A stretch of DNA of 64,000 nt. Origin: the human T2T-CHM13v2.0 reference genome, Homo sapiens. The DNA lies in NCBI GenBank assembly GCA_009914755.4, contig CP086569.2, positions 7,488,001 through 7,552,000 of the forward strand, read 5' to 3'. The notes below the pieces were generated by a model. It saw nothing but the letters and a program-made list of their open reading frames with translations. It ran no database searches and was not told where the DNA came from. Below are positions 1 to 64,000 of this stretch, piece by piece; within the stretch, counting starts at the first letter, position 1, and each line of letters begins with the position of its first letter. The position numbers and the translations under genes were made by a program.

Positions 1-228
1 ACTCTCGATCTCTCTCTCTCTTTCTCTCTTGTCTATCTTACATCCTTCTGTTGTTCAGGTTTCTTGGACAATCTCTGGGAAAGAAAAGGAAGAAAAAAAG
101 AGAAAAAAATTGTTATAAACTCTGTGTAAATGGTGTGTGACTGTGGGAGGACAAGGGGTTGCATTTGTCTTCCAGTTTGTAGCTCTATGGTGAAAGCTAC
201 AGAGTTCAAGTGGGCCCTCACCTGCGGT
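1..228 (+). mobile_element. Partial 5' LTR (R/U5 portion) of the class I provirus; window begins inside it
   Basis: It lies immediately upstream of a TGG-initiated primer-binding-site-like sequence. It shows weak similarity to the 3' LTR R region (..ataaa..ctct..aaatggtgtgtg.. against ..aataaagg..ctc..aaagtgtggtgt..). The LTR boundary is not certain. Confidence 0.4.
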
Positions 229-246
229 TCCGTGGCGACCTCCTAA
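229..246 (+). promoter_or_regulatory. Candidate primer-binding site TGGCGACCTCCTAAGGCT (first 8 nt match a tRNA-Arg-type PBS TGGCGACC; rest diverged)
   Basis: A TGG-initiated 18-mer sits about 1.2 kb upstream of the gag ATG. The match to a known tRNA 3' end is partial only. Confidence 0.35.
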
Positions 247-1433
247 GGCTTAAGGCAGCACCGGGCATAGCTCGATCTGAGCCAGGGGTTTATACCAGCC
301 TGTCGATGCTAAGAGGAGCCCAAGTCCCCTCTGGGGGATCAGCCAGGCGGGCATCTGAATGACAGCATCACGGGAACTCCTTCCCTTGTCTGTCTAATAA
401 AGAAGGTAAAAAAGGGAAAACTGTCATAATTGTTTACATGCCCTAGGGTCAATTGTTTGTTTTATGTTTATTGTTTTTTTCAGTGTCTATTGTCTTGTTT
501 AATAGTTGTCAAGGTGTTATATGTCAGGACATCGATATTGTCCATGAGGTCTGGGTAAAAATTTCTTCAAGGACCTTAGTGCTGCTTTTTTGTCACAAGA
601 GGTTAAATTTCTCATCAATCATTTAGGCTGGCCACCACAGTCTTGTCTTTTCTGTCATAAACAAGTAAGGTGTTGTTATGGAAAAGAGTGTGGAGAACAT
701 TCACCTGATCGGAATTTCTGGCACCATTAAGGTTGCAGGTATTTAGATTGTCATACCCCACGTCCTAGTGATTGGTCCTCTTGTAAACTGAACTGGTGGT
801 GGATTCAAAACAGCCACCTTGCAGACCTTCTTGCTGATCTCTTTTGTTATTTTGTAACTTTTCCTGTGCCCTTGAATAAGACCTTGTGTAGGGAAACCTA
901 CGACCGTCATGCTTTACTTCGTTTAGACTCCTATTCTGTTCCCCTGTGGCTACGCTCTCACCTTAAGGATGATCTGAGTGGTCCTTTTCCCCCTCATCCT
1001 TGCCCCCTACCCCATGCATCTTGTTTTCCAGTGTGACAGCAAGTTCAGCATCTCCAAGACTTGGCTCTGCTCTCACTCCTTGAACCCTTAAGGGAAAAAG
1101 CTGAATTTGAACTGTTTGCTTTTGAATCGTGGAGACATCAAAAATATCTAGGATATAGGTCTAGAGGAAGAGGAAGAGGGAGAATGCCTAGCTCGAACCG
1201 TCCCAGGAGACCTTGGGTTGACCCCTAATCCCCCTCCCTCAATCTAAAAGCTACAGAAATTTGGCAAGTAGTATTAGTTTTTGTGGTTTTTCTGTTGTTC
1301 TTCCTGGTCATGTTAATTCTGTTTTTCCGACACTCCAGCCCCCCAGGGAAAGAATTTCTCTGCCCGTGTTGGATCTGATATCCCTGCTTGAGACTTTGCT
1401 AAATTGCCTTTAAATAATAAAAATAATAATAAA

Positions 1434-2993
1434 ATGGGAAACACTTCCTCCCAGCCCTATAAAGTTTGGAGCCCTCTCCAGGGTATGCTGAAAAAATTTT
1501 CTCTTGGTTTCTCAGAGGACTATGGAGTCCGCCTTAGAAAAGGCAAGCTCCAGACACTCTGTGAACTAGAATGGCCAAAGTTTGGATTTGGATGGCCCTC
1601 TGAAGGGTCATTAAATCCTATCATTGTTCAAGGCATGTGGCGAGTTGTTACCAGAACTCCCAGCCACCCTGATCAGTTTCCATATATAGATCAATGGTTA
1701 AGTTTGGTTAAAAATCCTCCTCCATGGCTCTGTTCATGTGCCTTTCACAACTCCACCTCCAAAATCCTCCTGAGCCAGGACGCATTTTTGCCTCGACCCT
1801 CAGCTGATTCAGCTCCCCCTGTTTTGCCTCCCTATGAAGAAGAGGAGAGTCTCCCTCACCCAGTTCCACCACCTTACAACCAACCTGCCCCTCTAGCATC
1901 TTCCCATGTCTCTTCCACGACATCCCCTGTGGGCTCACCACCCTTTGCCTCTCAGCTGTGACTGCAGCAGGAGGAAGCAGCCCCTCTACTGCCACTGAGA
2001 GAGGCACAAGTCCCTCCAGGGGATGAACACTCAGCCCCCTCCCTGGTTTATGCCCCTTTTCCTACTTCTGACTTGTATAATTAGAAAAATCATAATCCTC
2101 CCTTCTCCGAAAAGCCTCAGGCTTTGACCTCACTGAAGGAGTCCATACTGCAGACCCATTGACCCACCTAGGTTGACTGCCAACAGCTCCTTTTAACTCT
2201 CTTTATCTCTGAGGAGAGGGAGCATATCCAAAGAAAGACCAGAAAGCACTTCCTTGCATCAGCCGGCAGGCCTGAGGAGGAAGCTAGAGACCTCCTGGAG
2301 GAGGTCTTTCCCTCCACCCAGCCTAATTGGGACACACATTCCTCAGGTGGAAGGAGAGCTTTGGACGATTTTCACTGGTATCTCCTTGCAGGTATTAAAA
2401 GAGCCACTTGGAAGCCCATAAACTTGTCTAAGACAACTGAAGCTGTCCAGGGGCCTGATGAGTCACCAGGAGTGTTTTTAGAATGTCTCCAGGAGGCTTA
2501 TTGAATTTATACCCCTTTTGACCCCATGGCTCCCGAGAATAGCTGTGCTCTTAATTTGGCATTTGTGGCTCAGGCAGCCCCAGATATTAGGAGAAAACTC
2601 CAAAAACTGGAAGGATTTGCTAGGATGAACATCAGTCAGCTTTTAGAAATAGCCCAGAAAGTTATTGAAAACCGAGAATTTGAAAAACAAAAACAAGCAA
2701 CACAGGCAACTGAAAAAGCCGCTGATAAGCCATGTAAAAGACAAGCAAAAATCTTGGAAACCGCTATCCAAGAGGGCAAAAAGGAAAGGCTCCTATTCCA
2801 GAAGATTGACCAAGGACCCTCGGGTTCCCACCAGAAAAATAAAAGAGGTGAACAGGCCCCTCTAGGAAAAGACCAATATGCCTATTGCAAGCAGACTGGG
2901 CATTGGAAAAAGGAGATCCCCCTGCTGCCAAAAGAAAAGTCAGAAAACAAAAAGATTCTCACCCTGCCTGCAACAGAGGAGCCTGATAATTGA
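1434..2993 (+). pseudogene. gag: gag (MA-p12-CA-NC), disrupted by in-frame stops; ends at gag-pro readthrough TGA
   Basis: ORF 1404..1961 contains MGNTSSQPYKVWSPLQG...WPKFGFGWPSEGSLN (compare MLV MA WPTFNVGWPRDGTFN) and PPPY. The 1962-2525 stretch reads as capsid with stops (..PFPTSDLYN*KNHNPPFSEK..). ORF 2526..2993 carries the CA C-terminus plus an NC zinc knuckle that has degenerated to YAYCKQTGHWKKE, with the first Cys replaced by Tyr. Confidence 0.85.
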
Positions 2994-3047
2994 TGGGGCC
3001 AGGGCTCCCTCACTCTTGGCCCCCAGGATCCCATAGTAACTGCTACA

Positions 3048-3622
3048 GTGGAGGACCAGCCTGTACGTTTCCTAGTAGACACTGAGGCAGAACACTCAGT
3101 ACTGCAGACTCCCTTGGGCAGTGTCTCAAATAAAAAAAATAACTGTACAAAGGCAACTGGAGCTATTCAAGAGTACCCTGTCACACGCTCCCGAGAAGTA
3201 AACTTGGGACAGAAAAGAGTGACACACTCTTTTCTGGTGGTTCCAGAGTGTCCTTTTCCTTTATCCTTGGACGAGACCTGCTCCATAAGTTACAGGCCTC
3301 AATCTCCTTTTCAGCTCAGCATGCTCATCTCACACTAGGAAATGAAACTTCCCCAACTGCCCAACTCTTGCTAACTACCTATCTGTCAGAAGAATACCTT
3401 CTGGTTTTACCATCACAATCACCGGAGGAAAATACTAATACTCTTTTGTTGGACATACAGACATTTTTTCCCCAAGTTTGGGCCGAGTCAAACCCTCCCA
3501 GACTGGCTAAACACCATCTGCCAGAGGTTGTAGAATTCTTGGCTACTGCCATACTGGTCCAGGTAAAGCAATACCCCATGAGTCAGCAGGCTAGAGAGGT
3601 GATTAATCCCCACATTCAATGA
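3048..3622 (+). pseudogene. pro: Retroviral aspartic protease remnant; active-site DTG changed to DTE; +1 frameshift near 3240
   Basis: LVDTEAEHSVL at 3069-3101 aligns to the MLV protease LVDTGAQHSVL. The catalytic Gly codon reads GAG at 3084-3086. Downstream, GRDLLHKLQA aligns to GRDLLTKLKA. Confidence 0.8.
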
Positions 3623-6560
3623 CTGTTACAAGCTGGCATACTTACACCATGTCAGTCGGCCTGTAACACACCATTTTTGCCGGTCCAGAAACCTGGGACA
3701 AATGATTACCAGCCAGTACAATACGTGAGGGAAGTTAATAAATGGACTGTTATTGTCCATCCAACCATCCCTAATCCTTATACTCTACTCAGCCTGCTCC
3801 CACCAGAACATACAGTATGTACTGTTCTTGACCTGAAAGATGCTTTCTTTGCTTTTCCTCTGGCCCCCAAAAGCCAGCCTATTTTTGCAATTGAATGGAC
3901 AGATCCAAGATCAGGAGACACTACCCAGCTGACTTGGACTGAGTTACCTCACCCTTTTTGGGGAGGCTCTTCGGCAAGATCTTATACCCTTCCGAGCTAG
4001 TCACCCTAACTGTACTCTTCTTCAGTATGTAGATGATATTTTAATAGCTACTGAAACTATGGACAGTTGTCTACAACACACAAGGGACCTGCTCTACCTC
4101 CTTCAGGAGCTCAGGTATGGAGTCTCAGCCAAAAAGGCCCAACTTTGTCTTGCCAGAGTGTCCTACCTGGGGTACGAGATAAACCAAGGAAACAGGGCAC
4201 TCACCAGTGCCCGGAAAGAAGCCATCCTGCGAATCCCCACTCCCACCACCAAGAGAAGGGTACGCGAATTACTGGGAGCCATGGGATACTGTCATCTCTG
4301 GATATTGAGGTTTGCAGAGTTTGCAAAGCCTTTGTATACTGCTACAAGAGGTAATGGCCCACTGATTTGGACAGACACTGAGGAACAGGGTTTTCAAAAT
4401 CTGAAAAAGGCTTTAACTGCAGCCCCTGCTTTAGCCCTCCCAAATATCTCAAAGCCTTTTCATCTGTTTGTCCATGAGAGCCAGGGAGTTGCTAAGGGGT
4501 TGCTTACTCAGACTTTAGGACCTTGGAGACGCCCAGTGGCTTATTTATCTAAGAAGCTGGATCCTGTGGCCTCAGGATGGCCAAGTTGCTTGCAAGACAT
4601 AGTGGCTACAGCAAGCCTAGTCCAAGAAACTGATAAGTTAACTCTAGGCCAGAATTTAACCCTTATGGCTCCTCATGCTGTAGAGATTTTACTACAAAGT
4701 GCTTCAGGTAAATGTATGTCAAATACTCGCATTTTACAATATCAGAGTTTACTGTTGGATCAGCCTCACTTGACTTTCTCTCCCACAAGGTGTTTAAATC
4801 CTGCTACACTACTCTCAGATCCAGATTCTAATATTCCTGTCCATGACTGTCAGGAGCTGTTAGAAACTATCAAAACTGGCAGGCCAGATCTTCAAGATGT
4901 GCCCCTGAAAAAGGCGGACGCCACCGTGTTCATGGACAGCAGAAGTTCCCTCGAGCAGGGGATACAAAAAGCCAGTGCAGCTGTTACCACAGCGAACACC
5001 TCAGCGCAGAAAGCTGAATTAATCACCCTTACTCAGGCTCTCCGATGGGGTAAGAATAAACGTATTAACATTTACACTGACAGCAGGCATGCTGTTGCTA
5101 CTGTGCATGTACCTGGAGCCATCTACCAAGAACGGGGGTTACTCACTTCAGCCGGAAAAATTATCAAGAACAAAGAGGAAATTCTAGCCCTGCTTGAAGC
5201 CATGTGGTTCCCTCAGCAGGTGGCTGTAATCCATTGTAAAGGACATCACAAAGAAAACACGGCCATTGCCTGCGGTAACCAAAAAGCTGATTCAGCACCT
5301 CAGGAAGTGGCACGGTCTTCAGTTTGGCCCATAAACCTGCTGCCAGCAGTTTCTTTTCCACAGCCAGATCTGCCTGACAACCCTGCATACTCAGCAGAAG
5401 AAGAAAAATTGGCTTCACATCTTAGAGCAAATAAAAATCAGAAAGGTTGGTGGATTCTTCCTGACTCTAGAATCTTCATACCCCAAGCTCTTGGAGAAAC
5501 TTTAGTCAGTCATCTACATTATACCACCCATTTAGGTGGGACAAAATTAGCCCACCTCCTCCAGAGCTGTTTTAAGATCCCTCATCTACAAAGCCTAACA
5601 AATCAACCAGTTCTCTGGTGCACAGCCTGTGCCCAGGTAAATGCCAAGCAAGGTCCTAAACCCAGCCCAGGTCACCATCTCCAAGGAAACTCACCAGGAG
5701 AAAAGTGGGAAATTGACTTTACTGAAGTAAATCCACACGGGGCTGAGTACAAATACCTTTTAGTATTAATAGACACCTTCTCTGGATGGACTGAGGCATT
5801 CGCTACCAAGAATGAGACTGCTAACACAGTAGTTAAGTTCTTAGTCAATGAAATCATCCCCCAATATGGGCTGCCTGCTGCCATAGGGTCTGATAATGGA
5901 CCTGCTTTCACCTCATCCATAGCTCAGTGAGTCAGTAAGGCATTGAACATTCAGTGGAAGCTCCATGGTGCCTATCGACCCCAGAGCTCTAGACAGGTAG
6001 AAAGCATGAACCGCACCCTAAAAAACATTCTTACAAAATTAATTCTAGAGACCGGTGAAAATTGGGTAAGTCTCTTCCTTTAGCCCTATTTAGAGTAAGG
6101 TGCACCCTTTATCAGGCTGGGTTCTCATCTTTTGAAATTATGTATGGGCAGGCACCACGTATCCTGCCTGAGCTAAAAGATGCCCATTTAGCAGAAATAT
6201 CACAAGCTAATTTATTGCAGTACATACAGTCTCTCCAACAGGTACAAGAGATCTTCTGCCACTTGTTCAAGAAGCCCATCCCAGTCCAGTTCCTCACCAG
6301 AAGGGCTCTGCCGTTCGTTCCAGCCCAGTGACCTAGTGTTTGTTAAAAAGTTCCAGAGAGAAGGACTAACTCCTGCTTGGAAGGGACCTCACACTGTCAT
6401 CCTCATGACGCCAACAGCTCTGAAGGTGGATGGAATTCCTGCTTGGATTCATCAGTCCCACATCAAAAAGGACAACAAAGCCCAAACAGAAACATGGGTC
6501 CCCAAGCCTGGGTCAGAGCCCTTAAAACTGCACCTGAGTGGGGTGAAACTGTTAGATTAA
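3600..6560 (+). pseudogene. pol: pol (RT - RNase H - integrase) with several frameshifts
   Basis: ORF 3677..4000 has the RT fingers motif [12 protein letters not shown] is at 4026-4037. ORF 4059..5930 continues through RNase H (FMDSRSS, IYTDSRHA) and the integrase HHCC motif and DDE core. ORF 6336..6560 is the integrase C-terminus ([25 protein letters not shown], compare MLV [25 protein letters not shown]). Confidence 0.9.
4059..5930 (+). CDS. pol: Longest intact retroviral frame: 623-aa pol segment (RT palm C-terminal part, thumb/connection, RNase H, integrase N-terminal and core domains)
   Basis: Uninterrupted 623-codon ORF. It lacks an N-terminal RT part and the integrase C-terminus, so it is not a complete pol. 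Confidence 0.8.
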   Translation: MDSCLQHTRDLLYLLQELRYGVSAKKAQLCLARVSYLGYEINQGNRALTSARKEAILRIPTPTTKRRVRELLGAMGYCHLWILRFAEFAKPLYTATRGNGPLIWTDTEEQGFQNLKKALTAAPALALPNISKPFHLFVHESQGVAKGLLTQTLGPWRRPVAYLSKKLDPVASGWPSCLQDIVATASLVQETDKLTLGQNLTLMAPHAVEILLQSASGKCMSNTRILQYQSLLLDQPHLTFSPTRCLNPATLLSDPDSNIPVHDCQELLETIKTGRPDLQDVPLKKADATVFMDSRSSLEQGIQKASAAVTTANTSAQKAELITLTQALRWGKNKRINIYTDSRHAVATVHVPGAIYQERGLLTSAGKIIKNKEEILALLEAMWFPQQVAVIHCKGHHKENTAIACGNQKADSAPQEVARSSVWPINLLPAVSFPQPDLPDNPAYSAEEEKLASHLRANKNQKGWWILPDSRIFIPQALGETLVSHLHYTTHLGGTKLAHLLQSCFKIPHLQSLTNQPVLWCTACAQVNAKQGPKPSPGHHLQGNSPGEKWEIDFTEVNPHGAEYKYLLVLIDTFSGWTEAFATKNETANTVVKFLVNEIIPQYGLPAAIGSDNGPAFTSSIAQ

Positions 6561-8398
6561 TTCTTTTTATTTACTTCTTCTGTTTATCCTTGCCTGTAAT
6601 GTCTTCTGTGCCTTCCTACTCCTTCCTCCTCACCTCTTTCACAACAGGACGTGTTTTCACCAATGCTACTTGGAAGTCTGGTACCTCCAAGGAAGTCATC
6701 TTTGCAAATGACTTATGTATACTGTTCCCACAACTGGCTCATACCCACAAAGAGCATAACAACCTGCCAGTCATGGGAGCAGGAAGTGTCGACCTTGCAG
6801 CAGGATTTTGACACTCTGGGAGCCAAGCCGGATGTGGAAGCTGCAAAGCTGCTGAAAAAGGACTCCAAAATTTGACTTTTACCTCTGTCCTCGAAATCAC
6901 CCTGATGCTAGCTGTCGAGATACTTAACAGTTCTTCTGCCCAGATTGGACATGTGTAACTTTAGCCACCTACTCTGTGGGATCAACTAGATCTCCAACTC
7001 TTTCAATAAGTCGTGCTTCTCATCCCAAATCATGTTCTAAAAATAACTGTAATCCTCTTAACATAATTGTCCATGAACCTAATTCAGCTCAATGATATTA
7101 TGGTATGTCATGGGGATTAAGACTTTACATCCCAGGATTCGATGTTGGAACTATGTTCACCATCCAAAAGAAAATTTTGGTTTCCTGAAGCCCACCTAAG
7201 CCACTCGGGCCTTTCACTGATCTAGGTGACCCTACGTTCCAAAAATGCCCTGACAAAGTTGATTTAATTGTTCCTCCACCATTCTCAGTTCCTAAGACCC
7301 AGCTGCAAAGACAATAACTCCAACCCAGTCGGATGTCTATACTTGGTAGAGTACATAATTTCCTTAACCTCACCCAGACTAAACTAGCCCAGGATTGTTG
7401 ACTATGTTTAAAAGCAAAACCCCCTTATTCTGTAGGATTAGGAGTAGAGGTGACACTTAAAAGTGGTCCTTTATCCTGTCACACATGACCTCGTGCTTTC
7501 ACATTAGGAGATGTGTCTGGAAATGCTTCTTGTCTAATTAGTACTGGGCATGACTTATCTATTTCTCCTTTTCAGGATGTTTGTAATTAGTCTCTGCTTA
7601 CTCCCATGAGGATCTCAGTCTCTTACCAAGCACCTAACAAAACCTGGCTGGCCTGCACCTCAGGTCTCACTCGCCGCATTAATGGAACTGAACCAGGACC
7701 TCTCTTGTGTGTTCTGGTTCATGTTCTTCCCCAGGTATACGTGTACAGTGGATCAGAAGGACAACTCCTCATCGCTTCCCTGGAATTATATCCCAGGCTA
7801 CACCAAGCTGCCCCACTACTGTTTCCTCTATTAGCTGTTCTCAGCATAGCTGGATCAGCAGACATTGGCATGGCTGCCCTGGTTCAGGGAGAAACTGGAC
7901 TAATGTCCTTGTCTCAACAGGTAGATGCTGATTTAAATAACCTTCAGTCTGCCATAGATATACTACATTCTCAGGTAGAGTCTCTAGCTGAAGTAGTGCT
8001 TCAAAACCGCCGAGGTCTAGATCTGCTGTTCCTCTCTCAAGGAGGATTATGTGCAGCTCTAGGAGAAAGCTCTTGTTTTTACACCAATGAATCTGGACTC
8101 ATAAAAGATAAACTCCAAAAAGTTCAAGAAAATCTAGATAGGTGACAACAAGAATGAGAAAATAACACACCCTGGTATCAAAGCTTGTTCAACTGGAACC
8201 CTTGGCTAACTACTTTAATCACTGGGTAAGCTGGACCCATCATCATCATATTATTGAGTTTGATTTTTGGGCCTTGTATATTAAACTGGTTCCTTAATTT
8301 TGTAAAGCAATGCATAGACTCTGTCAAACTTATGTTTCTAAGAACTCAATATAACCCCCTTGCTGTAACTGAAGAATCAACGATTTGATTCCCCTAAA
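6560..8398 (+). pseudogene. env: env remnant; SU heavily decayed; TM recognisable (7606-8398) with a frameshift/stop at 8143
   Basis: ORF 7606..8145 contains the fusion-peptide-like region, the heptad region and LQNRRGLDLLFLSQGGLCAALGESSCFY. After the stop, another frame continues WYQSLFNWNPWLTTLI..FGPCILN..LRTQYNPL, which matches the MLV/HERV-E TM membrane-spanning and tail regions. Confidence 0.75.
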
Positions 8399-8419
8399 AC
8401 ACAAGTGGGGAAATGAAAT

Positions 8420-9045
8420 GCCTAACCTTGTTTTTACTCTAACTCATTACTTTGAATTTTGTCCTGCTTGTCTCTTTAATCACCTATCCTTGCTTCTCAT
8501 GTAAATAAGACTCTCTGTAGCTGAGAAGGTCGGACCAACTCCAATTGACCCCTTAATTTATAAGACACTAAGGGCTCCTTACCCAACCCCCTTTTGTAAG
8601 GAGTTGGCCTGGGTAAACAGATCCTCAGCATTTCAAAAGAGCCCAAGTAACTGACAAGGTACTAACACCAACAATGTATGAAGTTCCCAGGATTTTTCTC
8701 AAAGAGATGACAACATAAAACCTGGAGTTCATGTCTGGCATAGACCCTATATCTAATTATAATGAAAGATTTAGAACCTTGCACCTACTACCATTGCTCT
8801 TCTTGTAACCATTTGTCTTTTAAGTTGTTTATTTCTCTGTAACCAGTTTGCTTCTTTTGATTCTTGCATGTTTTTACTTCTGTAGAATTATTGCATTTGA
8901 GTCCCCCTCCTCTTCCTAAACCTAGGTATAAAAGTTAATCAAGCCCCTTCCTCGGGGCCGAGAGAATTTTGAGCATTAGCCATCTCTTTGGCGCCCAGCT
9001 TAATAAAGGACTCTTAATTCATCTCAAAGTGTGGTGTATTTTTTA
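8420..9045 (+). mobile_element. 3' LTR of the class I provirus (U3-R, U5 apparently truncated)
   Basis: A purine-rich stretch (about 8398-8425) follows env. TATAAAAG is at 8927-8934 and AATAAA at 9003-9008. LTR-like sequence stops abruptly near 9045, and no U5 matching the last ~90 nt of the 5' LTR follows. Confidence 0.55.
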
Positions 9046-9163
9046 ACTTGCTTGGGTACAACAATTAAGAATCTGCTTGAGTAAAGAAATAAGGCCAACC
9101 AGCTCTTGTGAAAGAATCATTAAAAATATACAGAAAAACCTATCATGTATATTATTTTTAAAT

Positions 9164-9180
9164 ATCACCAAATTCACATA
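9164..9180. other. Left target-site duplication candidate of the L1 insertion (atcaccaaattcacata)
   Basis: It matches 13479-13494 (atcacaaaattcatac) at 14 of 16 positions, and it lies immediately outside the L1 ends. Confidence 0.6.
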
Positions 9181-10684
9181 GAGGTCTTTATAGTGTTCTC
9201 TGATGGTAGTTTGTATTTCTGTGGGATCGGTTGTGATATCCCCTTTATCATTTTTTATTGCATCAATTTGATTCTTATCTCTCTTCTTGTTTATTAGTCT
9301 TGCTACCAGTCTATCAATTTTGTTGATCTTTTCAAAAAACAAGCCCGTGGATTCATTGATTTTTTGAAGGGATTTTTGTGTCTCTGTCTCCTTCAGTTCT
9401 GCTCTGATCTTAGTCATTACTTGCCTTCTGCTAGCTTTGGAATGTGTTTGCTCTTCATTCTCTAGTTCTTTTAATTATGATGCTAGGGTGTCAATTTTAG
9501 ATCTTTCCTGTTTTCTCTTGTGGGCATTGAGTGCTATAAATTTCCCTCTACACACTACTTTAAATGTGTCCCAGATATTCTGGTGTATTTTTTCTTTGTT
9601 CTCATTGGTTTCATAGAACATCTTTATTTTGGCCTTCATTTCATTATGTACCCAGCAGTCATTCAGGAGCAGGCTGATCAGTTTCCATATAGTTGAGCAG
9701 TTTTGAGTGAATTTCTTAATCCTGAGTTCTAGTTTTATTTCTCTGTGGTCTGAGAAAGAGTTTGTTATAATTTCTGTTCTTTTACATTGCTGAAGAGTGC
9801 TTTACTTCCAACTATGTGGTCAATTTTGGAATAGGTGTGGTGTGGTGCCGAGAAGAATGTATATTCTGTTCATTTGGGGTGGAGAGTTCTGTAGATGTCT
9901 ATTAGGTCCGTTTGGGGCAGAGCTGAGTTCAATTCCTGGATATCCTTTTTAACTTTATGTCTCGTTGATCTGTCTAACGTTGACAGTGGGGTGTTAAAAT
10001 CTCCCATTATTATTATGTGGGAGTCTAAGTCTCTTAGTAGGTCTCTAGGGACTTGCTTCATGAATCTGGGTGGTCCTGTATTGGGTGCATATATATTTAG
10101 AATAGTTAGCTCTTCTTGTTGAATTGATTCCTTTACCATTATGTAATGACCTTCTTTGTCTCTTTTGATCTTTGTTGGTTTAGAGTCTGTTTTATCAGAG
10201 ACTAGGATTGCAACCCTGCCATTTTTGTTTTCCATTTGTTTGGTAGATATTCCTTCATCTCTTTATTTTGAGCCCATGTGTGTCTCTGCACATGAGATGG
10301 GTCTCCTGAATACAGCACATTGATGGGTCTTGACTCTTTATCCAATTTGCCAGTCTGTGTCTTTTAGTTGGAGCATTTAGCCCATTTACATTTAAGGATA
10401 ATATTGTTATGTGTGAATATGATCCTTTCATTATGACATTAGCTGGTTATTTTGTTCATTAGTTGATGCAGTTTCTTCCCAGCATCAATGGTCTTTACAA
10501 TTTGGCATGTTTTTGCAGTGGCTGGTACCAGTTGTTCCTTTCCATGATTAGTACTTCCTTAAGGAGATCCTGTAGGTAGGCCTGGTGGTAACAAAATCTC
10601 TCAGCATTTGCTTCTCTTTAAAGGATTTTATTTCTCTTTCACTTGCGAAGCTTAGTTTGGCTGGATATGAAATTCTGGTTTGAT
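9172..10684 (-). mobile_element. L1 (L1PA-like) inverted 5' segment of a twin-primed insertion: ORF1 C-terminus, inter-ORF region and ORF2 endonuclease up to about ORF2 aa 333
   Basis: Minus-strand ORFs 10548..10808 (..[32 protein letters not shown].., the ORF1 C-terminus), 9870..10235 (ORF2 endonuclease ..GVAILVSDKTDSKPTKIKRDKEGHYIMVK..DFNTPLSTLDRS..) and 9043..9417 (ORF2 ..[35 protein letters not shown]). Confidence 0.9.
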
Positions 10685-13438
10685 GCAAGTAAACTAGAAA
10701 ATCTGGAAGAAATCGATAAATTCCTGGACACATACACCCTCTCAAGACTAAAACAGGAAGAAGTTGAATCCCTGAATAGACCACCAACAGGGTCTGAAAT
10801 TGAGGCAATAATTAATTGCCTAACAACCTAAAAAAGTCCAGGACCAGATGGATTCACAGCCAAATTCTATGCGACATACAAGGAGGAGCTAGTACCATTC
10901 TTTCTGAAACTATTACCATCAATGGAAAAGGAAAGAATCCTCCCTAACTCAGTTTATGAGGCCAGCGTCATCCTGATACCAAAGCCAGGCAGAGACACAA
11001 CAAAGAAAGAATTTTAGACCAATATCCCTGATGAAAATTGATGCGAAAATCCTCAATTAAGTACAGGCAAGCTGAATCCAGCAGCACATCAAAAAGCTTA
11101 TCCATGATGATCAAGTGGGCTTCATCCCTGGGATGCAAGGCTGCTTCAACATATGCAAATAAATAAACATAATACAACATATAAACAGAACCAAAGACAA
11201 AAACCACAATGTCTCAATAGATGCAGAAAAGACCTTTGACAAAATTCAACAGCCCTTCATGCTAAAATCTCTCAATTAATTAGATATTGATGGGATGTAT
11301 CTCAAAATAATAAGAGCTATTTATAACAAACACACAGCCAATATCATACTGAATGAGCAAAAACTGGAAGCATTCCCTTTGAAAACTGGCACACGACAGG
11401 GATGCCCTATCTCCCCACTCCTATTCAACGTAGTGTTGGAAGTTCTGGCCAGGGCAATAAGGCAGGAGAAAGAAATAAAGGGTATTCAATTAGAAAAAGA
11501 AGAAGTCAAATTTTCCCTGTTTGCAGATGACATGATTGAATATTTAGAAAAACCCTTTGTCTCAGCCCAAAATCTCTTTAAGCTGATAAGCAACTTGAGC
11601 AACATCTCAGGATACAAAGTCAATATGCAAAAATCTCAAGCATTCTTATACATCAAGAACAGACAAACAGAGAGCCAAATCATGAGTGAAATCCCAGTCA
11701 CGATTGCTTCAAAGAGAAGAAAATACCTAGGAATCCAACTTACAAAGGATATGGAGGACCTCTTTAAGGAGAACTACAAACCACTGCCCAATGAAATAGA
11801 AGAGGACACAAAAAGTGGTCGAACGTTCCATGCTCATGGATAGGAAGAATCAATATCATGAAAATGTCCATACTGCCCAAGGTAATTTATAGATTCAATT
11901 CCATCCCCATCAACCTACTAAGGACTTTCTTCACAGAATTGGAAAAAACTACTTTAAAGTTCATATGGTACCAAAAAGGAGCCCATATTGCCAAGATAAT
12001 CCTAAGCAAAAGGAACAAAGCTGGAGGCATCACGCTACCTGACATCAAACTATACTACAAGGCTACAGTAACCAAAACAGCTTGGTACCAGTACCAAAAC
12101 AGAGATATAGACCAATGGAACAGAACAGAGCCCTCAGAAATAATACCACACATCTACAACCATCTGATCTTAGACAAACCTGACATAAACAAGAAATGGG
12201 GAAAAGATTCCCCATTTAATAAATGTGCTGAGAAAACTGGCTAGCCATATGTAGAAAGCTGAAACTGTGTCCCTTCCTTACATCTTGTAAAAAACTAGTT
12301 CAAGATGTATTAAGGACTTAAATGTTAGACCTAAAACCATGAAAACCCTGGAGGAAAACCTAGGCAATAACATTCACGACATAGGCATGGGAAAGGACTT
12401 CATGTCTAAAACACCAAAAGCAATGGCAACAAAAGCCAAAATTGACAAATGGGATCTCATTAAACTAAAGTGCTTCTGCACAGCAAAAGAAACTACCATC
12501 AGAGTGAACAGGCAGCATAAAGAATGGAAGAAAAATTTTGCATTCTACTCATCTGACAAAGGGCAATATCCAGAATCTACAAAGAACACAAACAAATTTA
12601 TAAGAAAAAAAAAGAACCCCATAAAAAAGTGGGTGAAGGATATGAACAGACACTTCTCAAAAGAAGACATTTATGCAGCCAACAGACACATGAAAAAATG
12701 CTCATCATCATTGGCCATCAGAGAAATGCAAATCAAAACCACAATGAGATACCATCTCACACCAGTTAGAATGGTTATTATTGAAAAGTCAGGAAACAAC
12801 ATGTGCTGGAGAGGATGTGGAAAAATAGGAACAGTTTTACACCGTTGGTGAGACTAGAAACTGGTTCAACCATTGTGGAAGACAGTGTGGTGATTCCTCA
12901 AGGATCTAGAACTAGGAATACCATTTGACCCAGCCATCCCATTACTGGGTATATACACAAAGGATTATAAATCATGCTGCTACAAAGACATATGCACACT
13001 TAACGTTTATTGTGACACTATTCACAATAGCAAAGACTTGGAACCAATCAAAATGTCCATCAATGATAGTCTGGATTAAGAAAATGTGTCACATATACAC
13101 CATGGAATACTATTCAGCCTAAAAAATGATGAGTGTGTGTCTTTTGTAGGGACGTGGATGAAGCTGGAAACCATCATTCTCAGCAAACTATTGCAAGGAC
13201 AAAAAACCAAACACCAGATATTCTCACTCATAGGTGGGAATTGAAAAAATGAGAACATCTGGACACAGGAAGGGAAACATCACAACTGGGGCCTGTTGTG
13301 GGATGAGGGGAAGGGGGAGGGATAGCATTAGGAGATATACCTAATGTAAATGATGAGTTATTGGGTGCAGCAGACCAAAATTGCACATGTATACATACGT
13401 ACCAAACCTGCACGTTGTGCACAAGTACCCTAGAACTT
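10685..13438 (+). mobile_element. L1 (L1PA-like) direct 3' segment: ORF2 from about aa 331 (ASKLENLEE..) through RT, the C-terminus and the 3' UTR
   Basis: Plus-strand ORFs 10643..10831, 11295..11843 (RT: ..[10 protein letters not shown]..), 11858..12244, 12339..12851 and 12925..13122 are colinear with L1 ORF2. The 3' UTR is typical (..acctgcacgttgtgcacaagtaccctagaacttaaaat..). Confidence 0.9.
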
Positions 13439-13480
13439 AAAATATAACAATAAATAAATAATAAAAATAAAAATAAAAAT
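13439..13480 (+). repeat. L1 poly-A tail, (A-rich, AATAA/AAAAT units)
   Basis: aaaatataacaataaataaataataaaaataaaaataaaaat lies directly after the L1 3' UTR. Confidence 0.85.
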
Positions 13481-13494
13481 CACAAAATTCATAC
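13479..13494. other. Right target-site duplication candidate of the L1 insertion
   Basis: It directly follows the poly-A tail and matches the left copy. Confidence 0.6.
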
Positions 13495-13865
13495 TTCAAA
13501 CAAACACTAGTCTTACTGAGTTTTACTACTTGCAGAAGGTGGGTTGGCATAGAACATGATGGACCATAGCCACTTTTTATATATCACCCAATTGCCCATA
13601 ATAAACCCAGAATTTAAGGCTGATCCTGTCAGTTCCTAAGAAGACAATCTTGACACGCACACAATTTTCCATTAAGATTGTTTCCCACTTCTACCTTCTA
13701 GTAATGTCTGTCAGCCCTACACTTCTGAGAATCCAGGACAGCAGGGCACAAGTAAAATCTCCTTGAATTATAACAAATGTTTGGTTTGTTCTTCCATATA
13801 ACACAGCTTTTCTATCCTCAGAAACAATAAGTTGAAAATGTGTTGTGTCAAGATATAGAATCAAG

Positions 13866-14170
13866 TCTGGGAATGGTGGCTCATGCCTGTAATGCCAGCA
13901 TTTTGTGAGGTCAAGGCAGGAAGATCACAAGGTCAATATATCCAAAACATGCTGACTCACATGGTAAAACCCCATCTCTACTAAACATACAAAAATGTAG
14001 TCAGGCATGAAAACCCCTTCCTGTAGTCCCAGCTACTTGGGAGGCTGACCCAGGGGAGTCACTTGAACCCAGGAGGTGGAGGTTTCAGTGAGCCAAGATC
14101 ATGCCATTGTGCTCCAGCCTGGGTGACATAGTGAGATTCTATATCAAAAAGTAAGTAAATAAATAAATCT
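13866..14170 (+). mobile_element. Alu element (older subfamily), + orientation
   Basis: gggaatggtggctcatgcctgtaatgccagcattttgtgaggtcaaggcagg.. runs to a right-arm end ..ccagcctgggtgacatagtgagattc and an A-rich tail. Confidence 0.85.
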
Positions 14171-14925
14171 AGAATCAAGTCTACATGAAAAGGATTGATA
14201 ATTCCGTCTAAGCCAGAATTTAGAGAAGGAAGACAAAAACTGTACTTTGTTAATCAAAATGAATAGAATTCTGACCATGCATGTGGTAAATAATATTAAC
14301 ATGTGTCAGCCATTTCAAGTTTGACTGGATAGACTTGTGCACTACCTCTCTCCATAGATGTTTAAATGTAGAAACATAATCTGAAAATTTTAGGATGATT
14401 TCATTTAGTTTTGCTAAAATGTCCATCTCTTAATCTTGTTTCAACTTTGAGATGTGGTCTTGCAGCATTGGTACAATTATGCTCTCTTCATATGCAAAAT
14501 TAATGTCATTTTTTACTATAGATATTTTAAATGTTTCACTTGAGACCACAGTCTAATTTTAAAAAGAATACTTATTTATAATTATGTAGCTTCCTTTACA
14601 TAGTTAGTATTATCTTTGTTTACTTCATGTACATGTCAAAAAAACCTCATGACTTATTAAGAATTCTATTGTTTACTTGAATATATTGGGCCAATAAAAT
14701 TAATAAACTCAATTATGTCATTTTTATAGAGTAAAATAGACAACAACTAAACAAATATTGGCTTATTGGATTAAATAGAATTCTATAATTGAAAAATGTA
14801 AAATGTACAAAATAAATAACATATACACACTATAAAATTACTCACATGTGAAAATTATTTTCTGAAAAGCATTAAATTTTATCTAAGTCACTTTCATAAT
14901 TTCTGAGGGGAGTGTAGAAAGAATG

Positions 14926-15255
14926 CCTTTTTGTTTGTTTGTTTGTTTGTTTGTTTGTTTGTTTGTTTTTTGAGATGAAGTTTCACTTCATTGCCCAGGC
15001 TGGAGTGCAATGGCACCATCTTGGATCACTTTAATGTTTGTCCCCTGAGTTAAAGTGATTCTCCATTACTCAGCCCCCTGAGTAGCTGGGATTACAGGAG
15101 CCCAACATCATGGCCAGATAATTTTTGTAATTTTAGTAGAGACAACGTTTCACCATGTTGGCCAGGCTGGTCTCAAACTCCTGATCTCTGGAGATCTACC
15201 TGGCTTGGCTGCCCAAAGTGCTGGAATTTCAGGCATGAGCCACCAAGTCCAGCCC
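14926..15255 (-). mobile_element. Alu element, - orientation, with a (TTTG)n-modified tail
   Basis: The (gttt)n / poly-T run at 14930-14970 is followed by the reverse complement of an Alu (..gcccaggctggagtgcaatggcacc..cctgagtagctgggattacagg..). Confidence 0.85.
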
Positions 15256-17514
15256 AAAGAGTGTTTTATGAAATTAGATGAAAAAATTATATATTATATT
15301 TAGGGTGAGCAACAGGCAAACATACAAAAAAAGAGAAAAATTTGCAGAAGATTATTCTAAGCCACTAGCAATAACACTTTACATCATGGAGTTTAATACA
15401 AAGCAGAGAAAATAGATTTGCTTTGAAAATCTTTGAAGTTTCTGGTTTGTTGGTAAGATATGAACACTTGTAAAATTATCTGTTTTATTCTAATATTTTT
15501 CTTTTCTTCTCAATGTAAGCAATGATAAACAAATATGATTATTTTCTATCAATTTATTACATGCCTAAAGTTTATTTTACAGTAATATGCTTCTTATATT
15601 TAAATTCATGTAAATCAAAACTAAAGTTCTGTATGTGTTTATCAGAGCAGAGATGTCATATATTTAATAGAACAAAAGTAGGATAAAAGTTGTAAATAGT
15701 TGTTTAGTATTCAGAAACATATAGCTCCATTATACTAATTTATATCTTCATTACCACCATCATAATAAGCTGTAGTTACAAAGAAAACAAAAATATAAGT
15801 TTTAAGAAATATACTTTCCAAATTATTTTAAGTTAAAAAACACTGACAACACAAAAACATTACTAGAGATGTTATTCCCCTGTCCCCAAGTAGCATATTG
15901 TTACCATCTGTTACCTATAGCCTTGGTTAATATGGGATAACTTAACATCGGTGGCAAGATACACATTCAATGTACAATAGCTTTAACATGATAACAACAA
16001 TATTGGTTTATTAAAACAAATAGAGTCCACACATTGTCATTAAAAAGGCATTTTAGAATTCACTTTATTTTGATTACCTTAATTTGCAAATGGTAAATCA
16101 ATTTCCAACTAAAAATCAAATTGTTTCTTTTACTATGCAGAATGTTGCCCTTACCACACTCTTATCATACTGTCATTTATGATACCCAATTAAACCATCC
16201 ACTAAGTTGCCTCTGCACATATAAATTCTTCAAGTATATTAGATTTGGTTTTCCTCATCTTCCATGGAAAAGTATATAAATCTGTCCTTCTAATATAGAA
16301 GAATCTCTCATAACTCTGGTGCAGCAACTATTGACCATGTTCTTTCACATACATTCCAGAAATAAAGATATAACATCAAAGTAAGAGATAAATTACATCA
16401 ATATTTGTTTTTGAAAATACTTATTATTTTCAAAAAATATTAAATTATTTTAATATAAATATAGATTCCCTTTAGGGGAAAGTGATCTAGATTGCTGACT
16501 AGAAAGAGGCAGCTAGACTGCGGAGTTCCCATAGACAGGAATGCAAGGTGTGCATAAATACATAACTTTCAGTGGAAACTTCCAGTTATTTCCATCAGGA
16601 CTAATCAAAGAAGCAACTTAACATAAGAAGAATGGAGTAAAGCAAGACAGGACACTGGGACTCTTGAAAACAACATGGAGGCAGGGAAACTGTCACACCC
16701 AGTAAGGCAGAATGTGAATGTGAGATCCTGGGAACCCATGATTCTTCCACAGATCTTTGCAACCCTCTGGTGAGGTGATCCCCTCATAAACCCACTTCAC
16801 CAAAGCCTTCTGTATAGGACACATAGCTACATGGAGTCTCAGCAGAGCAGCCGCTCAGGATTGTGCAGTGATTCAAAAGCCTTAGATAGATATGTTTCTA
16901 GGCTTCCCAGAAAAAGTAGCTGCAATTCCAGAAAAGAAGGATGCTACAACCCTGTACATACTCATAGGAAAAAGGCAGAATCCAGGGGGCTTAGCAGTGA
17001 TGGTCTGTAGGAAACATTTTCTCAGTGCCTCACAGATGTACTGGCTTTGAATTCCAGCCAATGATTGGTAGAAGCACTGCACCTCCCTGGGATCAAGCAA
17101 TCAGAAAAAGGAGTTGGCCACAATCTTTGCTGCTTGATAAACTTAGCCATTCCAGCCTTCAGACTTCGAGGAGCCCAAGCTTACTAGAAGCACAAAGGAT
17201 CTCTTAGCACAGTACAGGTGCTCTAAAAAGACATGGCCAGACTGCCTGTTAAAGCAGGTCCCCAATCTCCTTCTTCCTCACTGAAAAGTACTTCCCAATG
17301 AGTATCTCCAGCTAACATCACTGGCCCTGTTTCGTAGATGGAATTTTGAAATCTTTTTTGGCTATAGTTCCTAGAGCAAAGAGTGAGCTGCCATTTTTTC
17401 CTGTTTGTGTGACTAAGCTGTTCCTGCCTCCTGGCTTTGGAGGATCCAAATAAACTGTGGATGGAAGTGGTACCTCTGCAAAGCAGAGCTGTTCTACAAA
17501 AATGTGGCTAGACT

Positions 17515-17686
17515 TTCCTTTCCTTTCCTTTCCTTTCCTTTCCTTTCCTTTCCTTTCCTTTCCTTTCCTTTCCTTTCCTTCCCTCCCTCCCTCCCTCCCT
17601 CCCTCCCTTCTTTCTCTTTCTTTCTTTCTTTCCTTCCTTCCTTCCTTCCTTCCTTCCTTCCTTCCTTCCTTCCTTCCTTCCTTCCT

Positions 17687-17732
<46 letters not shown>

Positions 17733-17755
17733 TTCCTTCCTTCCTTCTTTCTTTC
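17515..17755. repeat. Compound polypyrimidine microsatellite (TTCCT)n-(CCCT)n-(TTTC)n-(CCTT)n, about 240 bp
   Basis: Direct reading of the sequence. It abuts the T-tail side of the Alu at 17756. Confidence 0.95.
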
Positions 17756-18036
17756 GAGACAGAGTATTCCCCCTGTTGCCCAGGCTGGAGTGCACTGGGG
17801 CAATCTCAGATTACCACAACCTCTGCCTGCTGGGTTCAAGAAATTCTCCTACCTCAGCCTTCCGACTAGCTGGGATTACAGGCATGTGCCACCACGCCTG
17901 GATAATTGTGTATTTTTAGTAGAGATTCAGTTTCACTATGTTGGTCACGCTGGTCTCTAACTCCCGACTCTGGTTGATCTGCCCACCTCAGCCTCCCAAA
18001 GTGTTGAGATTACAAGCATGAGCTGCTGCACCCAGC
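17756..18036 (-). mobile_element. Alu element, - orientation
   Basis: gagacagagtattccccctgttgcccaggctggagtgcactgg..gggattacaggcatgtgccaccacgcctgg.. Confidence 0.85.
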
Positions 18037-19089
18037 AGACTGCTTTCTTAAGTGGATCCCCAATCACTTTCTTTTCACTGGGGAATACCTTTCAAGAGGC
18101 ATTTCCAGCTACATCCTACAGGTGCTTTTGGGCTGAAAACAGGTTTATACATCCCTGGGATGGAGGTCCCAGAGAAAAGGGCATGCTGCCATTGTTACTT
18201 TTTTGCACATTCACTGGTGATAACTTCAGATGCTGGAAATTCTGAGGTGACTAGATACTGCAGTGGACACCCAGCCTATTGCAGTTGCAGCAGCTCTTCA
18301 CAGAAGTGGACAGACTGTTACATGTGTTTCTGTTCTTATATATTTTCACTGGGTAGGTTCTTCAGGCCTGGGCCACTAGCCAATCATTGCCACAGCTATT
18401 GAGCAAGTAACAACATAAGAACTCCATGGACAGAGCTTCTGGGGGCAACTGCATATATTTATTCACTGTCTCTGCAGTGGAATTGTCCTTGCTGTCCTGA
18501 AACTAATGAAAAATCCAAAACCCTAAGTTCCTTATTCACACCTCAAACAAGCTGCAGCATACCAAAGGAAAGGAGGTCAGTCCATCCTCCATGGGTCCCA
18601 CAGACTCCCCAGTGCTCCTCACCAGACAGTGAGCCCCTAACTTGGCCAAAAGCACAGATTTTCCATCCAGGGCTGACTGCACTGAGGGATTGATCACCTA
18701 CATCTCTCTTAGTTGCAGCCCTTCAGAAGACTGGCATACAGGTGGGGCAGCAAGCCAGCTTGTTGATTTCTAAGGGTTTGGTGCAAGAGCATCTATAGCA
18801 AAATATGGCCAGTGATGGCGAGTTCTCTAGGCTGAACTTTCTCCTATAAGAGATTTTAGCCTGAGGGGAACCATTGGAACTAATTTCTACAGGATGATGT
18901 TGCAAATCAGAAGGGGGTGGTCCAACTGAGGACTCTTTTGCCACCTGGCCTCTCCCAGGGTCGCAGTCTAGCTAAAGCTTCTTACAGGGCAGTCTCAGGT
19001 ACCCTAGAAGCCCATACCATAGCATCAGCCTGGTAATCAATGCTTGGCCCCTGAAGAGCTCCAGGAAGGCAGACACTATCATTGCAGCT

Positions 19090-19143
19090 TACATGTATCT
19101 TCCCCATTCTGCAGCCTACATGTATCTTTCCCATACTGCAGCT
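19090..19143. repeat. Two tandem copies of a 27-bp unit (tacatgtatcttccccattctgcagcc)
   Basis: Direct reading. The two copies differ at 3 positions. Confidence 0.8.
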
Positions 19144-19721
19144 TCCCCTGACACCATGGCAATTCCCCATGTTACTTTGCTGGCACATGTCTGCAAAGGT
19201 GGGTTTGACTTTGCTTGCCCCACCAGCAAATGGGAATGCAGTATGCTTCTACTACCCTCAGGAACTTCTACAGTAGATAAAACTTTGGTAGGCAGAAAGC
19301 CAGAGAGCCTCATCCCTGCTTTTCTGCTAACACTGTGTAACAAAGAGTGTATTCTCCCACTCTCTGAACAATTATTACTTCATGGGCGGGGGGGGGCAAA
19401 AATAAGGCATCATAACCTTCACTGGCCCGCATCCTGCCCAAGCCAACACCACCTTTAGTGCAACAGACCACACAGTCTCCAGCAGGTACAGGTGACTCAC
19501 TCTCAGCTGCTTTGTCTTTGCCACTGAGGTGAATGCCCAAAGACAGGGAGAAACCCCATATCCACTAACTCTCTTCTAAAGCTGTGACACCTTAGTCACA
19601 AAGAGTGGTGGACTCCAAATATCAAGGAGCCAGAAAAGACAGTTGGAGCTCGATACAATTTCCCCAGAGTATGCAGCCTCTGAATTGTGAGCTGAGCATA
19701 GCCCCTCCACCACCAAGAAAA

Positions 19722-20155
19722 AAATCTCCCAGGAACAAAGCTTGTTGGTTGCAAACACCTTATTCCACATCAAATACTCCAGACCATTAAACGGAATAAA
19801 AAAATTCAAAGGTCAACCACCTCAAAGATATACATGGAAACATTAGACAAAATCAGTACAAAAATTTTGAAAACACAAAAAGCCGTAGTGAGTTCTTTCA
19901 TCCAAATGATGAAATTACATTTCCAGTGAGGCCTAAAAATCTCCCAGGAACAAAGCTTGTTGGTTGCAAACACCTTATTCCACATCAAATACTCCAGACC
20001 ATTAAATGGGATAAAAAAATTCAAAGGTCAGCAGCCTCAAAGATATACATGGAAACATTAGACAAAATCAGTACAAAAATTTTGAAAACACAAAAAGTCA
20101 TAGTGACTTCTTTCATCCAAATGATGAAATTACATTTCCAGTGAGGCCTAAGATG
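19722..20155 (+). repeat. Tandem duplication, 2 x 217 bp, about 96% identical, inside the old L1
   Basis: Copy 1 is 19722-19938 and copy 2 is 19939-20155. They share aaaaatctcccaggaacaaagcttgttgg...ccagtgaggcct and differ at 8 positions. It explains the near-duplicate minus ORFs 19576..19809 and 19806..20024. Confidence 0.9.
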
Positions 20156-21008
20156 ACAGAAGTAGAATTCAGAATAAGGAACTTCATTGAGCTACAAATT
20201 TAACTTTCAACCCATTGCAATGAAGGGGAAAAAATGCAGGAATGGATAGAAAAAAACAGCCATTTAGGAGGAAAATATGACCAATCTGATAGAGCTGAAA
20301 AAACACAATACAAAAACTTTATAATTTAATCACAAGTATAAACAGTAGAATAGGCCAAGCAGAGGAAAGAATCTCAGAGCTTCAACACTGGCTTTCTTAA
20401 ATTAGACAAGAAGAGTAAAAACAATAACAATAATAATAATAATAAGGAGGAATGAACAAAACATCTAAGATATAAGATTTATGTAATGAATCCAAATCTG
20501 TGGTCAAAAAGAGTACCTGAAGGGGATGGAGAGAATGAAAACCACTTGAAATACATATTTCTAGATATCATCCATGGAAAGCCAAGTCACCTCTAAATGA
20601 AGGACATCAAACAAATAATAAATCTTTCAGTTGAAATTCTACTTGTCAAAGAGATGAGGGGCCAATATTCAACATTCTTAAGCAAGAATTTTAAACCAAA
20701 ATTTATATCCGATAAAAGTAAGGTTCAGAAATAAAAAAATATATATGATCCTATTCAGTTAAGCAAATGCTGAGGAAATCTTTTACCACAAGACCTGCCT
20801 TTTAAGAGCTTCTAAAGAAAACATTAAATAAGAAAGAGACTATAACCAGTCACTACAAAAACACACTAAAATACATAAATTGCTGACACTATAAAGCAAC
20901 CACATAAATTTGAAAATAGCAAAGATCATAGTGACAAAATGAAATCCATACACATGAATACTAAACTTGAATGAAAATGGGCTAAATTCCCCAATTAAAA
21001 AACAAAGT

Positions 21009-21335
21009 GGTGCCAGGCACGGTGGCTCACACCTGTAATCCCAGCACTTTGGGAGGCCAAGATGGGCAGATCACAGGGTCAGGAGATCAAGACCACTCTG
21101 GCTAACACGGAGAAACCCCGTCTCTACTAAAAATACAAAAAATTAGCCATGAAAATTAGCCAGGTGTGGCAGTGTGTGCCTGTAGTCCCAGCTACTCAGG
21201 AGGCTGATGGAGGAGGATGGCATGAACCCAGAAGGAGGAGCTTCCAGTGAGCTGAGATTGCACCACTGCACTCCAGTCTGGGCAACAGAGCAAGACTCTG
21301 TCTCAAACAAAACAAAACAAAAAAATAAAACAGAG
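21009..21335 (+). mobile_element. Alu element (AluS/Y-like), + orientation, inserted in the old L1
   Basis: ggtgccaggcacggtggctcacacctgtaatcccagcactttgggaggccaagatgggcagatcacagggtcaggagatcaagacc.. runs to an (AAAAC)n/A tail. Confidence 0.9.
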
Positions 21336-21658
21336 TGACAAGCTGAACAAACAGACAAGATCTAATGGTATGCTGTAATCAAGACACCCATCTCAAATAA
21401 CCTCAAATGAAAAGAGAAAAAAAAATCTTCTAAGCAAATAGAAAACAGAATAAAAGCAGAGGTTGCAATCCTAGTTTCTGGCAAAACAGACTTTACATAA
21501 ATATAGGTTTTAAAAAAAGACAAAGAAGGACATTACATAATAGTAAAGGTCTATATATACACACACACCCCCAAAAAAGCACTCAGATTATAAAGCAACT
21601 TCTTAGAGACCCTCGTAGATCATAAGTTAAATGTTCTTCAACAGCCATTACCTTTATG

Positions 21659-22833
<1,175 letters not shown>

Positions 22834-22977
22834 CTACAGTAAGATAAAAAGACCCAGCTAAAAAAAAAAAGAACTACAAATTTCTCCCTCATTAGACCCA
22901 GGTGAATACACTTTGCAAATATATAATTAACCAAAGCACATTAATAAGGTGACAATAAAATATTACAGGCTCTAATT

Positions 22978-23025
22978 CTTTTATATAATTTATATAAATT
23001 TATATAAATTTATATAAATTTATAC
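22978..23025. repeat. (TTTATATAAA)n minisatellite, about 5 copies
   Basis: Direct reading. Confidence 0.9.
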
Positions 23026-23440
23026 TTAACAGTAATATACTCACAAAATGCCTTTGTGAGAACTCTAAGAATCAGGTATAAGTTTGCAGCACCGTAAGTG
23101 AGCAAAATGCAAAAAACCACATAGTAGTTTTAAAAAAGTGTTTTGTATGTACCCACAACAACCATTCTTCATCCTATGATGACTTTAAATATAGACTCCC
23201 AGCTTCCATCTCCCCCATCCAGCAATAAAGTATTGGCACCTCTGTCCATGCTTCTGGGTTTCTGAGACCTTACCATAGGCTAATTTCTATATTCCATGGT
23301 AGCGTTGAAAGGAAAGTTGGTAACTGACAGTTTTGGATATCTAAGATCAAAGATAAATGACTGTTACAAGTGAAGAAAGACTTTAGTATCAAAGACAGAC
23401 AATGGGTATAGCAACTGACAACAGGATTTCAATAAGAAAC

Positions 23441-23735
23441 ATGGGGAATGCTGGGAGTGGTTGCCCACACCTGTAATATTGGCACTTTGGGAGGCTGAGG
23501 CAGGCAGATCACCAGAGGTGAAAAGTTCAAGACCAGCAAGGTAAACATGGTTAAACCTTGTCTCTACTAAAAATACAAAAATTAGATGGGCGTGGTGGCA
23601 GGTTTCTGTAATTCCTGCTACTCAGGAGGCTGAGGCAGGCAAACCGCTTTAACCAAGGAGTTGGAGGTTGCAGTGAGCCCAGACTGTGCCATTACACTCC
23701 AGCCTGTGTAACAGGAGTGAAGCTCCCACTCAAAA
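23441..23735 (+). mobile_element. Alu element, + orientation
   Basis: gctgggagtggttgcccacacctgtaatattggcactttgggaggctgaggcaggcagatcacc...ccagcctgtgtaacaggagtgaagc. Confidence 0.85.
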
Positions 23736-23737
23736 AT

Positions 23738-23769
<32 letters not shown>

Positions 23770-23872
23770 GAAGAAAAGAAAAGAAAAGAAAAGAAAAGAA
23801 AAGAAAAGAAAAGAAAAGAAAAGAAAAGAAATGAAACGAAATGAAACGAAACGAAAAGAAAAGAAGAAAAAA
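23731..23872. repeat. Purine microsatellite (AAAG)n/(AG)n/(GAAAA)n/(GAAAT/GAAAC)n, about 140 bp, derived from Alu A-tails
   Basis: Direct reading. It lies between the A-tail of the + Alu and the T-tail of the - Alu. Confidence 0.95.
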
Positions 23873-23880
23873 CATGGAAA

Positions 23881-24162
<282 letters not shown>

Positions 24163-24199
24163 TAAACTGAAAAACACACAAACTCAGACAAAGCATCCA

Positions 24200-25600
24200 T
24201 AGAATAGGCTTCAGAGACCCAAGAATATCTAGCCTAAAAAATTTGTATTATATTCCCCCAGACAATAAAAAACTTAATAAAGATTTTGATGCCACTTTTT
24301 ATTATACAAATTGCAACCTAAGATTACAACATATTCAAAACATCAAGATAATATGGTTAATTTAAATATAAAAATATATATCCAGAAATCAACTAAAAAA
24401 AGGTGATGTAAAAATTACCAGAGACAATTTGAGTTAAAGTCCAGATACATTTTTAAAAAGAAAAAAAAATAAATTACCCTTAAAAGTTAGCATTACCATC
24501 TCACTGATGCTCAATGAATAAAATGGAAATAAAGAAATTAAGAAAATGGAAATAAGTGAAATAACATAAATTAAACCAACAAAAAATATAAAGCTCAAAA
24601 AGAAATAAAAATCGTAGAGTGGAAGTACAAAAAAGATTAATATTCCCTTCAACATTAGAAAAAATATGAGAAAATCAGTAAGCTCAGCAAATTTCAAATA
24701 AAATTAATGTAAGAGAGATTTACAAGACACAAGTTTTGAAAGTCACAGAAAAGAGAATGAGAAATGCAGGAAGAAAAAAAACAGATGTATTATTTATATT
24801 CATGCTTCTGCAAGATTACCAGTAAATGTATGAACATAAATCTTTCAAGCAAGAAGGGGGTCGGATGACATAGTTAAAACCCTGAAAGAAAAAGGTGTAA
24901 GCAAAAATACTATATTTTGCAACAGTATCCTTCAAAATGAAAAAAAAGCTCTAAATATAATATGATCTATATTAACAGCTAACTATGTCATGTCTTCGAA
25001 AAGACTCACTCATATCTAATAAAAAAAGACTAAAAATGGCAGGATAAAAATACATTTCACGCAAGTGTTAACCAAATGAGAGGTGAAGAGGCAACAATTT
25101 ATTAAGGTGAAAACTTCCATAATTCATATAATTTACTTTAAGTCATAATTTACAAGAGACAAAGTAGGACATTCAATTATAATAAGAGGGTTCATTCACT
25201 AAGAACTTATAAATATCTGACAATTTTCCCAAACACATAAAGCAAACATTGACAGAATTGAAACCAAAATAGACAGCAATATAATAATGGAATAATACAT
25301 CAATATTTCACTCTAAGTAATAAATGAAGCATGACAGAATATCAATGAAGGAATGGAAAATTTGAATGCATTATACAATAATTACACCTAACAAATGTAT
25401 ACAGACAACAGAATACACATTCTTTTCAATAGCTTATAAAACATTGTTCTAGATGGACCACATGTGACACGACATAAGAAGCCTTAATAATTTTTTAACT
25501 AAAATTTTACAATTATTTGTAGCCCAAGAGGAAAGAAACTAGTACACAGTAACAGCAGAAAAGCTGAAAAATTCAAAACTTATAAAGATTAAACAACACA
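24200..25600 (+). mobile_element. Second ancient L1 fragment (ORF1 region through ORF2 endonuclease, to about aa 280)
   Basis: Frame-shifted similarity to the L1 ORF2 endonuclease (..YFKS*FTRDKVGHSIIIRGFIH.. against DFKPTKIKRDKEGHYIMVKGSIQQ; ..TEYTFFSIAYKTLF*MDHM*HDIRSLNNF.. against AAEYTFFSSAHGTFSRIDHMLGHKTSLNKF). Confidence 0.55.
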
Positions 25601-25609
25601 GTTTCCTGT

Positions 25610-25915
<306 letters not shown>

Positions 25916-28900
25916 CCTTTTTGTCATGTTGTTTTACAATGATTGGAAGACCTAATGTTGTGAATATGTCCATGCTGTTTAAAGTGACCAACACGTTATT
26001 ATATATTGCTCTAAACCAGGTTGTATTGTCAACATCTATAGGCAGGTTTAAGGGAGAAGATCCATTATTGTGCCTGTGGGCTGGGTCCAGAATGAGTCAC
26101 CATCGCCCCTGTGGCCAAATCCACATAAAAATGTCACAATTTTAACTGTGTGCTGTATTCTTTTGTCAGGCTCAGGACCTCAAGAGTGGGCACTGCAAAT
26201 GTGGAATGGTGACAACTCTTAATTTCACTATGGTGTGTAACCAAGAGTTCCATTCTGAACCTTTTTCTGGACCCTGTTATGAAACTCTTTACCACCAAAC
26301 AGTTTATACAATATAAGTTAGTGTTGTAAGCTAATGTGAGTTTGGTACAAATATGCAACCCAGGACCTTACATATTGCCTTAAGACAAATAATGAGAGGA
26401 AAAATATCTCCTATTGGCTGTATCCCAATGTAAGTTTCATCTTCATGCCTGGGAACTGAAGCAAGGTATATGTCATAATTCCATATGTGAGCAAAAAACA
26501 AGACAGTAGGTTAACATTACATAGATGGTGTACTAAGCAATATGTCACAATGCCTCCTCTAGGTAGGGTATAAAAAAATTGGATCACAGTAACTTGATGC
26601 TAGACTCAGCATTGAACAACATCCCACATGTGGAAAATATCAAGCCAAGTTATAAGACACAAAACACTTACATAATGGGCCAAAGATATGTCGATGTATA
26701 TTCGGTGGCTCTGTCATGGGCAGAAGAGTCACATCATAAGGGTGCTGGGCCCAGCAATATGCAATATGCCATAATTTCTCTTTATGCACGATCTAGGAAG
26801 AAGAGAAAAAAATTACATGGTATTGGGCCACACAATAGGTCAGAATTCCTTCTTTCTGGTTATAATTCCAGAAAAACAGGAGGGTCAATGTCCTGACTGC
26901 TGGGCTCAGCAATATGTCAAAATTCTCCTATTTTGAAGGCCCAGGTTGAAAAAGACAGTCACATCACTTAGGTCAAGGGCTCAGAGATATTTCAAAGTGT
27001 CCGAAGTAGGCAGGGCTCAGGCAGATGAGGAGAATCATATCACCTAGGTGCTGCCCTAGGAATGTGTTACAGTGCAATATGAGGGCAGCATCCAGGCAGA
27101 AGGGCCACATCACTCAAGTGCTAGTTCCTGAGGTATTTCACAAGGATCTCTTAACAAAACACAGAACAAAGAGAGTTACATCACCTAGCTGAAGGTTCTC
27201 TTCTTGTGCCAGACTGCCCCATGTGGGTAGGACCCAAGAAGGGACTCACATCTCCTAGGGGATATGCACAGAGATGTGTCACAATGTCTTCTGTGAAGCA
27301 TAGCACTGGAAACTAGGCCTGTGTACCTGGCCTAGAAATGTCACTCTCCAGGTTCACAGGACCCAAGCAAGAGTCCCACATAACCTAGGTGACAGGCCCA
27401 GAGATATGTCACAATGCATTTCTTTGGGAATGACTCTGGCAAAATAATTCTCTCATCTGTGTGTTTGGCCTTGCAATATGTCACTCTACTTCCTTTGTGC
27501 AGGGCCCATTTCAGAGAGAAGAGTTATATCACCTGTGGGGTGAATAGAAAGATATATCACAATAATTTTTGTGGGCATGGCAGAGGGAAAAATATAACAT
27601 CACCTGGGTGCTAAAAGCAGTGATAAGACACAATCCTTACCGAGAGATGGACCCAGGCAAGAAAGTCACAAAACTTTGAGGTTGGCCTAGGTAGATATCA
27701 CAATCACATATATGGACTGAAAGAAGTCTAGAGAGTCAAATTACACAAGTGCTTGGCAATAATTTATATCAAAATCACACTGCCAGAATATTCCAAAGGT
27801 GAGATTTACAATACCAAACATGTCCTGTTTTCATCTTTGACAGTTGACTTCATCCATGTGAGGTAATGACAGTTCTTACTGTGAGATGGATGTGCATACA
27901 AGACTAACAATATCACCTGTGTGCTGATCCCAGCTTTGACTCCTTCTGTATAACCCAAAAACTTTGTAAAATATGTATGAGTGTTATAATCTTTTGTGAC
28001 CTTTCTATAAAAGGTGATCCAGGGCATCAGGCATGTCCCTAAAACTAGATATAGAAGTCAAAATTGCATCTTTGCCTGAGTCCACATATGACAGTCATTA
28101 TCATCCCTCTTAGCCATGCCTAGGTATAGATTTCAATTCCCTCTGCGTTTATGAAACAGGCAGAACAGGCACATCATCTAAGTTCTGGGCCAGAAGTATT
28201 CCATATTCTATTTGTAGTCAGGGTTCTGTCAGAAATATCATACTTGTGTGCTAGGTCCAGCTCTGTGTCCTAATGTTTCTTTTGGGCACTGTCCAGGCAG
28301 GAGAGGAGAGTCTATCATCAAAAAGATGGGCCCCAAAATATGTCACAATGCCTACTGTTGGCAGGGCCCAGGCAAGAGAGTCGTATCATTTAGACACAGT
28401 GTTTAGAAATGCTACAATTACTAAAGGAAGCAAGTTACAGGCAGGAGAGGAGAGTTGTGTAACCTAGATGATGGGTCCAGAAATATGTTACAAATCCCCT
28501 TGAGGACATTGTTAAGATAGCACAGTCAAATCACCAAGTTACTTGGCTCAGGTTCTTGTGAAAAATCTCATTTGTAGGCTACACTTATGCAGAATTATTA
28601 AATCACTTAAGAGCTGGGTAAATGTATAAGTCACAATTACACTTCTGTAAAGGTTTAAGAATAAAGGTCACCAACCTGTATACGTCCTGGCTCCACTCCT
28701 ATAAGCTGTTATTAGGCTTTTGCTGTGGTCTCTGGTATATGGCACAATGTCACGTGGCCAGAGAGAAGGCAAGAAATTCACATTACCTATGTGGGTATGG
28801 CTCCAGTGTGATGTCACAATTTACCTTTTGGACAGGACACAGGCAGAAAAGTCACATCACCTGAATGCTGATTTCAGTGACATATGAAAACACCATCTGT

Positions 28901-30232
28901 GGGCAAGACTTTGGCAAGAAAGAGACTTACTTCACCTGGGCAATTGGCCTAGATATATGTCACAATGTCTGTTCTGTGCAGTACCAAAGCTGCAGAGTGA
29001 CCTCACATTTGTGCTGGGACCAGCAATATGTCACAAACTCCCTGTGGTCAGCGTACAGGTTAAAGTGGGCAAACATCAGCTAGGTGCTCAGCCAAGCGAT
29101 ATGTTACAATGTTTTCTGTTTGCAGAGCCCTTGAGAAAGAATCACATCACCTGGGTACAGTGTTATGTGTCACAATGCACTGTAAGTGCAGGGCCAAGGC
29201 AATAGAAGAGAGTCACATTACTTATGTGATGGATCTAGATATAAAACATAAATTCTCTTTGTAATCAGGTTTTGGGCAGATAATTTACATAACCTGGGTA
29301 ACAATATGAGTAATATATAAAAATTCCCTTTGTAGGCAGAACCATGATAAATGCTATATATTGCATAGGTGTTTGTTATACTTATGGCATAATTTCATCT
29401 GCGGTCTGGGCCTAGAAAAAGAGTCATATCATTCATGTGCTGGTAAAAGTTGCCTGTCCCAGTCACACTTTCAGAAAAGTTCACAAATAAGTTTCACATT
29501 CCACATAAGTTCTGGTTTCCTGTATGTGGGTCAATACTTTTTATGAGTTTGGTGGAACTATGGGTCACAATCTCAACAATGGGCAAGATGCAGGCACAGG
29601 AGTTGCAATCCCATTTCAAGATTGTGTTCCAGTAGGGGACTCACAGCACCAGAGACAGGCTGAATCATGGTTCAAATATGACCAAAACACCTGTGAATTT
29701 AATCCATGTATAAGAGTAATTATTTCAATCTTTGACAGCTTTTATGTGTGAGGTTTAGTGCCTCATTACTAGGCCCTGTTAATATGTAAGAATCACAATT
29801 GTATCAGTTAGGTGTGCATACAAGTCACATTCTTACCTGATTGCTGCTCTCTGTTATGACACTGTTTGTACCATACAGGGTTTAGATGACATACCTGACT
29901 GTTATAATCCTTTGTGAACTTTATACAAGTTAAAAACCCAGGACTTTTTCTTTATCAATAAGAATGGCTATAAGAGCCAAAATATCTCTATTGGCTGGGT
30001 CCAGAGACGAAATTTAATGTAGTGCATCTGTGCTTAACCAAGGCATACGTCACAATTTCACCTGTGAGCAGAGACAAGGCAAGGGAGTCACATCAACTCG
30101 GTGCTGAGTCAGTGATACACTATAATCTCATTACTAAGCTGGGCCTAATAACAAGAGTCACATTACCTGGTTACAGCCTCAAATAGTATTTCACCAAGCC
30201 CGCTATAGACAGTGAAGAAGAAAAGAAGAGTC

Positions 30233-30371
30233 AGCCAGGTGTGGTGGCTCATGCCTGTAATCCCAGCACTATGGGAGGCCAAAGTGGGGAGATCATGAGC
30301 TCAGGAGTTAGAGAACAGCCTGCCCAACATAGTGAAACCTCATCTCTACTAAAAACACTATATAGATAGAT

Positions 30372-30415
<44 letters not shown>

Positions 30416-30662
30416 CATACATACATACATACATACATACATACATACATACATACATAGATACATAGATACAGCAATATTGCAGGGCATGATGGTGGTG
30501 CCTGTAATCTCAGCTACATGGGAGGTTGAGGAAAGCAAATTGCTTTAACCTGTGGTGCAGAGGTTGCAGTATGCTGAGATTGCACCACTGCACTCCAGGC
30601 CAGGCAAGAGTGAGAGACTTTGTCTTAAAAAAATAAATAAATAAAAAGAGAGAGAGAGAGAG
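30233..30662 (+). mobile_element. Alu element (+) inside the satellite, with a compound (GATA)n(CATA)n microsatellite in its middle A-rich linker
   Basis: The left monomer is agccaggtgtggtggctcatgcctgtaatcccagcactatgggaggcc.. and the right monomer is ..gcagggcatgatggtggtgcctgtaatctcagctacatgggaggttgagg.. They are separated by (GATA) x about 13 plus (CATA) x about 11 at 30362-30470. Confidence 0.85.
30362..30470. repeat. (GATA)n(CATA)n compound tetranucleotide microsatellite
   Basis: Direct reading. Confidence 0.95.
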
Positions 30663-31559
30663 AATCACTCCACCTAGATGCTGGGGTCAGCAGTATGTAA
30701 TAAACTTTCCTCTTGGCAAAGTATAGAATATGAAGGAAAGTAACATCACTTAGGTTTTGCAATCAGAGGTATGTCACAATTTATTTGGTAAGTGGGACCC
30801 AGGCAGGAGGGGAGAGTCACTTTACCAAGTTTTTAAGTCAAATCATATTTCACAGTTTCCTCTGGGGGCAGGACACAGGCAGGAGAGACAAATAACCTAA
30901 CTTATTGTCCAAGAGATATGTGACAATATACCCTGTTGGCAGGTTCCACACAGAAGAGTCACATTATTATGATTCTAACCCAGAGATATGCCACAATGCA
31001 CCCAAGAGAAGAAATTTAAACCAAAAATTCTCAACACCTGGGTACTAGGCCTAGTTATATGCCAAATCTTCTTGTCTTTGAGGGTGACACCATTAACTCT
31101 GAGCTGAATGTGTATATGAGAGTCACAATCTCATGTGTTTCCTGGGTTGTTGTATGAACCTTAATATGTACTACATATTAAGTCTTTATACAGCATGCAT
31201 GAGATTTGAAAACCATTTGGAGAACTTCATACTCCTATGGATTCACGATCTTACATACTGCCCTAAAACCACAAATAATAGTCAGTATCTCTGCTGTAGG
31301 CTGGGTCCAGGTATGAAAACCATTATTATGCCTATGAGCTGGATCCAGAAATGAGCCACCATCTGACCTGTGGCCAGATCCATATATGGGCACAATACCA
31401 ACTTGTACTGAATTCACTTGTTAGAATCAGGACCTTAACAGTGTGTTTTGGACACATGGGATGGTGTCAACATCTGCTTTTACCTGGATGTGTAATCAAT
31501 AGTCCCAATCTGAGCTTTATGCAGGTCTTTTTCATAAAACCCTGCCAAGTCTGCCCCAC

Positions 31560-32160
31560 AGAAACAGCCCAAGTGATGGATGAAAGAATATCACTGACAC
31601 ATGTATTTTTCCTGAGAGTGTGGTTAGCTGACTGTATGTTTAACACTGTCGATGAGAGTGCAGCAACAGCATCAGGAGAAGGAGTAGCTGAGACTGTAGC
31701 CACTATGAAGAGAGTGCAAGACCCACCAAAAGGATTCAGCAGCTGCTGAGAGAGTATAATTGCAACAGCAGCAAAGTGTGTAGAGCAGCAGTAGCTGAGA
31801 GTGCAGCGGTGAACATCCGGTGACGCTCAAATTTATTTAGTAGAGATTTAATAACAAAGGCTTGGAGCAAACCCAGTTTGTGTTTAATAAACATTTTCCA
31901 CTTCTCGATTAGAGAGCAGTCCTGCATGCAAATGATCAAAGGTTGGTTTCTGGAGACATATGTAAACCAATGTATGTAGATAAGCCCCTTTGCATTCCCT
32001 CATTATCTTCCCTTTACTCTCAGGCTCTGAGTAAGAGAGTTTGGATGCCTTCAGAGAAAATTCTTTTCCAAAGTTTTGCAAGAAGTCCTGGTGTTCCAGG
32101 AAAATTTGCATATTTCCTATCATTTTTTCCATCACACCCTGACTGATGTCCTACATCTCC
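31560..32160. repeat. Unclassified ~0.6-kb repeat X, copy 1 (left boundary of the non-satellite island)
   Basis: Homologous to 35140-35762 (..gatggatgaaagaa..ctgacaca.gtattttcctgagag....tggtttctggagacatatgtaaaccaa.. against ..caatggatgaaagaag..ctgacacaggtattttgcctgagag....tggtttctggaaacataaatacaccaa..). It contains an imperfect CAG/CAA-rich tract. Confidence 0.6.
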
Positions 32161-33248
32161 CTCTTTTCTTTCTTTTTTTTTCATCAAGTTTTGTTTACTG
32201 AAGACTACAGATGTCTGCAGCAACAGGATTGTCAGATACCGTGCTTATAAGTGGTATTCTGGCTTTGCATCCTAGAATTACTAAATAACAGAAGACAAAC
32301 ATGAATATAATCATAAACATTCTATTCCAATCAAGGAGTGGCATGTAGTGTTAATTGGCACCTCAGTTCAATGTGTGCTGTTACTAACGAATCCCACTGC
32401 GGGTATTTTAACACTTTCTATCCAAGCAGTTGCATTGTTAGAAGCTGGGAAGGGGGTTTCTGTCTAAGTAACAGGACAGTAGAAAGGCTGATTTAAAAGA
32501 TGTGCCTAATAGAGTGTAGGAGATATGGGATGCAGGCAAAGTAAGAAAATAAGAAAGGTTAATAAAACATAACAAGGAACAAATTTTCTGGAGTGAATCG
32601 TGTCTGTGTCCAGAGCAGGATTCACTCAGCCTTCTGAATTGTCTTCTTCAGCCTCCCTCTGGTAATGTCTGGGGGCATGAGTTGTATAAATAAGCCACAT
32701 TCTGGGGGACTGTGGGGTTTGCATGGTTATTTCCTTTATTTCTGGTACCGGGTTGCATTTTAGCTATGCTATGTTTAGGTTTGATATATTGTATTGGAAT
32801 TCAAAGAGGGCCTGAGGAGGTGTGAACATAAGCATACCCTCTTACCCATGTTAGCAAATTATTTGGACCATACCATACATGACTAACCAAATCTTTCTAT
32901 AAAACTGTGGGGTTTATGTCTTGAGAGGTTTTAGCAAAGTTCTTTTATATAGCTGAAATTTGTCATTTAAATTTAAGAAATTAAGGGTAAAGAAAACTTG
33001 TACTAGTAGTGTTGCAGGGTCTTTACTCATATTCCTTCTTCTTTGTTTTCTGAGGCAATATTTAAGAGAGCAATGGACATATTGTGTCCTTGGGGTTTAT
33101 ATGGGATGCCTGTGGAATGTAGGACACTCCATATATGAAAAAATTGTGTCAATTGTGAGATGACATATGCCAGAATAATTTTGCAATTAGGCAATCCTTT
33201 TTTACTGAGGATCAAAGCCTGCTTTACGTGATAACTGTCACACAGTAG

Positions 33249-33914
33249 TGTTACTGGTGGGTCTTTGTTCTCAGAGCTGCCAAGATGGTGGCAGGCAACT
33301 TCCAAGATGGTGGCAAGTCTTTTGTTCTCTGACCAAGTGTTCTTGGCCTCATGGTTTCAAAGGATTGAAATTTTTTTACCATGTGGTGGATGTTATAGCT
33401 CTATTTTCTAATAGAGCTATTAGATGTAGGTCATGGAAGAGAATGGTGGAACCCAGCAACTAGTGTTCAGCTCTATTAGGATGAATCTGAAGTCAGTGGC
33501 GAGTCTGTGATGGTGGTGACCAGCACTGGTGGATGGCAAACAAAAGCTCAGCTCAAGCTGGAACAAACATGGACCAGAAGAGTGTGCAGTTTTAAGATTT
33601 AATAGAGTGAAAACAGAGGTCCCATACAATGAGAGGGGACACAAAGTGGGTTGCCTCTGCTGGGACAAATGCCTGGGTATATATATCCCAATAATTGTCC
33701 CTTCCATTGTGCTGTCAGGTGATATATGATTTGATTATTTCTTTACCTCCTGCTTTCAGCCTAATTGGTACTTTAGGGAGCTCTCTTTCCTACCTGATTT
33801 GTTGGGTGTGAGCTGAGTTACAAGCCCCGGGATTAAAGGTGGGTGTGGTCACGTTCCCCAGCCAGGCTTAGAATTCCTAGTTGGTCTAGGAAATCCAGCT
33901 AGCCTTTTCTCTCA
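33249..33914 (-). mobile_element. Solo HERV-W-type LTR (LTR17-like), about 666 bp, within the satellite island
   Basis: It begins tgttactggtgggtctttgttctcagagctgccaagatggtggcaggcaacttccaagatggtggcaag.. and ends ..ggaaatccagctagccttttctctca (TG...CA). It aligns as the reverse complement of the HERV-W LTR and to the two LTRs at 54010-54794 and 59850-60626. Confidence 0.7.
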
Positions 33915-35139
33915 GTAGGACTGCTGAGCATCCCTTGAGGAAGTACTTTCTAATTAAATCTGTGAGCTGACCTTTCATTATTGCTAGCTGCTATGGTAAA
34001 TGCAAATTATTATGTTCTGTTCTTCAATGGGAATAGTATAAAAGCAGCCTTTTAAGTCAATAATGACCATAGACCAATCTTGAGGAATAGCCATGGGTGA
34101 AAAGAATCTCCTGTTGAAGGGGTGTGCAAATTAGCATTGATAGGCCATAAATCATGCACAATCTCCATTTGTGAGACATTTTTTGAATGAAGAAAAAGGG
34201 CAAATTCCGAGGGCTGTTTGATGTCTTTATATAGCCAGCTTCTGATTGCTCCTCAGCTTATTCATGGGCTTGTTGTAACTTCTCTCCCTTTAAAAGCTTC
34301 TGTTCTCCCCAAATCGCATTTTAAGAGAGCCATGTCCAGGGAAGGGGAGGAATAACAGTGCCCATTATCAGAAAGAAGTCTGTAAAGTGACCTTGATTAA
34401 CCCTCTCATAAATGGGCTAGTGGTTACATTTTTTCTAATGCTTTTTCTTATTTCTTTATGTACATGATTGCCTTGTTGATTTTTGGGCAGGACAAGATTT
34501 CCCCTTCTAATGCCACTTGCCTAAGACAGGGTCCCATATCTGTAGCATATTCCTTGTCCTTTCTCTAATTTATTGGAGGAGGGAGCTCAGGGGAAAACCT
34601 CCATTTTCTCTGTGGCACTTTTACTCTCAAATAGTGGAACTGAGGGAGGAGGAGGAGGTTGTAAGGTAGGTGATGATTCTTCCTCCCTTCTCTTCTTATT
34701 CTCTTCTGTGTAGAGTGAGACAAAATCAGTCCTAACTAAGGCTCATAACATTAAAGATGTTACTGGAAACTTACTCTTGTGCCTGATGTTATTTAAGATT
34801 TCTGCCCACTCATTCCCAGAGGTCTATGTTTAGTGTGCCTTCTGGGAACAATTGGTTATGAAAAAACAACAAAAAAAACCCAGTTTGCATTAGGTTCCTT
34901 AATTAAGACTTTGAAACTGAGGCTCCACTAGCTTTAAGCAGCTGTTTCACTATTTTTATATACTGTTGCTGTTGAGCTAATAACTGATGTCCCATGATGA
35001 AACCCTAGCCTGAACAATTCCCTCAAATTTGGAAATCCCAAGCAGGTATCAATGACTTACTCACTGCACAGTCTTTTCACCTTCATTTTTGAGGGTTTCA
35101 TCATGATTTGTTGCAGCATTCCTCACACAGGACACCACC

Positions 35140-35762
35140 TGCTGCGTCTGTCTCATGGACTCTGGCTGAGCAATGGATGAAAGAAGTTTGCTGACACAGG
35201 TATTTTGCCTGAGAGCTCCACAAAAGGACTGCATGCTCAGCATCACTGGCAAGCATGCAGCAGCAGCAGCAGCAACAACAACAACAACGACTGCAGCAGC
35301 AGCAGGAGCCAAGAGTGCAGCCACCACAAAGAGAATGCAGTAGCCACTGATACAGTGTAGCAGCTGCCAAGAGTGCATCATAACAACAGCAAGAGTGCAG
35401 CCCCCAGAAGCCAGTGACACTTGCATTTAGGTAGTACAGAATTAATGACAAAGGCTTGACACAAACAAAATTTTTGGGTAGTAAGATTTTTGACTCCCTG
35501 ACTAGACAGCATTCTTTGTTCATTCATGTGAATGAAAAAAAGATTGGTTTCTGGAAACATAAATACACCAAATTATCTAGATAACTTTCTTTATATTTCC
35601 TTGTTATCTAATATTTGCTTTCAGGTTCTGGGTAAGAGAATTTGTCTGCTTTCAGCCCAAATTATTTTCTGAAGAGTTTGGAATATCTCCCAGCCTTCCA
35701 AGAAGGTTTGCGTTTTTCCTATAATTTTTCCACCACCCTGATACATCTCCTACAAAACTCTC
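35140..35762. repeat. Unclassified ~0.6-kb repeat X, copy 2 (right boundary of the island), containing (CAG)n(CAA)n(CAG)n
   Basis: Homology to 31560-32160. The tract gcagcagcagcagcagcaacaacaacaacaacgactgcagcagcagcagg is at 35258-35307. The poly-Ala/Val/Cys 'proteins' of ORFs 35061..35523 are translations of this tract. Confidence 0.6.
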
Positions 35763-38700
35763 AGTACCACCCAAGGAGTTGACACTTTGTGAGTAAGTGT
35801 TGTAAATTTCAGTGAGTTTGGTATAAATATGAATTACTGGACCTTACCTATTGACCTAAGCCTAGAAATGAAAGGCAAAATATCTCTTATTTGCTGAATC
35901 CCAGTATAAGTTTAACCATCATGACTTAAAACTGAAGTAAGGTATTTGTTATAGTCTCATTTGTGGGCAAAAAAATTGACCAAAGAATAACATCACCTAG
36001 GTGATGTGCCAAGCAACATGTCACAATGCCCTCTCTAGTTAGGATATAGAAATTAGAGTCACATTAACTTGATACTAGATGCACTAATATGACACAATCC
36101 CATATGTGGGGGAAAAAAAAACAGCCAAAAGATGAGAGCTAAAACACCTACATAGTGGGCCAAGGATATGTCAAAATGCCTCATGTGCCTCTCGTACAGT
36201 AATGAAAGTAACATTATCAGAGAATGGGCCTAGAATATGCCATAATTTTCTGTATATACAGGACTCAGGTGAAAGAGTAACATTATATGGGTGCTGGGCC
36301 CTGTGATAGACCAAAATTTCTGATTGTCAGCATGGTTTAGGACAAAAAGGAGTGTCAAATAACCTGAATGCTGGGCTCCGCAATATGCCACAATCTCTCC
36401 ATTGTAAAGACCAGGCAGAAGAAGAGTCACTACACTTAGGTCATGGGCTCAGCGATTTATCTCAGTGTCCCCAGTAGACAGGCCCAGGCAGGAAAACAGA
36501 GTCATATCACCTGGGTGCTTCTTTAGTAAAAATGCACCTGTGGGAAAGTATTTGAGTTAAAAAGTCTCAATACCTGGGTACTAGGCCCAGTGATATGACA
36601 CAGTCTCTTCATTTTGTAGATTGACACCTTTAACTTATAGCTGAGCATGTACATTAGAGTTAAAATCTCACTTGTGTGCTGGGTAAATGTATGGTACTCT
36701 GTACAACATCTGAGTGGTTTATAAAACATGCATGAGACTTCCAAACATTTCTGAGGCCTTCATGCTGGTATGGACCCACAATCTTACATGTTGCCCTAAA
36801 CCCAGGTTTTATAGTAAAAATATCTCCCAATATCAAGGTTAAGGAAGAATACCCATTATTTTGTATGTGGGCTGGGCACCAAAATGAGTCAGCATCCACC
36901 TTGTTGCCCAATCCGGGCATAAAAGTCACAATTTCAACTCTGTGCTGTATTCCCTTGCTGGATTTAGGACCTCAACAGTGCTCATTGTAAATGGGGGATG
37001 GTGGACAATTTTAACTTGACTTTTAACTGAGAGTCCCAATCTGAACATTTTGCTGGGCACTGTTAAGAAACTCTCTACCACCAAAGAGTTTACACACTAA
37101 GTTAGTGTTGTAAGCTTCTATGATCTTGGTACAAATATGCAATGCAGGACTTTATCTATTGCCCTAAACTTAACTATGCAAGGCAAAATACCTCCTATTC
37201 ATTGCATCCCAATAGAAGTTTGATCGTTATGCCTGTGAACTGAAGCAAGGTATATGTCATAATCCCATTTGTGGGCAAAAAAGTAGGCAGGAAGGTAACA
37301 TCACTTAGGTGCTGTGCCAAGCAATATGTCACAATGCCTTCTCTAGGCAAGGTATAAGAAATTGAGTCACATTAACTAGATGTTGGACCCAGCAATATGA
37401 AACCAATCCCACATGTGGAAAAAAAACCAGCCAATTTATGTGAGCCAAAACACCTACATAATGAGCACAAGATATATCAGAATACCTTCAGTGGCTCCAG
37501 CACAGCCAGGAGGGTCATATTAAGGTAGCTGTGTGCAGCAATAGGCAATATGCCATAATTTTGTATTTATGCAGAACCCAGGCAGAAGAGTAACATCTGG
37601 ATTATGCACCTTGCAATAGGTCAAAATACCTTTTTAGTGGACATGATTTGAAAACAGGAGAGCCACATATTCTAAGAGCTGAGCTCAGTAAGGTGTCAAA
37701 ATCCTTCTACCATGAATACACAGAGAGAAAAAGGGAGTCAAAACATGTCAAGGACTCAGAGATATGTCCCAATATCACCAGTAGGCAGAGTTCAGCCACA
37801 TGAGGAGAGTCATATCACATACGTGCTTCCCTAGGAATATGTCACAATTTAACATGTTTACAGAAACCAGGCAGAAAAGCCATATCTCTTGGGAACTTGG
37901 TTCTGAGATATTTCATAAGACTTTCTTATGACATCACCCAGGCCAGAGGGTTACATAACCTATGTGCAGGTTCTTTGCTTATATCACAATGCTCCTTGTG
38001 AGTAGGGCACAAGGAGGGAGCCAGTTTACCAAGGTGATAGGTCTACAGATATGTCAAAATGTTCTCTATGAAGCATAGGCCAGGCAAACGACTACCATAA
38101 CCTGTGTGCATGGCATAGAAATATGTCACTTTCTAGGTTGACAGGGCCCAAACTGTAGAGCCACATAATCTAGGTAGTAGGCCCAGAGTATGTCACAGAG
38201 CCTGCCATTGTGCATGGCTCTGGCAAAAGAGTATCCTCATCTGTGTGCCTGGCCTTGCAATATGTCACTATCATTCCTTAGTGTGGGCCCCATTCCAGAG
38301 AGAAGAGTTACATCACCTATGAAGTGGAAACAGAAATATGTCACAATAATTGTGGTGGAAATGGAGCAGGCAAGAATGTAACATCACCTGGGTGCTAGAT
38401 CCAGTGACATATCACAATTCCTACTGAGAGAAGTGCCCATCCAGGAGAGTCACACCACCCCACGGTTGGCCTAGGTAGCTATCACAAGCCATATATGGCC
38501 TGAAACAAGTCTGGACAGTCAAGTTACAGAGGTGCTTGGCAAAGATTTATATCACAATTACACTGTCAGAAAATTCAAAAGATAAGATTTACAATACCAT
38601 GCATGTCCTGTTTTCAAATGTGACTATTAATTTTATCCATGTGAGATCATGACCATTCTTACTGTCAACTGGGTATGCATACAAGACTCACAATTTTAAC

Positions 38701-41700
38701 TGTTTACTGAGCCCTGCTTTGACTCTATCTGTATAACCCAAAGGCTGTAAAATATGTGTGAGTCTTGTAATATTTTGTAACCTTGGAACAAGAAGGTGAT
38801 CCACGACATCACGCATGTTCCTAAACCTAGTTATAAGAGTCAAAATATCCCTTATTGTTTGAGTCCATATATGAAAGTCATTATCATGCCTATGAGCTGT
38901 GCCTAGGTATATGTTACAATTCCATCTGTGATTATGAAGCAGGCAGAACTGCCACATTACCTAAATGCTGGGCCATAAATATTCCAATATTCTCTTTGTA
39001 AGCAAGGTCTCTTCAGAAAGTCACATAACTTGTGTTCTAGGTCCAGCTATGTGGCAAAATGTCCCCTGTGGGCAGTGTCTAGGCAGAAGAGGGGAGTCAT
39101 ATAACCTAAAATCTGGGTCCAAAAATGTGTCAAAATGCTTCTTGTTGACAGGGCCCAGGCAAGAGTGTCATAACATTTAGATGCAGTGTTTATAAATGCT
39201 ACCATTTCCAAAGAAAGCAGGGTGCAGGCAAGAGAGGAGAGCCATGTAACCTAAACGATTGGTCCAGAAGTATGTTAAAATCCCACCTAGGCACCTTTTT
39301 ATAATAACACAGTTAAATCACCAATATGCTTGTCCCAGGTATTTGTCAAAATCTCATTTGTGGGCTACACCTAGGCAGTATTATTAAATCATTCAAGAAC
39401 TGGGCAAAGGTGTATGGCACAATTACACTTGTGGAAAGGTTTCAGAATAAGAGTCACCATTCTGCACTTATTCTGGCTCCAGGCATATGAGTTGTTTCTA
39501 GGCTTGTCTTATGGTCTCAGATATACAGCATAATATCACTTGTGACCAGAGAGAAGGCAAGAAAGTTACATCATCTATGTGGCAAATCAAAACGCTTTCT
39601 CTGGGCAGAAATTTGACACAAAAGGAGACTAACTTCACCTAGGGAATTGGCCTAGATATAAGTGACAATGACTTTTATGTGCAGTACCAAGCCTGGAGCG
39701 TGACCTCACATTGGTGCTGGGCACAGCAATAAATCAAAATCTTCCTGTTGTCACAATACAGGCAAAAGGGAAGAAACATCTTGTAAAAGCTGAGTCAAGT
39801 GATATATTATATAATGCTTCCTGTTGGCAGAACGTAAAAGAAGAATCATATCACCTGGGTGCTTTGCCCAGTTATATTTCACAATGCACTGTAAGTGCAT
39901 GGAACCAAGGCAATAGTCACAATTCCAACTTTGTGCTGTATCCCCTTGTTAGACTCAGGACCTCAACAGTGGGCATGGTAAATGTCAGATGATGACAACC
40001 TTTAATTTCGCATGTGTGTGTAACTAAGTGTCCCAATCTAAACTTGTTGCTGGGCCCTGCTTTCTCTAAAGGCCCTTTCTACCACCAAAGGGCTTATACA
40101 ATGTAAATTAATGTAGAAAGATTCTGTGAACTTGTTACAAATATGCAACCCAGGATCTTATCAAATGCCCTAAGCCTAACAATGAGAGGCAAAATATCTT
40201 TTATTGGTTGAATCCCAATACAAGTTTGATTATCATGCCTGTGAACTGAAGACAGGTATATGTCATAATCCCATTTGTGGGTAGAAATATTAGGAAGGAG
40301 CGTAACATCATTTAGATGTTTTGCCAAGCAATACATCACAATGCCTTCTCTAGGCAGTGTATAGGACATTGGGTTACATTAACTTGATTCTTAACACACT
40401 AATATAACATCATTCCACGTGTGGAAAATATTCAAGCCAAGTTATGAGAGCCAAAACACCTACATAATGGGCCCAAGATATGTCAAAATATGTTTCCTGG
40501 CTCCAGCATAAACAGGGCAGTCACATCCAAAATATGCTGCACCCAGCAATATGCAATATGCCATAATTTCCTCTTTATGCAGAATCCAGGTGGAAGAGTA
40601 ACATAATCTGGGTGTTTGGCCCTGTAATGCATCAAAATTACTTTTTTGTGGTCATCATTAGGGAGAAAGATGAGACTCACATACCCTGAATGCTGGGTTC
40701 AACAATGTGTCAAAATCCTTCTATTGTGAAGGCCCAGACAGAAAAAGAGAGTCACTTCTCTTAGGTTATGTACTCAGAGTTATATATCAGCGTCCCCAGT
40801 AGGAAAGAATCAGGTCAACAAGGAGAGTCATGTCACCTAGGTGCTTCCTAGAAATATGTCACAGTGTAATATGAGGGCAGAATCCAGGCAGAAGACCCAC
40901 ATCACTTGGGTGCTGGGTCCTGAGATATGTCACAAGCCACTCTTAGGAAAAGCCCAGACAAGAGAATTACATTACCTCAGTGCAGGTTCTCTGCTTAAGC
41001 CTCAATAATACATGTGGGTAGAGTCCAAGGAGGGAGTCCCTTCACCTAGGTGATAGGCCCAGATATATGTCAAAATGTTTTCTATGAAGCACAGTACTGG
41101 CAAATTAGTACCATCACCTCTGCCCCGGCCCAGAATTATGCCACTCTTCAGGTTGGCGAGGCTGAAGCAGGAAAGTGAAAAACCTACGTGATAGGCCCAG
41201 AGATATGTTTTAATGTCCTCCTTTGGGTATGGCTCTGGTGAAAGAATACTATCATCTGTTTGCCTGACCTTGTAATATGTCATTATCCTTTATCTGTGTA
41301 GGGCCCATTCCAGAGAGGAGAGTAACAACACCTATGAGGGGAACACAGAAATAAGTCTCAATAATTTTTGAAGACACGGAACAGCAAGAATGTAACATCA
41401 ATTGGATGTTAGATCCAGGGTTATGTCACAATACTTACTGTTAGAAAAGCCCAGGTAGGAAAGTCACATCACCTCAAGGTTGGCAAAGGTAGATATCACA
41501 ATCCCATATATGAGCTGGAATAAATCTGGAGAGTTAAATTACACAGGCTCTTGGCAAAGATTTATATCACAATCACATTGTCAGAAAATTCCAAAGATGA
41601 GATTTACAGTACCACATGTATCCTGTTTGTATGTGTGACAGTTGGTTTTATGCATGTGAAATGATGACTGTACTTACTGTCAGCTGGGTTTACATACAAG

Positions 41701-44700
41701 ACTCAAAATTTTAAATGTGTGCTGAGCCTTGCTTTGACTCTGTCTGTATAAACCAAAGACTTTGTAAAATATGTATGAATGTTATATTATTTCATGACTT
41801 TGTACATGAAGGTGATGAAGGACATCACATATGTCCCTAAACTTAGTTGTAAGAGTCAAAATATCCTCTATTGGTTAACCCCACGTATGAGAGTCATTAT
41901 CATGCTTGTGAGCCATGCCTATATATATGTTACCTTATATGTTATATTAATATGTTATATTTTGCTGGTCCCTGTCATGAAACTGTCTGTACCACCAAAA
42001 GAGGTTATAAATTATGAGTTAGTGCTGTAAAGTCCTGTGAGCTTTGTAGCAATATGCAAATCAGGACATTAACTATTGTGCTAAGTCTAATGATGAAAGG
42101 CAAAAATGTCCCCTGCTGGCTGAATCCCAGGTTAAGTTTGACCATCATTACTGTGAACAGAAGTCAAGTATAGGTAATAGTCCCATATGTGGGGAAAAAA
42201 CTAGGCAGGAGGGTACTATCACTTGGGTGGTGTACCAAGCAGTGTGTCACAATGCCCTCTTGAGGCAGAGTATAGGAATTAGAGTCACATTAACTGGGTG
42301 ATGGACTCAGCAATATGACACCATCCCACATGTGGAAAAAAACTGCTAAGTTATCAGAGCCAAAATACTATGTAATGGGCCTAAGATATAACAAAATACC
42401 ATCTGTGGCTCCTGCACAGGCATGAGCATCACATTTTCAGGTTGCTGAGCCCAGTAATATGCCCTAATTTTCTCTATATGCAGGATGCAGATAAAAGAGT
42501 AACACTGCATGCTGAGCCCTCCAATAAATGAAAACTTGTGTTTGTGGGCATGGTTTGAGAAAAAAAAAAAGGTGAATCAAATAAACTGAGTGCTAGGCTC
42601 AGCAATATGTCACAATCCTCCCATTGTAAAGACCAGGTAGGAGAAAAGAGTAACTTCACTAATATCATGGGCTCATAGATATATCCCAGTGTCCCCTATA
42701 GGAAGGTTCCAGGCAGAAAAGGAAAGTCATATTGCCTAGGTGCTTCCCTAGATACATGTCACAATCTCATGAGTGGGTAGAAACAGACAGAAAAGCTACA
42801 TCACCTGGGTGCATCCTGATGTAATGTGTCACCACACCCAATGTAAACAGATTTTAAGATTAAAAAAAAAAACAGAATCACAACACCTGGGTGTTGGGCT
42901 CAGCAGTATGTAATAGTTCTCTTTCTGGGCAGCGTCAAGGAAAAAGAGTAGAGTCATGTCACCTAGGATTTGCACTCAGTGGCATGTCACAATTTCTTCA
43001 GCAGGCAGAATCCAGGCAGGAGAGGAGAGTCACATTACCTAGATGCTACATCTATCGATATGTCATAGTGTTCCCTGTGGGTAGTACACTGGCAGGAGAG
43101 ACACTGGGGTCTTCAGCCAACAATGCAATAAAAACCACACGAGGAAGAAACCCAACAAATTGATGACAGCCAAAAAACCTACAGAATGGGCCAAAGATAT
43201 TTCAAAATACCTTTTGTGGCTCTGGCACAAGCCAAAGAGTCACATCATTAGGGAGCAGGGTGAAGCAATATGCCATAATTCCCTCTTTATTAATGACCAA
43301 GGCAGAAAAGAAACAGCATCTGGGTTCTGGGCGCTGAAATATACAGCAAAAGTCCTGTTTGTGGGCATTGTTCAGCAACAAGACAGGTGTCAGTTTACCT
43401 AAGTGCTGCAGCTGGACTCCTCAGTGTATTACAGTCCTGCCATTGTTAAGGCTAAGATAGAAGAAGAGAGTCTTATCACTTAGGTCATGGGCTCAGACAT
43501 AAGGCCAAGCTAGCAGTAAGCAGGGCTCAGGCAGAAAAAACAAGTTATATCACCTAGGTGCTTATTTAGGTATATGCCACAATTTTATATGTGGGTAGAA
43601 ACCAGGCTGAAGAGCTACATCACCTGGCCCAGGTACCTGAGATATTCACAAGTCCCTCTTAAAAAAATTACCCAGGCAAGAGAGTTATGTCACCAAAGTG
43701 CAGGATTCATCCTTATATCGCAATGCTTCATGTAGGCAAGGCCAAGCCGTAAGTCACGTCACCAAGGAGATAGTCCCAGAGATAAGTCACAAAGCCTTCC
43801 TTAAAGCATGACCCTGTCAGAAGAGTACCATCATCTCAATGCCTGGCCTAGAATTATGCCACTATTCAAGTAGGAAATTCCCAAACAGAACAGCCATATA
43901 ACTTACATGATATGCCCTGTGATATGTCAAAATGTCATATCTTGGAAATGGCTCTTGCAAAAGAATATCATCACCTGTGTGTATGGCCTAGGAATATGTC
44001 ACTATTTTGCACTGTGTGCAGGGCCCATTCCAGAGAAGAGTTTTGTCTCATAACTGAGGGACACAGTGGTATGTCACAATCATGTCTGTGGGAATGGTGC
44101 AGCCAAGAATGTAACATCACCTGTGTGCTGGATCCAGTGATGTCACAATACTTACTGAGAGCAGGGCCCAAGAAGAACAATCACATCACTTCAAGGTTGA
44201 CCAAGTTAAATATCAAAATTCCATTTGTAGGCTCGCACCTGTCTGAAGAGTGAAATCACACAGGTGTTTGACAAAGATATATATCACAGTCACAATGGAA
44301 GATAATTCTAGGGCTTAGATGTATAATACCATATAAGTCCTATATTCATGTAGGAGAATTGCCTTCATCCATCTGTGATGGAGAAAGCCTTTAGTGTCAG
44401 CTGGGTGTGCATAAGAGACTTACAATTTCCTCTGTGTGCTAGACCCTGTTATGACACTCTCTATACAATGCAAGGGTGTTATAAAATATGTGTGAGTGTT
44501 TTAATCTTCTTTGACATTTTTACCAGAAGGAGATCCTGGACATCACTCATGTCCCTCAACCTTGTTATAAAAGTGGCCTTATTGGCTGGGTCAACATATG
44601 GGAGTCATTATCATGCCTCTTAACTGTGCCTAGGAATATGTCACATCCCCACTGTGATTATAAAACAGGCAGGACAAACACATCACCTAAGTCCTAAGCC

Positions 44701-47700
44701 ACAAATATTTCAATATTCTCTTTGTTGGCACGGCCATAAGAGAAATATCACAAAATTTGTGGGCTATGCACAGCTTTAAGGTGTAATGTCCCTTGTGGAA
44801 AGTGTCCAGGCAGGAGAGGAGAGACATACCACATAAAGGATGGACCACAGATATATGACAATGCCTCCTGTTGAAAAGGCTTAGGCAAGAGGATCATGTA
44901 ATTTGTATGTAGTGCTTAGAAATGGTACATTATTCACTGGAAGCAGGGTTTACGCAGGAGAGAAGAGTCACATAACCAAGATTATTGATTCAGAGATATG
45001 TTAAAATCCCATCTGAGGACAGTGTTAAAACATGAGAATCAAATCACTGAGGTTTTTTGTCCAGGTTTATGTCAAAATGACATGTGGAGGCTGAAACTAG
45101 GAAGGGTTATTAAATCACTCAGGATATGGGGATGGTAAAACTCACAATAACCCCTGTGGAAAGATTCAGAGATGAGTGTCACCATCCTGCGTATCCTGGC
45201 TCCAGGTACAAGAGTCATTATTAGGCTTTTTATCTGGTCTCAGCTATATGGCACTATATAACCCATGGGTTGGAAGAAGAAAGGAAAGCCTCATCATCTG
45301 AGTGGGTACTGGTACAGTGAAATGTTACAATTCTCCTTGTGAGCAGGATATTGGTAGAAGATTCACATCACCTGGATGCAGGTTTCAGTAATATATCTAA
45401 ATCCTGCCTGTGAGTAGGACTCAGGCAGTGAAGGAGACAAACTCTACCTAGGCTGTTGGTCAGGATATGTTGCAGAGTGGCCCCTATGTGCAGGACCAAG
45501 GCAGGAGAACGATCTCACCTGGGTGCTTGGTTCTGCAATATGTCGCAATCTCTGTGCTGGTCAGGGCCCAGAAAAAATAGAAGACACATCACCAAGGTGC
45601 TAAGCCAAGTGATATGTTACAAAGCTTTCTGTTGGGAGAATCCTCTCCAAAAAGAGTCACATCACCTGTGTTGAATAACCAGTTATGAGTCACAGTGCAC
45701 CCTAAGTGCAGGGCCAAGGCAGTAGAAAAAAGTCACATAATTTATGTAATGGACCTAGATAAAAGCCATAGTGCTTTTTGGAATCAGTGTTAAGGCCAAG
45801 ATTTTACATCAGCTGGGTGCTGGTTTAAGTGGTCTGTAAAAGTGCCCTTTGTCACATTGCCAAAGAAAGTGTTATTTTTTGCTTAGGTGCTTGGTGCACC
45901 TATGTCACAATTTCAACTGTGTTCTGGGCCTAGAAATGATAGTCAAAGTACTCAGATGCTGGGTAAGCTCATACTTTTCAATTGTATCCTTGAAAACGTT
46001 CAGAAATAAGTTTCACAGTCCCACACAAGTCCTGGTTTTTGGTATGAGAGTTAACACGTCCTATGAGTTGGCTTGAAGGGTAACAGAAGTCACAGTCTCA
46101 ACAATGAGCAAGATCCATGTATCGTAGCCCAAATCCTGCTTGAAGATTGTGTTCCAGTAGAAGAGTCAAATGACCAAACCTCTGATGAATCACGGTTGAA
46201 ATGTCACAAAACCACCTGTGGATCAGATTTATGTATGAGAGTCACAACTTCAATATTTGACTGCTTATGTGTGTAAGATTTAGTACCTCACTGGTAGGCT
46301 CTGTTCATGTGTAAGAAATACAATTGTGTCAGCTAGGTGTACATCCAAAAGTCACAATACTACCTGGTTGCAGGTGCCTCTAATGATACTCTTTGTATCC
46401 CTCAGGCTTTATATGATATGCCTGGTAGCATACTTTTCTGTCAGTTCCTACAGGTGGGAAATCTAGGACTTGGCAAGCAATATGTAACAATGCATTCTCT
46501 AGAAATGAGGGTTACCTTAACTGGGTACTGGCCCAGCAATATGACAAAATCCCAAATATAGAAAAAGTAAACCCACCCAAATAATGAGAGCACAATCACT
46601 TACAGAGTGTGCACAAGGTATATAAAAATGCTTTCTGTTTCTCTGACACATGCAAGACAGTTACATCATCAGGATTGGGGTGTGGGCAGCAATAGGACAT
46701 AATTATCTCTTTATGCCTGACCTAGGCAGAAAAGGAATATCATCTGAGTGCTGGGCCCTGCAATGCATCAAAATTCATTTTCTTGGGCATTGCTTGGGAC
46801 AAAAAACAGTGTCATATTACCTAAGCATTGGGCTTAGCAATATGTCACATAACCCCATTTCAAAGGCTGGCAGAAGAAGAGTCACATCACTTATGAGTCA
46901 GACTCACATATATGGCTTAATGTCCCAAGTAGGTAGGGCTCAGGCAGAAAATAAGAGTCATATCACCTAAGTCCTTCTCTCCTTATATGAAAAAATCTAA
47001 CATGTGAGGTGAAGCCAGGCAGAAGAGTCACATCAACTTGATGGTGGAACCTACGATATGTCTCAAGGCTCCCTTAGGACAGTACCCAGGCAAGAGTGTT
47101 ACAGCAAATAAGTGCATGTTCTGCCCTTATGTAACAATGCCACATGTGGATAGGGCCTAAGCAGGGAGTCACATCACCTAGGTGATAAGCCCAGAGATAT
47201 GTCACAATGTCATCCTTGAGGCATGGCCTCAAGGAAGTGCTGAAAGACTATCACTACCTGTTTGCTTAGCCTAGCAATATGTCACAATCTAGGTAAGCAG
47301 GACCCAAGCAGGAGAGCAATATCACCTATGTGATAGGCCCACAGATTTTTCACATTGCCCTTTTTATGACATGGCCCTAGCCAAAGAGTACTGTCATCTG
47401 TGTGCCTGGCCCAGCCATATGTCACTATTCCCCACTGTGTGCAAGGTCCATTCTAATGAGGAGAGTTACATCACCTAGGTGGTTGACACAGCGATATGTC
47501 ACAATGATTTCTGTGGGCATGGTTCAGGCGATTCTTACTGAGAGTAGGGCCCATGCAGGAGGGTCAAATCACCTAAAGATTGTCCCACATTGATTTCGAA
47601 ATAACGTAACTGGGCTGGAAACAGTCAGAGAGTCAAATCAGACAAATGCTCAGAAAATATTTACATCACAATCACACTGGCAGAAAATTCCCAGGATAAG

Positions 47701-50491
47701 ATTAACAATACCACACATGTTCTGTTTTCATTAGTGACAATTGGCTTTATATATGTGAGGTGGTGACAGTCCTTACTGTCAGTTGGGTGTTCATATGAGA
47801 CTCACAATTTTACCTTTCTGACAGGTTCTGTTATGACACTTTCTATACAAGACAAAGCCTTTTCCATATCACTTATACTGTTATAATCTTCCATGACCTT
47901 TTTACCATAAAGAGATTTAATCACTTGTGTTTCTAAAACAAGTTAAGAGAGTCAAAATTACTCCTATTTGGTGGAGGGAGTCTACATATGACAGTCATTA
48001 TCATGCCTGTGAGCTTTTCTTAGGTATATGTCCCAACTTACTCTGTGGTAATGAAACAGGCATGAGATCCATATAATCTAAATGCTGTGGCAGAAATCTT
48101 CCAATATTCTTTTTTGGCAAATTTCTAGAAGAAAAATCACATAACTTTGGGGCTACGCCCGACTGTATGGGACAACACCCCTTGTGGGCAGTGTTTGACA
48201 GAAGAGGAGAGAAATATTAAATAAATGGTAGGTTCAGAGATAAGTTATAGTGGTAACTTGTTGAAAGGACCAGGCAAGAAAATCATATCATTTAAATGCA
48301 GTCCTTAGAAATACTACAATCTCCAGTGGAAGTAGAATCCAGGCGGGACATGACAGTGAGGCACCTAGATTGAGGGTCCAGAGACATGTTACAAAGCTTC
48401 CTAAAGATACTGTTAAGCCAGGAGAGTCAAATCACCAAAGTGCTCAGCTGAGATATATGTCCAAATCTCAATTGTGTGCTGCACCTAGGCAGGATTACTA
48501 AATCACTCAGGGGCTGGGCAAAAGTATATGTCACTATAACACTAGTGGAAAATTCCAGGAATAGGAGTCACCATCATGCCTATGACCTGGCTCTAGGTTT
48601 AAGAGTCATGATTAGTCCTCTTATCTGGTCTCAGTTATATGGGACAATATCCCTTGTGAGCGCAGAGGAAGCAAAATATCACATCACCTGGGTGGATGTT
48701 GGTCCAGTGAGATGTCACAATCATCGTGGGCAGAATTCTGGAAGAAGGGTCACATCACCTGGATGCTGGTTTAACTGATTTATCAAAATTCCCCTTTTGG
48801 GCTGGGCTTAGAAAGGAGAGGGGACTCACTTCACCTAGGCAATTGGTGTACATATGTGTCACAATGGCCACTGTGTGCAGGACTAATGTTTGGAAGAGAT
48901 CACAACTTGGTGCTGGATTTAGCCATATGTCACAATCTCCCTTGTGGTCAGCGCAAGGCAAGAGAGGAAAAACATCACCTAGGTGCTGTGCTGAGCCAAG
49001 TTATGTGTTACAAAGCTTTCTGATGGCAAAACCCAAAATGCAGTCACATCACTTGGGAGCAGTACCCCGTTATTTGTAACAATGCACCATTAATGCAGGG
49101 CCAAGGGATTAGAATTGGATAACATCACTTACATGATGAACCCAGACATAAGCCACAGTGCTTTTTATAGGTAGGGATTAGGCAAATAATTCACATCACC
49201 TGGGAGATGGTCCTAGTTGACATGTAAAAGGGCCCTTTTTATATAGGCCCAAGAACCTATGCTTAGGTGTATGGTCCAAGTATATCACAATTTCATCTGT
49301 GGTCATGGCCTAAAAAAACCAGTCAGATTATTCAGGAGCTGGGATAACTGTTATGTCCTAATCACACACTAGACGATATTCAGAAATAAGTTTCACAGTC
49401 CCACACAACTCCTGGCTTTGTGTATGTGAGTTAACACCTCCTGTGAGTTGGGTCAAAGCAGAGGAGTCCCAGTCTCAAAAATTGGCAAGATCCATGTATA
49501 AGATGCCCAATCCCACTTGAAGACTGTGTTCCAGTGGGGGAGTCACAGCCTCACAGGTGTGCAGAATCATGCAAAACCAAATCACTCATGAATCAGGTCC
49601 GTGTATAAGAGGAACAATTTCAACCTTAAATTGCTCATTTGTGTGAGATTTAGTACCTTATTTGTAGATAATATTCTTGTGAGAAAATGACAATCATGCC
49701 AGCTAGGTGTGTATCCAAGAGTCACAATCACACCTGGTTAGCGTTCCCTGTTACGACAGTTTTTGTACCACTCAGGCTTTATATGATATGCCTGAGTGTC
49801 ATAATCCTTTGTGAACTTTATACAATTAGGTGACTCATTTCTTTACTTATGGCCATGAAGCTGACTATGAGAGGCAAATTATCGCTCCTTTCTGGGTAAT
49901 GGTAAGATAATTAAATTTGTGCCTGTAAGCTGAACCCAGATGCATGTCAAAATTTCCCCTGAGGGCAGAAACAAAGCAGCATAGTCATGTTACCTGGATT
50001 CTGAGCACAGAATACATTATAATCTCCTTCACATGCAGGCCAAGTCAGAAGAGTCATGTCAAATTGTAACAACCTCAAGGAATATGGCACCATGTAAACT
50101 GTAGACATGGTTGAAGAAAAAAAAGTCACACCATGTAGGTGCTTAGCTCAGCAATATGTAATAATTTCCTCTTTTGGCTGATTCCAGAATAAAGAGGAGA
50201 GTTACATTACCTAGGTTTTGCACTCAGTAGTATGTCACAATTCCTTTTGTGAGCAGAACCTAGGCAAGAGATGAGAGTCACATTTCCTAGATGCTATGAC
50301 CAGCAATGTCACAATGTGCCTTGGGGCAAAAGCAAAGGAAAAATATGCAAATCATCTAACTGATAGGCTCAGAGAAATGTGATAATATCCCTTGCTATCA
50401 GGGCCCAGGCAGAAAAGTCACATTTTTATGATTCTTACTCAATGATATGCCAAAATACACACATGGGAAACAATGTAAGCAAAAGTTTTAA

Positions 50492-50822
<331 letters not shown>

Positions 50823-52839
50823 CAATATCCTAAGTTTTGAGAGTGACACTTTTAACTGTTAGCTTGGGGTCTATAACAAAGTCACACGGTCACATGTGTA
50901 CTGGGACACCAAATGACATTGTCTACAACATCCCAGGGCTTCATATGGCATGAATTATATTTGCAAACTTCTCTGAGGCCCATATGCTTGTATGAACTCA
51001 CAATCTTATATATTGCCTTAAATTCAGGTACAATAGTCAACATCTCTCATTTGGGCTACGTTCAGGAAGGAGAACCATTTTTATGCCTGTGAGGTGGGTC
51101 CAAAAATAAGTCACGATCGCACCTGAGGCCAGATGCACATGTGAGAGTCACAATTCCATTTTTGTACTGTTTTCTCATGTTAAACTTAGTAACTCAGCAG
51201 TATACTTTGTAATTGTGGGATGGTGACAATTTTACTTTCACCTGGGTGTGCAACTGAGAGTCAAAATTTTAACTTTTTGCTGGGCCTTGTTATGAAACTC
51301 TCTGTACCACCCATAAAGTTTATACAAAAATGAATTGTTTTTGTAAACTTCCATGAGCTTTGTACAAATATGCAACCCAGAATTTTTTCTATTGCCATAA
51401 GCCTAGTGATGAGAGGCAAAATATCTTCTATTGGCTGAATCCCAATATAGGTTTGATCATCATGCCTGTGAACTGAGCAAGGTATGTTCCATAATCCCAT
51501 CAGTGGGAAAAAAGTTAGAAAAAGAGTAACATCACTTAGGTGATGTGGCAATCAACATGTCAGAATGTTCCCTCTAGGCAGAATCTAGGAAGGAGGGTCA
51601 CATTAACTGGGTGCTGGAACCAGCAATATGTCAATTCCACATGTTGAAAAACATAAAAAAGTGATGAGAGCCAAAACACTTAAGAATAAGTCAAAGATAT
51701 TTCAAAATACTCTCTGTGGCTCTGGCATAGGCAGGACAGAACTGCAGTGAAAGAATTATATTACCTTGGTGCAGGTTTAACTTTTATGTCACAGTGATCT
51801 ATACAGGTGAGGCCCAAGTATTCAGTCACATCACCTAGGTGATAAGCCCAGAGATATGTCACAAGGACCTCCTTGAAATATAGCCCTGGCAAAATGTATC
51901 ATTACCTGTGTTCCTGATCTACCAATATGTCACCCCATCCTCTGTGCTCAGGGCACCTTCCAGAGAAAGGAGTTACATCACCTAAGAGGTGAACACAGTA
52001 ATATGTCACAATGATATCTGTGGGTGTGGTCCAGGCAAGAATATAACATCATCTGGATGTTAGATCCAGTGATATGTCATTATCCTTACTGAGAAAAGGG
52101 ACCAGGCAGGAGAATCACATCACCTAGACATTGGATCAGGATGAGGTAGAGATTATAATCCCATATATGTGCTAGAACCTGTCTGGAGAGTCAAATCACA
52201 CAGATGCTTGGCAAGATATGAATGACATTCACACTTGGAGGATATTGCAGAGATGAGATTTACAATAACATACATGTCCTGTTTTCATGTTTCACAGTAG
52301 GCTTCATATTTATGAGATGCAGACAATACTTCCTGTCAGCTGGATATGTATATGAGACTCCCAATTTCATCTTTTGGCTGGGTTTTGTTATGGCATTATC
52401 TGCACAAGCCAAAAGTTGTAAAATATCTCAGGCTGCTATAATCTTCTGTGAACTTTTTACCAGAAAGATATCTGAGACATCACTTGCATTGCTAAACCAA
52501 GTTACATGAGTCAAACTTACTCCTATTTCAGGGGTCCACATATGAGTCATTATCATGCCTGTGAGCTGTGCCTAGTTATTTGTCAAATGTTACTCTGTAG
52601 TAATGAAACAGGCATGACAGTCACATAACGTAAATGCTGAGACAGAAATGTTCCAATATTCTCTTTGTAGGCAGGTTCTTCACAGAAAAATCACATAACT
52701 TCGGGGGTCTATGCCCAACTCTACGGCACAGTGTCTCTTGTGGGTAATGTCAGGCAGAAGAAGAGAGTCATATTACCTAAATGATAGGCCCATAGATATG
52801 TTACAATGCCACCTGTTGAAAGGGCTAGGCAGGTATCAT

Positions 52840-53995
52840 TTATAATTATAGTCATTTTGTATCTTATTGTAGCTTTGATTTGCATTTTTCTAATAATAAT
52901 GTTGAGCATCTTTGCACACGCTTGGCCATTTCTATGTCTTCTTTGGAGAAATGTCACTTGGTGTCTCTTGCCTATTACTAAATTTTCTGTTATTTTTGCT
53001 TTAAGTTTCTCATATATTCTTTATATTTTTCCATTGCCATATGTATATTTTGCAAGTATATTCTCCCACACTGTAAGTTGTTCCTTCACTCTGTTAATTT
53101 ATTTTTGCTATGTAATTATTATTATTATTTTTTTTAGAATCTGGTAATTTTATTTGTCCGCTTTTGTTTTTCTTGCCTGTTCTTTTGAGGTCTTATTTAA
53201 ATTTTTTTTCCTGTCCTATTTGGTAAAGAATTTCTCTATGTTTTATTCAAATAATTTTATACATTTGAGTTTACATTTCAATCTTCTACTTATTTTTATT
53301 TAAATTATTTTAATATGGTAACAGGTAGGAACCTAGTTGTATTCCTCTGTATTTAAATAATCAATTTTCCCAGTACCATTCATTGAAAAGATTGTCTTTT
53401 CTTAAATGTATGTTCTGAACCACTCAAAAATTACTTGGCTCTAGGTTTATGAATTTTATTACTGGGATCACTGGATACTTTGGTCTATGTGTCTGTTTTC
53501 TATGCCATTATCATGCTGTTTTGCTTGTTATAGCTTTGCAGTATGTTTTGAATTCAGGTGGTTTGATATTGTCAGCTTTGTTCTTTTTTCACAGGATTAC
53601 TTTAGCTATTTCAAGAGTTTGTTTGTTTGTTTGTTTTGGTTCCACATAAATTTTGTGCCTCTTTATCTCATTTCTATACAAAAATATTCATGATATTTTT
53701 AGAGAGTTTGCATAGAATCTGTAGATTTCTTGTGTAGCATAGCTATCTTACCTATATTTTTTATAACTCATGAGAAAAATATCTATTTTTTTTACTTTTT
53801 TACCAATGTTTTATAATTTATTGTGTGGAGACTTTTTCTCTTTTTAATTAAGTCTACTTCTACACACCTTTATTTTTTATTCTAGATAAACAAAAAGTAT
53901 TTGGAAAATTTTACATGCCTTTGTAATTAAAACAAGTTAACAAATTAGGTATAGATGTTATGTACTTCAACACAGCTAAGGCAAAATATGACAAA
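52840..53995 (+). mobile_element. L1 3' UTR / ORF2-end fragment of an older primate L1 family (L1PA/L1PB/L1MA-type 3' end)
   Basis: It carries the characteristic older-L1 3'-end sequence ..ttgatttgcatttttctaataataatgttgagcatctttgcacacgcttggccatttctatgtcttctttggagaaatgtc.. It has no poly-A tail and ends at the HERV-W LTR. Confidence 0.55.
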
Positions 53996-54009
53996 TCAAT
54001 AGCAGTTAT

Positions 54010-54794
54010 TGTTACTGGTGGGTCTTCTTTATTCTCAGAGCTCCCAAGATGGTAGTAGGCTGCTCCCAACATGAGGCAGACAGCTCCCAAGATGACAGCA
54101 AGCTTTTTCTTCTCTGACCTGGGGTCTTGGCCTCAGGGATTCCAAGGAATGGAATCTTGGGCCATGCGGTGAGTGTTATAGCCCTACTAGAGGCTGTGGT
54201 TCATGGAAGAGAACCATGGAAGCCAGCAAATAGTGTTCAGCTCGATTAGGACAAACCTGGGCACTTAGCCATGCAGGAACAATGGTGAGCCTGTAGCCCA
54301 ATCAGGCGTGGCAATGGATGTCTAGCTGGATTAGGAGAACCATGAACACCCTGCTGGATCCAGAGGGGTGGAAGTCAGTGGCTGGTCTGCCATGGCAGCA
54401 TTTAGCAGTGATTATCGGAGAGCAAAATCTCAGCTTCAGCAGGAACAAATACAGACCAGAGGACTGTGCAGTTGCAAGATTTAATAGAGTGAAAACAGAG
54501 CTACCATAAAATGGGAAGGGACCCAAACATGGTTGCCCCTTCCTGCTCTAATGCCAGGGTTTATATCCCAACCATTGTCTCTCCCGTCTGTGTTCTCAGG
54601 TGATATATGATTTGACTATTTCTTTATCTCCAGCTTTTGACTAATTTGTATTTTAGTTAACCCTCTTTACTATCTGATTGGTCATGTGTGAGCTGAGTTA
54701 CAAGCCCCATGTTTAAAGGTAGGTGTGGTCACCTTCCTCAGCTAGGCTTAGGAATTCTTAGTCAGCCCAGGATATCCAGCTTGTCCTATCTGTC
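54010..54794 (-). mobile_element. 3' LTR of the minus-strand HERV-W provirus (LTR17-like, 785 bp)
   Basis: TG...CA termini (tgttactggtggg ... cttgtcctatctgtca), matching the consensus as above. Confidence 0.75.
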
Positions 54795-55832
54795 AGTCCC
54801 CTCTCTAAACAGGAAAACCAAAGTGCTGTTGGGGAGGTTGGACAGAGATGGCTCTTAACTGCTTCCTGTTGAATTGGGGTGTAGTAGGGGTTGTGCAGTT
54901 GAGATTTCCTCAGGAGTGGTGCCTTTAATGTCATTAACATCAGATCATGGGATAGCAGGCCAGTTCAGTGGTCCAAGATAGATCTTAGTCATGGACTGCA
55001 TCTGGAACTCCATTTGAAGAATGATTAGTAGTTTTTACAGCTTCGATTCTGGAAGAGAAAAACTTAACAAGATGGTTAAAGGTACAGGGATTGAAATGTA
55101 TGGCTTGAAGTGCAGGGGATTGTTTCTTAGGTACACTTCACAGGCCCTGACTATCTAACTGATAGTTTTGAAAAGGCCTGGTCCAGTAAATAATGATTTG
55201 GTCATCTGATGGATGCTATCAATGCCTAAATGAAAGGTTAGGTGAAAGGTCTGAAGTAATTTCCATTGGTTAGCTGCAGGCAAAATTATTTTTTCTTCTT
55301 CAGTGGGTAGCCATCCTAAAGGGCAGAAACTATGTCATCATGAGGTTCCCCATTGTATTTCTTCTGCTAAATACTGGGGCTTGATTTCCCAGAGGGGATT
55401 ATCCCATACTATGGGTCCTTCTATAAACATTTCTAATGAAGTCCCACATTGGGGCTCTTTTGCCTTCAATATCCGCATGGCAGTCCCCTTCTATTTCCTT
55501 TTTCTTTCCTTTCTGATGACCCTGGCAGTGTAAGAATGCCACCTCTTTAGTTTTCTCTACAGCCAATAATAATCTCCTAATGGTTTTCTGATGTTTGATA
55601 GGTATTCCCTTAGAAGTTAGGAATTCCCTTTCTTTTCATATTGCTGCGTGGGCATGGAGGACTAAATGGGTATTAGCTTTCTGAGTTTCTTTAATTAGTG
55701 TGTATAATGGCCTGGCTATTTCACTGTACCTGGGAATCAATATTCAGCAGAAACCTGATAATGCAAAGGAACCCTCTTAATTGATCCAGGGTTTTGGGAT
55801 AAGCATAAGGAAGTATAGGCTGTATGGATTCC

Positions 55833-56266
55833 TCACTGAGGACCCTGGTGGCTTTGGATAAATTTTAGCCCTGAGTATTTAATCTGGTGCAAACACAGCT
55901 GAGTCTTTGGTTTGGAAATCTTGTAGCCACAGGTGGCAAGGAAGTTCAAGAGCATGTGGGTGGCTTGATGGCACAAGATTTCTGAACGGGTGGCTAAAAG
56001 TAATTCTTCCACATACTGAAGGACAAGAATGTCCAAGTATGAGAACTGTCTCAAGTCTTGGGTTAATGCCTTGTCAAATAGATGGGGCCTATCCCTGAAA
56101 CCTTGGGTAAAACAGTCCAGGTTAGTTGAGACATTGGATTCAAAGGATCTTCAAAGGCAAACAAAAATTGAGAGTCAGGATGTACAGGGATGAAGAAAAA
56201 GGCATCCTTGAGATCCAGGACTGTAAACCACTCACTTCCTCTGGTATTTGGGAAAGTAGAGTACAA
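55833..56266 (-). pseudogene. pol: HERV-W pol reverse-transcriptase remnant (palm motifs; YVDD mutated to YVEE)
   Basis: Minus ORF 56063..56266 contains [37 protein letters not shown]. Minus ORF 55833..56054 contains FSYLDILVLQYVEELLLATRSE. Confidence 0.75.
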
Positions 56267-58984
56267 GGGTTAGATGCATCTGAGTATAGATTGACAATGG
56301 CCTTATTGATAATCCTGAGATCTTGCACTAACCTCCCCTCTCCATTTGGTTTTTGTACTCCTAAAATTGGAGCATTGTTGGGACTATTGCATGATTTTAC
56401 CAGGACTTGGGCTTTTAGGTCCTTAACATCTTCTGGAGTCCTTGTTGAGCCTTGGGTCTAAGGGTTTACTGCCTTTGGTAGGGAAAGGAGGCAGAATCTT
56501 TTCATTTAACTTTAATGGGATGGACAATCTTTGCTTGTCCTTTTTGTACTTCTGTTGCCCAGACTTCAAGATTAATTCCCTCTTCAAGTAAGGTACAACA
56601 AATGGTGTACCTAATCGAAAGACAAGTGAAAGCTCTGTGAGGGTGACGGCATGGGCTTCCACTTGCCCCAGGCACCGTCATTCCTGCTGCTAGATCATCT
56701 GGTTAATGTCTTCTGACTCAGAGGATTTTTGTCACCTGGGGCAGTGGTTTTCCAGTGATTCCCTTGACATAAGGCACTTGGATGAGGGGGAGCTTATTTC
56801 TATTCAGACAATCTTTATTAAAGTGTCCTCATAGACTGCACTGGAAGCAAACCCTATTATGCATTTGATTTGCCCAGGCTTTCCCTGTTCCAGAGCCTCC
56901 AAAGTCCACTTGCCTGAGGACCATGACTAAAGTGGTGGCCTTTTATTTATTTATTTATTTAAATCATGTATGTCCCATTCTGCCTGCTCCTCCTGATCTT
57001 TATTATAAAAAAACAGAGGTTGCCAAGTTCAATAGTGTTTCTGAGTTTTTCTCTGGGCCTAAGGCAGACTTTTGTTTTTTTTTCTAATATCTGCAGCTGA
57101 CTGAGTGATAAACTAATCCTTTAAGATTAGTTGGCCTTCAATAGAGTCAGGTGACAGAGTAGTATGATTGCTCAATGCCTCCATTAGTCTCTCCAGAAAG
57201 GCAGTAGGATTTTCTTCCTTTCCATTTGTTATAGTGGACATCACTGAATAATTCACAGGCTTCTGCCTAGTTTTCCTTAGTTATTCTAACATGCAAGCTA
57301 GCAAATGTCTGTGGCACCACTTTCCATGTTCTGATTATGCATTCCAATGAGCATCCACACTAGGAACTGCCTGCTGGCCTGTGGGGAATTGTTCTCTTTC
57401 CTCTGTTATCATCCTATCATTGACATGACTGAGATACCAGAGGTCACCAAACTCTCAGGCTGCTGCTATGGAGGCACTTATTTCATTTAGGGTGAGTGCC
57501 TGATCTAGTAGTAACATTATGTCTCTCCATGTAAGATCAAAGGATTGCCCTAACCCTTATAAAACATCAGTAGTGCCATCAGGGTTATATGATAATTTGC
57601 CTAGGTCTATTTTGACTTGCTTTAAGTCTGAAAGGGAAAAAGGTACAGATACTCTGACTGCGCCGAATTCTCCAGTATATATCATAGGGGCATTTTTGAC
57701 TTGGGGGGAATGATTCTCATCAGAAAAAAGAACACAGGGATGCCAACACCCCTAGTCATTTTCTGATAAGCGTTAGTTCCTAGAGCGTCCTCTATGGTCC
57801 TAATGCTTATTCCTTTACAGGGTGCATAACGACACATGGACCTCTGTTTCTCAGATTAGCGATGCTCACTGATGTAGCAGTACTGTACCCCTTTTCCCAC
57901 CTTTCTTGACCACAAAGAAATGGGTCTGGGTTGCTGGAATCCAGCGGTCCTTTAACCAGCATGCCCAACATTGCCTTTGTGCTCAGAGGTGAGTTTCTAT
58001 CCAGGGTGTGTAACCACCCATGGACCTCTGCTTATCAGATTAGTTATGCTCACTGATGTAGAAGTTCTGAACCCCTTTTCCTGCCTTTTTTGACTGCAGA
58101 GAAAGGGAACCAGGCTGCTGGATTCTAGTGGTCCTTTACCAGCATACCCAACATTGCCTTTGTACTCAGGGGTGAGTTCTAGAGCTAGGCTGAGTTCCTG
58201 AGTATTTTATAACAACCCAGTTGCCCAATCAAGATGCATTCCCATAAAGAGTTCTTATGGAAATTCGCTTCAGAGAGGGTGTAGGTAACCTATTTGAGTC
58301 AGGATTGAGATAGAGTTTTTTGATTATGTAAGTACTTTAAGACTTGGCTGAGTGCAAACAGCTTGCACGTTTGAGCAGACCAGTTATTAGGTAGTTCTCC
58401 TAACTCTGTTTCCACAATTACTGAATACCCATTGTGTTTTTTTTTTTTTTTTTCTCAAACACCTGGGATGAACTGTCTATCTTCCTGTCCTGAAGGGAGT
58501 TCCTCCTAGATGTGGTCGGATCTTTGTAAGGTAATTAAAATTTAAATCCTCTGTTACAAAATCTGCTGGGTTAAGAGAATTTTCAGTGGTTAATGTTAAA
58601 TCACATTTATCTACCAGAATAGCCCCATACTTTAAGATTTGTGAGTTAGTAAGTTAACTTTTTGCTTTTTTTTTTTTTTTTTGATTTAGGATAGCTCTGA
58701 ACTGGTGAGGTGTTCTCACAATGAGGTTTGCTCTAAAGGTTATTTTTCTACTTTTAGCAAAGCAGTTGCTTATACCAGCTGAATGCATTTGGCCCATCCG
58801 TACATTACTAGGTTAAGGATTTTTGATAGGAAGGCTACGGGTTGTCAGTGGTCTAAGTGTTTTCAGGCTATGCCCTTGTTTATACTGACAACAAGGTAGA
58901 ATTGGAGAGTTATAGGGTCATGGAGAAGACCTTCTATTATCAATTATAGGTTTTAAATTTAGCCTGTCTTTTAAAATAGGGCAC

Positions 58985-59265
58985 ACTGTTTTTTCTTTAC
59001 TACTTCTATCTTTCTCTTTCTCTCTTTGTCTCCCTCTTTGTCTCTCTCTCTCTCCTATCTCTCTTTCTGTCCTCTCTTTCCACTGTTTCTCTCTCTCTCT
59101 CATCGCTGTCTCTCTCTCCTTTCTGTATCTCTTTGTCTACTCTCTGTCTCTCTCTCTTTCTGTGTCTCTCTCTCATTCCTCTCTGTTTCTATCTCTCTTC
59201 TCTCTCTCTTTTCTCCTCTCTCTCTCCTTTCTCTCTTTGCAGATGGATTTTGGAAACACAGTAGA
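58985..59265. repeat. Polypyrimidine (CT-rich, (CTCTCT/CTTT)-type) tract of about 280 bp inside the HERV-W 5' internal region
   Basis: Direct reading (tctttctctctttgtctccctctttgtctctctctctctcc...). The Arg/Glu/Lys-rich minus ORFs 58918..59103 and 59100..59288 are its translations. Confidence 0.9.
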
Positions 59266-59830
59266 AGTACAGTTGCTTGTTGCTCCAATTTGCCACTATA
59301 GGAATATGTGCCACCCTTTAATTACTCAATTTGGGAAAGAAAGTGAAAGTCTGAAGCATTAGTATCTAGGAGGCAGGGATCAGAGGAAATAGATTCAGAG
59401 GTAATGAGAATTTTGTTGATACATTTTCAAGAAATCATGGTCAGGACCCAGGAGGTATTGGTCAGGAGAGGTAGGGGTGCATGCATGGGTGACTGCTGAG
59501 TAGAGACTTCTGGATGTGAAATGATCTTGACCAACCAATGCCAGGAGTTTGGGATGACAGTTTTCTGCCTCTAGTTGATCCTCAGCTTCCCCAGGATAAT
59601 TGTGAAAGTGGAAGCTGGTTCCAGGCAGACCAATGCTCCCAATGCAGAAGGTTGGGGGTTATTAGAAAGCCTTTTCCCCAAAAGCCTCACACCTGAGTCT
59701 TTAGTCTGGCAGCTATGCTAATTGTTTTTAACCAGCCGAGAGGTGCCCAGTATTTTCTTCCAATTCTAAGAAAGGATAGGACAAAACAGCAAGTGAAAGT
59801 GGTCTGATATTACTCGCCTCTTTGGAAAAG

Positions 59831-59848
59831 CCCCATATGGGTCACCAA
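59831..59848 (-). promoter_or_regulatory. Primer-binding site of the minus-strand HERV-W (TGGTGACCCATATGGGGC; first 9 nt as in a tRNA-Trp PBS)
   Basis: Read on the - strand, the LTR end ..aacattt is followed by ggtgacccatatggggc. The 5' half matches a Trp PBS and the rest is diverged. Confidence 0.5.
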
Positions 59849-59849
59849 A

Positions 59850-60626
59850 TGTTACCAGTGGGTCTTTGTTCATAGAGTTCCCAGGATGGTGGGGGGCCAC
59901 TGCCAAGATGGGGCGGGCTGCTCCCAAGATGACAGCAAGCCTTTTGTTCTCTGACCTGGGTTTGTTGACCTTACAGATTCCAAGGAATGGAACTTTGGGC
60001 CATGTGGTGAGTTTTATAGCTCTATTAGAAGCCATGGGTCATGGAAGAGAACCATCAGACCCAGTGACTAGTGTTCAGCTAGATTAGGATGAACCCAGGC
60101 ACTTAGCCATGCAGAAACAATGATGAGCCTGTCGCCCAATCAGGAGTGGCAATGGGATCCTCACTGGATCAGGAGTGCTGTGAACACCCTGCTAGATCTA
60201 GGGAGATGGGATTCAGCAGTGGGTATGCAATGATAGCATTCAGTAGTGGTGGATGGTGAGCAAAAGCTCAGCTCCAGCCAGAAAACAGACCAGAAGACCG
60301 TGTACTTACAAGATTTAATAGAGTGAAAACAGAGCTCCCTTACAGTGGGAGAGGACCCAAAGGGGATTGACACCCCCACTCTAATGCTTTAGTTTGTATC
60401 CCAATAATTGTCCATCCCCTTGTGCTCTAAGGTGATATATGATTTCACTATTTCTTTACCTCCTGCTTTTGCCTAATTGGCATTTTATTGAGCCCTCTTT
60501 ACTAATTGATTGGTAAGGTGTGAGCTGAGTTACATGCCCCATGTTTAAAGGTAGGTGAAGTCACCTTCCCTAGCTAGGATTGGGAATTTCTTAATCAGCC
60601 TAGGAAATCCAGCTAGTCCTGTCTCA
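59850..60626 (-). mobile_element. 5' LTR of the minus-strand HERV-W provirus (LTR17-like, 777 bp)
   Basis: tgttaccagtgggtctttgttcatagagttcccaggatggtgggg...ggaaatccagctagtcctgtctca. It is homologous to 54010-54794 and 33249-33914. Confidence 0.75.
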
Positions 60627-60644
60627 TATTATCACAGCAAACTG

Positions 60645-60960
60645 GAAAGGAAAGTGCTTTTTACTGAAGATCTGAAACAAGACAATTATGTCAACTTTTA
60701 CAATTTGTATTCAACAGAGTACTGGAAGGCCCAGAAAGATCATTTATGCAAGATAAAGAAATAAAGCACATCCAAATAAAAAATTAGAACATCAAAATTT
60801 CTCTGTTTGCAGATCACATGATTGTCTCTATAGCAAACCTAAAATACTGCACTAAAAATCTTGAGAATTAATAAAAAATTCGATGAAGTGGCAGAATACC
60901 AAATTAACATACAAAAATTAGTAGAAGCAGGGTTTTTTTGAGATAGAGTCTTGCAGCAGA
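60645..60960 (+). mobile_element. Old L1 ORF2 (RT-region) fragment
   Basis: ..QDKEIKHIQIKN*NIKISLFADHMIVSIANLKYCTKNLEN..KI.. aligns to L1 ORF2 ..[47 protein letters not shown].. Confidence 0.55.
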
Positions 60961-61081
60961 AGCATTTTGGTATGCCACCAATAAGTCGTCTGAAAAAAAA
61001 ATTAAAGAAAAAATATTTAGAAGAGCTATAATATATGTTTTACTTAATTTTAATTTTATGTTTGTGGAAAGGGTCACCTTT

Positions 61082-61391
61082 GTTTGTTTATTTGTTTATT
61101 TATTTATTTTTGAGACAGAGTCTTTCTCTGTCACCCAGGCTGGAGTGCAGTGGCATGATTCCGCTTCACTGGAAGCCCCACTGCCCAGGTTCACGCCACT
61201 CTCCTGCCTCATCCTCCTGAGTAGCTGGGACTACAGGTGTCCACCATCACTCCTGCCTAATGTTTTTGTATTTTTAGTAGAGACAGGGTTTCACCAGTTA
61301 GCCAGGATGGTCTCGATCTCCTTACTTCATGATCCACCCACCTCAGCCTCTGAAAGTGCTGGGATTACACGCGTGAGCCACCGCACCCAAC
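61082..61391 (-). mobile_element. Alu element, - orientation
   Basis: The tail (tttgtttatttgtttatttatttatttttgagacagagtctttctctgtcacccaggctggagtgcagtggc...gctgggattacacgcgtgagccaccgcacc) explains ORFs 61035..61414. Confidence 0.9.
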
Positions 61392-61439
61392 CAGTTCAAC
61401 TTTATTTGTTGTAATTCGGACATACAGCACTCTCGCTCC

Positions 61440-62000
61440 AACCAATTTGGTAAAAAGACTGTTTCTTTCTCATTTTGAGTGATAGAGACAGGAGCTAGTC
61501 AAGGGGCTTTTTCTCATTTTAAGTAATGGAGACATGGGATAGTCAAGGGAAATTTTTATTTTGAGTGATGAAGACAGGAGATAGCCAAGGGACCTATTCT
61601 CTTTTTGAGTGATGGAGACAAGAGATAGTCACAGGTCCTGGCCAAAACTCCATCTTCAAGCTTAAAACAGCCTGAAGCCTGAAAAACTGGATAGCTTGTT
61701 TCACACTCACCCTTTTCTAATCTCTTCTCACTGAGTAATATCTACCTCTACATTGGGAAAAGGAAGTGGAGACATTTAAATTCACACCTTTTGGCAGGGC
61801 AGGAGCCTGGACTTTTTCGTTGGCATGTGGTGAACTAGCGTTCATCAACCTGTGAAAAGGGGCCTATTAAAAGGAGTCCCACTCACTTTGCTGACAGGTT
61901 TCTTTCTCTTTGTTTGTTTGTATTTTTTTCTTTTTGCCCAATAAATTTTATTCTTCCCCCTTCAGTGTGTCCTTTAGCCTATTAACTCCTGATCATGTGA
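61440..62000 (+). repeat. Unclassified LTR-like element: 4 tandem 42-45-bp subrepeats (61456-61640), then a TATA-like sequence (cctattaaaagg) and AATAAA (cccaataaatttta)
   Basis: The subrepeat ttttgagtgat[ag]gagaca[ga]gag[ca]tagtcaagggg occurs four times. The downstream signal arrangement resembles an LTR U3-R. The family is not identified. Confidence 0.3.
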
Positions 62001-64000
62001 CAAGATCCTGGTTTTAGCTTTCCAAAAAACAAATAATAATAAAAAAAAACAAAATAAAGAAAAGAAAGAAAAAAATTTCTAAAACATTTCAGTGTCTAGA
62101 TGTGGGGCTTGAGGAGGGGTAATAGGTATACCAAAAAAAAAAAAATTATATTTTGTTTATAAGACTTTTCATCCTTGGATTTCTCCTGAGGCTAGAGGAA
62201 ACTGCACCACCTCACCCCACAAGCCCCAGGCACATCCCATGGAGAGATGTATGGTGGCCCTCACCCTTATCTCCTCTGGGATGGAAAATGCCAAGCATTC
62301 ATGGTGTCTACCCCTTCACTGGCCAAGGGATTCAGTCTCCTCTAAAAGCAATTGTTTTTCTCTCTGTTGATAAAAACCATTTGCAGAAGAATGAATATTT
62401 TCTTCCCTCCCCTACACTTTAGACTTTCATTTTTGTTTTTGTGTCTTTTATTGTTTGTATTGTCTTATGGTTGTTGTTTTTCTTCACACTGTCTGCAGTT
62501 TCCTTTTAAATAAAAGGGTTTTTTAATTTTTCTTCATAGAAAATGTTTTGCTGGGATAAGACCCCAACGATCACTGCTTATATTCTTTGTACTGTTTTAA
62601 TCGTGAAAGGGTATTTTTGAGGTTGATCTTGAGCTGTGGCCAATCTGGCATGCTTTCTATGTGATTCTCTATGATTGTTAGAAAATTGTGCAGCAGGCCT
62701 CCATCTTGTTTTATGCTTTAGAAACATGACCTGTCACCAGGTTGTAATGTTTTATTTTGGCCTCTTCAGTTTTATGATGGTGGCCCAGGTTTAATTCTGG
62801 CTTAGGGAATGTGTCTCTTCTGGTTTCACATCAGCATGTGATTTTGCTATTTGCAGATTCTCTTCCCCTTCACAAACTACCTTAACCTTTTTTTCTCTGA
62901 GCACCTGGTAAGGTATCTCTGATAAAGTTTGAAAGCCAGAAATACTGGCTACTTGGTACTTCTTGCATCAGGTAATAAGCATGTAAAAGGATTTTCTTAA
63001 AGAGTACTCAACTCAATTAAAAGTACATATCCAAATAATAGGTATGGTTAAAAGACATATTTTTCTCTTCTGGGTTTTTGTTTGGCTGGGGAAAGGATTT
63101 TTCTCAGCTAACTGAATTATTTTTCTTTATTTGGGCTTGCCACTCTCCTGCATAAATGAGAGTCCAGTAATTCTATCAGGAAAATCGCAAATAAAAAACA
63201 TATTGGCTACTGGGTTTTCGTTTGCCAGTCTGTGTAGTTATATATGTGCTATGTGAGTGACATCTATAAAGAAGAGCTCTAATAAATTCACTTAAAGAAT
63301 GATAAGACCTTGGATCAAACATTTTCTGAAGGGAAGATAAAAGCTATATACCTTTAAGTTCACATGATTTTCATCTTAGAGACATAAAAACAGCCTTAAA
63401 GATGATAAAAAAAACAACAACACAAATGTCATCAATGTATGAGTAGGTGCACTAAATTATGCAGGTCAGATACTAGGCTTGCTAAATATTTTAAGGTTAT
63501 AAACTGATTTTTTGGTTTTAGAGAACAGTTCAACTTTGCTTTACAATTGGTAAGGCCTGAGAACAAATGGAATTAACCACACCCTTAAGCTGAAAGGAGA
63601 CAAAACCTTGGCTGCACTTAGTACATAATAACAACAATTTACCTGGCATTACATTAAAGTTAAAATTACTAGAATTTGCCATTACAACATGTAATCAAAA
63701 CCAATGGAAATATATTTACAAATGACTTAGATTATAAGAAGTCATGGTAATATAAATTCTTGGCTAGGCTTGAACAATTGTTTTGAAATAGATAAAATGA
63801 AGTTAACAGTTCAAACAAATTGTAGAAGTATTGTAAAACTAAATGATGACAAAGAAATTCTTCATGTGAACATTAATTAAATTCTAAAGGTATTATATGG
63901 AGATTTTGTAAATTAAACATTGAAATAAAAACAGCACAGTAGTCTTAATGCAATAATCTGCTCTTTAGCATAATTTTTGAAGAATTATTAAAAGTTTCTG

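What the first reader, a model, noticed from the sequence alone, without database searches (positions are those of the whole stretch)
25930..52838. About 27-kb beta-satellite-like array with nested higher-order periodicities (about 3 kb and about 11 kb) rather than a homogeneous tandem array
Monomers of 65-74 bp are highly diverged from one another. Distinctive multi-hundred-bp variant landmarks recur at about 10.7-11.2 kb (26140 and 36920; 27800 and 38570; 39912 and 51150; 41590 and 52240). A shorter ~2.7-3.4 kb period shows between 38.5 and 49.4 kb (38570, 41590, 44300, 47690; 46000, 49380). One ~10.8-kb copy includes the Alu (30233) and the 4.2-kb island, and the other does not. So at least one large duplication predates and another postdates those insertions. 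This layering is informative about how the array expanded.
Basis: seen in the sequence. Interest (0 to 1): 0.5.

Follow-up and report, generated by a model that had tools for sequence, protein, structure and literature searches.

The report
Decayed beta-satellite-like array, 4.9-kb units
This is an old, mutated block of human satellite DNA made of about eight partly truncated copies of one 4.9-kb unit, later split by three mobile-element insertions; it is an ordinary relic of a kind already described beside zinc-finger gene clusters.

Summary
The whole array tiles onto a single ancestral unit of about 4.85-4.9 kb, made of roughly 55-60 monomers plus four copies of a ~260-bp variant block. There are eight head-to-tail copies (U1-U8), 65-80% identical, and most are truncated to 1.0-4.1 kb. 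That truncation produces the "2.7-3.4 kb period". The "~11 kb period" is not a repeat level. The 10,790-bp offset between U1 and U3 is 6,161 bp of array plus a 421-bp Alu and a 4,208-bp LTR retroelement, and collinearity ends after one unit. All three mobile-element insertions are each found in only one unit, so nothing shows a duplication after them. The monomer consensus resembles beta satellite but lacks its hallmarks: no Sau3A/GATCAGTGC block, 71 rather than 68 bp, 41% GC, CpG o/e 0.09. A degraded KRAB-type zinc-finger pseudogene lies 3 kb upstream, which fits the beta-satellite blocks reported in the 19p12 ZNF cluster, though the locus is not pinned. This is known biology of low interest.

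The parts
25931..52838 (+). Whole array: 26.9 kb, of which about 21.95 kb is satellite and 4.96 kb is three retroelement insertions. Monomers run in one direction only.
25931..31243 (+). U1, the only complete copy of the ancestral unit (M' 1-4892 once the Alu is removed). Homology with other units starts at 25971/25992, which marks the left edge of the original duplicated segment.
30234..30654 (+). AluS-like insertion found only in U1, with an (ATAG/ATAC)n microsatellite grown in its middle A-rich linker. It is absent at the matching site of U7 (50115-50128).
31244..36760 (+). U2. It comprises M' 62-358 (31244-31543), the LTR element, M' 352-1132 (35755-36529), and then a jump to the tail, M' 4644-4876 (36531-36760).
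31547..35754 (.). The 4.2-kb island, an old LTR retroelement found only in U2. Its LTRs are at 31547-32148 and 35143-35754 (TG...CA ends, 67.6% identical). It has a 6-bp target-site duplication (AAACCC/AAACTC), and the empty site in U1 reads GAAACTC. A solo LTR is nested at 33246-33924.
36761..39915 (+). U3 (M' 41-3275)
39916..41959 (+). U4 (M' 203-2198)
41960..42983 (+). U5 (M' 332-1361). Its junction with U6 keeps the monomer phase.
42984..46474 (+). U6 (M' 540-4016)
46475..50998 (+). U7 (M' 605-4728 plus the tail), interrupted by the AluY.
50530..50857 (-). AluY-like insertion found only in the U7 tail (90% identical to consensus, 97% at non-CpG sites).
50999..52838 (+). U8. It covers M' 62-798 and M' 1447-2444, with an internal deletion that keeps monomer phase. 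The array ends here against an L1 fragment.
26174..26433 (+). Landmark A in U1, one copy of the ~260-bp variant block. The other U1 copies are at 27835-28091 (B), 29758-30010 (C) and 31079-31316 (T, which spans the tail/head junction). There are 22 copies in the array.
21668..22658 (-). Context: a degraded C2H2/KRAB-type zinc-finger pseudogene with frameshifts and stop codons, 3.3 kb upstream of the array.

Best explanation
The region is a relic satellite block. A ~4.85-kb stretch of an already diverged beta-satellite-type array was amplified head to tail into at least eight copies. That stretch held about 55-60 monomers of ~71 bp plus four copies of a ~260-bp block of very degenerate monomers.

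The amplification was a single ancient burst, most likely by unequal crossing-over or replication slippage between sister chromatids (inferred). Homogenisation then stopped and the copies drifted apart to 65-80% identity. Out-of-register exchanges or deletions removed parts of most copies, leaving units of 1.0-4.1 kb. This produces the irregular 2-3.5 kb spacings.

Later an LTR retroelement entered, itself later hit by a solo LTR, followed by an AluS and an AluY. These insertions stretched the array to 26.9 kb.

The sequence has no coding potential. It is extremely CpG-depleted, which implies long-term germline methylation. Its likely present role is passive, as a heterochromatin-type spacer in a KRAB zinc-finger gene cluster. 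Historically such blocks may have supplied homology for unequal exchange that expanded the cluster; that is the published 19p12 model and was not tested here.
For: Shown:
- The entire array tiles onto one unit, with tail-to-head junctions at 31243/4, 36760/1 and about 50998/9.
- Neighbouring monomers are 54% identical, whereas 98% of monomers have their best match more than 1 kb away at inter-unit offsets.
- Unit trees are nearly star-like, with 65-80% identity. U1, U3 and U4 are slightly closer to each other.
- All 224 monomer hits and all 22 landmark hits are on the + strand and inside the array.
- The U5/U6 junction and the U8 internal junction preserve monomer phase.
- The three retroelements each occur in one unit only. 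The LTR element has TG..CA LTRs and a 6-bp target-site duplication.
- The 10,790-bp offset equals 6,161 + 421 + 4,208 bp.
- CpG o/e is 0.09 and GC is 41%.
- ORFs in the array have no Pfam domain.

Relation to beta satellite:
- A published 4qA BSR primer (PMC4787827) has 4 matches at up to 3 mismatches, all on the + strand inside the array, against 0.09 expected.
- Three oligos for a ZNF208/19p12 SNP (PMC5762523) align to the monomer consensus in the right order.
- My recalled BSR consensus aligns at 52 of 63 columns, score 41 against 7.4 +/- 1.5 for shuffles.

Against: - No Dfam or RepeatMasker comparison was possible. The full BSR consensus I used is from memory.
- The second 4qA primer has no match.
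- The canonical GATCAGTGC block is absent and GATC is under-represented.
- The chromosomal location is not established. The best zinc-finger match by identity is a ZNF736-like protein (57%), whose human namesake I recall as lying at 7q11.21 rather than 19p12.
- Whether the truncated units arose by deletion or by unequal exchange cannot be told from one haplotype.
- Relative dating is rough. The LTR-LTR K2P distance of 0.36-0.44 is as large as or larger than the unit-unit distances. The order of the U1/U3/U4 split and the LTR insertion is therefore unresolved.
Confidence: 0.85

Rival explanations
1. One reading: a nested higher-order array with two true periods, about 3 kb inside about 11 kb, built by large duplications, at least one before and one after the Alu and island insertions.
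For: Long direct repeats exist at offsets of 10.6-11.2 kb and 2.7-3.4 kb.
Against: - The 10.79-kb offset contains 4.63 kb of later insertions.
- Collinearity ends after one unit.
- U1-U3, U1-U4 and U3-U4 are equally similar, and U2 does not pair with U4 or U5 as a 2-3-unit super-repeat would require.
- No insertion is shared by two units.
- The two ~11 kb offsets span different sets of units.
Confidence: 0.05
2. A three-tier satellite: ~71-bp monomers, then an older sub-unit of about 1.3-1.9 kb (one 260-bp variant block plus about 9-23 monomers), then the 4.85-kb unit. Nesting would be real, but at smaller scales than the reader proposed.
For: - The 260-bp block occurs four times per ancestral unit, at spacings of 1661, 1923, about 900 and 350 bp.
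- Copies A, B and C align to each other with z of about 50.
- The block itself looks like degenerate monomers.
Against: - Monomer blocks between landmarks show no dominant in-register diagonal: the best diagonal is 0.64 against a 0.61 background.
- Identity against distance within the unit is flat.
- The spacings are irregular.
Confidence: 0.4
3. Not a satellite relic but a tandem segmental duplication (macrosatellite) of a composite 4.9-kb segment that merely contains some satellite-like sequence plus foreign, TE-derived landmarks.
For: - About half of the array is not covered by confident monomer hits (13.2 of 26.9 kb at E<=1).
- The unit is kilobase-sized, as in macrosatellites.
Against: - In the reconstructed ancestral unit, about 55 monomers lie in continuous 66-76 bp register.
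- The landmarks align in phase to the monomer (E 2.4e-5, z 8).
- The landmarks never occur outside the array or on the other strand.
Confidence: 0.08

Closest known systems
Beta-satellite blocks interspersed in the 19p12 KRAB zinc-finger gene cluster (Eichler et al. 1998, Genome Res 8:791; cited in PMC3018141, PMC2671837 and PMC5762523)
   Same: - A beta-satellite-type block of tens of kb with complex higher-order structure lying next to a KRAB-type zinc-finger sequence.
- Ancient origin.
- Oligos from a ZNF208/19p12 SNP amplicon align to this array's monomer consensus.
   Different: - The paper itself could not be read here, so its unit sizes cannot be compared.
- Those oligos are not present exactly in the window, so this is not that particular block.
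- Only one block, with no inverted partner, lies in the 64-kb window.
- The locus is unconfirmed.
Canonical beta satellite (BSR/Beta, Sau3A family): acrocentric, pericentromeric and 4qA arrays
   Same: - Head-to-tail monomers of about 70 bp.
- A shared core, ATATGTCACAATGCCC..TGTRGGCAG..AGAGTYACATCACCTRGGT.
- Able to form higher-order repeats (PMC2671837).
   Different: - Monomer mode is 71 bp (70-76), not 67-69 bp.
- There is no Sau3A site per monomer and no GATCAGTGC block.
- GC is 41% rather than 52-53%.
- Inter-monomer identity is about 55%, against 69-75% in the Y-chromosome blocks.
- No LSau partner was recognised (PMC4787827, PMC2671837, bioRxiv 10.1101/2021.07.12.452052).
Diverged, non-homogenised satellite layers flanking active higher-order arrays (for example monomeric or old alpha-satellite layers)
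   Same: - A relic array that no longer homogenises.
- It carries retroelement insertions and deletions.
- Copies have a star-like divergence pattern.
   Different: - A different satellite family.
- A kilobase-scale unit is still recognisable here.
- The location appears to be a gene-cluster spacer rather than a centromere flank (not testable here).

Membership tests
Beta satellite (BSR/Beta, Sau3A family) | Tandem head-to-tail monomers of 67-69 bp (PMC4787827; bioRxiv 10.1101/2021.07.12.452052) | tested here: not met
   The arrangement is tandem and unidirectional. Spacing has a mode of 71 bp, a second class at 75-76 bp and a range of 64-82 bp.
Beta satellite (BSR/Beta, Sau3A family) | A Sau3A (GATC) site in each monomer and the conserved block GATCAGTGC (PMC4787827, PMC2671837) | tested here: not met
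   GATCAGTGC has 0 matches at up to 1 mismatch. There are 32 GATC sites in 21.95 kb against about 80 expected from base composition.
Beta satellite (BSR/Beta, Sau3A family) | G+C of about 52-53% | tested here: not met
   GC is 41.0% and CpG o/e is 0.09. This is compatible with CpG decay from a GC-richer ancestor, but that is inference.
Beta satellite (BSR/Beta, Sau3A family) | Sequence homology of the monomer to the family consensus | tested here: inconclusive
   - Published primer 4qAe-f: 4 in-array matches on the + strand against 0.09 expected.
- Primer 4qAe-r: 0 matches.
- The recalled 68-bp consensus aligns at 52 of 63 columns, score 41 against 7.4 +/- 1.5, but that consensus is from memory.
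- No Dfam library was available.
Beta satellite (BSR/Beta, Sau3A family) | Pericentromeric or acrocentric chromosomal location | not testable with these tools
   No human genome reference was available.
Higher-order repeat (HOR) satellite array | Neighbouring monomers are much more diverged than monomers one unit apart | tested here: met
   Adjacent monomers are 54% identical. Units are 65-80% identical. The best partner lies more than 1 kb away for 98% of monomers.
Higher-order repeat (HOR) satellite array | A constant unit length and highly homogenised copies (typically above 95%) | tested here: not met
   Unit lengths range from 1.0 to 4.9 kb and identity from 65 to 80%, with a star-like tree.
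19p12 ZNF-cluster beta-satellite blocks (Eichler 1998) | Lies between members of the ZNF91-type KRAB zinc-finger family in 19p12 | tested here: inconclusive
   A degraded zinc-finger pseudogene lies at 21.7-22.7 kb. The best hit by identity is ZNF736 of Callithrix (57% over 93% of the query), and a ZNF98-like hit is also listed. This does not fix the chromosome.
19p12 ZNF-cluster beta-satellite blocks (Eichler 1998) | Block size and higher-order architecture as described in that paper | not testable with these tools
   The paper is not held. Only its title and one-line descriptions in citing papers could be read.

The most novel reading that the evidence does not exclude
The ~260-bp variant block, present four times per unit and only inside the array, might be a distinct partner element of an uncatalogued composite satellite subfamily (analogous to LSau in beta-composite arrays). 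That would give a three-tier architecture (71 bp, about 1.6 kb, 4.85 kb) recording an earlier amplification step not yet described for ZNF-cluster beta satellite.
Probability: 0.07. Interest if true: 0.3.

Novelty: already known. Interest (0 to 1): 0.15.

Why it matters
The result matters mainly as a correction. The array's layering does record its history, but the history is one ancient burst of a 4.85-kb unit, followed by truncations and three private retroelement insertions. It is not nested 3-kb and 11-kb duplications around those insertions.

Such relic blocks are relevant to models in which satellite DNA supplied the homology that expanded primate KRAB zinc-finger clusters. They are also relevant to repeat annotation, because TRF misses the array entirely at 55% monomer identity. 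Nothing here challenges existing knowledge.

Tried and rejected
- TRF with default settings found nothing in the array. It is too diverged, so I used k-mer spectra, nhmmer and blastn instead.
- The first monomer HMM collapsed to 48 positions. I rebuilt it from anchor-delimited monomers.
- A monomer identity calculation with free end gaps gave an artefactual 97% for best partners. I discarded it and redid the calculation on HMM columns.
- Reading Eichler 1998, Waye & Willard 1989 and the chromosome 19 paper failed because none is held.
- Full-text searches for beta-satellite k-mers found only primers, not a published consensus. The supplement of PMC4787827 is not held.
- Searching the window for the rs8105767 (ZNF208) oligos gave no exact match, so the window is not that site.
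- The protein search with the stitched zinc-finger pseudogene translation was dominated by generic multi-finger proteins and did not fix the locus.
- I looked for a ~1.65-kb sub-period among monomers of the reconstructed unit and found no significant diagonal.
- I considered the landmarks as foreign TE fragments. I rejected this provisionally because they align in phase to the monomer and are confined to the array.
- The bacterial, phage and plasmid collections and Rfam were not used because they are irrelevant to primate satellite DNA.
Full report
**Context**

It carries Alus, L1 fragments with reverse-transcriptase homology, a class I endogenous retrovirus at 1.4-8.1 kb (Gag_MA, Gag_p30, RNase H, integrase and TLV_coat domains), and a degraded C2H2 zinc-finger pseudogene on the minus strand at 21.7-22.7 kb (84-bp codon periodicity; frameshifts and stops). 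The finding concerns 25930-52838.

**Checking the observation**

TRF finds no array with period up to 500 bp in the region. The 6-mer distance spectrum, however, has clear peaks at 71-72, 144-147, 217 and 288 bp.

A monomer profile built de novo from the region gives a 71-bp consensus: GCCCAGGCAGGAGAGTCACATCACCTAGGTGCTGGGCCCAGAAATATGTCACAATGCCCTCTGTGGGCAGG. It has 224 hits, every one on the + strand and inside 25931-52838. Only five marginal minus-strand hits occur, all at a short palindromic stretch.

Monomer spacing is mostly 70-72 bp, with a second class at 75-76 bp. The 170 near-full monomers are only 55% identical over all pairs and 54% between neighbours, which explains TRF's silence.

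**Anatomy**

I mapped the array onto U1 with its Alu removed (M' = 25931-30233 + 30655-31243, 4,892 bp). The whole array is tiled by collinear pieces of this one unit:

| Unit | Window coordinates | M' range | Notes |
|---|---|---|---|
| U1 | 25931-31243 | 1-4892 | only complete copy; Alu at 30234-30654 |
| U2 | 31244-31543, 35755-36529, 36531-36760 | 62-358, 352-1132, 4644-4876 | LTR element sits between the first two pieces |
| U3 | 36761-39916 | 41-3275 | |
| U4 | 39916-41927 | 203-2198 | |
| U5 | 41960-42999 | 332-1361 | |
| U6 | 42984-46471 | 540-4016 | |
| U7 | 46475-50537 plus tail | 605-4728 | AluY at 50530-50857 |
| U8 | 50999-51739, 51827-52831 | 62-798, 1447-2444 | array ends against an L1 fragment |

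The tail-to-head junction recurs three times, at 31243/4, 36760/1 and about 50998/9. The ancestral period was therefore about 4.85 kb. The left edge of U1 coincides with the head, as expected if that point was the breakpoint of the original tandem duplication.

The other junctions join internal points of the unit: 3275 to 203, 2198 to 332, 1361 to 540, and 4016 to 605. At least the U5/U6 junction and the U8 internal junction keep monomer phase. That fits homology-driven out-of-register exchange or deletion.

**Is ~11 kb a period?**

It is not, for four reasons.

- The 10,790-bp offset between U1 and U3 is 6,161 bp of array plus the 421-bp Alu and the 4,208-bp LTR element.
- Collinearity stops after a single unit: U3 ends at M' 3275 and U4 restarts at M' 203.
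- U1, U3 and U4 are equally similar to each other. Across segments, U1-U3 is 75.5-79.4%, U1-U4 is 75.4-77.6% and U3-U4 is 74.9-80.0%. The pair 10.8 kb apart is not special, and U2 does not pair with U4 or U5 as a multi-unit super-repeat would demand.
- The second ~11 kb offset (U4 to U8) spans a different set of units.

Neighbour-joining trees for six segments are nearly star-like, with per-branch K2P distances of 0.10-0.24. This points to one ancient burst followed by independent decay. U1, U3 and U4 are somewhat closer to each other than to the rest.

**Insertions**

- **The island.** It has ~605-bp terminal direct repeats at 31547-32148 and 35143-35754 that start TG and end CA. It is flanked by AAACCC/AAACTC, while the uninterrupted site in U1 reads GAAACTC. 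It is therefore an LTR retroelement. It carries a nested solo LTR at 33246-33924, related to the LTRs of another element at 54.0-60.7 kb. The LTR-LTR K2P distance is 0.36-0.44.
- **The Alu at 30234.** It is AluS-like, 80.5% identical to consensus and 87% at non-CpG sites.
- **The Alu at 50530 (minus strand).** It is AluY-like, 90% identical and 97% at non-CpG sites. The Alu consensus sequences used were recalled from memory.

Each insertion is absent from every other unit covering its site. All unit duplications involving those sites therefore predate the insertions, and nothing shows a duplication after them. The relative order of the U1/U3/U4 split and the LTR insertion cannot be resolved from these distances.

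**The landmarks**

It has 22 copies, all on the + strand and only inside the array. There are four per ancestral unit (A, B, C and T), at spacings of 1661, 1923, about 900 and 350 bp. Copies A, B and C align to each other with z of about 50.

The block's first half aligns in phase with about 1.8 monomers (nhmmer E 2.4e-5; semi-global z 8). It is best read as very degenerate monomers rather than a foreign element.

This hints at an older tier of roughly 1.3-1.9 kb. However, the monomer runs between landmarks show no significant in-register homology, so that tier remains a hypothesis.

**Relation to beta satellite**

Literature definitions are as follows:
- 67-69 bp monomers, each with a Sau3A site, and 53% GC (PMC4787827).
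- A 68-bp unit and 52% GC (bioRxiv 10.1101/2021.07.12.452052).
- A conserved GATCAGTGC block (PMC2671837).

Here the monomer mode is 71 bp and GC is 41%. CpG o/e is 0.09. GATC is under-represented and GATCAGTGC is absent.

Positive evidence for a relationship:
- One published 4qA BSR primer has four matches at up to 3 mismatches, all on the + strand inside the array, against 0.09 expected. The other primer has none.
- Three oligos designed for a ZNF208/19p12 SNP align to the consensus in the correct order within one monomer.
- The BSR consensus as I recall it aligns at 52 of 63 columns. This is a lead, not a test.

The array is therefore a divergent, CpG-decayed relative of beta satellite, not a canonical member.

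**Comparison with what is known**

Beta-satellite blocks with "complex repeat structures" interspersed among KRAB zinc-finger genes in 19p12 were described in 1998 (Eichler et al., cited in PMC3018141, PMC2671837 and PMC5762523). That paper could not be read here.

A zinc-finger pseudogene lies 3.3 kb from this array, which fits that setting. The protein search did not fix the locus: the best hit by identity is a ZNF736-like protein at 57%.

Higher-order organisation of beta satellite and expansion by unequal crossing-over are also established (PMC2671837).

**Verdict**

It is an ordinary relic satellite block of a known kind. The proposed 3-kb/11-kb nesting and the inferred duplication after the insertions are not supported. 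The correct unit is about 4.85 kb. Interest is low.

Noticed in passing
window 1404-8145 (+): A class I (gamma-retrovirus-like) endogenous provirus. Its ORFs hit Gag_MA, Gag_p30, RNase H/integrase (a 623-aa pol ORF) and TLV_coat env.
   Followed up: partly
window 21400-22900 (-): A degraded KRAB-type C2H2 zinc-finger pseudogene of about 14 fingers, with frameshifts and stop codons. The best hit by identity is a ZNF736-like protein at 57%.
   Followed up: partly
window 54007-60661 (+): An LTR-flanked element. The direct repeats 54010-54830 and 59850-60661 are 78.9% identical, and its LTR family also supplied the solo LTR nested in the island. A 184-bp x2 internal tandem lies at 57818-58178.
   Followed up: no
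window 30362-30471: An (ATAG)n/(ATAC)n microsatellite of about 110 bp has grown inside the middle A-rich linker of the AluS that sits in the array.
   Followed up: no
window 19720-20151: A young tandem duplication of a 215-bp segment: 2.0 copies at 96% identity.
   Followed up: no
window 13867-15252: An inverted pair of Alu-like elements (about 13867-14174 and 14950-15253) separated by roughly 0.8 kb. It is seen as a self-inverted blast hit.
   Followed up: no
window 17515-17755 and 59005-59238: A long (TTCC)n microsatellite (57 copies) and a degenerate (TC)n-rich low-complexity tract.
   Followed up: no
window 26174-26433 and 21 further copies inside 25931-52838: A ~260-bp variant block that recurs four times per 4.85-kb unit. 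It is confined to the array and always on the + strand. It hints at an older repeat tier of about 1.3-1.9 kb that the intervening monomers no longer show.
   Followed up: partly
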